Positions 1-64,000 of a stretch of 64,000 nucleotides of DNA are shown piece by piece. Below the pieces are notes generated by a model. The model was given only the letters and a program-made list of their open reading frames with translations, was not told the DNA's origin and did no database searches. This DNA is from Penicillus capitatus (taxonomy: Eukaryota > Plantae > Chlorophyta), in NCBI GenBank assembly GCA_965649825.1, contig OZ287695.1, positions 1,159,081 to 1,223,080 on the forward strand, in the 5' to 3' direction. Position 1 is the first letter of the stretch. The number at the start of each line of letters is the position of its first letter. Made by a program: the position numbers and the translations under genes.

Positions 1-3000
1 TCTTTTTCGGCAGACGGCACCAGAGCCGTTCTGATGCCCGATGACATCCAAGTCCGTGTTTGGGATCTCATTGATCGTAAGCCGCTCTTTTCTTGCACGT
101 ATCGCGTGTGGCTGGGGAAGGCGGGTCGCATTCCCTTCTCGCATAACATCAGCATGGATGGCAAGAAAGCCTTGATTGGACTGGATACCACTGGCAAGAC
201 CGTCTTGTGTCATCCGGACACGACTTATGCCTCTATCCAAGACACACCAGACACAGCAAATCTCTGTCTCGTCCCTCGGTACGTCACTGTGAACGAGGAT
301 CTGTCATGGTTTATCACAGACGAGTTTCATGAATTTGATTTCAATGCACCGAGGCAACACTTCAGGAAGCGAAAGAGCAAGAAGACGGGTGGCAGCCATG
401 GCGGTTCCATTATCTCATCAAGCTCAGCGAAAGGTGCTTCCAGCAGTCTGTCGAGACGGCGAAACGGATCCGGCCGCGTGCGCTTCTCGGCTGATGGAGA
501 TCTGAATCTCATGGATGCTGCGCCGTCGGACGGCCATGAAAATCGAGAAAATGAACAACAGAAATATCCGAACATTCGTGAGCGTCTGTCGGATGAGTCC
601 CTCTGGGAATACCTTCGTGAATACGATGCAACACAGCAAGAAGTGATGGACGATTCTGCAAGTGGAAAACTTGTTGTCATGGATGTTCACGGGGAGAAAT
701 CGACAAAGCAAATCTTCCTACCAAATCTCAATCCTCAGAAATTCATTGTCATCTCGGATGATGGTACCAAGATTGCATGCATGGATCAGGGCAATAAACT
801 GAATGTCTGGAGTGCGCATGCCTCCCACGGTTGCATTCCCACATCGCAGACCCTGTTGGCAAAGAGAACAGTGGACATGTCTTCCATCGAAAGAGAATTG
901 GATTTATACGGCCCCGGAATTGTGAACTATCAAGATCACAGAGGCGTGACGTTGTTGCTGGATGCTGTCTACAAGAAAGACGTTGCTTTGCTAAAGTGCC
1001 TGCTTTCGTGGACCAAACGTCAGGGATTGAAGATCTCGCTCAGAGATGAAATTACGGTGCAGAATGATGGCACTCAGAATCTGAACGCTCTTAACCTGGC
1101 ATTGAGTTTCCGCTCCCCCGAAGTCACCTTGGTACACAGAGCCGACCGTGCTCACCGATGCCTGTGCTGAGAATCTGTGTGTGTCTGTAGAATATCATGA
1201 AGTATCTGTTAGAAGGTGTGTGTACGGAGCTGGAGACCTCTATCATATTGAAGGATTCGCTTGTAAAGCTCTCAGCTGTCTATCCCTCCATGCTGCTTAG
1301 GATTCTAGAAAACAAGCGAATCATGATGCGCCTGCACGAGTTTAACGTTCCGGAATGGGCATTTGCAAAATCTGAGTACAAAGTGGATGCCACCAACCAA
1401 CTCATTCCCACACCCGTGAGACTCGAAGAGATGTGGATCCAGAGGAAGCTCACAAAACAGGAACCAATCTTCAAAAAACCGGCACTGAAGCGAACCTCAG
1501 CCTATTCCTGTGTCATGCCCTATCCAGACATTGCCCAGATTGGAATGCGAGGGATTCTGAGGCCTCTGCTGTTCAATAAGGTTCCGCATCATGTCTTTGC
1601 CACGTGGCCCATCCGATGCGTTATCAAATTCAAATGGAGTCTGTATGGGAAGAGATTGATTATTGAGGATTGTGTGCATTACGTGGCTTTGCTTTTCTTT
1701 TTCACGCTTTATGTGTTGCTTATCGGTTTTTTGGTAAATCATCCCGATGATAATCAGTCACCTCACGAAAAGAATTTCTATGAAGATGGGACAGCTGCTG
1801 TTCTCACTGTCTCCGTTCTTCTTTCCGTTGGGATGCTCCTGCGCAAATTCCATCAGTTGCACGTGCTCTGGGAGAGTGGCCGATGGAAGGGCATTTGGTA
1901 CTGGCTGACAGATTACTTTAACATACTCGAAATCGTTTGCTATTTCCTGATTGTCTTTTTGGTACCCATGGCACACGTCATGGCAGACGTAAGAGAGGTG
2001 GAGTCTCGATTGTTAGCTGGATTTGTGGCCATGGCAAGTATCTTTCTCTGGGCCAAGACGCTCTACTATGCCCAAGCTTTCAAAGGAACAGGACCTCTGG
2101 TCATCATGATTCGTGAAATCGTCAAAGATATTCGATTTTACCTGTTCTTGCTGTTTGCGATTCTCACAGGCTTTGCCATTGCTTTTTTTGTTCTATTCAG
2201 AAATGAGCGCAGTAATGATTGCGATGACGATAAGAGTTCTCAATCAGATCAAGAAACGGATTCTTTAGCTGGTGAAAGTTCAGCGATCGCACTTGAAAAC
2301 CTTAATCAGTCCCATGTAGACAGTTCGTCCTGTCTGCAGACGAAAGAAGATATCAATGATCTGTTTGGAACATTCGACAAGACAATGGTGACCATGTTTT
2401 CCATGATGCTGGGAGAAGTGTCCGATACAGCACTGTTGCTCTTCAAATTGGAACCTGGACTGAGACTCGTCGGTATTGGCATGTTTGTCCTGTACCTGTT
2501 GGCTGTCACCATCGTTCTACTGAATCTCTTGATTGCGATCATGGGAGATGGCTTTGACCGTGTCAAGGCAACGGACATGAGCTATTTCTTGAAGAAGAGA
2601 GCGCAGATCATCGATGATATGGAGTTAGGGATGTCCAGAGACCGGCAAGATGAAATTGCTTCCCTTATTGGCACCTATCTCCATGTTCTCATGCCAAAGC
2701 ATAAATCAGAGGTGCAGCAGTCAGGAGAATGGCAGGGCCGTATGAGAGATGTACAGCAGCGATTCAAGTGAGGCATTTCTGTGCCGATGGCCATCGACAT
2801 CTCACTCTTTTCTTGTCTGTAGCCGAAACGTTCTGAAAGCTTTTCAGCAGTACTCTGAAGAACTCAAATCCATTTCTGAGAATCAGGCACGCCTCGAAAG
2901 GAAAATCGATGAATTGGCAATGCAGATGTCACCGTCCTCTTTCCCAGGTATCACACCCAGTCTCACTCTTTCTTGTTATCTCATGAAATGTGTGACAGCA

Positions 3001-3138
3001 CGCATGACGAGTGAATCGTTATCCGTATCCCAGAGTCGTGGACACGGAGGTGGGCGACCTCTTCATCCAGCTGATGCTGATGAAGGTTCCGATATCGATG
3101 GCTTCTTCGGTGGCGAATCGGATACAGACTCTGTATGA
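1..3138 (+). CDS. TRP-family cation channel with N-terminal WD40-like repeats and ankyrin-like repeats (5' partial)
   Basis: Frame is open from base 1 (SFSADGTRAVL). WD40-like strands (VRVWDL, FIVISDDGTKIA..LNVWS) and ankyrin-like segments (GVTLLLDAVYKKD, LNALNLALSF). Six TM segments with the TRP S6 signature LLNLLIAIMGDGFDRV. GT-AG introns at 1132-1190, 2768-2822 and 2948-2998 join the ORFs in frame. Confidence 0.85.
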
Positions 3139-3315
3139 GTCATACACGATCGCATGACTCTTGATAGGCACTCTCCTTTCTTTGTTTGCCATACGTATCT
3201 TCTGCGAAACGGCTGAAGGGATTCTATCGTCACTGCACTATGACTGTTGTGTTGTCTTCTAGTAGGAATCCGAGTCATGCCTGTGTCAATTCAATAAGAT
3301 GCGTCTTTACTCGTT

Positions 3316-3329
3316 CGATCGATCGATCG
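3316..3329. repeat. (CGAT)n microsatellite
   Basis: cgatcgatcgatcg is read directly from the sequence. Confidence 0.9.
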
Positions 3330-3639
3330 CTCGTTCGTTCACTGTTCTGAAATGGTCGGTCATTCAGAATTAGCTGCGTCAACACACACTGTTTCTTCCA
3401 TGTTGGCGAAGTCGCCTCGAGGAAATAAACTGAGGGACTCGAGCAGAAAGGCGGTTGTTTTCCATTTCGTGACACGTTGCAGCATTCTTACTCTACTTGT
3501 CGAATAACCGACGCCAGCAGCAAACGTAGTTGTTCACTGTAGACTCATTCACATTCGAAAATTCAAAAGCCTTCAAGATCTGCGAGAACCATGTGTGTAA
3601 ACGTAAAGAAGTATTCAAGAGACGCCAATTCTGTACAGG

Positions 3640-3745
3640 ATCAAAGATCGATCGTTTCTCGTCGAATACCGTCGATCGACCGATCGATTGACGTACCGAT
3701 CGACTGACGGACTTATCGATTGACATATCGATCGATCGTATGCGG
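3640..3745. repeat. Dense cluster of CGAT/TCGA/ATCGAT motifs upstream of GPR89
   Basis: gatcgatcg...gtcgatcgaccgatcgattg...ccgatcgac...atcgattgacatatcgatcgatcg is read directly from the sequence. Confidence 0.8.
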
Positions 3746-3917
3746 AGTCGGATAAAAACTTATCTGCACGCTTTTCCGCGTATGTGATCCATCTGGTTAC
3801 GGGTCAGCCAATGCTTCGATCGCAAACGATCGACACACGGACTTGTTTGCTACAAGTTCTGTCGTCGGCTACCATCCGGCGTCATTTGCATGACGTCCAT
3901 TGCATCTCGTGCCCAAA

Positions 3918-5324
3918 ATGGACATCGTCGGTCTCTCTGTATCCGGTGTCAGTTTTTCCGCCGTCTTCCTCTTGGGAAGTCTCTTTGTTCGCAAAAACCT
4001 TTTGCCTTTCCAAGAGGAACGCGATGACGCCGTCCAGTGGATCTTCGCTTTCGTTTTCGCACTCTCCTGCCATTTGCTCGAGCTTCTCCTCTTCGAAATC
4101 ACGGACACCTTCGACACGGGTTTTCGTTTCTTCCTGTGGGATATCAACATCTGGTCACTCATTTTCATTCTCCTTATTGGACTGCCTTTTTTCCTACTCT
4201 ATCGTCGACTATCCCAATCCCTATCCTGGTCAAGGACACTGCCCCTGGCCTCCATCGCACTCTGCTTTCTTCTCTACGCCTTTTGGTGGGTTGGTCGGTT
4301 TTTCCCAGGTGTCCCCAACGGAACGAACCTCTTTCAACTGGAACAGCTCGTCAGTCGCATCGGCGTCTTGGGCACATGGCTCGTTGCGATGCTCTCTGGA
4401 CATGCCGCTGTCGATTTGCCTTACTCCTATCTATCTCTGTTCGTGAGACCCGTCGAGAAAGAAGCGATCGCTGTCATGGAAGAGCAATACCGTCGTTGTC
4501 GGGAAACAGTCGAAGAGAAACAGTCGGAGATCGTCTCTCTGCGTGAAGAGCAACGCCATCTCTCCAGCACAACGCGAAGGTCAAGCATCATCGGTCGATT
4601 TCTCTGGCGCAGCGGCGGATCGCATTCCGAAAGGCGATTGGAGCAGCTCGAAACCGAAGTGCCGTCACTGACGCTTCTCTCACGAAGTCTCTACTTCGAA
4701 GTCCAGGAACTCAAACGCGAAAGACAGCGGGCGTTGATGAGTCGTACATGCTTGGGACATGCGCGCAATGCCCTTGGGTATTTTCTGAGCGGCTACTGCA
4801 TCTACCGTATGTTGACTGCCGCGAAATCTCTTCTCTTTGGCGAGGACTTCACATCGGATCCCGTGACAAAATGGATCGGGTACATCCTGTGGACGATGTC
4901 AGATGGGGCAGCCGAGTTGGATGTCGAAGTCGTGGCGCAGTACGTGACGCTTCTATTCATCGGCGTCATCTGCACGCTCTCGATTCAAGGATTTCTGAAG
5001 AACGTGCGTCGCGTGTTGGCAGCTTTGCGCGTTTCCGGCAATGCCACCGCGATCGTGACGTTGTTGGCAGAACTCACCGGAATGTATGCCGTGTCGATAC
5101 TGCTGCTCATTCGGCAACGGCTACCCGTAAAATACCGCACGAATCTCTCGCGGGTTCTTGGGCCGGATTTGGAGTTTGCCTTCTTCCAGCAGCATTTTAA
5201 TTCCATCTTTCTGGCCAGTGCTGTCTTCTCGATGTTGTTGCTTTACTTTCATGTGAAGAGCAGCACTGCTTTCCAATCAGACATGTTATTACCGATTACA
5301 GTGGAAAAACAACAAAAACTGTAA
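3918..5324 (+). CDS. GTG1: GPCR-type G protein / Golgi pH regulator (GTG/GPR89 family), intronless
   Basis: Single 468-aa ORF from ATG 3918. Contains LVSRIGVLGTWLVAMLSGHAAVDLPYSYL, NALGYFLSGYCIYR, a central coiled coil and about 9 TM segments. Confidence 0.9.
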   Translation: MDIVGLSVSGVSFSAVFLLGSLFVRKNLLPFQEERDDAVQWIFAFVFALSCHLLELLLFEITDTFDTGFRFFLWDINIWSLIFILLIGLPFFLLYRRLSQSLSWSRTLPLASIALCFLLYAFWWVGRFFPGVPNGTNLFQLEQLVSRIGVLGTWLVAMLSGHAAVDLPYSYLSLFVRPVEKEAIAVMEEQYRRCRETVEEKQSEIVSLREEQRHLSSTTRRSSIIGRFLWRSGGSHSERRLEQLETEVPSLTLLSRSLYFEVQELKRERQRALMSRTCLGHARNALGYFLSGYCIYRMLTAAKSLLFGEDFTSDPVTKWIGYILWTMSDGAAELDVEVVAQYVTLLFIGVICTLSIQGFLKNVRRVLAALRVSGNATAIVTLLAELTGMYAVSILLLIRQRLPVKYRTNLSRVLGPDLEFAFFQQHFNSIFLASAVFSMLLLYFHVKSSTAFQSDMLLPITVEKQQKL

Positions 5325-5614
5325 AGCATGTACACGTCTCGGTCGGTATTCCGACGTGACAAGCTTGTTAAACGCTATTGACAAGAATTTAGCCGTCATT
5401 ATTCGATACCAAAGTCACACATTGCATCAGATAACGAAGTGTGACTTAAGCGCTCCCCATACCTTCATTTCATGACATCAATGAAATACAGTCGAGCCTC
5501 ACGGGTAGTATTTAAAAACATGGTGGTGGTGATGTGTTACGGACACAGCGGCGGCGACGACGACAACAATAATAATATTCGCGACAAAAAGAGTGTCCAG
5601 GGACTGCTTTTGCT

Positions 5615-7114
5615 TTAGTATCGCACACTCTCCTTGTGGTACAGGTATGTCTCCATTCTCGTTATTTTGGAGGCCAGCTGCAGGTTCTTTTCTTTCATCT
5701 TGCACATCTCTCTTTTGTGTATCGTATGTCGTTCGCTGAGCTGTGCGTAGTTCAGCTTCGTTTGGATCAATTCCTGCATCACTTCGTCCACATGTGTCAA
5801 CTCTTCACGCAATTCTTTGCGCTCTTTGTCCATATCCACATGCTCTGTACACGATCCAATCAATGACGTCTCTAATGCGCGTTTTTCGATATTCAGACTC
5901 TCTCGAGCTCTTTCGCTCACTCTCAGCTGGTTGCTGAGTTTTGCATTCTCAGCTTTTGCTGCCAAGAGCTCCTCGTGCAGACCATCGATCTCGGTATTGC
6001 TCTGCTGAGCGAAGTATTGATAATCATCGACCAATCTTTCATAGCGCATTTCGTATGGGGCAATGGCAGATTTGAGGGCTTCTTCCATCTCTGTCTGTCC
6101 AACAGACTCATCCACCTCTTTGACTAACTGATTCTCAAGCTCTGTTTTCTGTGAACGTTCGGATTCGAGTTCTCTTCTGAGAAAGGCAATATCGCCTTCG
6201 AATTGACGTCGCTGACTTTCTAATAATCTCTGGAGTTCATCTTTATTCTGTGCATCTTTCTTCGCCTGTGCTTCCAACTCGTCGATTCTAGCTTGAAGGT
6301 TTGCCACGATCTCGGTTGCCCCATGCATACCTGCCGCCAACACAGTGGAATCTGTGCTCTTATCAGAGTCTTGTGACAGGCTTTTGCTCAAATCTGTCGA
6401 ATCTGCAATGGTCAATGCCCCAATTGTTTCACTCCCCAGTCGATACATGTCTCCATCAAATCCTAAACACACGTCACATCATCTTCCGATTCCAAACGAT
6501 GCGAAGGACGCTCTGCCTGTTAAGTCTTGTTCGGCCATGGAACTGCGCATAGATGTCCCAGTGGACAGGCCAGATGCGGCCGACAGACTATCGTCCATTG
6601 CGGAACCCCTCAGCAAGAAACTCGAGACATGTAAGTGCAGCTCGAGTCCCTTTGCGAGATGCGGAATGTTGGTCGTCAGTGGCACGACGATTGGCCGCTC
6701 GGCATTGCCGCACGAAACAAAATGCGCCATATCCAGTACCCCCTTTGCGATGGTCGCTTTCTTCGAAGCATGGTCTTGCCCAACGGATTGCAGCTTGAAT
6801 GTGTACTCCTGTGCACTATCCCCTTGACGAGGCATGTACGTCACCTCTGTACCTACTTTTGCTTCGAAATGCAACTGTGTATCTTTGTAGAGCGTGGCGA
6901 CTTGGGAAAGATGGCGGTTGAATGTGGCAGAGCCTGCCTTGGTGACAGCAGCATCCGTCACTTGAACTTTGCTCCCACGCGTCCACAACACGCGCAGAGG
7001 GGTGGGTGCGGCGAACACGCCAGTGACGCGCTGCACTTCCACGTCGAAGCGAAACTTTACCGCTGTCTTTCCATCGCGCTTACGCTCAAACGAACGTGAA
7101 AATTTTTTCAACAT
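5615..7114 (-). CDS. NT-C2 (EEIG1/EHBP1 N-terminal C2) domain protein with C-terminal coiled coil
   Basis: KFRFDVEV..LRVLWTRGSKVQVT..SQVATLYKD..FEAK|EYTFKLQ..KGVLDMAHF is an NT-C2 fold. A GC-AG intron at 6516-6463 restores EQDLTGFD. A long coiled coil follows. Confidence 0.8.
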
Positions 7115-7243
7115 TACGAACAACGCCACAACAATCAGCAGCGTCTCTATTCACCATCACCTGCATCACGACCATCATCAACATCAACAGCGATACATTC
7201 TTTCCGACCGTTTTGCGCAGCGAAGAGTACTGGAGCAGCGTCA

Positions 7244-8957
7244 ATGGTTATTTCTCAGCTATGGGACCAGCTGGTCGACTGTATATGTCGCCCTCCGAGG
7301 CGAGAAACTGTTTTCCTTCCGTTCAGTGGCCAAGACATGTGGCGTGTAGAGATGCGTATGGGGTTGAAGATTTGATAGGTGGTTATGGAGGACGTTATTC
7401 TATTGGAAGTCATCGAGGTTTTCGTGAAGACTTAGAACTGGTACGGCGGGTGCTCGGCGGGTGAGATGCTCTCTCAACGAGCGGTTGCGACGTTAGGTGA
7501 ACAACCAAGGACAAAAATTGCAATGCAGTCATTTCAAACCTCAAGTGATGGCAGAAGAAGAAGGACCCTTTCCGTGTGTCGTCTACTGTCATTGCAACAG
7601 TGGCAGTCGAAGGGATGCCGAAGAAGCTGTGATTCTGCTCGTCCCACAGAAAATCTCTGTCTTCTGCCTCGATTTTTCTGTTGAGTGCCTTCACGTGTTG
7701 GTCTGTGTGGATGAGAGTGGTTTAGGGTTCTGGATTATCAGAGGGACAGTGGGTGACCCTGGGAGCAAATGAAGTTGAAGACCTGCAGATAGCCATTGAT
7801 CATTTGAGATCGGATCGACAGATTTCGACCATTGCCTTATGGGGGCGATCGATGGGGGCAGTGACGGCACTCCTGTACAGCCGTCGTGATCCTACCATTG
7901 CTGGGATGGTGCTCGACAGTCCATTCTCCAAACTGAATGATCTGATGCTAGAGCTGGTTCAAGAACAGCAAGTCCCTATCCCAAGAGCCCTGGTCCGAAT
8001 CGCCCTTATGGCAATGCGAAGATCTGTGCGGAAGCGTGCCGGATTCGACATTTATACGATCTCACCTGTTGACGTTGTTAATGAGTCTTTTGTTCCTGTC
8101 CTCTTTGGTCAGCTCCTGTCACCATGCGCTGTGTCTGATGTCGTGTACAGGTCATGCTGATGGAGATACTTTTATAAAGAAAGCGCATTCTGAGCGACTC
8201 CTGGAGCACTATGCAGGAGACAAGAATCTCATCACGTCAGTCTCGGATGCTTCTGCTGGCAACATCGAGTTGAGCTCTGTTTGTGATCTGTAGATTTTCA
8301 GGGGACCATAATTCCAGAAGAACTCAATTTTTCTACAGTTCTGTTACGATATTTTTCCACAATACTCTTAAATTGCAAGGAGAATTGGCTGAAGCGCAGC
8401 CAGACTTGCCAGTCATTAATGGCCCACATTATGATATGGGTGCCACCAATGTTCCGTGGAACAGTCTCCGTTGGGATGGATCTCATGCCATTCTGGATAC
8501 CATGGATGCTCTTTTGGCTGAAGAAATGGGCCGCGCTTCAAATAGCGACGAGCTCGACAAAGACGATATCACGGAAGACGACATCCGTACCCTCGTGCAG
8601 CTACGACAGCAGCAGAACGAAGAAGAAGATGGCTATGCATGGTATCGAATGCTTCCAGGATCTCAACTGGAAGAAGAGTCCATGCTGCAAGCTGCTTTGA
8701 AAGCATCCTTCGAAGAGACAGTGGTGAACGATGAAGAAACGTCTTCGCCTCAGGCTGCCGCAGATCACAGTCTGTCTTCCAAAGCAGAACACGGATCCAC
8801 AACCGATCCTTCATCCGATGACACCGTAGAAGGCAGTTCGCCAGTGGACGATAAAGAAGAGTGCGTTCCGTGTCAGAGGCATAAAACAGCAATGGATGCA
8901 CCATTGCCTTCGGGGTCTGACGCAGATCCTCCTTCAAAAGAAGATATGTCCGATTGA
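7244..8957 (+). CDS. Alpha/beta hydrolase (serine aminopeptidase S33-like) with acidic C-terminal tail
   Basis: Spliced model reads MVISQLWDQLVDCICRPPR|DAY..KLQCSHF..VVYCHCNSGSR..DFS|GSGLSEG..LWGRSMGAVT..VLDSPF..GDHN. Five introns, the first GC-AG (7300-7349). Confidence 0.85.
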
Positions 8958-9162
8958 TTGGGAAGATTTCGTGTCGTGGTCGTTGTCTTTTGTCGGAAAG
9001 GGTTACGGCGTGTGAAGGAAGCTATGTATCAAAGGGGCGGATGGATCAGGTAGATAACACCGAATACATAGTATGAAAAACACCTGCATCTCTGGACATA
9101 CACATTCTGTTGTCGTTGTTCACCGCCATGAATGGTAATGCTGTTAAACAAAGTTCTTGTGT

Positions 9163-10165
9163 TTAGACGGTTCGATCAGGCCTCGGTAGATCGAAAATCG
9201 ATGTCACTCGGCCATAGGTGTTGCCGCCCAGTCGACACATCGGCTGATATTTGTGTATGTCAATGGCTGCCTTTCCTGAAGGCGTCGTTGTCAGAACGGA
9301 ACGGTTTGCATGGAACATCACGATCTCACCGACAAACATCGTCGCATGGACTGCGCCGGATCTAACAGAAACACAGGTCGTGCAGAATAGATGATCGGAT
9401 GGAGGATCGACCACAGGTACTGACCTGTTCAGAATATCGTAGTGGTGTTTGAGTCGGCATTCCATTTGGAAGGCAGATTCGTTCACTCGTGGCGGCTTTA
9501 CCTACAGCACACGTTTATGATGTACTACGGCTCAGTCGCCCAAATGTGTGACTTTGATGGAAGGGATGGGAGTGAGATGCGTGATGTCCATCTCGTTGAT
9601 TTCAGGATTAAAGGGAGAGCATGTGTAGTTGGCGGATTCGATGAACCATTCGTTGATGATATTGATCACAAATTCTCTGTTCACGACATCTCAGATCACA
9701 ACCCTTCTTCGGACGGAATATGTGGCACTTTGTGTCCAAGATGTTCTGGGCTGTGTCTTTCGGTCCACCTCCTCTCTCTGCGCTTCGACAGATCGAGACG
9801 GCGACGCAAGGTGGATCGTGTGCCATGGCGCCGAAATAACTGAAGGGGGACAGGTTGCCGACACCATTGGTGTTCAGCGATGAGACAAAAGCGACGGGGC
9901 GTGGCACGATGCCGCTGATGACTAACGGATAGCACTGAGCACCCGACATATCGGCCGGATCGAAGGTAACGTACCCAGCATCTTTGTAGGGAGAGGGTTG
10001 CTGATCACCCAGATTCCAGTTTGGATGGGGTGGCGATTCGACGACGACGGTGTTTGTCGGCGATAACGAACTTCGACGTTGCCTGATCTGCCAGACAAGC
10101 AGCCCGGCTGCTAACAAAGCTCCGCCTGCACAGAAAATGCCAGTCCAATGGCTTGTCGTCGTCAT
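9163..10165 (-). CDS. Flavin reductase-like FMN-binding protein (flavoredoxin, DIM6/NTAB family) with N-terminal TM anchor
   Basis: ISGIVPRPVAFVSS..NLSPFSYF..KDTAQNILDT|EFVINII..VKPPRVNES..MEC..RLGGNTY. Three GT-AG introns. Confidence 0.85.
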
Positions 10166-10935
10166 CACTGCTGTCAATTCTTTGCTGAGGTGAACGTTAC
10201 GTCAACCTAGCGATTGAGACGTGACGTAAGATAGTAGATAGTATGCTTAGCATCTTCGGCCAAAGGGTTCAGAACAGGGCAACCTGACATGTCCGTCACA
10301 TCGTCGATGATGCATCGGAAGCCGGCGTCGTAAACGTAGCGAAGGGCGGAGCGATAGCGATTTAAGTCGCGAAGAAGTCGACAATGTGAGGTACAGGAAA
10401 GATGCAAAGAAAGTATGCAAGGACGGCGCGAGTAATAAACAATCGGACAAGGCAAGTCGTAACGATAATCGATCGAGATCAAGACGACAGTCTCTATAGT
10501 TATCCGTGGCGATAGACGTGCCTGATCACACGTTTTCCCTTACAATAAAAGATTTCGAGCGTCGATCGTCTCTTTTTGCTGATTTACACGAAACGCGTGC
10601 CGTCGTAACGCTATCAACCGGAGAAATAGCATCGAAGTTTTGTCAAAGAACATAGATTGACGATATACGAATCCGAATGGATAAAGCGATTAAATGTGTC
10701 ATATGCCAAGCACCGGTCACATGTGATGCCGTCGTCGATCACGTCGATCGTGTTCGAGAACAGCCAACACCGATCGCGCATCGAAAAGCGATGTCGATGA
10801 TGGCAGACACGATTGGATCATTCTAGCGCGAAAATGAAGATCAGTATGATATGAATGATTTTGCGTTCATTCGAGAACGTTTCGACGACTTCTGTTTAAA
10901 CGCGACACGCAAATCGGATGACGCGCGACACTCAC

Positions 10936-11370
10936 ATGCAAACAATCGATGACCGATCGACACCGATCGATAACGATGCGGCGCCAAAGGAGAAGAGTTC
11001 CATCACCCGGGACACAAGGAAGCTGCTCATTCGATACCTCCGTCGACTGTTTGGCTTCTTACGCCCGCGACTGTTTAATCGCGCCGTCAAGACGAGCGAT
11101 GACGTCGAAATGAACTCGGCCACGGAAGGGAGGGCAAAATCTGACGATCGAATTGAAGAGACAGCGATGACGGAATGCTCGATCGCGACGATTTGTGTCG
11201 AAAGAGAATGGTCGATCGACGGCGAAATAATCGATATCGACAAAAGAAAACGTCATCGACGTCGTCGATGGCTATCTGCTTGGTCGCAAACCGAGCGTTC
11301 GAAATGGATGGATCATCCGAGTGTCGAACTCGTGAAGATAAGATCGATATCGACAACAACAAAATCTTAA
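10936..11370 (+). CDS. Hypothetical protein, convergent with LHCA1
   Basis: 144-codon ATG ORF with no recognisable domain. It lies in CGAT-rich DNA, which is depleted in stop codons, so it may be spurious. Confidence 0.3.
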   Translation: MQTIDDRSTPIDNDAAPKEKSSITRDTRKLLIRYLRRLFGFLRPRLFNRAVKTSDDVEMNSATEGRAKSDDRIEETAMTECSIATICVEREWSIDGEIIDIDKRKRHRRRRWLSAWSQTERSKWMDHPSVELVKIRSISTTTKS

Positions 11371-11423
11371 ATAACACGCACACGTCTTCTCAGACCATCG
11401 ATTTCTCCACAACGTCATTTCTC

Positions 11424-12251
11424 TCAGAACGGCAGAGAAACGCCGTTTGTCGCGAAGTTGACTTGCCATGGAGAGCCAATGTGTTCTAACAAATTCTGGT
11501 ATGGCCCCTTTCCCGTCGCAATGTACTGTAAAATGTATCCCGCGAACGAAAACATCGCTAAACGACCGTTTTTGATCTCCTTGAGTTTTAGTTCCTTTAG
11601 GGCTTTCGGATCCTTTCCGAAACCGAACGGGTTGAACGCACCACCCGGGTACAATCGTTTCTCCGGATCCATTTCGTCGTTTCTTTTGGCCTCTGCCCCA
11701 CCCATAGCAAAGATTTCCTAAGATCGCAAACATCGACATTCAGAGAGAGTAAAATGCGTCGATAGGCTTCACAATAAGAGCAAGGGTCTTCAAATCGAAG
11801 GGCACTTCGATGCCAAAGTATGTCGCTTTTCCGCCTTCTAATGCCTGAAGCCCAGAAGTCAGCTGAAGGCAACAGATAGAGGAGAGGAACCCAGGTGGGA
11901 GCTTGAACCCAATCGGAGTATCCTAGTACTTCGGGGACAAGGCAGCCAACAACGCCAAGCATCGCCCAACGGCCATTCATGACCTCCGCTTCTTGAAATC
12001 GGGTCAAGATTGCAGGATCCTTTCCCAGACCCAAGGGATCGTAGCCAAAGTTCCTGTGACGTCATCGCCCCGTGAACTATCTAAGATGAAGAGGGCAAAG
12101 CGTCTTACCCGATCATATCAGCCGGAAGGTAAGAAGGCTTATCGGCACCAGGTAACCAGTTGGACGCTCTCGCCACAAAAGGCGCACTGCGTTGTCCCGA
12201 AGGCTGCGCCCGAGTGAAACGAACGGTGCGTTGACAGAGCGACGCCTGCAT
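11424..12251 (-). CDS. LHCA1: Light-harvesting complex I chlorophyll a/b-binding protein Lhca1
   Basis: Transit peptide, then [15 protein letters not shown]|[66 protein letters not shown]. Three introns. Confidence 0.93.
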
Positions 12252-12348
12252 CGTGATGAAATCGACGAGAAAGGAGAGCACGACTGAAAAGCGGAGAAAC
12301 GCGATCTGAGATTCCGTCTCGATGGATCACGTCCATTAACGACAATCA

Positions 12349-13504
12349 ATGCAACGTCTATCTCCCTACCGTCCGCTTGGTGCGACCCAACGACCCGTCC
12401 TTCTTCGTCCGTTTCTCGATCGACGCCATCGACTATTCGCTCGACGTACATGGGATCCATTCAACTTCGACAAGACCGAGGGCAACGAAATGCCTTTCGA
12501 CTATGACACCAAAAAGCTACAGGAGTTTGATGATTTGATGCCGTCCTCTTTTGAGCCATATACTCTGCCAGACTCAAAGATCCAGCTCAAACGTCTGTTG
12601 GAAAAAAACGGAGTACGATGTGGTGCGACGTTTGGGACGGACTTCGATGAACGCCTCCTCGATCCGGAAGCAAGGCAGAAGAGATCACTGGGCACTAGGA
12701 GCGAAGCACGTCTGAATTCTGACGATTTTTTCACAGGAGAGCCAACTGATGAAGACGACAAAAATGAGGCATGGCTTGGAGAAGAGATCTCGGCCGATGA
12801 GGCCTACTTCATGCAGACGATAGAGTTTGGCCACGAATGCATGTTAGAAAAAGAAGCGGAGGACATTTTTGAAAAGGCGATGGAGTTGCATCACAGCCAA
12901 CGGGCACGGTCCAGAAATATCTATGCCACCTGTAGCTGGTATGCCAAGAAACTGCATATGGCGGAGCTGCAGAATAGCTACGAGATCGATGACCCAAATC
13001 CGATCCCGCCGTATGTGAGAGCCTTCTACACCCTGGAAGATGAATTCGAGCAACTCAACGCGCAACAGATCGTGGAGGAACAAAAGTGCTCAGAGCAAGT
13101 GCAGGAGATGATTGAGGTGAACAGCACTCTCTAAAGAAGAATGACACTCACCAAAGCTTGCTTATCAGGAAGAGTTCCGCGAGTTCTTAAAATCGCAAGT
13201 GGTGACGATGCCGACAAAGCCTGGAGACAAGTACTACGATATTTTTGCTCCAAAAGACAAGAAAGAGGTAAAGAAGAACGAAGAGGACGAGGAAGAAGAA
13301 GAGCAAGAGGAGATGGACTCCGAAATTGACGTGTTTCTTCATGGTATATGCTCTTTTTTACCTTGGTAAGCAATGAGATGATCATATGGTGCTTTAGGTA
13401 TTTTGCCAAATGCGGCGATAGACAAAGGAGTGCCGGCGTCCGTTGTTAAAAGCAAAGATGCTTTCTTGCATGAGCTGGTCTTTAAAGAAGACGAGGCTGA
13501 CTAA
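12349..13504 (+). CDS. Acidic hypothetical protein with a probable organellar transit peptide
   Basis: The 261-aa ORF continues through two GT-AG introns (about 13116-13167, and 13344-13397) to ..HELVFKEDEAD*. The N-terminus is Arg/Ser/Pro-rich. Confidence 0.7.
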
Positions 13505-14472
13505 TCTTTCAGGTGCTGTAGAGATTTTTCAGCGGCATGACAGCTGAATTGAAGGATGATGTGACATCCACGACGGCAGACTTTGAGACAGGAGAGAAAT
13601 CTCTGTCGTGAGAGTCTTCCGGTGACGTGACAGCAGATCGGTGCCTCTTCAACACAAATCTTCCAATCAACCGAATCTTCGATGATCTCTCGCCAGGCAC
13701 CAAACGTAGCACACATCACAGCAACAGCCTCCTACAGAGCATCTCTCACACAACAACGGCAGCGCAAATGCCGTGCAGCCAACGACCTCCTCTTCTGCCT
13801 TGGTTGGGTCGATGAGAATCGAGTCATCTCGAGCGATGGCCACTGTCAAAGAGCCTAAACAGATTCCGTGAGTGACTCCAACTTATGACCGTGGACTTGC
13901 ACTCCATTGAGATATCATGGGAATGCCGGCGTCCATCAAAGCGTGAAAGGCGGCATTGAAGGCACACGACAGCAGAGACCCGTCATCGTACAGAACCTTA
14001 ATGACGACTCCGCCATCAACATTCGGCCGTCGACCAATGCGTCGACGCACTTGAATGTTCAGGCGGATGAAGCATCGGGGAAAGGACTTTAGAAGGAGCC
14101 TTTGATGCAAAGCATCATGCAAAATCTGTTTGATCTCTGCTTCCCGCTCGCCTGCAACACCCACCCGTTCGAGAACAGGCTTAACGAAACGCGATCGTCG
14201 TGCCCATGTCTATCTGCGCGATCGTGATGCTGATATCGAGAATTCCTTTCTCGTCCGATTCGGCATTGGATGTGAGATGCGGTCCGTAAACGGCAGCCAG
14301 TACAGACGTCAATCCCTGAGTCCACCGGGCGGAACCGGCCGATCGCAAGAGCTCTCCACGATGACATATCAATCCTCTGCAAGTGCATCGTTCCGCCGAT
14401 CGATTCGGCTACTGCTACTGGACTTTCTGGATACCTGAGTGCATGGTGTTGACGAGCATCAGTCCGCAACAT
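13501..14472 (-). CDS. RRP46: Exosome complex component RRP46 (EXOSC5)
   Basis: MLRTDARQHHALR|GLICHRGELLRSAGSARWTQGLTSVLAAVYGP..G|EREAE..DDGSLLSCAFNAAFHALMDAGIPM..IDPTKAEEE. This is an RNase PH fold. One GC-AG intron at 14203-14152. Confidence 0.88.
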
Positions 14473-15035
14473 CGAAGACGTACACTCCAAGTCGCAACGC
14501 TCATTGTATACGAGCCATATACGGCTAAGAGACCCCGAGCGTTTCGCGAATGACGGCGCAAGAGACAGATAAGCCATAGAGGAAAACGAGTCGTCACATA
14601 GCACCGCCGCCGACAACGGGGTCAAGTTCCAGCTCGCATTGTCGAATCTCGGCCCATAATGTACCCGGCATGACACAGAGCGGCAAAGAGGCAGCCGAAG
14701 AACACGCAATCCCGCGTTACAGGCCGAACGCGATCTTTTAAACCCATCCGAACTGCATCGTTCATGCATCTTAGAGCACGACATCGACGATGGAGTGTCT
14801 CACTAAGCGGCAACAGAGGTGCGTAGATGAGCGGAGCGAAGATGTGGAGACTCGGCTGCTGCCTGGGAGGCCAGATCGGCAGGCTATGATGGTATGCCAG
14901 TCATAGACGGATCGGTACCGCGGAGGCAGTTCGCTGTCAGCAGCAGGCCGATGTCCGCCGTCGTCGCCTTTCATAATGTAACGTCGATGATACCATCTCC
15001 ATCGTCTGTATCGTTGCAGGTGCGTTTCTGTTCTC

Positions 15036-15748
15036 ATGGACGAAGGTCTTCGCTCAAATGGTCGCAAGGATCTTAGCATCACGTTTGACGGTGTGCGTGA
15101 TAAGAACATCGAACAACTCAGAGTACTGAACAATGTACTGTTCCCCATTCAATATCAGGCACACTATCACTCTTCTGCTGTTATACCGTTACACTTTTGG
15201 AGCAGGATAGCTACTACAAGGACTGCTTAGCATCAGAAGAGGTGTCGCAATTTGGTAAAGGATACAACAGCTGTGAGGGAACGAATATTGAAATGGACTG
15301 TTGTGTTTGATAGCTTTTTTCAACTCCGTCAGTATCGGAGCGATCGCCTGCCGTTTAGAAAAGCAGGTAAGAACGCGTCCTTCTCACACACGTCACATCA
15401 CACGGATACCGGCAGGAGAGCGGCAAGGCCAAACTCTACATCATGACCCTCGGCGTCCTGGCCCCCTATCGAAGAATGGGTGTTGGTATCTTTCTATTGC
15501 AGCCTTTTTGCGTGCAGCCTAGATCGCGTCTTCTAGGCAGTGGACTGCTGAGGCGTGTGCTGAAAGTCTGTTCCCAGAATCGTGATGTCACAGAAGCCTA
15601 TCTGCATGTCCATGTGGACAACACAGAAGCCATAGAGTTCTACAAGAAGTTCGATTTCGATATCATAGAGACCCTGCCAAACTACTACTCGAAACTGACC
15701 CCCTCTTCTGCTGTTCTCCTGTCTAAGCAGCTGCATAAGGACCTGTAG
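15036..15748 (+). CDS. NAA50: N-alpha-acetyltransferase 50 (NatE catalytic subunit)
   Basis: LNNVLFPIQYQ|DSYY..GAIACRLEK..LYIMTLGVLAPYRRMGVG..YLHVHVDNTEAIEFYKKFDF..NYY. Four introns, the first GC-AG (15159-15205). Confidence 0.92.
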
Positions 15749-15832
15749 TCTTTCACCGACGGACTGCGTGATGTGACATTTGCCTCGCCGCCGCGTGTGC
15801 ATTCGGTTTTTTGCGATAGCGTTTGTCGAAGA

Positions 15833-17471
15833 ATGGGTCGACACGAGACGGATAGACCACGCGTCGACGTCGAACCATCGACACGCAAAAGCAAAGAGCA
15901 CGAGCAGCAGGAAAGCGAAGAAAACAAGAAGAGCGTTGCGCGAAAAGTGCGTCACAGTCGCTCATCTGTGGCCTCTCCGTCTCCGCCGAAGAAAAAGCAC
16001 CGTCTGCGCGAACAGACCACGACAAAAGAGGTCGGCCACCCTTGAATACCTGGTGTATTGACTGTCAACTTTCTTAAGGGCGAAACGCGTGGGCTCACTA
16101 AATTTCAACGGCCAGGCGTTCCGCAAGAGACACCCAAGAGTGAACTGCAATTTCCTAACCGTTATTCGCCTCCAGAGCGCACTGCGGACGAAGTGAGGAT
16201 TCTTCTCTGCTGTTCAGGGAATGCGTAAATTTCTGCGGTGCAGCATGGCTTCTATCGATTTCGCTACGGAGAGAATCTCACACCGCGTTATAAAATCATC
16301 TCAAAGTTGGGTGAAGGGACATTTGGCCTTGTCCTCGAGTGTTGGGATCGTACAGAGAAGTGTTTTGTTGCCGTAAAAATTATCAGAAACATCGAAAAGT
16401 ACAAAGCAGCTGCTATGGTGGAAGTAAGCCAACACATTTCTCACTCTATCTCACTCTTTCTGACAGTTAGAGGTGCTCAACACGATCAAAATCAATGACC
16501 CAGACTCTGAATCTCACTGCATTACCATCAGCAAATGGTTCAACTACAGAGGTCACGTCTGCATGGTGCACGCACTCCTATCATGGGCACGCGGGTCATT
16601 TCATGATGATGGGACTGTTGGCAGGCATTTGAGAAACATGGACCCAGTCTCTACGATTTCCTTAAGAAAAACAACTACAATCCGTTTGACATCGATGTTG
16701 TACGAGATATTGGCTATCAGCTGCTGAAGGCTGTGACTTTCCTGCACGATCTCAACTTGGTTCATACGGATCTGAAGCCAGAGAACATTCTCTTCGTCAA
16801 GGATGGGTACGAACGACGTTCTGCGTCACCCAGCTCTGTCAGGCAACACCTTTGATCTGCCAGTTGTCTTTTCATGGACTGCCTGCTGATATCACTGTGT
16901 CTTTAGTTCTGGATTGAGGGTGCCATCCGACACGTTTATTCGCGTTATCGATTTTGGCAGTGCCACTTTTGAAGATGGCCATCACGGACGGATCGTCTCC
17001 ACACGGCATTACCGTGCACCCGAAGTTGTGCTGGGCATTAAATGGGGCAACGCGTGCGATCTCTGGAGTGTGGGATGCATCCTGGTTGAGCTCATCACAG
17101 GGGAGACGCTTTTTCAGACTCATGAAGATATAGAGCACTTGGCTATGATGGAACAAGTTCTGGGCCGAATTCCTAAATCGCTGGCCGAACGCTGCGATCA
17201 TCCATCAAAGAGATACTTTCACTTTGACCATCAACTGAACTGGCCGGAAGGCGCCTCAAGCCGCAAGAGCATACGCGCCGTCCGTCGGCTACTGAGTCTA
17301 CGAAATTGGGTAGCAGAGATCGGCGACAAAAGCGTAAAAACTTGCATAGACGACTTCGTGGATGTCGTTACCTCGCTGATGAGATTCGAACCGACGGAAA
17401 GACTCTCTGCTAAAGATGCACTGCACCATAAGTTTTTCTCCTCTATTGCTAATGGACCTGAGACGTTTTAA
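15833..17471 (+). CDS. LAMMER/CLK (AFC-like) dual-specificity protein kinase
   Basis: YSPPERTADE|HGFYRFRYGENLTPRYKIISKLGEGTFG..VAVK..HTDLKPENIL..IDFGSA..STRHYRAPEVVLG..EHLAMMEQVLG, which includes the LAMMER motif. Five introns. Confidence 0.92.
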
Positions 17472-17639
17472 AGCACATAAACAATGAAATGCGGAAGGAA
17501 CTCATGTTCATCATCTTTGCGAAAAGAAAGATTGCATGCAATAGGCCTCGAGAATGAGGGCTGTCTGATTGTCTCAAGTTCTATGGAGAATGTAATATTT
17601 GATTGACACAGCCGACACTGAGTGTCGATCATGTCGATC

Positions 17640-20600
17640 TCAGAAAACCGATGGAGGTGGAGAAGAGGATCTACCGTCCAGTGCCATCAGACGACGGTAA
17701 TGATGTTGCTCTTCGTTTTCGAGCGATTCGAGCGCTTCGGCACTTTCATGACGCACTCGGGCTTCTGTTAGCCGGAGGCGGTATTCGTCGACTTGTATCA
17801 GAGATTCGAGTCGTTGACTATCCTCCATAACACTTTATTCGTCAGCAGGATGCGACGGGGAATCGATCGGACCGTTCTTGTCGATCGGACAAGAGTCCTT
17901 CCGCCTCGCAATGACTCCAGACGCACTTTAGCGTTTCGAGGTGCTGTTCGACTTCGTAGTTGCGTAAACGACATAAAAAAGGAGCTTCATGTGGTGAGAG
18001 ACTTCGCAGACCGTCGTAGCCGACGACTGAAAAGACCACGTAGACCTTTCTTCGAAGGACGTCGGAGTCGACGCTCAGATCCGATGCCAATGTGGACGCG
18101 CCGTTGACGTGACTTGCCTAAGGAAACAGTAGATCGCGAATTTCTGATAAACCATTCGAACCTTCTCCTGTGTTTTGATTGAGTCTTCGATTTCTTTCCA
18201 TATCGAGAAGAGGACGATCGCTGCTGTTCGGTCAGTTTTGGAAGAACGCCAATCGACGAAAGCAGTCCGAGCGGCAGATACATCGCCGAGAATCTCTGCC
18301 ATAACTGTTAGTATGAGCGAACGATGACAGGGATGCGTCGTCTCGATCAGGGTAAGCAGGGTGTCGATCGCCTGATCACCGACAAATGTCGCCATCGCTT
18401 CTTTCTCTGGCACGATCGAGTCCAATACCAGCCGGAGTAGACAAATCAACTCGACGGAAGGCTGCGATCGGCAATCGTCAATTAAACAACGCAATGCTGT
18501 CGCGATCGACGTCACACCGTTGTGCTGCACGAAGGTCTCGCGCCACATCGGCTCCCCTAATGAACAGGCATCTTTCATTCAATCCGATCGATGATCAACA
18601 CATCGCATTTGTTACGTTTGCACAGTTTCGCCAGAAGAATGCTTGCCGGACTGAGCTGTCGTGTCCTTACCAGATCGATGATGGTGGGTATGGAGGATGT
18701 GCATGCGGATTCGGCAGTACTCAGCAGATCGAGGTCACTCAGACGGCATAGACTGAACAAGAGTGTTGTCAGTTGACGATGGCTCTTCAGCGTCTGCAAC
18801 GCGCCGAGCAACTGAGGGATGCATTGATCGATTCCAGACGGAAGTCGAGATCGACACACGATTTGCAGAAGACAATGCGTCGCACATTCTCTTGCTCGAT
18901 CGGGCAAGAAATCTGCCACGTCGTCCCTGTGCCTCAATGGCTCAGCAATCATGCACACGATCGCTTTCACGAAATCTAGAATCAAGAGATATCTGGCGCA
19001 AAATTCTCTGATGCGTAGACGCACCGATTAAGATTTGTCCGTTTGCCACGTCGTCAGATGAACACAGCGTCGTGAGAAGTCGACAGAGTTCGATTAGAGT
19101 GTCGATCTCGCCATCGTCGAATGTATTTGAATCTCTCAACACACATTCAATTCGCCGAAGCAGATGGTCGACAGACTTGTGAACCCAATCAACGAGACCG
19201 TACTCCCACAGCCATTTGTTGATCGCTTCTCCGTGTGCCAAAGTGGTGAGACAGATAGCCATCTTGTGAATCTTCTGCCATTGCAAGGTCGGCAGCGGCG
19301 ACATGTGACATAAATGCGACCAGATCTGACTGAAAAAATCGAGAAGGGTCGTCCCATCGCCGACCGATGAATCGTCCAGAAGAAAGAGAAATGATCTCTC
19401 TCCGCGTTCTTTCGGAGGCAAAGATTGGAAATAGGTCGAGAGAAGCGACAAGAGGAGACTCGTGATGGGATCATTCGGATTCCACTGTCCATTACTGTTC
19501 GATAGAAAGCGAGAGACGGAAGGCAGAAGACCGGCACGATCGGCGATGTGTATTGCCCCGTGCTGAGAAACTAGGAAGTGGACAGTATCGACAAGACAAT
19601 GCGTCCTTGCGTTCCATGACGGACATCCGCACATCATCTCCAGTAATCTGCTCAGAATATCGGATCGCTCTATCAACCTAGCGCACATATACAAAGGAGA
19701 TGGATTTTCGCGCTGTTCGTTGAAAGCACTTTCGAACACATGTTCTTTCCGATAGATCGGTTGCTATCTGTTTGACGTTCTATGCACGAACACACTTTGA
19801 CATGATTTTGGAGAGATGATGTGTTACGTTGCACGCAAGGATGGCGACATGGTCGACGGATACGTGTGACAAAACCCCTAACGCCGATATCCAATCCGTC
19901 ACTGCACTTTCCTCTGTCTCGTTTAAAATCTGGCATTCGGAGCCTTTTTGTTTTACTCTGACTGACCTAAACGCATACCGACGTTAAACGCGACGGTCGC
20001 GTCTGTTTTGCGATTCGTGCTCGAGTATTGTTTCTAGCAAGGGCCAGTAAATGCGTGGATCCGTCGAGGCCAGTGTCCTGAGATGGTGCACGACTCGAGA
20101 GGCGCAGTGGAGACTGTCAAGTGGCCACGATTCTTCTCGAACGCGGCGACATGCGCTGCGAATCTCGAACGCGCATCTATCGGCCAACTGCTGCTTCGGC
20201 GGTCTTTTGAGATAACACAGTGATTGCGTCCAAATGCTAACACGTGCGCAGTGTTTCTTGTCGATCGAACACTCGACGATCATTTTGTCGATCGATATTG
20301 GTCGAATCGCACTCACTGACATGCACGAGGTCGAAACTCGATCGGATGGTGTGACGCGTCTGATGTGCGGTTTCTTGCCGCTGATCGAGCGAGAGAGGCA
20401 ACACATCGATATGTTTACGCTTATTGAAGTATCTGTTGGCGGCCGTTCGAATCCTCCGGGTTTCGACAATCTGTTCGAGATCGAACAATCGCGTCGAGCC
20501 CGCTTGTAGTCTATTATCTTTGTCGAAACCAGCGTCGATCGCAAACCTCCGGTTCAGTTCTAACACGATCGCTATCACGCAAAGCGATAAATCGCACGTC

Positions 20601-20800
20601 GAGATGAGCAGAACGTCGGCTTACAGACAGAGAACGATCCATCGCTACGTGTGTAAGTACGATGGGCGGCGATGTGACAATCGTATGCGAATTGATGATC
20701 GTTTTGCCTAGCGCTCACGAGATCCAGAGTCTCACTGTGTCGATCTCGGGGTCTCGCATCACGACGGTGTGTCAGCGAGCAGGACAATAAACGATCGCAG
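17640..20800 (-). CDS. CFAP69: Divergent CFAP69-like ARM-repeat flagellar protein (5' end uncertain)
   Basis: AIDTLLTLIET..LILTVMAEI..DWRSSKTDRTAAIVLFSIWKEIE and DVLRRKVYVVFSVVGYDGL match the CFAP69 C-terminal half as I recall it. The ORFs link through short introns. Confidence 0.6.
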
Positions 20801-21001
20801 TTCGATCAATCGACGTGGTCCACAGAATGTTACCTTGCGTGATGATTATAAGTGATAAATCCATACGATAGTATCAACAAAGCAAAAAACTCTACAAAAG
20901 ATACGAGATGCTTCAACAGCGACTGCGCCAAATATAGTCCGGCTTGCAGCCCCAGAACACAGAAACACGATTGGCGCTAACGGCATGCGGCAGTCCCCTT
21001 C

Positions 21002-22788
21002 CTAGGCATCAGAAGGCGCTTCTTCTTCTTCGTCCTCCATTGCGATCGATTCGTCGATCCTGTACTCTGTGGAGACGTCCCATCGACATCCGGGCGCCGC
21101 CGCCCCTATGTACTTTACGAATTTGATCAATCCTTTATCCGATAACACGAGATTCAACGTATTACTGACAGGACTGACGGAGAGAACGCCGCTATCGTCG
21201 TCATCTGCACGGTAAACATCTGCCGCAGATTCTTCTTTGGTGTCAGCCAGGAGATAAGCCTCGAATCCGCCAACCTCTCCGAGATCCCATTGCGCCTGAG
21301 CCACTTCATCCGGACAATGAACAAAACACAAAACAGCATCCAGTGTCTCTTTATTCGACGGACTGTAGAGCGCAATGGTATAATCGGATCCCGGGCGAAA
21401 ACACCGCACCTCGGAATCCCCACCGGTCAGCGTGACACCTGTTAGCTGATGGAGCAGGTGGTAGAAGGCCTCCGTCTGAAACACCTCAGTCTCGATCCGA
21501 TGCAAGAAGTCGCCAATCCTGCCAGTGGCAGAGGATAGGTTGTCGATTTTGTGTTCGCGAAACTGCAGATGACGTCGTTTGTGAGGTGGTCCTTTGACAA
21601 TCCACCCTTCATTGTCGGCATCTCTGCTTGACCGCATTTCCTCATCTGCTGCAGCAACAAAGGTCATGGATTCTTCGATTGTGTCGCTGTTTAGGAAATC
21701 TCTCAGTTGGATGCTTCCTTCTTCTTTGAATGTCTCATAGATTTGCTCAATGTGTGCATCCTCCAAGTAGATTGGATTCACCCATTTTTTCAGGTAGTCG
21801 ATGACTTCTTGTTGTAAGCTCTCTCCTACGATGTTCGCTTTTCCGAATCGTCTGGAGTTGAGAACGCGAGTCAATACCGTGATCGCTTTGCTGGAATGTG
21901 AAGTTGAGGGGCGGCGGCGCTGTTTCGCTTTGGATTTGGTGCAAAGACGACTGGGCAATTCTTTCATGATCTGCTGATGTATGAAACCATCCCGAAATAC
22001 TCAAACGATGATTCTCAGCCGTCTTCACTTCCTCGACGGAATGGAAACTTACATCCGGTTCCGTGCAGAAGAACACCATCTGATTCCACTGCGGGAGTAT
22101 TCTCTTTGCCGGTTTGTGATCCGGCTCTACAGGCATACACTCAAAATGATGAATAGCGATCCGTGACCACGTGCCTTTATTGTCGTTTACATCATAAAGC
22201 TCCAAAGCGCCGCCATTGGATGCCTGCCATTCCGTTTCGGGATCGGTCAGGTAGATGATGTAGGACACACATCGACTGCCGATGACATCATCGTGACACA
22301 GGAGATGTCCACTCTCTGGATAGATATTACAAGAGCAATCCACTTGTTGCGTCAGTTGCGGACATCCAGTCACCTCTTGGACAAAAGAGCGAAACTCCGA
22401 TGAATAGACGGCGTCCCTTAGTGCTAACAGAGACTGTATCTCTTTGTCGGACGTGTCCAAATTTGCCAAATCTCCTGAACGGCCGCCGATCGGAATAAGA
22501 TCGTGCGTCGATCGGTCGATCTGATCATACTTGTTTGCAAGACTTTAAAAATGTCCGTTTCTTTGTAGTCTGCTTTGAGATGCTCGATGATTTCGTCTCG
22601 AACGGTGCGCAGAAAGGCGTCGTCGCAGAGATCCGAGACGGTAAGGTGTGGAAAGGGCTTCGCATTGACGAAAGTACTTTGCAGAGCTTTACGTTCTTCG
22701 ACGGAATAGGAAAGAGGTGCTAATGGGATCGGCTGCGGCGCATCGCCGACTCGGAGTTTCTTGCGTGCGCTGTTGTCCGATTCGCTCA
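21002..22788 (-). CDS. OGFOD1: 2OG-Fe(II) prolyl hydroxylase OGFOD1/TPA1
   Basis: FVNAKPFPHL..DLANLD..VDCSCNIYPESGHLLCHDDVIGSRCVSYIIYL..GGALEL..FHSVEEV..RLSISGWFH, followed by the second domain (CFRPGSDYT..EVGGFEAYL). Three introns. Confidence 0.9.
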
Positions 22789-22916
22789 TTGACGCGACAA
22801 TAAATTTGATGACGGCCAAGGAATGACATCCATGATCGCGTCCAATCGCTGTCGGCGAAGTAGGATTCGGGAAAGAAGTTAAAATTTCTATTGGCCCTAT
22901 GTGGCAGGCATCCATA

Positions 22917-23242
22917 TCAACAACAACCATTCCTATCGTTTCGTTCTGTGCTCCACACATTCTGACAATGCATAAAAGGTCGTTGCAGATCCGGATGGAA
23001 CATGCAAACGAGATGTCCACAACATTCCCAAGTGAAACGGCACTCTTTACCCTAGAGTCACAAAACCCAAATGTCCACTCGGAATGGATGTGGCTATTCG
23101 TGTGAGACTGCCAAGCAATGCAGTCCTCTACCTTCTTTAGACAATTTGGGCTCGGGACAATGAGACGGGCGTTGGCAGATACCGTCAGGAGGAGGAGAGA
23201 CGCGAGGAGGAGACATCGCATCGACGAAGCATAAAGTGCCAT
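22917..23242 (-). CDS. Small secreted cysteine-rich (knottin-like) peptide
   Basis: Signal peptide MALYASSMRCLLLASLLLLTVSANA. Removing a GT-AG intron at 23131-23052 gives CLKKGKECRFTWECCGHLVC..HC..CC*. Confidence 0.6.
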
Positions 23243-23437
23243 TCTCAAAAACGTAAAGGAATCGGAAGAATGCTCTCAATTTGTTCGGTCAATATCCGCG
23301 CTTCTGCTCAAAGTGTAGCGCGTTGGGTCAGTCCGAAGCTTGTTGTCTGAAAACGTGTACCGTCGCAGAAATACCGATTCAGAACGTACGGGATAAAGCC
23401 GCGGCTTCCAGCGGGGCGATTCGCTGGCGTACGATCA

Positions 23438-23885
23438 CTATGAAAAGAATCTCTTGCTGACGGTTGACCAAGCTGTACGAGTTGACAGGGTATATTGAAT
23501 TGCCAGTCTAGGGAATCCATGCACTGCATTCAGGAGAGAGAACGAACGCACAGACTGCCAGCTTCTCACATGCTGTCTCCCGCGTGCATACCTGTCAGCT
23601 GTACTGTCCTTTCCGATACAGAGTCATTGCCTATAAGGGAGAGCGAGCATTTCTTCATAGCTTTCTCTTTTTGACGAGAGCACTACGGTCAGTGCTGGAG
23701 TCTGCGATTGTCCATTGACTAAAGACATATCTACCTCTGTCGGCACAGGAATGCGGATTATTGCTGCAGTGGAAGGGAAGAACGAAAGGCGTCGCCGTTC
23801 GTTGCGTGCAGAAGAGGAGGAGGCTCTCCAAGTGTCTTCTGCATTTTCGTACACAGTTCTGCGCGTTGACTTTCACATAAGGCAT
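23438..23885 (-). CDS. Small spliced hypothetical protein (model uncertain)
   Basis: Two good donor/acceptor pairs (ag|gtagat..ttatag and ag|gtatgc..atgcag) give an open reading frame of about 90 aa. No homology recognised. Confidence 0.3.
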
Positions 23886-24090
23886 CTTCCTCCTGACTTC
23901 TGCGTTCCTACGTCGCGATGCCGACACGTAGTGCAAACGTCGACATGAGCGGATTCCGCGTACTGTGATTCAGACGGTTACTTTTAGAAGCAAACTTCTC
24001 AAAAAGCACTGAAATTCATTGCGTCTTCGCGCCTTATTGACCTCTGTCTTTCTCCTGTCCTTGCGTTCTGACGCGTACCGCGGTGCAATT

Positions 24091-24994
24091 ATGTCCGATA
24101 GACGGCACGGACTTCGAAATTGGGCGTCTTCGAAATTCGCACGTGTTGTACAGTGGCGTCAAAGACACGGAAGGAGTCGAAGCACAGGAAGCGAATCTCT
24201 GGATTCAGTGAATACATCTGTCCATATTAACTCGGTAGGTGACATGGCTCTGGGTCTTCCCTATCCATACATGTATACATAATGAACAGATGGCACATTC
24301 TGTTGAAGCCTTGTCAAGAGTTATATCACGGAAACTTGCAGAATTCGAAAAAAATCAGCAGGTTCGTCCGATCCTGCGATCAGGCGAACGTCTAGCGGAT
24401 GCGATAGGCGCATGATGAACTGCTTCGGAATTTGCGAGAACGTGAGCGAATAATTCTGGAGATTCGCGGAGCTTTGGTCACACTGGAGAAGAGGGTAGCG
24501 ACGCAGGACGACGAATGATCACACATGTTCGTCTGTTCTAGGTGGTTGCATCCGAAAGGGAATTGAAAACGATGCAGAGCGTCTTGGTCTGCTCAAATCT
24601 GCAGAATGCTCAGCTGGCAATGGTGGTATTTGCCAAAGGGATTCTCTCAAGGAATGGCCTCGCCTCAAGCTCAAGCTGCTATAAAGACGCGACGACTACG
24701 GCCATCCAATCAAGTCTCAACGAGACCACTGTCTCGCAGAGTACTCCACGGTTAGAACTGAAGATGGGTCTGAAGCTTTTTGTCTTGATGATCGCCTCAT
24801 TGCTCTGTCTACTGATCGAAATCTGCCGAGCTCGCATGCGTACATTACCTTCAAGCGTTTTACGTGCCCTGCGATGCGTCGAAGAGGTGTGCAAGGCTTC
24901 CTGTCTGATAGCGCTGGGGACGCTGTGGGAAGTGATTCGGGATATTGTATTGAGAATACTAGAAGCAGTAGTGGGCTGGATAAGATCGTCTTAG
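24091..24994 (+). CDS. Hypothetical protein with a coiled coil and C-terminal hydrophobic (membrane-anchor-like) segments
   Basis: Three short GT-AG introns (the first at 24235-24289) join exons in frame: ..ISRKLAEFEKNQQ|AHDELLRNLRERERIILEIRGALVTLEKR|VVASE..GLKLFVLMIASLLCLLIEIC. Confidence 0.55.
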
Positions 24995-27900
24995 AACATG
25001 CATGCGTCCCTTGTATGTCTGAGTAAAACTGTCAGGACTATGTGTAGTGCATTTCTAGATGTATGGCACATGAGACAGTTTTGATTGAGCACAGCCGACC
25101 TCCTTCTCCTTCTTCTTTTTGGATCCGAATCCCAAGCTTCACCTCTTTTGCAACCATTCGACAATGGCACCTCTCATTTCGTGTGGACGGCCTCATGTTT
25201 TCTATGACATATAGTTTTGTCAATGAATAGGCACGTGGGTAATTTATCTGCTGATGTGGACCTTCTTTGATCTCTTTCTATCAAGAATCTCTCAAATGAG
25301 GTCCATCAGGCTCGATGACACAACGTTGTAGATATTGATCCCCATCGAATTCTCCTTGATTCAAGTTTTTAGTCCTCGTGGGGGATATGAACCTGTTATG
25401 TGTACAGAGGAGATTCTTCAATCCAATAGGAATGTATCTCTGTGAATGAAAACAACCATCCATCTCTTGTTTGTATGTCTTGGGCCGTCAAGCGCAGTCC
25501 GGGGCTTAAACGTGTCTGATCGACAAGGAGATTCGGTGAAGTGATTTCAGAGTGTTCTTTGGAGATGTTTTCAATAATCCTTCTCCTTCACGTGACATTC
25601 GCCATACGCATCTAGAGATGCTTCAGCGTTCGGCTTCTAGTCACATCAACGTCGCACATCTCATGCGACGCGAACCAGCGACGCGAGCCCACCGACATTT
25701 GCCCAGTCCGTTCTCGATCAGGGATCGAAATATCGGGCGATCATGTTGCCTTTAACGTTCATGCTGCGATACAGCAACAGCCATCGGAAACGAAACGTGG
25801 ATACTCTACTGGTGCTCTTGTGTACCTATCTCGTGTTTGTTATGCCGACGGGTGTTTTCTTTTTCGACAAGATTCCAGGGTGATGACATTGTGCTACGAT
25901 GTGCATACGGGTTTGAGGCCGAAGGATGATTGCCCAGCACGATCAGAAAAAACGTCATCTTCGGAGTAGAGCAGTCGGTACCCGAGTACGATGATCTCTG
26001 TCGTGTTGATTGTAGAATCTCATGGATGTGTGACGGGGCTAATCGGTAGGCTAACAGACATCCTTGGCCCTTTGGTTGAGGACATCGACCAGTGTATAAA
26101 CCCATCGACGGCGACAAAGAGTCTTTCGTGGTGTCGATGTCAAAACATACTTCGCGCGCTACTGTAACATGGTTTTTGCGATGGATCGCTATCGCGACGT
26201 TAGCGATGATCGTTTCCGACCGATCGCTGTCAGTTTCGAGAATAGATCGTCCTTCCGCCTGTTAACTGTGATTTTGTTTGGCGGCGAGCCTAGACATGAA
26301 TGACACTTTTCGATGACGATAATGTCTTTTTACCGATAAGGACGTCCGGAAATGTGGAACATTATTCGGCTAGATCTGTCAGTGGACAGCTATCAGCTGT
26401 CCACCTTCGTGCAGCTGACGAAGGAATTACATAAATTCAGCACATTATTGTATTAACAGTCTTTGTAACTATAAGTCTTTGTTGTATTTACGTGTGTTTG
26501 CCCATCGACAGCGCGACAATACCGACGATACATGTTCACACATTAAGCATGGCATAAACACTCTCCGACTGTCGATGGTAAGGACGTTTGTTTTGAGACT
26601 GGTCTTTACGCTTGCATTTAAGTTTCTAGGTTCTGCACGAGGAACTTCAAAATCAGAACACCCTTTCGATGCTTTTCGACTAACCTAACCTACGATCACG
26701 CAGGAGTCACATGGTCGCTGTAAGATTAGTCTTAATCAGGACACCAATGGCACAAGCTTTCGATCGATTCGCAAAGTCCATTCATCTTACAGTAAGCTCA
26801 CGGTCTGCGACGATGTCATCACTAAATAATGAAATTGAGCTTCGTTCAATCGCGAGATTTCGAAGCCCGGTGGGCGATTGAAAATCGTAGCGGTCGCTTG
26901 ATTCGATCGACAGCAATCGAACGCATCGAAACCGATCGATCGACAGTAGAAAGGACGAAAAAGTTCTTCGAACCCAAGATAAATGTTTATCATTCAATTT
27001 ACAGTCGAGATACTTTTGTTATCTTTACATATGCTATATCATCAAGATCTGTCTCTACTGTTGGCAGAAAACGCGCGTAAGCGCAGACAACGGCCCATTG
27101 AAAAGAAAGATACAGCGAAAACGGTCGGATCAATTTAGAAGAGTTCAGTCATTCAGCCTGGCGTCGACTTAAATGTCTTGCCGCGGCGAACGTACCAACA
27201 TATCAATGCATGAACGTAAGCACTTGCAGACAGACGTCAAACAAGGCCTAACAAACACACGCTGCTCTCGACGCAAGACAACAATATAAACCATCATTTT
27301 AGCCGTAAGAAGCGTTGCTTCGTTTTGTTCCTAGCCAAGAAAACCTCAACAAACGTCTCTAGCTCGGAAGGAGATAACCTTAACCCCTATCGACTCGAAA
27401 CTCAGCAACACCGATCGATCGATTTGAAAGATGAAGAAAACTCCATGTCGTCGTTTTAGCACCAAAGAAGACATTGATCGTCGATCGTCAAGTATATGGC
27501 TTTCTTGTCGATAGCGACTTTTTGAAATCGACTTGTAACCGACCGATCGCATCGCGTTTATCATTTCGATTTCGCCTTTTACGATTCCTTTGATTTCGAT
27601 CGTAAGCTCCGCAAGTTGACACGAAGTTACTCGTATTTTAGAATCGAAATCGCATGCATTGCGATCTGCTAGCTGGATCTATGAAATGCTTCGCAATAGC
27701 AATCATAGAAAGTATATTTGCAGCTACGGTACATACGATTATGACACTAACTCACATTTGCAAAAAGGATGGAGTATCTTATTGACGTTTCATCATACGC
27801 TTAAACTACACTGGCGGACATAGCGAAGACTGAAGATCGAAACGAAAACAGACGGACAATCCTCGTGCACCAAAATTTGTGGGATATCGGATGCAAAAAT

Positions 27901-28441
27901 CATCGATGGTATAAAAGAAAAAGCAGCAGAGAATACAAAATTACTCGCAATTGCATCTTAAGCGAAATCGTTTCATCGAAGGCCATCTGAATGATCTTTC
28001 ACCTACTTCTATGTCACATAGTTTTATGAGCAGCACGATGAACCGCCAGGAGAGTAGATCGCTCCCATCAACACGCGGCAATGCGATCGATCTTTTCTCC
28101 GTCCTCGATACGTACCTTATCAGGAAGGACGATTATCACTTTTCGATGGACGTATATCGTCAATCTTCAATCGACGGATCGATCTTTGCGTTGTTCGCAA
28201 TTGATTGATCAAAAGCCGTCGTGGTATCATTCAAAGTGCAATGGATGACACTCTGGAATCGATCGCTCGAATCGCGATAAATCAAAAGTCGTGTTCGTTG
28301 TCACGATAATTTTCGTATCGATGACGTGATCGATCGACGAATGGCATAGAGCTTTCGAGAAGTTTACAAGAAACCAGAGGTTCAAACGATGCCGAAGAAG
28401 AATCGCCGCAAAAAATTCGTCAAACTTCGTTGGACGTTATT

Positions 28442-29209
28442 CTACCACCGTCGTCTCATTAACAAGATATCTGGTTCGTTTGACAGCATTCCAAAGATAT
28501 TGTTCGAACGCATCGAGATTTCTTCATAGCCACAGTATCTGTAGAGTTCTCTTGCAGCAGTGTTGTTTTCGTACACGTTCAGCACGATCTCGCCTTTCGC
28601 CCATATCCACGCCACAAATTCAGCCGCCGAAAGAAGCGTTGAACCGATACCTTTCCGGCGCTTCTCCGGCAAAACCGCCATGCTACTAATGTATGCGTAT
28701 GACTGCACCTCACTCGGCAGGTTCTGAATCACGTCACCGTCGGTTTGATGCGAGACTTGAACGACACCGATGATCGGCGCGTCATGTTCCTCGCGAGCGA
28801 CAAGAATGGCGAATTCGTCTTTGGCACGTTCACAACGGGCACTTAGGACAATATCGAGAACCTCGTCTTCGAAGAGGTGCAGAAAGAAAGCGTCGAAGAA
28901 GCCGAAGACTGGGGCTTTGTAGAAGCCTTTGGCGATGATCTTCGACGCCTCTCTCACATCTTGGTCCCTAACCACTTCGACAACGACATTCGGCGACGTC
29001 TTCTCTTGCCACACCACGAGTGCCTCTTCCAGTGTTCCCTCTGACAATGACTGCCAGTTGTATTCTGTCGTATATGAGCTGTCGTGCTCAGCGTCTGAAA
29101 TGCGACATCGAATGCATTTCTTGGCGAAAGAGCGCCGATTGTACCGATCCAGTCCTCTCCGCGATGGCCCTCCGTCGACAAGTGGAGGGCGTATATGAAG
29201 GACGTGCAT
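28442..29209 (-). CDS. Plastid-targeted GNAT-family acetyltransferase
   Basis: Transit-peptide-like N-terminus. [21 protein letters not shown] (AcCoA-binding motif A) and [16 protein letters not shown]. Intronless. Confidence 0.88.
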
Positions 29210-29246
29210 TGCATGGAATCTTGATTCATTTTGCGTGCATTATCCA

Positions 29247-30843
29247 ATGGGGCAAGGTCAGAGCGCACCTGGTCGTGGAAGTTCTTCGGGCCAAGGAGGT
29301 GGCGACCGTAAAGACCAAGATAAGAAGAAGAGATGGGAGCCGCCTGCTCCTCCTCCGCGCGTTGGCAAAAAACAGAAGAGACATGGAGCTTCGTCAGGTC
29401 TTGGCTCGAAACTCCCGTCGGTGACACCAAACGCCAAGTGCAAATTGCGTCTCTTAAAACTGGAACGCATCAAAGATTACCTCCTGATGGAAGAGGAGTT
29501 CGTCCATAATCAGGAGCGTCTCAAACCGCAAGATAACAAAGAAAACGAAGACCATTCCAAAGTACAGCAAGTCGTTGTTGATGTGACAGGTCTGCGAAAA
29601 AGTAAACTTAGGTGGATGATTTGCGAGGCTCTCCGCTGAGCGTGGGATCCTTAGAAGAAATCATTGACGAAAAGTGCATTCTGCTTGAAACGTGCGGACA
29701 TGACCGAGGAGCTGTGTGATGTTAGTCATGGAATTGTCTCCTCATCTGTGGGACCTGAATACTACGTTGGTATTCTCTCGTTTGTGGACAAGACTCAGCT
29801 GGAGCCAGGCTGCTCTGTCCTCATGCATAACAAAGTCCGACTGCAAATCCTCTCTACCTTCTCATACAAATGACTTTAGGTGCTTTCTGTGGTTGGCATC
29901 CTTCAAGACGAGACGGATCCAATGGTCTCGGTCATGAAGGTCTGTTTCTACGTAGCAGTCTATACTCAGCAGTACGGTGGGTCGTGCAGGTCGAGAAAGC
30001 TCCTCTTGAATCTTACGCAGATGTCGGTGGACTCGAACAACAGATTCAGGAAATCAAGGAAGCCGTTGAACTGCCATTGACACATCCAGAGCTCTACGAA
30101 GACATCGGCATCAAACCCCCTAAGGTATTCGTCTCTCTATGCAAAATGCAGGTGCAGATGGCGAATGCGTGGTGCATCAGGGTGTGATTCTCTATGGAGC
30201 ACCAGGGACCGGAAAGACGTTGCTCGCCAAAGCAGTGGCCAATTCGACTTCAGCGACATTTCTACGCGTCGTTGGATCTGAGCTCATTCAGAAATACCTC
30301 GGCGATGGGCCAAAACTCGTGAGGGAGTTGTTTAGAGTGGCAGATGAATTGGCTCCGGCGATTGTGTTCATCGACGAAATCGATGCTATCGGAACTAAGA
30401 GATACGATTCGCATTCCGGAGGAGAACGAGAAATCCAACGGACTATGTTAGAACTGTTGAATCAGATGGATGGGTTCGATGCCGTCGGAGATGTCAAGAT
30501 CATTCTCGCAACGAATCGCATTGATTCGCTGGATCCAGCATTGATCCGTCCAGGCAGAATCGACCGGAAGATCGAGTTTCCTTTGCCAGATGCCAAAACG
30601 AAACGCAGGATCTTTCAGATTCATACCTCCAAGATGACATTAGCAGACGATATCAATATGGAGGAATTTGTGCTGGCCAAAGATGAATTGTCAGGGGCAG
30701 ATATCAAAGCTGTTTGCACAGAAGCTGGTCTCTTGGCGCTAAGGGAGAGACGCATGCGCGTCACACAGGCTGATTTTCGCAAAGCCAAAGAGAAGGTCCT
30801 TTACAAGAAGAAAGAAGGCGTCCCAGAGGGACTTTACATGTGA
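29247..30843 (+). CDS. RPT2: 26S proteasome AAA-ATPase subunit RPT2 (PSMC1)
   Basis: [73 protein letters not shown]. Five GT-AG introns. Confidence 0.97.
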
Positions 30844-30912
30844 AAAGACACGATACCGTGTTTCACGTTGATGATTTCTATGATGTGACGTTTTCGAATC
30901 GACGCCGGCGCG

Positions 30913-33900
30913 ATGGAGGCCGAAGATTTCCCACGCGGTCGCGAATCTGAGAACGAAACGAACACGATTGAGCAAGGCAAACGTCGAAAACGAACCAGAA
31001 AGAAAACCAGATCTCGACCTGTCGCATCTGAGAACTTTTTGCCCAGGACACTCGACGTTGATGATCTGCGTGTACCATTCATTTCTCATTTTCTCGGCAC
31101 TTAACGCAGATCGCCTTTAGTTTCGTGCCCCTGGTGTGAAATTAATGGGAATGGTCACAGAAGTGACCGAAACCCATTTGCGAGTCAGTCTCCCACATGC
31201 AGTGGAAGAAACTGTTGAAGCACTCGAGGCTTCAGACGTGTTAAATGTCCTGTTGAGTGAGGACGGTGATGGCACAGATGACCGCTTTCTGCGAGAGTTG
31301 CATGGAAAGCCCCCACCGCTGACGGAGCTCTTTGCACCTGGACAGTTTGTACACGGGACATATATTGAAAATACAAACTCCGATTGTCAGTTCTCGCTGA
31401 GATTGCAGCATTTCTACAGAGGCACGATTCTGTCAAAACTTCCAGAGGGATCTCTTGTTGCCGGATGCGTCCGCACGATCGAAGATCATGGTTTCACCAT
31501 CTCGTTTGGCACCAAGGTCACTTTGCTGTAAAAGGAACTCACTTTGGAATGGTGTTGTTTAGGGCATCTCTGGATTCCTGACAAAGACAGAATTGGAGTC
31601 GTCTTATGGAGAAGGCTCTTCTCTGCATCCAGGCCAGCTTTTGAACGGCGTTATTAAATCCTCCGGGACTCGAGGCGTCATCCAGTTGACCATCGATCCT
31701 GATTCTGTCCGAAACAGTGTGATGGTGGACACGGCTATGTCGGCATGTCAATGTATCGTGCCTGGAATGCTCATTCATGCTGAGATCACACAGATCACAG
31801 ATGGAGGAATCTTGCTGAGCGTCATGAAACACTACAAGGGCATCATCAGTCTTTTTCATCTGCCAAAAGTGACAACGAAACAGGCAGAAATCAATTCGTA
31901 ACTGAGAACATCTGCTGACTTTGTGTAGGAAGAGGTCGCGGATGGGTGGCAGTCAGATTTTATCGAAGGCCAAATCGTACGAAGTCGTGTACTGGCTTGG
32001 GATCCTGACAGATCTGTCTACCTGCTTTCGCTGAAGCCTTTCTTGGTTGGACTAGAGTTACCCAGAATGCCAGCGATCATTGGACAAGTCTTCACAGATG
32101 CCATTATCCAACGAGCCGATCCGATTGGACTCTCTCTGAAACTCCCGACGCGGCCAGTCCCAACCCATGCTTTTGTCTTCCAGCACAGTCTTGGCGATTT
32201 GCCGCTGCAGAGCACAGATTTCAAACTCAAGCAGTTGGTATCTCTACGTGTGACTGGCTTTCATGCGATGGAGGGTTTAGTTATTGGCAGTCTGAAGGAA
32301 TCTGTTATACGCAGCGGGATTGTCTGCTTTGATGATGTCTATCCTGGGAGAGTCTCTGAAGGAAGCCTCGTTCGTATTTGTGATGATCATGTGTACGTGT
32401 CAATGGGCGAAGGGATTCAAGGACTGTCACGGCAATGTGGATTCTCTGCGAATATCTCCCTTCGACAAATCTTTAATCCTGGACAGCTGGTTGCTTACAG
32501 AGTCCTGAAGCTCAAACCAGAAACGCATCAAGCCATTCTATCCTTGGACGCTCAGCTCGTGCACGCTTCTCTTCCGTTTCTGACAAGTTGGGATGATATC
32601 GAAATAGGACTACGTGTTATTGGATATGTTTTGGCCGTCAAGTCGAAGGTCGTTATCGTGGCATTTGCCGGAGACATCCATGGAGTGATGGCAGAAGAGA
32701 ATACGAGGCTTGGACCTGGGGAAACGCTGACGGACTGTTTTCAAAAGAACCAGATCATCAAACCATGGATCAAGAACTATATCCATCGTCGAAGGAGGTT
32801 GATACTGACGACGATCAAACCCCAGAAGTCAACAAGAACGAAAGCATTGGCGACTCAGTGTCATCCATGCAGTGATGTTTGCAAGGCACCTGATTCTCTG
32901 GCAATCGGCGAGTTGGCAGAAGCGTCTGTTGAGAAGGTAAAGACACAGCAAAGGAATCTCAGTTCGATAGATGTATGCACAGGTGCTGCCACGAGAGATG
33001 GGTTTCCTTGTGGCGTACACGACACTAGAGAGTCAGGTTCGAGGAAAGGCCATTTTGCCTCTGAGTCAGTTGGCGGATCACCCGTTTGTGCAGCAACATT
33101 TGGTAGGGAGTCTCACGCAGGGCACTTCTATTGGACACGTGGTCGTTCTGAAAACATCTGTTCCTGTGGAAGTGTCCAAAAAGCCCAGTCTCATCAGCAA
33201 TGCATCCATGTTGCCACGGCATTTGGAAGACATGAAAGAGAATATGTTGCTTCATGGGTATATCTCTTTCGTCGGCGCAGACTTTGTCAATGTCTCTTTT
33301 CTGGGAGACCTCTCCGGTCGTGTCTTCAAGAATCAGATGCCGCTATCTGCGCTGTCACCTCACAAGCAGTTCCAAATGGGACAGTCTGTCTTGGCACGCG
33401 TTCTCAAGGTAGACGAAGAGCGACGACGCATCAACTTGACATTGAATCCAAGTCGGACATCCACGTCAGATGCTATGCTTCTGGAAGATGCCTTGGAAGA
33501 TATTGCACGTATCCGTGGGGGTGTCTTTCCCTATCAAGGCAGAGGGCATCGAATTGGAGAGATCTTGGAGGTTGTTACAGAGTCTGTCGAGAAAGAAGAG
33601 ATCCGCTGCACGGTTCCTGGCAAAAAGAATCTAATAGGTATTATTCCTAAAGCACATCTCGGCGAGGAATCTCTGGAGGCGGAGACGACAGGTCAAACGA
33701 TCAAGGCCTGTTTACTAGATGTCAGCACGGAGGGGCATTTGATTTTGTCAGCAAAACCTTATCTCATTGAGAAAGGCTTCAAGACGGTGAAGAAAGGGAA
33801 GCGAAAACGAAAAGACAGACCAACAGTGGAGAAGAATCTAAATGCCGTTGTCGAATGGATTGCCGCGTACTATTTGGTTGTCACGCTTCCAGATAGAGAT

Positions 33901-36039
33901 CACATGATCGCCAAAGTGTTGGCATCCGATTATAACTTGCAGTGTTTTCCGATTGTCAAAGCCTTTCAGTTGGGTCAGCAGATCTCGATAGAGGAGACTC
34001 GTGGCAAGGACACAGGCTCAACAGGACCAATCTACAGGACACAGCTGGTACCGCTCTTATGGCACCGAGCTGTCCGTAGAGCAATAGCGGATGCATTAAC
34101 TCCTTCCGAAGGTGTTCCCTCGTTGGGAGCAGCACCGCTTCAGGTGGGTGATGCGGTTCATGGTGTCATCGAACAAGTCAAGGAAGGTGGAGTGACAGTG
34201 ACGCTAACTGGTGATGCAGCACCTCATACGAGAGCCTTTGTGCAGTTCATTGATCTTTTTGATCGCTTTACTGATCAGCTTCCTTCATTCCTTCGACCTG
34301 GCATTTCGGTTCAAGGAGTTGTCAAGAAATTGACAGAGAAAGATATGACACTGTCCCTTCGGGAGAGCGATGGCGGGAAGATCGATGCAGAAGTGTCCTT
34401 GATAGAAATCAAGTGTCCGACACAGCTCAGCAGAGAATCCGTTGAGTTGGGTACTGTGCTGCATGGATACGTGTCTGGATACGGCAAGAATTCTTCCTGT
34501 CTGTTTGTCAATATTAGCAGCGATATGTACGCGACTGTCTTTCCGCCGCATTTTGGGGATGACGCCCTGCTGGATCTTCCATCGCATTTTCCTGTCGGGA
34601 ACCTTGTGAAAGGAACCGTTATTTCGAGCAGATATCCGCGAGTGGGCCTCTCTTTGAGGTCTGGGCGCAAACCACTGGACTCAGCTGGAGCTCTGCGGAG
34701 AGGGACTGTAGCAAATGTAACGCCACAGGGGATCTATGTTGCCCTTGAAGAGACAGGGCTTCAGGGATTAGTGCCAAGATATGATTTGAAGCCGCATCAA
34801 ATCAAGGCGCATCGCAAAGGACAATACATTACAACCAGAGTCAGTCCGTTGACCGATGCTTTTCATCTCATGCTCGATCTCACAGACGATGAGATTGCTC
34901 ACAAGGATGATCATGATGCTGAAGAAATGGAAATCGAAGAAGAAAGCGTCGAAGAAGCAATCATGGAACCCGACAGCATAAGTGATGCGACGTTTGAAGA
35001 GGCCTTAGCAGCTGCCGTTGCAGCAGAGCGTGATCTAGAGAGAAAACGACCTCGATCTCTGACGGAACCGAAGGCATCACGACCGAAACTGTCGGCGCAT
35101 CAGAAACATGCCATTTGGGGAGATACAGACCTGGAACCCAAAGTCGAAGAGAGTACAGAGATGACGTCCGAGAGGCAAGAACCATCGCAAATCAAACACG
35201 AGTGTGTCAAGGACAGAGAAGAGGAGCCGAGAACAGATGCCGATTTCGAGCGTTTACTCTTCAGTTGCCCGAATTCCTCATATTTATGGATACGGTATAT
35301 GGCCATGTGCCTGGACTCTGGTAATATTGCAGGAGCCAGGGCTACTGCTGAACGTGCTCTGGAGACCATCTCTTTTCGTGAAGAGAAGGAACGTCTGGAT
35401 GTCTGGCTGGCATATCTGAACTTGGAACGCACACATGATGGTACAACGGAAAGTGTGATGTCACTCTTTCGACGAGCCATTCTCTGTAATGACCCCAAGA
35501 AACTTCACTTGGCTTTCTTGAAGATTCTGGAAACATCTCGGCAAACTGAAATTGGCGACCTCGTTCTGAAATCCATGCATCGCCGATGTCCTTCAAGCGC
35601 CAAAGTCTACATTCAGGAGATGCATTACTGGCTGTCCACACAAAGGGGAGGCAATTGCAAGAGGACCTTGGAGATGGCACTGCAGAACTTGCCGAAGAGA
35701 AAGCATGTCAAGGTTATCGTCCAAGCAGGTATACTTGAATTCAAGATTGGAAAAGTCGAGCGTGGCAGAGATATCTTTGAGGGACTCCTTTCTCTTTATC
35801 CAAAGCGTATGGACATTTGGAATGTCTACCTGGATCAAGAACTGGCGCAAGATGACAAGGAACATGTCAGAGCGTTATTCGAAAGAGCGTCTTCTGTCGA
35901 TGGCGGTCGAAGGAGAATGAAATGGATCTTCAAACGGTTTCTGCAATTTGAAGTGCAGCACGGGACAGAAAAGACTGTGAGCTGTGTCAAAGAAAAAGCA
36001 AGAGCATATGTGGCCAAGAAAAACGATGAATTGGTATAA
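30913..36039 (+). CDS. RRP5: rRNA biogenesis protein RRP5 (multiple S1 domains and C-terminal HAT repeats)
   Basis: MEAEDFPRG start, repeated S1 domains, and the C-terminal DFERLLFSCPNSSYLWIRYMA..ERALETISFREEKERLDVW..YPKRMDIWNVYLD. Four introns. Confidence 0.93.
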
Positions 36040-36106
36040 AAAGATACGTAACAGTCGTTGCGCCCAATCGATCGAAATCAGTAAAGGATTGCCGAAGAAG
36101 ACAGAC

Positions 36107-36396
36107 CTGGTAGTGAGGTGGGATGCAAGACGATGCCTACTCGACGGACGTGTTTGTTTTCTGTGAAGATTTTGTCGTAGCTCTCGTCTAGTACTTCGCC
36201 GACGCTTTTCTTTGAGACGACGTCGAGAGCTTCCTTCGACGCCAGGCGCGGATCGCTGATTTCGGAGAGCAATAGCTTCGGGAAATACGTCGAAGTAAAG
36301 CAATGCTTCGTGGACTTCTGGTCGAAGCGAAGGAACGCAGCGTCGAACCATGAAGCGATCGAAACATCGCTCCGCCGAAAGCCGACGTCGCGTCAT
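36107..36396 (-). pseudogene. DPE1: 5' fragment of plastid 4-alpha-glucanotransferase (DPE1/amylomaltase)
   Basis: KSVGEVLDESYDKI..RRVGIVLHPTSLP(G) matches the DPE1 N-terminus and ends at a GT donor (36106). No downstream DPE1 exon was found in the window. Confidence 0.7.
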
Positions 36397-37116
36397 GTCA
36401 CCTCGAAACCTGACGGACCTTCAGCCACAGCTCTTCGAACGTTGAGCGATTGTGTTCGATGAGGGCAGAAGAAACACGAAGCCATGTCACCGACAAAAAC
36501 GATTGTAATCAGAGCAATCGTGATCTCAAAGCCTCGATCGAGTGCCTTTGACAAAGACTGGACGATAGAAGGATCGAGGACAGTGGTTAAGCGCGGATTT
36601 CTTTCTACAGGATGACTGTCAATTTCTTACAAGTATTGTATACTCGAAAGAAAGAGACTGCAGAGTGCATTGACCGTTCTTTTTTTCGCTTCTTCCGATG
36701 TGTCTACGGCGGCATGAGGGAAACCATCGTATTTTATTATCCCACAGATATGCAGGGCGAATTATCCAGTCTCTGCACATGGTTAGCAGGGAAGACGGTC
36801 TGGATATGTTGATGCTTATTCATGAGTTCGAAAGCACCAATCCAGTAGCCACTTGCGTCTTCTGTCATGTACATCGAATCCGTTAGGAATGCGATGGCAA
36901 ATCAAAAAAGTAGGTCTATATCAATGATGTTAGTGTAGATAGACTTTACTAGCCCACAAGCAGATCGATACCAGCATCTCTAATGCCGATACAAGCACAC
37001 AGACAACACCACTATGTCATTGAAATGTCTGTTTTTGTGTTTCAAATCGACTCAAAAGGGAAACCGTCAAATCGAATGTGAGAGATTCTCATCCGCTTAC
37101 TAACAGAAGGGACGTC

Positions 37117-40100
37117 TCAGGAGCAGCATTCCAAGCATTGAATAATGCTGTTGCGCTTGTGGCGAATCCACAACGCGAGTACTCGCAAACTTGCTGTATT
37201 GGATTCGAAAGGTTTCCCTTCTTCTGCCATCTCGAGCTTCAAGTAGTCGATGAAATAGACAAAGAGGAAACAAACGAAGACAACGAAAGCGATAATGTTA
37301 AGCAAACCACACACGACTGAGATAATTAAGCGGCCTAGATCATCCGTAAAGCTCTGGCTCTTCAATGAAACGGCAGTCAGAGTCGTCAGGAGAGAGACAA
37401 AAAGCGAACCCAGTTCGACCCTGTTCAGTTCATCGAATCTCTTGCGATAAGGCTTCGCTGCGATGTGCCCCACGATGACGAGAGCAATGAGGGCAGTGGA
37501 GCCGACGATGGCCAACTGACTGTCAAAGCGCTGTGCACAGAACATCAGGAGTGCAATGAATGCTTTCCTCAAGGCGACAGTGACTTCCCAGTATCGTCGA
37601 GCTCCGAGCTTGTACCCACGATACAGGAATCCCATTGTCTGATAGCCAATGCTGTCGGTGTCCAGAAGTCGATCTTCTGGGCCGACGATGACGACGACAA
37701 AGAGAATGAGTGCGCCACCGTAGACGGTACCAACAAAGATCCACACCACTTCAGCCAGTGTCAGATGATCGGCCTTCAAGCACTCCAAGCTTGTATCCAC
37801 TGCCCAGTACATGATTTTCTCCTCTTCCGTGCCATTCCAGGACATGAAAACGTCCGTGCACAGTCCTGTGCTGAACGCCGTTTTCATCACTGGCACCGAG
37901 GTGATGTACCAGATCGCCATCAGCGAAATCAGCGTTCTCTTTCCCAAGAACGACAACCGCTGTTGCTGGTCGCGCTTGAAAAGAGTGACTGCGATCCAGA
38001 AGAGACTGAAGAGAATGAACACCAAAGTCGGAACAACGCACGCACTGATCAGGAAAGCGATGGCTGTTGGATGCAACAATTGGTCTCCGATGGACAGACA
38101 CGCTGCCGAATGCTGGATCGTGTCCGATGCAAGTCCGCCCAAGAACTCTACAACCACGAAGGCAGTCTTCAGATGACAGCGCCGCTGAAATGGCTCACCT
38201 CCCACGTGTGCCATGACACGAATGGAGAACGCCCATCCGACGTTCGCCGAAAAGATCAAAACAGTGATCTGGATGTAGTTCAACAGGATCTGTCATTGCC
38301 AGAAATGAAGAAACAGCGGACTTCATTGTTTCATACCTTGAGCATCTCAATGCCCTTCCACTTAGCGAGCATTCTTTCACTGGTAGGCACTCCATCCATC
38401 TGCTCAGATAACGTTCTGTTTCGTCCTCTGCGATGACCGTGTTGCGATTCTATGTGTTCGGCACTGTCCCGTGCCGAAGGAGTGGAGAGGTTGGACAAAG
38501 AACGTCTTCCACGACCAGAAAGCGCTGATCGTCTGTGGTTAACAGTGCTCAATGTCCCTTGTATCGTGATGGCTGTCAAGCCAGAGACAATCACAACGGA
38601 CATGCCTATCATAAGGATGCTGACAAAGTCGACTGGACACCTCTTGCATCTCGAAGAGAAAAGACTCCCATATCCAGTGTCGCAGGATCCACACAATGGA
38701 CCAGAATGTCCCTGGGAACAGAAGAAATGACTTTTTATCTCAACGTCTGTGGATGGATGCCTTGCCTCGGCACATTGCATTCGCCTGTACTCCAGTACAT
38801 CGTTATGGCTCATGTCACAACTCACCACGGCATCCGTTTTGTTATGCAGTGCGTCAGAACGATTCTCGGACGTGCAGGCGTGCGCCGCCAGACATTTTTT
38901 GATGTGTGTAGAGCATGGGTTGCTCTGCCAGTATCCTTCATCTGGCACGATCACCCTTGTTTCGCAGATGCCGTTTACAGGACACGGCCGACATCTGTCT
39001 TCTTTGGGATTGAAACTGTACTCTGTGTAGCTGCAGTTTGAGCACATCTCCGTGTCGGGATTGGTGGTCACTTCTCCAATGATGCATTCTCGTACATTGA
39101 TACTGACTGTTAAATCCTGGATGGCTTTACTGTCGAACACGATCATTAACTTGTAAGTGCCTGGCGGGCCAAATCCAATCATGTTAGGGAAGCTAATCCG
39201 ATCTTCATGCACCTGTGGCGAGGCATTAATCATGGTGAATTCGACAGATGGTGATGTTTTTGTTGAGGTATTAGGGAAGTAACCAACAGAAGTGACCTGG
39301 TTTAGACCATCGATAAACTGCAGAGTCATTTCTGGGAGTTCTTCGCGGGCGCGATATCTCTTGATGATGTACTCGTGTTCACTGCGCATGTCCACGTCGT
39401 ACTGCGAGTCGTCGATCGTAATGTTCACTCGCCTAGGGCATGATCCAACAACACGACCATACGCAGCAGCTTCGTTATTCTCCCATGTATCGCAGAACTG
39501 TTCTTGAGAAGTAAGTGTCTCCAAACCGATCCAGTCTTCTTCATCGAGAAACTCCAGATTCGAGGCTGTCTGCATTGTCGAGCAACGGAAACGAATGGCT
39601 TCGAGATATTCCGCAAAGATAGCCCCTCCAGCCGAAGTTGCGTTGTTGTCTACGAATTGAGTGTCAATGATAGCTGCGAAGGCACAACCCTCGCCATACT
39701 CCAGACACTCTGTGGAAACGAAGGGATTCACGAAACGCAGACCACCTAAAGGGAGATGATACATCGATCGTCGACTTGCTGCCATTGAAGAGAAAACTCA
39801 CCTCCGACCTTGGCCGTGTTGCGCGAGACTGAAGTCCCTTCCAGTTGGAGCACCAGTTTCTTGTCGTTCTCGTCCGCTTCGAATGAAATGGCACCACCAC
39901 TCTCATTTGCTGAGTTCTTCTGCAAGACGCAGTCGACACATACGATTGCCGAGTATGTCGACATCAGTGCACCGCCATGTGTCTCTGCTGAACAATTTGA
40001 GACATCCAGACCCCTTGTTTTCAGCACGGAAGTGAGGACATCAATTGCCCCTCCTCTTTTAGCACTGCCGCGGGTCATGGATGTGCTCTCGATGTGTACA

Positions 40101-42421
40101 TCGCATTTTTCGGACAGGGAGATGAAGCTGCCTCCCAAACCAGCTGTTCCGTCACTGAACTCTGAATCGGTAAAGCTCAGTTTTGCGTACTCCGCAGCCA
40201 CCGAGCCCCCGTAGCGTAACGCGGTGTTCTCTTCAAAAGTCACACTGCTGAAGTATCCTGTGCTTTTCTCGCCATGCTCAACAGCTCCACCATCTCCTGC
40301 GCGATTCTTTTTGAACAACGATTGGTGCACGCGAAGTTCGGTGCCGAAGTCTGCAGAGATTCCACCGCCTTCATCTTTGGCAATGTTTCCTTCAAAGATG
40401 GAACCCATCACACGAACATACGACTTGCCTGCTATGATGCCTCCGCCTTCATCTCCAGCTCTGTTTGCTTTGAAAGACGTTTGTTTTATAATAACTCTGC
40501 CGCATTCATATACCTTGATGCCTCCACCTTCTTCAAAGGCATTGTTTCCCTCAAAGTCTCCTTTACTTATGACAACTCTTGAGCGTCGTGCATAAACCCC
40601 ACCACCATTGAAAGCACAGTTGCCGTCAACATTTCCTCCGACAATGTTCATCGTCGATTCTTCGACGTAAATGCCACCGCCACCATTGCGAGCCTCGTTT
40701 GAATGAAACTCGCAATCTTCGATCTCTGCTGTCACACGATCGAAATACGCAGCCCCTCCATATGACGAGGACGGAGAAGTCTCTTCCCTTGCATCTCTCT
40801 CGATGGAGCATCGTCCACTAGAAGGACGTCGAGCACTGGCCACCAAACCAGCTTCGTTGTTCCTGAAGGTCGATTTCGTGATAACGATGTGTGTCTTCCT
40901 AGCATCAATGGCACCCGCAGATTCTCCTGCTCGATTTGATATGAATTGGCATGAGTGGATTTCGAGAGATCTTCCATCCCTAACAGAAAGAATCCCTCTC
41001 TTGCGCGCAATGTTCTTTTCGAATGTGCTCTGTGCAACAATGATGCTCGATCCAGTGGCTTTGATTGCCGCACCGTCATCGCCTCCATTCCTTTGAAAAA
41101 CGCATTCGTTAATAGACACGTTCGCATCTGTGAGTTTCATGCAGGAATCGGCATTGTCTCCTGCTTCGCGGCCAGAAGCTCCCGAAAATGTCGAATTTGA
41201 TAAGTTCAAACGTCCTTCGACGACTTCGAAAAGCGAAAACGGATTCTTCGTTGCATGAATCTGGCTTGCATGAGTTCTGGATCCAGGAGGCATTCGAAAC
41301 ATGACAGGGTTATGTGCCGATTGTTTTGCCGCTTGGTTCTTCACGACAGTGAGTCCGTGGAGCGAGTTATCTTCGGACAAGAGTGCACCACACAGCCCAC
41401 CGCAGGTGTTGTGGCGGAAAGAGAAACTTCTGATCCTCAAGACAGAGCAGTGCCCGGAATTCGCTCTTATGGCGACGGATCCGAGGAGTCTGTTGTGGCT
41501 GAACCCCACGTGATCGAATCGAACAGCGCCTTTCGCGTCTTCGTGACCACACTCTACGTCGACGATGGCGCGAGTCCCGTTGGAGTTGTCGAATGAGCAT
41601 CCGTCGACGTCGATATTCGCCAGAGTCATGTCGCCGGTCCTGCGCGACACGTCCAGAATGAACAGGAGACGAGACGGGGCAGACCACCTGATAGAGAGAA
41701 GACCTTCATTCTTCCGCGGACAGGTGAACGCTGTCCGATCGGTCGCTTGAGGAAACGCACCGCCCTCGAGCTTCGGGTTCTCCACGTACGCGCTCAACGT
41801 CAGCGGCCGGGAGACGATGATGCGTGCGGACGGCTTGATCGTCTTCGTAACGTCGAAGAGGAGCGTGTCCCCTGCATTCGTACAGTCGATTATTTTTTGG
41901 ATGTCGCTATTGATCTCGTCGAGGACGGCGTCGGTCACCAGCCACACTCCAGTCTCATCGTCGACAAAGCGGTCGACCTGTCCTCGCCTCAGCGAACATC
42001 CCTCTCCTGTACCGTCGCGATGGTGCCCCTCGGACCCGTCAGAAAGACGAGACGAACCTGTCTTTGTCGCAGTGTTCGAGTCCGTCGACTGAAGCAAAGA
42101 ACGTCTCTCCACTCTCCCCTGTTCACAGTACAAGTCAGCGACTTCCGTACAGATGAAGAGAGCCGCGATGCGTACGGTTCGGTAGAAGGAGAAAGACGAT
42201 GTTGCATTTTCAAACATCAGTCTACGCCTGTCTTCTGTCGCGTTCAATTCTGCAGCACGTCGAAACAGTCGCCGACGACAAAAGTGGCGAGTGCCTTTTC
42301 GAGGCAGGCAATAGATGTCTTCTGTATGCGCAGAGTGCCATTTTCGGCACGTCGTAGATTGTTCTGTGGAGTGGGCCTTCTGGGCGAACAGACAAAAAAT
42401 AAAGACGAGTGAGAAATGCAT
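37117..42421 (-). CDS. Large secreted-ectodomain multi-TM protein: pectin-lyase-like beta-helix (GGA/FxxN repeats), Cys-rich region and about 7 TM segments
   Basis: Signal peptide; many N.A..GG(A/G)I repeats; CSNCSYTEYSF..CRPCPVNGIC and CAE|GHSGPLCGSC; C-terminal hydrophobic helices with FLYRGYK...YWE and NRVELGSL. Introns join the three large ORFs in frame. Confidence 0.85.
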
Positions 42422-44539
42422 CTTTTAGCCGACACGCAAAGTCGCGTTTTTATAATCTGCAGAATATTAGCCAGCTGTGTTGTCTAACTGCAAAACAATT
42501 AGTTGTTCTATTTCCTTCCAATGGTGACCGTACCGCTATTATTCATTTCATTGCTTGTGTTCCGCGTGAACTCCGGATCAGTGTGGTTCTTCACGCATTT
42601 TTCGGGGTTCTCCGAGGTGACTAACACCTTCTATGCGAATTTTGGGTGGTCGAATAAGGCATCTTGAACCAATGTCCGCCTGCATACACCTCGACTGTCT
42701 TCTTGTATCTACCAAACAGTCACTCTGAATCCATCTCTTCGACGCAGTAAAGCAACCGAGCGCTGGACCGGTTGTACTGTGTGCTACGGAATGGATTTGA
42801 CACGCAGCGGGATGTCGATGTTTTTCCTTGTTGCCAACGCGTTCGTACGCGTTCGGTACATGTGGCTGAGAAAGCTGTTGGACCTACCTTGCTTAGCGTG
42901 GGATGCGTTAACGTCAACGGCACAAGAGCAGCAACTTTGATGTCGCCGTCGTTCGTCTCGCGTGCGGTTCTACAAAGCAGAGGCGGTTTGCAGACTGTGC
43001 TTCGACTGCAGTTGGATGGGGGTGGTGGGTCGTTTACATCCAGGTAATGTGCAATTGCCTCGACCAGTCGATGCCAACAAAACTAACGCAGTCCGCACAA
43101 CGCGCTACGTCGTTGGACGCAGTAGTGCTATGGGTTGCTGGGAGAGATAGGCGCCGTACAAAGCAATAACGCAAGCGTCGACGTTAACCGGTTAACGGTT
43201 TTCCTTGAAGGTCGTCGCCATATCAAAACACTGAAGTTGTCGTTCCATCTGGTACGCTGCTTGGGCATACATAGCTCGAAAAGGGATTTCTGTCCTCAGA
43301 TGGTTGATGAGGGCCATGGTATCGATTCGTTGATCCTTACTGAAGAAAGCCTTATAGCACCAACCGAAGCCAATTGAAAAGCCTTGTGCGTCTAGTCGAC
43401 TTCATAAATGAATCCTGAGTGTCAGTCCACGGAGATCAAAGGTTTGTTGGATCGTGGGTTGCATTTTGCAATGGTTGTTAGCAGTGGAATTCTCGACACA
43501 GAAGCAAATGTCGACGCTTCGGATGAAGGGGACTCGAAAGAGAGCCTCTCTTGTAAATCTCTCTAGTCGCATAGCTTCCCACACGCTGCCACTTCCAAAA
43601 TAAGACCATACCACCTGTCTTGAAAACATTTCGTGGGTTTGCGTTCACTTGTACTTTCAGCGGTTCCTCAATGAAGAGCACCTTCATCTGCTATCCTTCT
43701 TTTCCACGAATCTAAGGTTCCGTTGTACAACGCCGTTGAGAGTTTCTACCTTGTCTTGATGCCAGAGTCGCCAGATTTCTCAGAACTTAGATAAAGGCTA
43801 TTCGAGTCGTCAAGCAGATAAACAAATAGTGGATTGATTTACAAAGAACCTCATAGTTTGCAGCAAGATGAGTCCGAATCAACCATAAACGACTCTTCCA
43901 GATATGCGAAGGCGAGTTTCGAAGTGTGTACGAACTGGTTGCCTTCCCATAGACGTCCAATCTACAAGGCAATATCGTCAATTGATACAGACGTGGTTTC
44001 GTGCTTCGCTGGTTCATAGCGACCCTTACCTTGATCCCATGTGTCTGGTGATCTGATACGAAAAATTTAGTTCTACATTACCTCGAATGTTCTCTCGAAT
44101 CTTAACCAGAAGTGAACATGAAATTCATGTCGATAGACATGCAGAAGAATCGTCAGCGAATACGATCTCACTGAATCATTCCTGTGGAGATTTCATGCAA
44201 CGTTGTGAATTGCGCTAAGCAGAAAGGGGAAGATAGCAGCAGCAGATGCTTGTTGCGGCGGGACAGTGTCTTACTCAGTCGCATTGGCGATTAGAGTAAC
44301 GCAAAATTGGACAGTTTGTATCAACGTCGCTTTCAATGATTTCTTCCTCGACCAGAGAAGATTGTTCTCTGTGATTAGTATGCCGATACTGTAATGCGCG
44401 AATCGTGTGTGGAGACAACAGAGATTCATTCGTCCAAAATGATTGACAGGTCTGAAAATTGTCGAATAGCAAGAAGTTTGACGCCTAGGTGATTAGCAAA
44501 AATTGTAAAGTCGATAGCAGGAAAAAGAGGTTTCGAGTC

Positions 44540-45132
44540 CTAAAAAATAACGCGGTTCATGTTGATCCCAGCATTCTCGTAGAAAGCAGCAGGCAGTTCA
44601 GGACAGGGGCACTTTCCCTCGCATGCGAGATCGGTCCCTGCATGGCGAAGCTTGCACAGACTGCCATACGTCTTTCCATCGACGCCACAGACCGGTTTGT
44701 AAATCTCCGCACAGTGGCCTGTGCGACAAGGGCACTCTCCTCCACATGCGACGTCGACCTTTGCACATTCCGCTGCACATTTGTTGGGATACGTCTTGCC
44801 ATCAGCGCCGCAAACTGGATCGGAGATCAAAGGACAAGCGCATGCTTTGCAGGGACACTCTCCCTCGCACGCCTTTTTGACTCCCTTCTTCTTCAGCGCG
44901 CAAAGACTGTCATACGTTTTTCCATCTACGCCGCAGACTGGTTTGTCAATGCTGCCACATTCACTATTCGCGAGGACATTCCCTGGTCCCCATGTTGCTC
45001 TACTGTGACTTTCGTGCCCAGCTAAACACGCGAACGCTTCTTAAACGAAAGCATGTTTTAGATCTCACCATATGCGCTGACCCCAAGGGCGAACGTCGCC
45101 AGCAGACAGATAAAAAGTTTAGAAAGAGACAT
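44540..45132 (-). CDS. Secreted protein with three Kazal-type protease-inhibitor domains
   Basis: Signal peptide exon MSLSKLFICLLATFALGVSAY, one GT-AG intron, then three copies of PVCG(V/A)DGKTY..C..ACxGxCPC. Confidence 0.9.
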
Positions 45133-48100
45133 GTCCGGTCTTCTATGACCCCGTTGAACAGTGGACATGGCAACCGGCGTCTTGTCTGATCTGAAACGTG
45201 TCGTTCGACAATGCCAAAATGACGGCGGCTAGGGCTTTTAAGCCCGTCGGAAGCATTTTGTCGTCCGCGTCTGTCAGACGTGGCCGAAGCCAGCGAATCT
45301 TTTGCCAAATTAAAATTCCAAATGTCGGCGCAAATAACGGCGGCATTTGCAGAAGGTAAACTTACGGATGCGAAGTCTCGGAGGTCAAAGACGCACGATC
45401 CTAGAAAACAGCAGATCGAGTTCTACGTCTCTGACCACTCGTATCTGAGTATCGACCAGTATACGCGCAGAAAGTCGCATCTAATACCCGCCGTCATTTT
45501 CAATTTTCATCGTTTTTCCACTCAGAGCACCGACCTTGGGCGAAAAAAGAGAAAGGAAGAAACATAAAGTCACTGTCTCATTGTCGAAGACCAATCCAAC
45601 ACAGTTGCCAGAGGAATGGGAGGCCGTATTGGGGATGGATGATTTGAATGTATGGGCCATCATGTCACATCAAAAAGTCGACAGTGAGATAGGCGCACAG
45701 CTAGCTAGGTAGACAGACAAAGAAGATAGAGGCAATGCATGCATGGGTATTGGATGAGCGATGATCGCATTCCCAGTCATGACAACTCACGCACTGTGTG
45801 CAGATTCTGAGGCAAGCAAAGAGAACGGAGGATGAGAAGAGTAACGAGCATCTGATTCTGCCGCAGTAAGATACGCTGTCGATGTACCTGCCAAATAAAC
45901 ACCCTGCAGAAAACGAATGACCTTCGGAACGGGTCGTCGTCATCCACTGCCAACTACGGATCGATGTCTTATGGTTCTGTACGTCAACGATCAGCTAGAC
46001 ACATTAGATCGATAGACGGCCAAATCGATCTTTTCGGAATTCTTACCTTTGTTGCGATCTGTCTTGTAGATGTATTCCTACATGGATAGCTATTATCAGT
46101 CCGATACTAACAATCAGTCGCCTTAGGTGATGCATGATGTCTTTATGTTTCTATGCAGTACCTGCCCTAGCAAAATCGTTGCCGTGTTGTAAGCTCTCTG
46201 TAGAATTCACCCGCGGGCACATGGATTTTAGAGTACATGATTAGTTGTCGCAGAGATTTGTCCGATCGCTGTAATGCGGTCGTACAGAAAGAATATCTAT
46301 GCGCCACAAACCTCATCGCCAGTGGCGGGCAAACTTTACCCTTTTGATTTTCACTGAGATCCGCGGCAGTTAATTGCGCGAGATTTCGCACGGTCGGCGA
46401 GGCAGATGGAGAGTAGTGCAGTCGGTCATTGAACGACCAAGCTATGAATTCTTTATCGCGTCCGCATACGGAGCAGCAACTGTATGGAGTGCCGAAATGC
46501 TATCTATCCCACGATTGCTCGTGACGCAAAGTTCCGCCGCATTAACCGAGTCTTGAAAAGACGCGGATCATACAACAGAAATCAAAAACCGTTTCAAAGG
46601 TTCATTGCGAGCATCGAAGCCTACAGGAGTGGAGGGTTAACAAAATGGTGCCGTTGACATTACCGTTGAAGTGCTCAAACGCCTAAAGGTTTGTGAATGT
46701 CGCTTTCTGTTTAGTTTTCATTCTGGAAACCGTTGTCATTCGGTCGAACGCGTTTGGCATCGGCCATTGGTTCCGCGTAGTGAATTCTTCAAAGGACGAA
46801 AACGTTTTTACACCTAATTCATCATGGAGTCTGTATTCATTGATTCGATCGCAGCATCCCATCAGTCTTGCCTATCGCATCGGACTGTCATCTTTCCGAT
46901 CTCTCGTCACCAATGTGACTATCATGGTTCCGCACCATGAGGAGTTCACACTGATTTCATTGTATTTTTTGGGGGGCTTTGTCGTTGTTGTTTCTCGGAG
47001 TAGGCGGAAAGCGTGTTGTCGCCAAGATTTCTCTGGCGATGTGATTGCCTCGTTTGCAATGGGTCATCTGCCAGGAAGGGCACGTGGTGTCACGTCAAGT
47101 GGGCTTTGTTCTGTGAAAGGGGGCCCTTTTCTCTGGCTCTGAATACGGGGTGACTCACCTGCCTTAAAAGTCTTATCACCACGCACATATATAATGGGGA
47201 CGCAAGACCATTCCAGACCTTGCTCCGAGTACGTGTAAAGAAATCTTCTGCTGTTGAATCTTTTCCTTCGGCCGACCGGCGACACACACCAACACTATGT
47301 TTGTAGATGCAATTTTGGTCAATCTTGTTTTATCTTTCGTTTTTCGTTATACGTCACGGATGGCCTTTGCCAATTGACACCGCTCAGGGTTTGGTGCGTG
47401 AGGATGTCTTGCTTTCCTTTAGTTACAATTTTCTAGCCTTTGGTATGCCAATCCGAACAATATAGATTAAAGATACAACGTCAGAAAGCTATTTCCTTTT
47501 GCATATGCATGTTAAGGTTGTGATCATTCGTATCTTAGCTGTTGATATACTTTCCGTAATTGTTCTCGTGGATGATTATTATTACGATGACACATGACGA
47601 TATTTTTCATCGCGATCATACGCGAGGTAGTCATCCTCTTAATCTAGAGAGTTATTAGGAAGGATGGACCATCAAACTAGATATTCTTAAACGTCTAGCG
47701 CTTTCTGTTGCCCATGTCATGACACTAAATCCTTACTGGAAGAACGCAGTCGGCTGCATAACGTGATAGCAGCCTTAGATGTTTTACAGAAGAATGTCTG
47801 ACAGGCACGTCGTCGCTCGTGAGATAGGCCTGGAACTGTTGGAATTGTTCGCCGTTTTTTAGCGATTGGGCAATAGATTTGAATCTCGGTCTTGGCATGT
47901 CAGATGCAAAAGGTCATCTCATGACTGCCTAGATGAGAGCAAATGTCAGAATCCCAGAATCACTGTCGGAATGCCATCAAGAAATCCGATCGACCAGGTT
48001 GCGATGGCCTTTCAATCACAGTTGTTTTTTTTTTCTTTGTCGATGAAACCGCTTCTGAAACGAATATACTTTGCGTAATGTAACGTCGAGATACATTCTG

Positions 48101-48592
48101 TTGCAACGTTGCCCAGAGATTTGATGTAGCTCATAATAATCACCAAGTCTAATCGAATGGGAGTTCAGATTTCACATAAACAAACAGCGAAGATATTTCT
48201 GAACTCTGGATACATGCCACTCACTCATTCCCGTAACAAACGTGAATAACGCGACCTCGATTCGAAATGTCATTGTTTGACAGCAAATGATAATGCCGCT
48301 ATTGTCATCGAAAACAGACGATATTGAAAAGCCGCAGATGTTTTAGTTTCGATCCTAAAGTTTTCTCGGGCAATACACAGTATTTGTTAATCATGGACAT
48401 TCCATAACAAACACAACAGTCATACTGACCTCCATTCATCCCTTGCATACAGGAAATCAGTCGTTCAGGTCCCGTGTTCGCCTGATTTGAATGTTTGATA
48501 AGTGCTTGCTAAAACATGGAGGCACTCTAACGGAAAGTTCAGTTAAAGTTAGACAGTTGTCCTAGTGGAATGCTTAGTAGCAGAGGATTTTA

Positions 48593-51201
48593 TTAAAACG
48601 TCCCTCGCGGATGCAGGAGTTTCTTCAAAGGGGACATTTCCGATTCGGAACATATAATGTTAATAATTAGACAGGTAACGTCAAAAGGCGTGTCTCCATC
48701 ATTGTTGGTCGCCGTCTTCGATGCTCCAGCATCCACCAGAACCTGAAACGCAATCGTCGAGTTTCGATATGTTGCCGTTGACTCGCCTTTGCCGTTTTTA
48801 GGTTTCCAAAACGTGCGGCTCGGTGAAGTGGAGTTTCTCCATCGTGGTTGACCGCATTGATATTTGCTCCTTTTTCAAGCAACAGCTACATGTAACCATG
48901 TGAACAAGAGAACAGAAGCTAACAGGCATGCACCTTCACTACTTCAGGGTTTTTATTGTAGGCGGCAGCTTCGTGAAGTGGCGTCCATCCGTGGACGCTG
49001 ACGACATCAAGTTTCGCTCCGTGCTTGAGGAGTATCTGACAATAGACAGTTTCCGTCAACAAGGCGACGAAGTGAACATGCAATTGACCTCGACTTCCCT
49101 GATGTCTGCCTTAATCGCGACCCCATGCAGAACAGTGTGTCCATTGTTGCCGGCAAGGTGGACGTTCGCTCCGTGCTCAAGGAGGATCTGACAGTCAACA
49201 GTTTCTGTCAGTCAGGAAAGGAGGCGAACACGCAACCGACCTCGACCACCTCGATGTCTGCGTAATACGCTGCCTGAAGCAGAGGAGTCCATCCATCGTT
49301 ATCGACCTTATTGACCTTCGCACTGTGATCGATAAGCATCTATCAAAGACACTCGGCAAGAAGCGCGGAAATACATGAAAACTCGCCTGTACAGTTTTCG
49401 ACCGTGCATAGAACGCAGCCAAGTGTAGGGGTGTCTTCCCATCGCTATCGGCGGCGTTCACTTCGGCGTCGTGATCCAGAAGAATCTGCGAATAACCGCC
49501 AGTGCAGATACATGAGGACATACTGTAGATTCACCTTCGCCACCTTCGTGTGTCCGTTTCTCGCTGCCAGATGTAAAGGAGTTACTTTATTGCCGTTAGG
49601 CTTGTCGACACTAGCGCCGTATTTCAAAAGAACCTTTAATTGCAGACGCGAGGATTTTATAGACAGAGACGAAGTGTTTTCACTCTGTAGTCCTGAACGG
49701 ACGCAGAGAAGCAACTACCTCAGTGCATTCTGACGCATCATTGGCCGCCGACCAGTGTAACAAGGTAAAGCGTTTCCTTTTCTCATACCCTGACATAACA
49801 GCGGATTCATAGACAGAATTTGGATCCAGTCCCTCTAGAAGAGCAGCTTCTACAGTCAGGGTGTCATCATCCCTTATGGAGTCATAGGTTTCCTACAAAA
49901 ACAATCTGTTCATTTACAAAGATCTTCATTACCAATGCTACATTAAGCAGTTCTGTCCGAGAGAGTCCCCTCAGCCGTTCGCGCTCCTTATAAAGTTCAT
50001 CATCTTCTGGATTGTTTACCTATGAAGAACGTACATCATCTGATGAAGTTTGCTAAACAGATTCTGTCCATCTTTCTCCTGTTCTGAGCGAGCCGAGGCG
50101 AGGAAGCAAATGCAGAGAACCGATCAATCACCTTTGGACCTTCGCCGATTTTCCATAGAATCCAGTCCCAGAATGCACCGATACTTGTGTAGATGGACGG
50201 TGATGCATCATTGCAGTTCTCGAACCCCAGAGATGTTATGCCGACGATCAGGTCGAGTTCTGGATTCCCGGCTGCTGTGTTGCCTCTAAATCTGTTTGGA
50301 ATCAACAGTGGACCGCCAGAATCGCCTTCGAGCAGAGAAGGCTTGGCAGAAAGTGCCGCTGACAAGCATTACACCTTTGCATGCGTTCTGGTTCCCGAAT
50401 CCAGCACAAATCGAATGCTTCTTGACTGCATCTCCCAGAAATCCTTTGCATTGGTCATGTTTCACATACACCAGTCTGTCTGCCATCTGTAGAGAGTTTG
50501 GATAGCCTCCAGTCTTGTCCAGTCCCCAACCCAGTGCGGTAAACAATTCACCGTCGGAGAACTGTCCTCCTTGAATATCTATCGATGGGAGTGTGATCTT
50601 TGCTTCTTTATTCAATCTGACGACAGCGATGTCGTATCCATCATGGACATCGCCAGTCCAGGATTCGTGCCGGAAACTTGCCTCGCCGCTGAATTCCTAG
50701 TGAGTATTCCTTTCCGCGAGAAACATGTAAAACGTGAAGGAGTTACTTTGTCTGAGTAGCGCTCATCGAGCTTGTGAATGCCACAGCGAACAAGTGGATT
50801 TCTGCCAAGGCTGTCCGAAGATGGGTCAACGCAATGTGCTGCTGTGACCACCCATTGTGGTCGAACGAGGAATCCGCCGCAGCGGTGGATTCCATATTCT
50901 CGTCTGGAGAGACTACAAACATAAGGGAACCTTCCTTCAGGTGCTTCTTTTCCCTGCGAAAAGAACGAGCGTCAAAACCTGAATTTATGCGTGCGATACA
51001 AACTGACGATGATATAGGATGTAGTGTCTCGCGGCTCAGAGGACAATGCTTCTGAACCGTTAAAGACATACCCACGTCGGAAATGACAATCCGGGAGGCA
51101 GTACCTTCTTTTTCTTGAGCTGCTTCTATGTGGAAGTTCAAGAAAAGCAGCAGAAAAAAATGAATGCCGAGACGGCGACGCGAAACACAGAAAAGCTTCA
51201 T
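48593..51201 (-). CDS. Secreted S1A (trypsin-fold) serine protease fused to C-terminal ankyrin repeats
   Basis: Signal peptide; catalytic triad motifs VTAAHC, YDIAVV and GDSGGP; linker exons; then about 7 ankyrin repeats (GxTPLHxAA), six of them on single-repeat exons. Confidence 0.8.
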
Positions 51202-52961
51202 ACTTAAAACAAGACTGTGTTCTGCAGCAGTGGCGGGCGCTTAAGTAATGTGGATTATGAAGTCATTAAAGCGCTCCACTCTAGCCGTCTAATGACTGGC
51301 AGACGTCGCGAGGAGAAGAAACCGCTAGCGCATCTCCCTTAGTGGTTAGCGCTTCCTGTGTACTGAGTTGGCATGCATGGCAGGGTCAAGTGCTTCTCGC
51401 AATGCACGTGTATACACGGTTCTCTATGTTGTCCCTAAAACAGAACAAGCTCGTGCACCGACATGCTTCGGTGTGTGATGGATATAAACTCAACGCCTGC
51501 GAAGATGCCGAGAACACACTGCTAATGATGAACCCATGAACTCTTGGTCGCAATGACAGCATATGATGCTGGTCAAAACAGTTTGCAGTTCCAGAACGGA
51601 TGAGATTAGAATGTTTAACCAAGGCTGTTAGCGATGCCATCAATACATTCTGGGAAATAAGAGATCCCATCAACGAAAGTGAGTCTGGCGTTGTCGTTCA
51701 AATGTCGTCGCTGACGGTGCATGTCTTCTCCAGATATACTTCATCAGGCAGCGTTCTACAAAAGTGACAGTCTCCATTGCAAACGAAGAATCACACGACC
51801 AGTGCAGAAGAGAGAGCTAAGATCGCCTCATAAAGCACGGAGGGAGACCAGAGGAGAGAAGGATGGATGGAGAACGCCGGCATGGCTCAAGATCTCCATA
51901 TCTTCTTCGGCATTTTCCAGAAACACTGGCTAGGACATAAGTGGTGTAGGCTACGAAGCATGATGTCATCTAAGTCATCTGTTATCGAACTGTCGTGGCA
52001 TTCTGTCATTTTGAGACCAGTTATGCCTCCAGTCACTTCAGTTTTTCGGCCGATTCCTTCCGACACCAGTCCAGTAGCTATTCGGTATGAAGGGTGTTAA
52101 GAAAACGTGGATGGTGGCACAATTGCAGCCGAATCTTCTTTCGATCTCGATTGACAGAACCCTTAACAGTGATTAAACGCTTATTGGCAATAAACCAATA
52201 TCTTGACTTGTTAAGTCATTGTGAGACGAATTTGGAAGTTATTACTCCGGACTCCGGATAATTGGTGTTAACCGAGTTCGATAAGTTTAATTTCAATCCA
52301 TTTGATAGCGTTTGTTTAATATATTTCGATCGATCTTTCAACCGACCACGATACTTACAAATATTTCCTATTGCCGTTGATCAGTACGATCGATCGTGTC
52401 CGATTTGATTTATCGACGTTTGGTTTAATTTGGCCTCGATTTCTGTATCGTCCGTCTAATGTGTTTCTATTAAGCGCGATTTGATGACTATCTTTCGATA
52501 AGTATTCGCAATTTGTAGTAAATCCTGGTCCATCAGTTTCCGATTCTTGACATGTGGCTGTTTGCTGAACCTTCCTACTTTTGGTTATTGTTTGCACCCA
52601 CCTAACCAACCTACTGAATTCAGAAGGCCGATAAGAGAACCAAATGCATTCATCATCTGAACAGCTCTTTGATTGTCAAAGACGGGCCACTAACCACGTC
52701 TTCCGGCAGTGAATACCTTTCTCGAACCATTATCAAACAGAAGTCACATTTACGGTATAAAACGATGATGTTTACCGGAGATGGATGACCAACACACAAG
52801 ATAACACTTCCCGACAATGATAGGCCAATGTCGTACAAGATAATCACTAGACAAACGGGTAAAGAAGAAAAGAATTATCGGTCCAAAATCGATCAGGATA
52901 GAAGAAAAAACCCAAACAACAAGAGCAACAAAAGTGTGTACAGGCGACAGACTAATAATAA

Positions 52962-55900
52962 CTAAATCGAGATTAGACTCCCAACAACTGCATCGCCAAG
53001 GCGAGCTGTGCCCTGTACGGTGAACCTTATCCAACGTGGTGTGCTATTCCATCCATCTTTTAGTGACTGTGCTAAACGCAAGAGGCGCATCTGATCGTTT
53101 TCGGCATGCATTTGGAAATATATCCTCCCCTTAAGCTGCATAATGCTGTTTTCATCAGTACTCGTCTCCATGTTCAAACGAACACCGATAACGATGTCCA
53201 GTGGAAGATATCTTTCGTTTGGATTCGCATAAGACTTTGGCACTGTGTTCATTCTAATGGAATTGAAAGCCGTTGTATCGAAGAGTGCCGTGCTCTCGAG
53301 CTGATTTTCCGACATCTGTGATTCTTCGACTGTCAGTTCCAGCTCATTCGCATCAGGTGCCTTGACTCTGATCCATTCCACCTTTCGGAATGGCACCTTG
53401 TTGATGTGAAGGTGACGCATAGTGATGCACAATCGGTATCTGTGCTTCACATTCAACATGAAAATGATTTTGTCTGCGAGAACGTCATTATCCCGGATCG
53501 TCAGAACGGGTTGATTTTCATTCGCTACTGTACTTCTGGAAGCGCCGCCACAAGGAAACTTCTCCATACCGATGCTAATTTCAACGTTCGCCGAAATGAC
53601 TTCCTCGACACCATATCGACACAGATCGTGCAGCTCGTCAATCTGGAAAGAACGACATCGCCATTGCAGTTTCATCGATCTCTCACTTACGCGGCGATTC
53701 ATATCGAAATGCAGAGACGGTTCTCTTATCGATGCGAACAACTCTGCTTCGCACAGATCCTCTGCTGTACATCGATGGACAGGATCAGACTTCAAGCAAC
53801 TTTCTACCATCCGTCTTGATCGAGAGCAAGGAATAGATGTAATGTCTAGAATAAAGTCTCCTCGCCGCAAACGATCGCAAATACCATCTCTTCCAAGTGT
53901 CAGTGGATAAAACCTTCTTCCTGTTGAGCATAATTAGCTAACCGCCGCAGCTCATGAGATGCAGTAGGCAACAAACCTGATAGAATTTCGTAAAGCACGA
54001 TTCCCAAACAAAAGATGTCGTATTTCGGCGATGGTATGATGTATTCTCGTTCCTTCTCTGCGGCGTCGAGCATCTCGGGTGCCGTGTACTCGATCGTGTA
54101 GTGAATCGGTTTTAGTTCGTCGGATGCAGAAGCTCTGTCCGTTTCGAGTAGCCTCCATTGATTCGTGGCAGCGAAGAAATGCACATTGCTCGGTTTGAGA
54201 TCGCCATGAACGACACCCTCACTGTGCAGCGTCTTCAAAAGCTGGCAAACCTGATAGTACATACACAGATGGAGAGAGCATTCATCGTCAATCGTAAGAC
54301 AAACCTTAAGTGCGACTTTCAATCTGTCAAGTTCGCTGTATCCACCCTTCGCGATCCATTCTTCTAATGTCTTATCTCCACATTCAAATGCCAGATAATG
54401 TAAATTGTCAACCTCCCTTTCGACTGCTCCTAGAAGTCTGAAAAGATGCAGTGTGGAGCGAACCGATAATACCAGATGCTGGGTGCACCTGCAGATATGG
54501 TCTCGGTCTACTCTGCTTTTGTGGCGCCTGTTTGCTTCGTCGAAGCTCTTCTTTGTCGTACAGAACTTCAATAGTACCTTCGTTTCATAGTAGAGGGCAG
54601 GAATCAACAGTCTGTCTCTGCCATCGGCGAGATCCACTACAGTGTACCTACACACAGCTCTGTGCGTCTTCTACCAAAGAAAGCGATGACATCTGACATG
54701 TTGTCCAAAACTTCGCCACGTCTTAAGGGAAGATTGGATGTTTGTGTTGCACATTCTTTGCTTGTATGAGACCTACAACTCAGACCTAACGAGCTGAACT
54801 AGAAATTATCTTATTGTTTACTTTCTTGTGTTCTTAGAGACTTTGTTAACCGTTTTCTTGGCTGCCTGACACACTTGCCTCGTTCGTCCTCCGAGAGATC
54901 CCCCTGCTAAGTCTTCTCTCTGCATGCGTGGCAGCCGTGATTCGGATGACGGTTGCGAGCTTGAATCTGAACGCGCCGCAGTGTTTCCCGAATAACTCGA
55001 TCCGTCTATTTCATCCTGTGGTTTTTGCCTGGAGGGAACGCAGAGGTCCAGATACTGTGCAACATCCGATGTGCTCTGTTCTTCGACGGAAGTCGGAGTT
55101 TTGTGCGTGTCTGACGGACTTCTATGATTGCACGCCTGCCAATCGAGAGCAGACGAAAGAATCGACGTCGTTTCCGTCCCCACCTCCAGCATCGACTCCT
55201 GCTGTCTTTCCTGCATCTGTTTGAGGAAGTATTGGACATGTCGATTGACCGTTCTGCAAATCTCCTCTCCAGCTTCGGTCGTCAATGAATAAGACACTTT
55301 TGTCATCTTCTCTTTCGCCTTTATGCCGATACCATGATCTTTAACAATACAGCTTATGATGTTGGCTAATTCTATTGTGTGCAGCGATCTGCGTGGTTCT
55401 CGTTGGAGGAAGTGAACTCCCGTCCTGTTCGCGCCCAACAACACGGGCGAGTGTGTCGGAACCGGAGATGGCGTTATTGAGCACTTTACCATCTCTACGG
55501 AAAAGAACTCGCAGTTTCCCAGAGGAAATTGCTGCAGAGCGTCGAGAAATTGAAATCTGGCTGCTTCAGCTGACCTCTGCCCTATCTGCATCCATTCATC
55601 CTTAACAGCCGCCATCCATACCCCGGGTTCTTTATGGCGAAAGCACTGCATAGAGCATATAGATTACCGAATCACTCACGTGCCTTCTAAGCGTACGTGT
55701 TGCGGAATGAACTCCTCCACGGCCTTGGACAGCTCTTTGTCTTTATAGTACGCGATCGGGCGTTCGATATGGGTCAAAAGCATGCACAGGCGAATGGCTT
55801 GTATGTCGTCGAGAGGGTATTCGCTTTGCCGATACTGGACCTTCGCTTGTGCGTATGTCAGTTCGAATCCTTTGGGATCTTTCTTCTCCTCATCGATCGA

Positions 55901-57159
55901 TCGAATGATCTTCTTCTTCATCAGCAGCCGGCTCTTTTCATCTCCGTCGCCGTCCAGGAACCTCACTGCGTTGACTACTGCAATCAGATGCTTCTTCTTA
56001 TTCAATTGCATTTGCTTGCCCCGCCAGAGCTCGAACAGACCAAACGTCTTGCAGTTTTCCAAACCAATGGCCCAGGAGACTTGTGGAACGACGTGCTCAA
56101 CAAGAGTATGCGAATCGTAGATTACTTCTTGGCGCGTGCCATCCATTAAAAAGACATCGCAACTGTACGTGCTTTCACACATCTGGTCGAGAGAAGGGGA
56201 TCGCGTTCTATCCTCTGCGTCCCAAGGCAGCATCGCCAACAGTTTTTCCGTCAATACTGACGTTGTTCGCCTCACAACTGGATCTTCAGCCGATCGAGCT
56301 TCGACGGATTTGAAGTATCCTATCAGAAACTGCAACGACTCCTACATGCGAAATGGACTCTGCCACAGGCCTGTCGGACATGCATGCTTACTCTGGATGA
56401 AGCCCACTCGTCAATAATCTCATGTTGAGCATGAGTGCTTAAGGTGCAGGCAGTCCATCTGTCAATGATCTTTCGAAATAGTTTCCAGGTGTTTCTCTCC
56501 TCCACTCGACTTTTCTGTCCCCGCGTTTGCTTTAGAATCTGTAGGCAGAGTTCTTCCATTCTAGTTGTATTCTTTTCAGCGATTTCACAAATCTCGTTCA
56601 ATATTCGATCTCTTTCGCTGGCATTTCGCTCGCTATTGGTTAATGACGTCCAACGGAGTACATGATTGAACATATTCACACAGAATACCCGCTCATCACG
56701 TTTCATTTTAAGTAACGATGTCGGTAGTGGTTCCTTCAACAGCACCATTGCCTTTTCTCTCATCATGAATCAAGAGATTCCTTACTGAAATGCACGACAG
56801 CATTTCTGCGGGAATGAATGTTAAGGCGTCATCATCTTCATCCCACTGAGTCCTTCTACATAGCTTCTGCAAACATCCACAACTAACGTTGCAACCCCGC
56901 ACTGGCGCGCGTTGAAGCGCAGTGTAGAATGCCCGCGTCTAGAAAGCAGACGCCTTTGTGTCCGAGAAAAATAGTGGAGATTTTAGTTTTTACGTTCAGA
57001 CGGCTTTTGAGCGCTTCTGGAATCTCTAATGGTTCAGCTGGAAAATTCTCCGTTCTCTGCAAAAGCAAACTTTGAGAAGCAATTCCGAGAAAAACCGGAT
57101 ACTAAAGGGCGTTGTGCAAAGAACGACGCCGTTTTCTGATTCGACAGTAAGGTTCGCAT
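52962..57159 (-). CDS. KCBP-like MyTH4-FERM domains, degenerate protein kinase domain and uncharacterised C-terminal domain
   Basis: EMLSCIS|EPLPTSLLK, ELCLQILKQT (MyTH4); LLGANRTGVHFLQREPRRSLHTIEL and TEAGEEIC (KCBP FERM); HGDLKPSN..YTAPE (kinase). About ten short introns join all parts in frame. Confidence 0.75.
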
Positions 57160-58200
57160 GCGCAAGAAGCTGCAATCACGCAAATGACAAACGAGAAATT
57201 GGCAGTGAATTTATAATCTTCTAGAGAAGTTCACCATTTTTCTCCACTTTTTAGAGGCGTCAACTGAGTGATAGATAAACTGTGATGTCACGAATTGGTC
57301 GTCCACGTTCACTACGCGGGCATCGCGATTGCCATCTAGAAGAACCTATTGTAGGCACATACATGCGTCGTTCTTCTGGAGTTGCTCGTTTATGGCTCGC
57401 ACAGTCGATTGCTCTACGATGAGAAACACCGTAAAAGAGATTTGTTGTCAGTAGAAGAGGAACTTCTTTTATTGCCTTTTAATTCGCATACTTCAGCGGA
57501 CAAAATCTGACACGCTATGCGTCTCACTCTTCGCCCGAATTCTCATCACGGTCTGCGATTGGGCAACTTGGCATATTACTCAATCTCAAACATTACGGAC
57601 CGCATCGTTCACCACACTTACGGCCTATTGCTTGACGGAGGCGTCCGACGCGGAATCGCAGATCCAAACGAACGCTGATTCACTTTTGAGCTTGCCCGCC
57701 TATGGGACGTCACGTCGTGAGTTGGAAAAAGTGTGAACCAAGCCGGAGAGGGGACTCGATTCAAGACGATCATCGATCGATGCCGATCGAACGCGTCGAT
57801 CAAAAGAAGAGACAGGGGCATAATAACACTCACGACTACTCCGGTGAACTATCTGCCAGTTAGCCCCGATCGACATCGTTCTCGCAGTTGCATCATCATC
57901 CCACTGTTTTGTCCACTTAATAACAGAACAAGGTAAATATGGCGGTCGTTTCGCTGATGTCCTGTTGCGATCGCATGACTGGGACACCGGTTTCGTAGAT
58001 TCGATCGATGCGATCGACAAACGAGACGAACGAGTTTTCCTTCCATGATTCAGTAGATCGGCATCTCTGCGAATCTGAAAAGACAGGTGAAGATGAAACG
58101 CCAATCCACGGGCACAACTGCGATTCGGTCCCACTCTTCCGATCGAACGCATCATAAATTACAAAAACAGGAGAATCGTCCAATCGCGACCCGGCAGCGT

Positions 58201-58657
58201 TCAGATCTTTCCCCGCGGTCCTTTCTCGCCCGACGTCTGAGGTCCCTTAATGATCGGCAGATCGGCATCGGCTGCCCCTTTCAGTCCGAACAATGAAAAA
58301 GCTGCTGCACCTCCGAGAAGCAGAACGCCGCGCATCGCCTCCCGGCGACTCAGCGTCGAGCCGGCTCTTTCGAAGAACTCGTTCTGCAGCTGAGGATACC
58401 TGAACCGTCACATCAAAGGTTACATCGACTCGTGTGACCGGCATCCGTTCTCACCTCTTCTCGTCCTGCTGTCCATACATGTCCCACGATCCGACAGTGT
58501 CTTCCAAATCGTCCAAGTCGAAATACTGATCGCCCTCGCCGTACTTCGCTCGAGGAGCGACAGAAGCTGGGAGACGCGGTGCACGGGGTCGCGGTGGTGT
58601 CGCCCGGAGGGGCGTTCCGTGCACAAAGGCCGACGATTTCGCTGCAACCAACGACAT
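58201..58657 (-). CDS. PSAH: Photosystem I subunit VI (PsaH)
   Basis: Transit peptide, then AKYGEGDQYFDLDDLEDTVGSWDMYGQQDEKR|YPQLQNEFFERAG..RREAMR..GLKGAADADLPIIKGPQ. One intron. Confidence 0.95.
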
Positions 58658-58808
58658 CCCGCTTAGAAAGAATCAGAAATCCTACAATCGAATGAATAGA
58701 GCGATGACAGATGGACGAGATCGAGATAGATCCGAGAGGCGAACGTACACACGCGTCCGTACGAACGATGTGGACGCGGAAGCTGACGACGCCTGTACAT
58801 ACGTGTCG

Positions 58809-59615
58809 ATGGCTCTCTTCTTTGCCTACCAGCGACTACGTGTCCTTCTCCGCGTGGCGCTTCCACTGGCGCTCGGGGTCGATATGGTGCACAGCTTCTA
58901 CTACGTCGGCCGCCTCATCCAGGAGAAGCGCAGCATTGAGGCCGAGAAGGAGCGTCGACTAACGCTGTACGCCACAACCGCCTTGTTTAAGAGAGTAAGA
59001 AGCAGCAGCCCTGTCTCAGACGTAAGGAACTGTTTCCAGGTGTCCCGCGACTGCAACGAGACGGACTACAGTTTCTGGCCAGAGACCGTGCGTCAGAGGA
59101 TACTGACTGTCCCTCTGCCGGACATGTCCTCTGTACCGCGGCCGAGTTACGAGCTGGACGATGACGAAGAGGATGCGCCATCGCAGGAGCCGCAACCCAG
59201 TCTGGTGGTCTACCGTCTGAAGGAATGGTCGCCTTCCGGTGGGACATCCCTGCCATCGTCTGGGATCATTTCTCCCGACGAGTCGGGCTGCAAAAAGCAG
59301 GAGAGTGTGGAGGACGAGGTCATCGGAACGGAGAGAGAAGAGAGCAACAGAGAGTCACTGTTCCGACTGGACGTGTCGCGTTGGATCGAAGAGCTGTATA
59401 AACTGGTGGTTCCTTTCCCCCTTCGACACCCCTATCTGTTCGCACAGGCCGTGCGAACCGTCGTGGCCCGAGAGTTTCGTCTTCATCTGAAGAAGAGTGA
59501 TGGGTATCTAGAAGCGCGCGGCGCATGGTTGAGGGCAGTGCTGCATGTACCTTATGTCATGTTCGAGAGACGATCGGCCTTGAGATTTCGTGTACGACTG
59601 GTGCCATCGCCGTAG
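58809..59615 (+). CDS. Hypothetical protein with an N-terminal hydrophobic segment
   Basis: Long ORF with coding-like composition and a probable in-frame 45-nt intron (gtaaga..ttccag). Divergent from PSAH. Confidence 0.6.
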   Translation: MALFFAYQRLRVLLRVALPLALGVDMVHSFYYVGRLIQEKRSIEAEKERRLTLYATTALFKRVRSSSPVSDVRNCFQVSRDCNETDYSFWPETVRQRILTVPLPDMSSVPRPSYELDDDEEDAPSQEPQPSLVVYRLKEWSPSGGTSLPSSGIISPDESGCKKQESVEDEVIGTEREESNRESLFRLDVSRWIEELYKLVVPFPLRHPYLFAQAVRTVVAREFRLHLKKSDGYLEARGAWLRAVLHVPYVMFERRSALRFRVRLVPSP

Positions 59616-60285
59616 GGACTGTACAGTAGAAACGAGATAATGATGAAGGAGTGTGCTGTAAATTAGTCTGGTCTGCAACCCAGTTGCCTATTCTCTTCGT
59701 ATTGATGGCGTGCGCGTTCGGGAGTCTGTTCTTTGACGAGAGATTCTGCCGAGAGAGGCGTGAATCTGCCAAGTCTCGGTGTCGACCGAGAAGTGCTCGC
59801 TGCACAGGAGTGACGGAATGTGTCGCGACGCGGCTGGTCAATTACGGAAACCGCGACGCGGCAGGCCGTTGGCGGAAAACGTTATACATGACAAGATTTA
59901 CGGATCATTAGTAAGTACGTCGTCGCTGTAGGCTTGCTGACGCGATTCTAATGGCTTCTCGAGCTGCAGAGCAGCTACCTTTACCACCTGTATATCTATT
60001 TCCCAAGACCGCGTTCCTCGAACCGCGTTAGAATATCGTCGAGCAACTGACTCTTCGAAGACCAGGACTTCCTTCCAGAATTCGAAGACCCTAGTTTTGA
60101 CCGCGAACTGAGTTTAGTACTTAAGCTGCGAGACGGACAGAGTGAGCTGTGTCCTCCTCTTGCTGTAGACACTCACGTAACGGCGCCTACCGATTTCAGC
60201 CAAAACGCGTGTAACTGATTCAGGGATTGTGTTTTACAGAGTTGCCGAGAACGATTTGACTACGTTGCCTTAGTGCTCGTGTTTG

Positions 60286-61149
60286 ATGGACTCGTTAGTG
60301 TCGACGTCCTCCGATGTCTCAAACACTATCTTACCGCCTCCCAAGAAACGGTGGTCGGGAGCTTCGCCGCACAGTGTTCATGGTCCTTTGACCGCGACAT
60401 CGAACAAGGCATCCACGGCTGCGAAGTCCACTCGACAGAAACGCCCGTTCAGGACGCACTCTTGGAGAGTGGAAGAACCCAACAAAGACCCCGTCAATGA
60501 CCCGACGGCGTCAGAAGTCGACGTCGCCCAAACCCTCCTGCATCTGACGCCACGTCCTCAGAAGCGTCGTTGTCGTGGCCCTGTGGCCATTCCGCTGCTC
60601 CTGAAGCGGCCTGAAGGACTCCCGCCTCTCTACGGTACAGCCAAAGAAGTCGAAGCTGCCCGACCACCCGCAGCGATTCAGACCCAGCGGCCGCAGCCTT
60701 CAGGTAGGTCTTGTCATACCTATTGCCTGTGATGTGACGGCTGCATTTCAGGAAATGAGACAGCGACAGTGGCAGTGCCGATGCAGGTCCATCCAGCAAG
60801 GGTGGCGCATCTCGTTAACCGACCAACATTAACGAAGTCTGGGACATTGCTGCTCAATGCGCCCTACCTGCTGATTCCTGGAAATTCGCAAACCAGTCCA
60901 ATGGTGCTGACGGAACATCCGTTTCATCATAATCTGAACAACTTGCACGCAGCCGCCGGGAAGCTGACGGAATTGGTGCGACAAGGACAAATGCCGTCGC
61001 CTTTCTTGGCAAAGCTACGCAGCGAAGTGCCGCCGGCTGTGTTTCAACCCGAATTTCACAGAGAGATTGAACAAGTCCGAGTGGGAAAACGCGAGCGACT
61101 GCTGATCAAACCTCCCGTTCCCATCTTTACCAAAAAACAAACAACATAG
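60286..61149 (+). CDS. Hypothetical, largely disordered, probably nuclear protein
   Basis: Two ORFs joined by a phase-1 GT-AG intron (about 60703-60750). NLS-like PPPKKR and PQKRR, plus an AQTLLHL motif. Confidence 0.6.
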
Positions 61150-61366
61150 TCAGTCATTTGAGTTGTAAAGCAAAATCGATGATGAATCTCTAGAGACATG
61201 AAAAAACGGCGACGCGTTCGATGTCGTACTACCTCTATCTTCCAAATGGCGCCTGAGCCAAATAAACTCGAGAATGAGGACAAATAGAACATTCATTTAC
61301 ATACTAGACGCTCAAACTGCCTACGCTCATTGTTTTGCGAATTAAGCAAGATACACTTGACTATTC

Positions 61367-62131
61367 TCAAGGCAAATTTCCTCTCCCCTGTGTGAAATCG
61401 TGCTAGATATCACCACCTCGTCATGCCAGACCCAATGCGTCTATCTCTTACCTTGATGTCGAAAGTAAGGCGAATCTGTTCTGGCGGTATGCCTACGTAC
61501 GTTTCTAATGAAAGGTGAGCAGTATGTTTGAGATGTGTTACTTCTTAAAATAGTGGCTACTGTTCGACAGCACAGATCCAGTAGTGGACATATATCCAAA
61601 TAATCTGCAGCCTGTCACACAATTCTCACTCCTTTACCCCCACAGGATCGCATGCTTACCAAAATGAGATCGTAGAGAGTACTCTGATCGACACGCATGT
61701 ACTCGGTGTCGAAGATCTTGATTTGATTTTTGGTTTTTCGTTGTCTGCCATTACGACCCTTCGCTTCAGCCCAGGCATGAAACCTGCAGTACTCGAGGAC
61801 CTTGGACAGAATACTGCCTGCATAAGGGATGCCTCTTTACATCCCGTGCTCTCGCTGCAGAGTAGATGCAGTTTACCCTTGACATTGTACAGATGCACAG
61901 GCTGGTTTTCAACGTCCTGGATGTCTATGGAACGATTCACGTTAGGCATCCCGACGCTCAGGCTGTGGCTGGCTGACTGTTCAGCATCTTCGCTATCGTG
62001 CCGCTTAGAACGGCGACGTCTCTGTTAACCTCGACAGTATTATTGTCGGAAGAGACCAACGTGACCGTCTACGGAAAAATAATTCGGCGTGCCGCAACGG
62101 ATGGCAAGCGACGCACTGTTTCACTACTCAT
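61367..62131 (-). CDS. SKP1: Divergent SKP1-like protein (missed by the ORF track; seven exons)
   Basis: Spliced model reads MSSET|TVTLVSSD..VNRDVAVLSGTIAKML..LYNVK|GSILSKVLEYCRFH..FDTEYMRVDQSTLYDLIL|AADYLDICPLLDLCCRTVA..PEQIRLTFDIK|HDFT. Six GT-AG introns. Confidence 0.88.
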
Positions 62132-63315
62132 CTCCGTCTAGCCTGGATGACAAAGATGAACACAAAAACGAAGAAAACACGGAAGAATCGATGGCGTCGA
62201 AAGCGCGACGGTTTATCATGCCACGACACAATACGTGATGCGTTTCGTGGACGGCGGAATTGCCAGAGAGGCTGAAGGAGGAACGAAAGAGCGGAATCAT
62301 GGGTCGAGAAGTATCTCCTCGAACAATCGACGATTATGTCACTCACACTTTCGGAAATCGCCGAAACATATCCTCCATTACATTCCTATTCATCACACAC
62401 CATCCGACTGGCTTTCACTCAAGCGTCTTCCACATCTGTTGCTGTTCGGCTGACCTGATACCGGCAAGACTTCAGCGATACTGGCGGTGGCCCGATTCCT
62501 TTATGGATCTCATCAAGTCTGCCTTCCATGTTGTTAGAGAGACCAACGGCAGCGTTATTGCGCGGAGAAGATGGTGGTTGGAATTGGATGGTTCGGATGC
62601 TCGAGGAATCCACGTTCCGAGGCATGACGCATCGTCGCCGGCTCCCAGAAGATGATCAGCAGAAATTCCCTTGTTTGTGGTAGCCCATGATGGATATGTG
62701 AAATCACCGACCATGTGGTCGAGATTTGGGATGTGTGCAGCAAATGGGTCATGGAATGCAGTCACCAGTCAACCCGTTTCTATTTTAGGATCCCCTTGGG
62801 CAGAACCGATTTCCTACCTTGTTGCACACTCTTGCCTCGAAAGCGGTGTTTCTTGTCTGTTCAAAGGACAGGCAGGAGTCCTGCTTCATTGTTCGTTCGT
62901 TGTGCGCGAGGACCACCTTCAACGGTTGGTCGCGCCAACGTTTTGCACACGCAGTTACGCGCCTAAGCGCACGAAATCTGTCCCGAGACACGAAATTTGT
63001 CTAGGAACTGTTTCGACAGGCAGAAATAACCAGTCCCTTTTCAAAAGAATAGTTTTCCTGCAGCTCTTGCTGATGTGGCGTTAAACACTTTCTCACACGA
63101 TGCATAAGATCATCGTAAATACGACAGAGGGCATGGCATTCGGCGGAAGGATCGGTACGAGGCCACAATCGTTATTCCTTAGTGCTTAGCGGCATTTCCA
63201 CCGATGATCGCGAATTCTGCCATCCGTTATGGCCGTGACCGGAAGTTCATACACCCACCGCCAATGATGACCACTCATTCCCGCGGCCTTAGTCTGTGGA
63301 ATTGTGGTGGTGTGT

Positions 63316-63322
63316 TATAAAA
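63316..63322 (+). promoter_or_regulatory. Putative TATA box
   Basis: TATAAAA about 85 nt upstream of ATG 63405. Confidence 0.3.
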
Positions 63323-63404
63323 CGGTTCTCTGCCTCGAGGTCCTTCACTCCACCATTTACTTGTGCGGACTTTTCACTCTGGTTTTGTTGTTTCTACCTT
63401 CATC

Positions 63405-64000
63405 ATGAATTCGCCCTCGGCTTCGTCGCAGAATGTCCATGGGCAAGATTCGCGGGAGGTGCACTTCCGTGATACGAAGGCGCACACGACACGTTGTCCA
63501 CTCGCAGGTCGAAGAGCTGTGCTACGGCGAGCCTCTACAGGTCACGGACTCTCTTCTGAAGGCACTCAACGTAAAGCAATGCATTTCTCTCTCCGCACTT
63601 AAGAAGAAGCTGCCGGTTATCGGTGTCTAGTTGGACAAATATCACCGCAAGCTTCATCCATTCTACACAGGACGCCGTAAAAGGGATAGAATCTTCCCCT
63701 TTGCCAAGACGTTGCTGCGCAAATTCCATCGCAATGCGGACGGAGGTGCGCCAACGTATGCGGTCAATGAGATGTTTACACACTCCACGGTGTGTCTTAT
63801 CCGCGCACGCGGTCGGCGGACTCAGACAAGGACGATGCGTAGGTGCTCCCAACGTCCATGCTCAAAAAAATGAAACGCCGTGAACGCAAACGATGCATCG
63901 TAATGTTCAACCATGTTCGAGCTTGGACATCCTGTAGCAACGGCGAGCGAGATGTGGAGGAGAGAAACCGTGAACGGCAGTGTATTGACCAGATTGTTCG
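63405..64000 (+). CDS. Second MyTH4 (KCBP-like) gene, paralog of 52962-57159 (3' partial)
   Basis: Spliced model reads ..GEPLQVTDSLLKALN|LDKY..NEMFTHST|VLPTSMLKKMKRRERKRCIVMFNHVRAWTS. It aligns with AEPLEIPEALKSRLN|..AEMLSCIS|EPLPTSLLKMKRDERVFCVNMFNHVLRWTS. Confidence 0.8.

Follow-up and report, generated by a model that had tools for sequence, protein, structure and literature searches.

GC-AG introns account for about 1% of the introns of animals, plants and fungi (PMC7072748). Some algae are already known to exceed this rate by far, with shares of 39.6% in Aureococcus anophagefferens, 22.2% in Micromonas pusilla CCMP1545 and 7.7% in Chlorella sp. (PMC3033335), while newer annotations give 14-17% for Aureococcus and about 14% for Pelagomonas (bioRxiv 10.1101/2024.10.30.620910). 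The excess in the former algae was called "an enigma" and was ascribed to GC content (PMC3033335). Donor dinucleotides are also relaxed genome-wide in dinoflagellates, which use GC and GA donors, and in Oikopleura and Eurytemora, which have GA-AG introns (PMC7072748). In the literature that we searched, no report linking GC-AG introns with Bryopsidales, Ulva or Caulerpa was found. The case described here differs from the known algal ones by its intermediate GC content.

The stretch of DNA analysed here (64,000 nucleotides of ctg340449 in ENA assembly ERZ25074695, referred to as the window in the rest of the text) belongs to the nuclear genome of a green alga of the Bryopsidales, close to Caulerpa lentillifera. 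A sequence-only reading had proposed that nine introns of the window use a GC donor. All nine segments are present, each starting with GC and ending with AG (Table 1, c1 to c9). Sequence comparisons indicate that these candidates are real or very probably real: eight of them are independently supported and considered confirmed, and c5 is probable. The support is of several kinds, namely gapless homologue alignments over the junctions, the spliced transcript of a relative, a GT intron at the same position in a relative, and frame-breaking indels.

Table 1. Introns with a GC donor in the window, and two GT-AG introns whose counterparts in a related species have GC. The slash marks the exon-intron boundary.
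Intron	Type	Coordinates	Strand	Donor	Length (nt)	Gene	Remarks
c1	GC-AG	6463..6516	-	cag/GCAGAG	54	NT-C2 domain + coiled-coil protein	in-frame stop inside
c2	GC-AG	7300..7349	+	gag/GCGAGA	50	alpha/beta-hydrolase (S33-like)	after exon 1
c3	GC-AG	14152..14203	-	tgg/GCACGA	52	exosome RRP46-like	causes frame shift
c4	GC-AG	15159..15205	+	cag/GCACAC	47	NAA50-like N-acetyltransferase
c5	probable GC-AG	16843..16906	+	cag/GCAACA	64	CLK/LAMMER kinase	frame change required
c6	GC-AG	22127..22174	-	aag/GCACGT	48	Ofd1/Tpa1-like prolyl hydroxylase	in frame, no stop
c7	GC-AG	38712..38765	-	gag/GCAAGG	54	large Chlam_PMP-repeat / Cys-rich membrane protein	in frame, no stop
c8	GC-AG	48743..48786	-	aag/GCGAGT	44	ankyrin-repeat	unique solution for junction
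c9	GC-AG	49340..49386	-	cag/GCGAGT	47	ankyrin-repeat (gene of c8)
RRP5 intron	GT-AG	31869..31928	+	aaa/GTGACA	60	RRP5	GC donor in related species
PMP intron	GT-AG	39746..39801	-	gag/GTGAGT	56	PMP-repeat	GC in related species

It could be argued that several of the candidates are misdelimited, either because nearby GT donors are the real ones or because c6 and c7, which remain open in frame, are coding insertions. GT rivals can indeed be drawn for c1, c3, c5, c7 and c9, whereas no GT donor solves c2, c4, c6 or c8. The 81-nt GT rival of c1 is contradicted by the conserved motif EQDLxGFD, which it would remove. Splicing of c1, the sole GY-AG solution between the anchor peptides, yields EQDLTG/FDG, and both C. 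lentillifera g2363.t1 and distant homologues keep the motif over the junction. Compared with a related species, c1 retains GCAGAG and shows 12 mismatches in its 54 interior positions and 5 in 90 flanking positions; relatives of this gene were absent from the JGI metagenome contigs scanned. The c2 junction (CICRPPR/DAY), for which a GT solution was sought without success, falls within RPPR..Y, which is invariant across the junction in nine homologues. Transcript support comes from a relative and for this one gene only: a spliced contig (L005, from run SRR6256325) aligns up to position 7299 and restarts at 7350, and it matches four GT junctions of the hydrolase gene as well as that of c2. A supposed sixth intron of the hydrolase gene (8477-8526) was rejected; relative to the transcript it is a coding indel of ~50 nt that lacks splice sites. 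When c3 is spliced from its GC donor, the product matches rice RRP46 (PDB 3hkm) without a gap; the 34-nt GT rival would insert six residues. The c4 junction can be solved by a GC donor only, and the NAA50-like product is gapless against Arabidopsis NAA50 (PDB 6yzz) over c4 and three GT junctions. The exons of a light-harvesting-protein gene were also searched against PDB.

Two GT rivals of c5 are in frame, with donors at 16825 (82 nt) and ~16803 (about 104 nt). The GC version makes the loop two residues longer than that of human CLK2, and by our own count the GT rivals would make it four or ten residues shorter. As a GC-AG intron, c5 gives the best fit to the human CLK2 loop length, yet GT rivals exist, and its assignment is considered probable. 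For c6, for which a GT solution was likewise sought and none was found, the 16 would-be residues are absent from every aligned distant homologue and present only in P0001, an unspliced ORF call from a close relative. A more distant relative (L004), only 72% identical in protein, has a 45-nt intron exactly at the position of c6, with GTGCCA as its donor and an in-frame stop, so that this intron position is common to both. The interior of c7 bears a 1-nt insertion in a paralogous segment located on the window's own contig (L003, which is not a second species) and a 3-nt insertion in the related species (L002). GCAAGG is kept in all three copies, and the flanks show coding-like conservation. The 33-nt GT rival of c7, with a donor at 38744, was rejected, as it would leave the 1-nt indel of the paralogue in an exon. 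Within the 33-residue ankyrin repeat, c8 and c9 both lie at the position where four GT introns are found in their gene; the sole rival of c9, a 35-nt GT intron, adds four residues and breaks the repeat period that the GC version keeps. With the rivals of c1, c3, c7 and c9 contradicted in this way, an intron with a stop codon as the counterpart of c6, and candidate interiors diverging at the intron rate (see below), misdelimitation of several candidates is highly unlikely.

The related species shares ~85% DNA identity with the window and covers candidates c1 to c7. The GC donor is conserved at all seven of them; in c6 it reads GCAGGT, and c3 carries a 3-nt indel within the intron. The interiors of c1 to c7 diverge by 19.0% and verified GT introns by 19.5%, compared to 8.8-8.9% for the exon flanks (Fisher p = 7e-6), and indels are confined to introns. 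The interiors of the GC introns thus evolve like non-coding sequence while their splice sites are conserved, and both the +1 G and the 3′ AG are unchanged in all 31 introns compared. Sequencing error as the source of the GC donors conflicts with their presence in an independent assembly of another species and in the paralogue. As for the minor spliceosome, U12-type introns are characterized by the donor RTATCCTT and the branch motif TCCTTAAC, and none of the nine donors resembles RTATCCTT. Either of these two origins, U12-type introns or miscalled bases, is next to negligible.

GT and GC donors switch at three intron positions: c6, the RRP5 intron and the PMP intron. The counterpart of the RRP5 intron in the related species has the donor aaa/GCGAGA and a length of 58 nt, and its removal is therefore needed to keep the frame; a workable GT donor was sought for it and none was found. 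The PMP intron begins with GTGAGT in both the window and the paralogue, and the aligned site of the related species reads GCGAGT. Over the 31 sites compared, T-to-C changes at +2 affect two GT introns among 24 orthologous ones (8%), a frequency that in our judgement approaches that of neutral transitions when intron interiors diverge by 19.5%. Introner elements might underlie the GC-AG excess in Micromonas pusilla, and by analogy the GC introns of the window could be copies of a mobile intron family with a GC donor. Alignment of the nine introns, however, revealed no repeated sequence, the sole invariant positions being G1, C2 and the terminal AG, and intron positions are conserved between species, that of c6 even in the 72%-identical relative. 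An introner origin is therefore extremely unlikely.

The sequence-only reading had put the GC-AG rate at roughly ten times the usual one, and this estimate holds up: nine introns in about 90 (~10%), the denominator of 85-90 being that reading's own delimitation, exceed a rate of 1.3% with p = 3e-6 when 90, again its total, is taken. Our curated set of 11 genes contains 29 GT and nine GC introns, a GC share of 9/38 or 24% (95% CI 11-40%) in a sample biased towards candidate-containing genes. In the related species, GC donors are found in 9 of 31 orthologous introns. Of some two dozen genes in the window, eight carry at least one GC-AG intron. From these sequence counts, GC-AG introns would represent about 10-25% (some tenth to a quarter) of the introns of this Caulerpa-related alga, far above a baseline of 1-2%. 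Besides GT, GC is the only donor dinucleotide in the 38 curated introns, among which no GA, GG or AT donor was seen. In this the alga is unlike dinoflagellates, Oikopleura and Eurytemora, GA being used by 0/38 curated introns.

Two attempts to scan for introns systematically were dropped. An ab initio gene finder combining a 3-periodic Markov model with intron jumps suffered from too weak a coding bias: it predicted decoy donor dinucleotides as often as GC (12-25 each) and placed spurious in-frame introns within conserved coding regions. A conservation scan of positions 1-34 kb of the window against the related species, decoy donors included, was non-discriminating, since all 16 dinucleotides, GT among them, gave similar counts at every threshold.

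Like the GC-AG-rich algae, the organism studied here has a large GC-AG share of introns, in its case estimated from one window, but its lineage (Bryopsidales, Ulvophyceae) is not among theirs. Composition also sets it apart, the genomes of those algae having 64-70% GC whereas the window has 45-51% (~49%) and T-rich introns with about 46-48% GC in their interiors. This bears on the possibility that GC-biased mutation or gene conversion pushes T to C at +2. The known cases do correlate with GC content (Aureococcus, 69.5% GC; Micromonas pusilla, 65.9%; Chlorella) (PMC3033335; bioRxiv 10.1101/2024.10.30.620910), but the composition of the window and of its introns disfavours such a bias, which we regard as very unlikely.

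Both classes of introns are short and uniform, with a median of 52 nt for GT introns (range 43-85) and 50 nt for GC introns (range 44-64), which is compatible with the intron definition evoked in the sequence-only reading. The same reading had proposed that donor recognition is relaxed and that the GC donors are weak. Only the first half of this proposal stands. The 29 GT donors show near-zero consensus past GT, position +3 being A in 11, C in 7, G in 9 and T in 2, and 5′ splice-site recognition accordingly looks relaxed overall in this genome. The GC donors, on the other hand, are not the weak ones: when donors were scored by their matches at seven flanking positions to the U1-pairing consensus CAG/gtAAGT, the nine GC donors averaged 4.56 of 7 compared to 3.17 of 7 for the GT donors (Mann-Whitney p = 0.0046). 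Exonic AG precedes eight of the nine GC donors, as had been noticed, compared to 11 of 29 GT donors (Fisher p = 0.019), and in all nine position -1 is G and position +3 a purine. The nine GC donors thus show the classical compensation of GC-AG introns.

In several respects, these introns resemble the U2-type GC-AG introns of animals, plants and fungi: they combine a GC donor with an AG acceptor, belong to the local length class of GT introns and have a stronger flanking match to U1, and, as elsewhere, orthologous introns retain GC apart from an occasional switch between GT and GC (PMC7072748). They differ from them by their frequency (~10-25% compared to ~1%) and by the scarcity of near-perfect donors, GCGAGT being found in 2/9 and GCAAGT in 0/9. 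We consider it likely that they are ordinary U2-type GC-AG introns which are frequent because 5′ splice-site recognition is relaxed overall. Recognition would lean little on intron bases past +2, and a high GC-AG frequency would be tolerated for this reason. With introns that are short and uniform (~50 nt) and GT donors almost devoid of consensus, a T-to-C change at +2 would cost little as long as the neighbouring bases still pair with U1 and U6. This is the compensation that the GC donors display, with their exonic AG, their -1 G and their purine at +3, and GT and GC do interchange at one intron position among close relatives. Splicing would presumably follow the U2-type pathway with canonical U1, and selection is the probable cause of the donor compensation.

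Relaxed recognition might itself result from a spliceosome altered in this lineage that reads C and T at +2 about equally well; such a change would be a cause of the relaxation and not an alternative to it. Candidate components are the U1 snRNA base opposite +2, U1-C, Luc7, the U6 ACAGAGA box and Prp8. The unusually degenerate GT donors, the near-neutral appearance of the +2 changes and a rate for which genomic GC content cannot account all favour such an alteration. However, the GC donors are still compensated, which would be needless if C and T were equivalent. The canonical U1 sequence is AUACUUACCUG, and an Rfam search of the window and five related loci (67 kb) returned no snRNA genes (U1, U6 or others). 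In Aureococcus (40% GC-AG) and Micromonas pusilla (22%), the U1 5′ end (11 nt) is canonical (PMC3033335), and a variant U1 is therefore not required. Taken together, an altered spliceosome seems unlikely. It is equally doubtful that a changed component makes +2 nearly neutral between T and C and turns GC-AG into a second regular type of intron, amounting to 10-25% across a genome whose GC content is ordinary.

Were that the case, abundant GC-AG introns would be uncoupled from the GC content to which their excess in Aureococcus, Micromonas and Chlorella was ascribed. The known genomes in which GC-AG introns abound are all extremely GC-rich, and an excess at intermediate GC content, together with degenerate GT donors, points to relaxed 5′ splice-site recognition as a permissive factor. 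Close relatives that differ between GT and GC at the same introns make this a lineage in which relaxed recognition could be tested. For the annotation of this algal group, gene prediction limited to GT donors would leave about one gene in three broken or frame-shifted.

All nine GC..AG segments put forward as introns by the sequence-only reading (c1 to c9, see table) were found in place, eight of them with the claimed exonic AG before the GC donor. Junctions were evaluated with a solver that enumerates all GT-AG and GC-AG introns linking two anchor peptides in frame and without a stop codon, and it returned zero GT solutions for c2, c4, c6 and c8. The c2 junction, CICRPPR/DAYGV, is the same in homologues ranging from Bryopsis to flowering plants, and a spliced hydrolase transcript (L005, Logan RNA-seq assembly) of a relative with 91% protein identity matches up to position 7299 and again from 7350. 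The spliced c4 product aligns with Arabidopsis NAA50 (6yzz) without gaps across all four gene junctions. For c3, the solver offered either a 52-nt GC intron or a 34-nt GT intron, and the GC version is gapless against rice RRP46 (3hkm). GC splicing of c1 yields EQDLTG/FDG, a motif kept in Caulerpa (ADQDLTGFD) and in distant homologues (EQDLSGFD, EQDLDGFN); a rival 81-nt GT intron, which would remove this motif, was rejected. c5 is a probable GC-AG intron: in-frame GT donors lie 18 nt and about 40 nt upstream, and the loop length of human CLK2 is best matched by the GC version.

Because c6 is in frame and free of stop codons, prokaryote-style ORF callers read through it; the 16 residues it encodes occur in none of the distant homologues aligned and solely in P0001, an ORF call from a close relative. 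At exactly the same site, a 2-kb genomic contig with the Ofd1 gene of a more distant relative (L004, 72% identical in protein) has a 45-nt intron whose donor is GTGCCA and which contains an in-frame stop. c7 is also in frame; insertions within it make it 1 nt longer in the paralogue and 3 nt longer in the related species, with GCAAGG and the flanks conserved. Both c6 and c7 have lengths that are multiples of 3 and lack in-frame stops, and ORF-based gene callers for public metagenomes pass through them (e.g., P0001); their retention would add 16 or 18 residues, not truncate the protein. In the ankyrin gene, an intron follows each 33-residue repeat at a constant position; four of these introns have GT donors, and c8 and c9 have GC; c8 is the sole solution for its junction, and a GT rival of c9, which would make one repeat four residues longer, was rejected.

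Coordinates of introns and other features (window numbering unless a locus is named)
Feature	Position	Strand	Remark
c1, NT-C2 protein	6463-6516	-	GC donor
c2, hydrolase	7300-7349	+	GC donor
c3, RRP46	14152-14203	-	GC donor
c4, NAA50	15159-15205	+	GC donor
c5, CLK/LAMMER kinase	16843-16906	+	probable GC donor
c6, Ofd1/Tpa1-like prolyl hydroxylase	22127-22174	-	GC donor
c7, PMP-repeat gene	38712-38765	-	GC donor
c8, ankyrin-repeat gene	48743-48786	-	GC donor
c9, ankyrin-repeat gene	49340-49386	-	GC donor
RRP5 intron	31869-31928		GT; related species GC, 58-nt intron, GCGAGA sole workable donor
PMP intron	39746-39801		GT; related species GC
U12-like donor intron	15486-15536		GT
Ankyrin gene	48743-49718	-	one phase-0 intron per 33-residue repeat, after the repeat
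Neighbouring ankyrin introns	49188-49240; 49036-49088		53 nt each
Hydrolase coding insertion	8477-8526		rejected as intron
Lhca1	about 11.3-12.1 kb		green-algal light-harvesting protein
Possible insertion	26376-28257		L001 counterpart 5877-5972
PMP-repeat segment	36089-42954		L003 8340-16647; L002 8443-15225
Integrase_H2C2 ORF	L002 4456-5205		retroelement
Kazal-type ORF	44543-45040	-	three tandem inhibitor domains
Trypsin-like protease gene	50289-50696	-	

The related species (ENA ERZ26696514 ctg303811) shares synteny and about 85% DNA identity with window 1-34,125 (L006 and L001). Interiors of c1 to c7 differ from it at 70 of 369 positions (19.0%), compared to 242 of 1240 (19.5%) for verified GT introns and 8.8-8.9% for flanking exons (candidate interiors versus their own flanks, Fisher p = 7e-6). 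Indels fell within introns, with zero in the 90-nt exon flanks. The GC donor is kept in all seven candidates covered, and two GT introns of the window, in RRP5 and the PMP gene, carry GC in the related species, which brings the GT/GC switches at shared intron positions to three when c6 is included. The +1 G and the 3′ AG are unchanged in all 31 introns compared, nine of which have GC donors in the related species.

We confirmed 29 GT introns (hydrolase 4, ankyrin gene 5, kinase 2, NAA50 3, Ofd1 1, RRP46 2, Rpt2 5, Lhca1 3, RRP5 2, PMP gene 2), those of Rpt2 backed by gapless alignment to 8amz_I and those of RRP5 and the PMP gene based solely on frame and conserved splice sites. Their donors are strikingly degenerate (+3 A11/C7/G9/T2; +4 A12/C9/G3/T5; +5 G13/A10), and include tct/GTTGAG, aaa/GTCCGA and aag/GTCTGT, confirmed by transcript or gapless homology. 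The weak donor consensus ascribed to the GC introns did not hold: GC donors are stronger than GT donors, with a mean of 4.56 versus 3.17 of 7 flanking positions fitting CAG/gtAAGT (p = 0.0046). All nine have G at −1 and a purine at +3, and AG occupies −2/−1 in 8/9 GC donors versus 11/29 GT donors (p = 0.019). Median lengths are alike (GC 50 nt, GT 52 nt), acceptors in both classes are YAG, most often followed by G, and interiors are T-rich (about 47% GC). The nine GC introns have no sequence in common and none of them looks U12-type; together, these traits are those expected for ordinary U2-type GC-AG introns. One GT intron (15486-15536) has a donor, GTATCTTTC, one mismatch off the U12-type GTATCCTT, and was handled as U2-type because it lacks a TCCTTAAC-like branch motif.

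Among curated introns, the GC share is 9/38 (24%, CI 11-40%) in a sample biased to candidate-bearing genes. A less biased estimate comes from related-species orthologues of window GT introns, of which 2/24 are GC (8%, CI 1-27%). The share of about 10% proposed earlier stands (CI 5-19%; p = 3e-6 versus a 1.3% baseline) if the total is 85-90, the sequence-only reading's own tally.

The window is eukaryotic nuclear DNA (45-51% GC), densely packed with genes on either strand; neither tRNA nor Rfam matches occur in its 64 kb. One of its ORFs, 891 residues long, is 100% identical to a protein called on ENA contig ERZ25074695 ctg340449, which makes that contig the source of the window or part of an identical genome. 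The best named relatives of the hydrolase and NT-C2 proteins are Caulerpa lentillifera g2381.t1 (84% identity) and g2363.t1 (54%), with Bryopsis sp. next at 73%; this places the organism among bryopsidalean green seaweeds or endoliths close to Caulerpa. Codon and hexamer bias is very weak window-wide: a 3-periodic Markov model, for which 55 kb of long ORFs served as training set, gives confirmed exons a score of about zero, the 193-residue kinase exon among them. In the hydrolase, a further segment was rejected as an intron, splice sites being absent; it is about 50 nt of extra coding sequence, set in a variable region, that the relative's transcript lacks. A stretch of about 1.9 kb, whose GC is lower (about 45%) and which has no convincing ORF, is replaced in the related species by about 95 bp; an insertion or mobile element may account for it.

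The window's own contig carries a second copy of the PMP-repeat/Cys-rich membrane protein segment. This paralogous copy (L003, ERZ25074695 ctg340449; 91-93% identical) adjoins a GH77 gene and the window's copy adjoins RRP5; since the related species' counterpart (L002), 79% identical, has the GH77 neighbourhood in common with L003, the window's copy appears to have arisen by recent segmental duplication. The Integrase_H2C2 ORF lies in the related species between its counterparts of window 34 kb and 36 kb, consistent with a rearrangement at that point. In the ankyrin gene, two neighbouring introns are visibly alike, suggesting joint duplication of exon and intron. The Kazal-type serine protease inhibitor domains (Pfam E = 1e-20) lie about 5 kb from the protease gene.

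In plants, animals and fungi, 97.9-98.7% of introns are of the GT-AG type (PMC7072748). Very high GC-AG shares were reported in Aureococcus (39.6%), Micromonas pusilla (22.2%) and Chlorella (7.7%), an excess put down to 64-70% genomic GC and termed an enigma, the U1 5′ end being canonical in these algae (PMC3033335); pelagophytes reach 14-17% (bioRxiv 10.1101/2024.10.30.620910). Our literature search gave no report of GC-AG introns in Bryopsidales. A high GC-AG share is thus already known elsewhere, and the informative difference here is that the window, unlike the 64-70% GC genomes of Aureococcus, M. pusilla and Chlorella, has an ordinary GC content. Low overall 5′ splice-site information would allow GC donors to be tolerated, with the short introns probably recognised as units.
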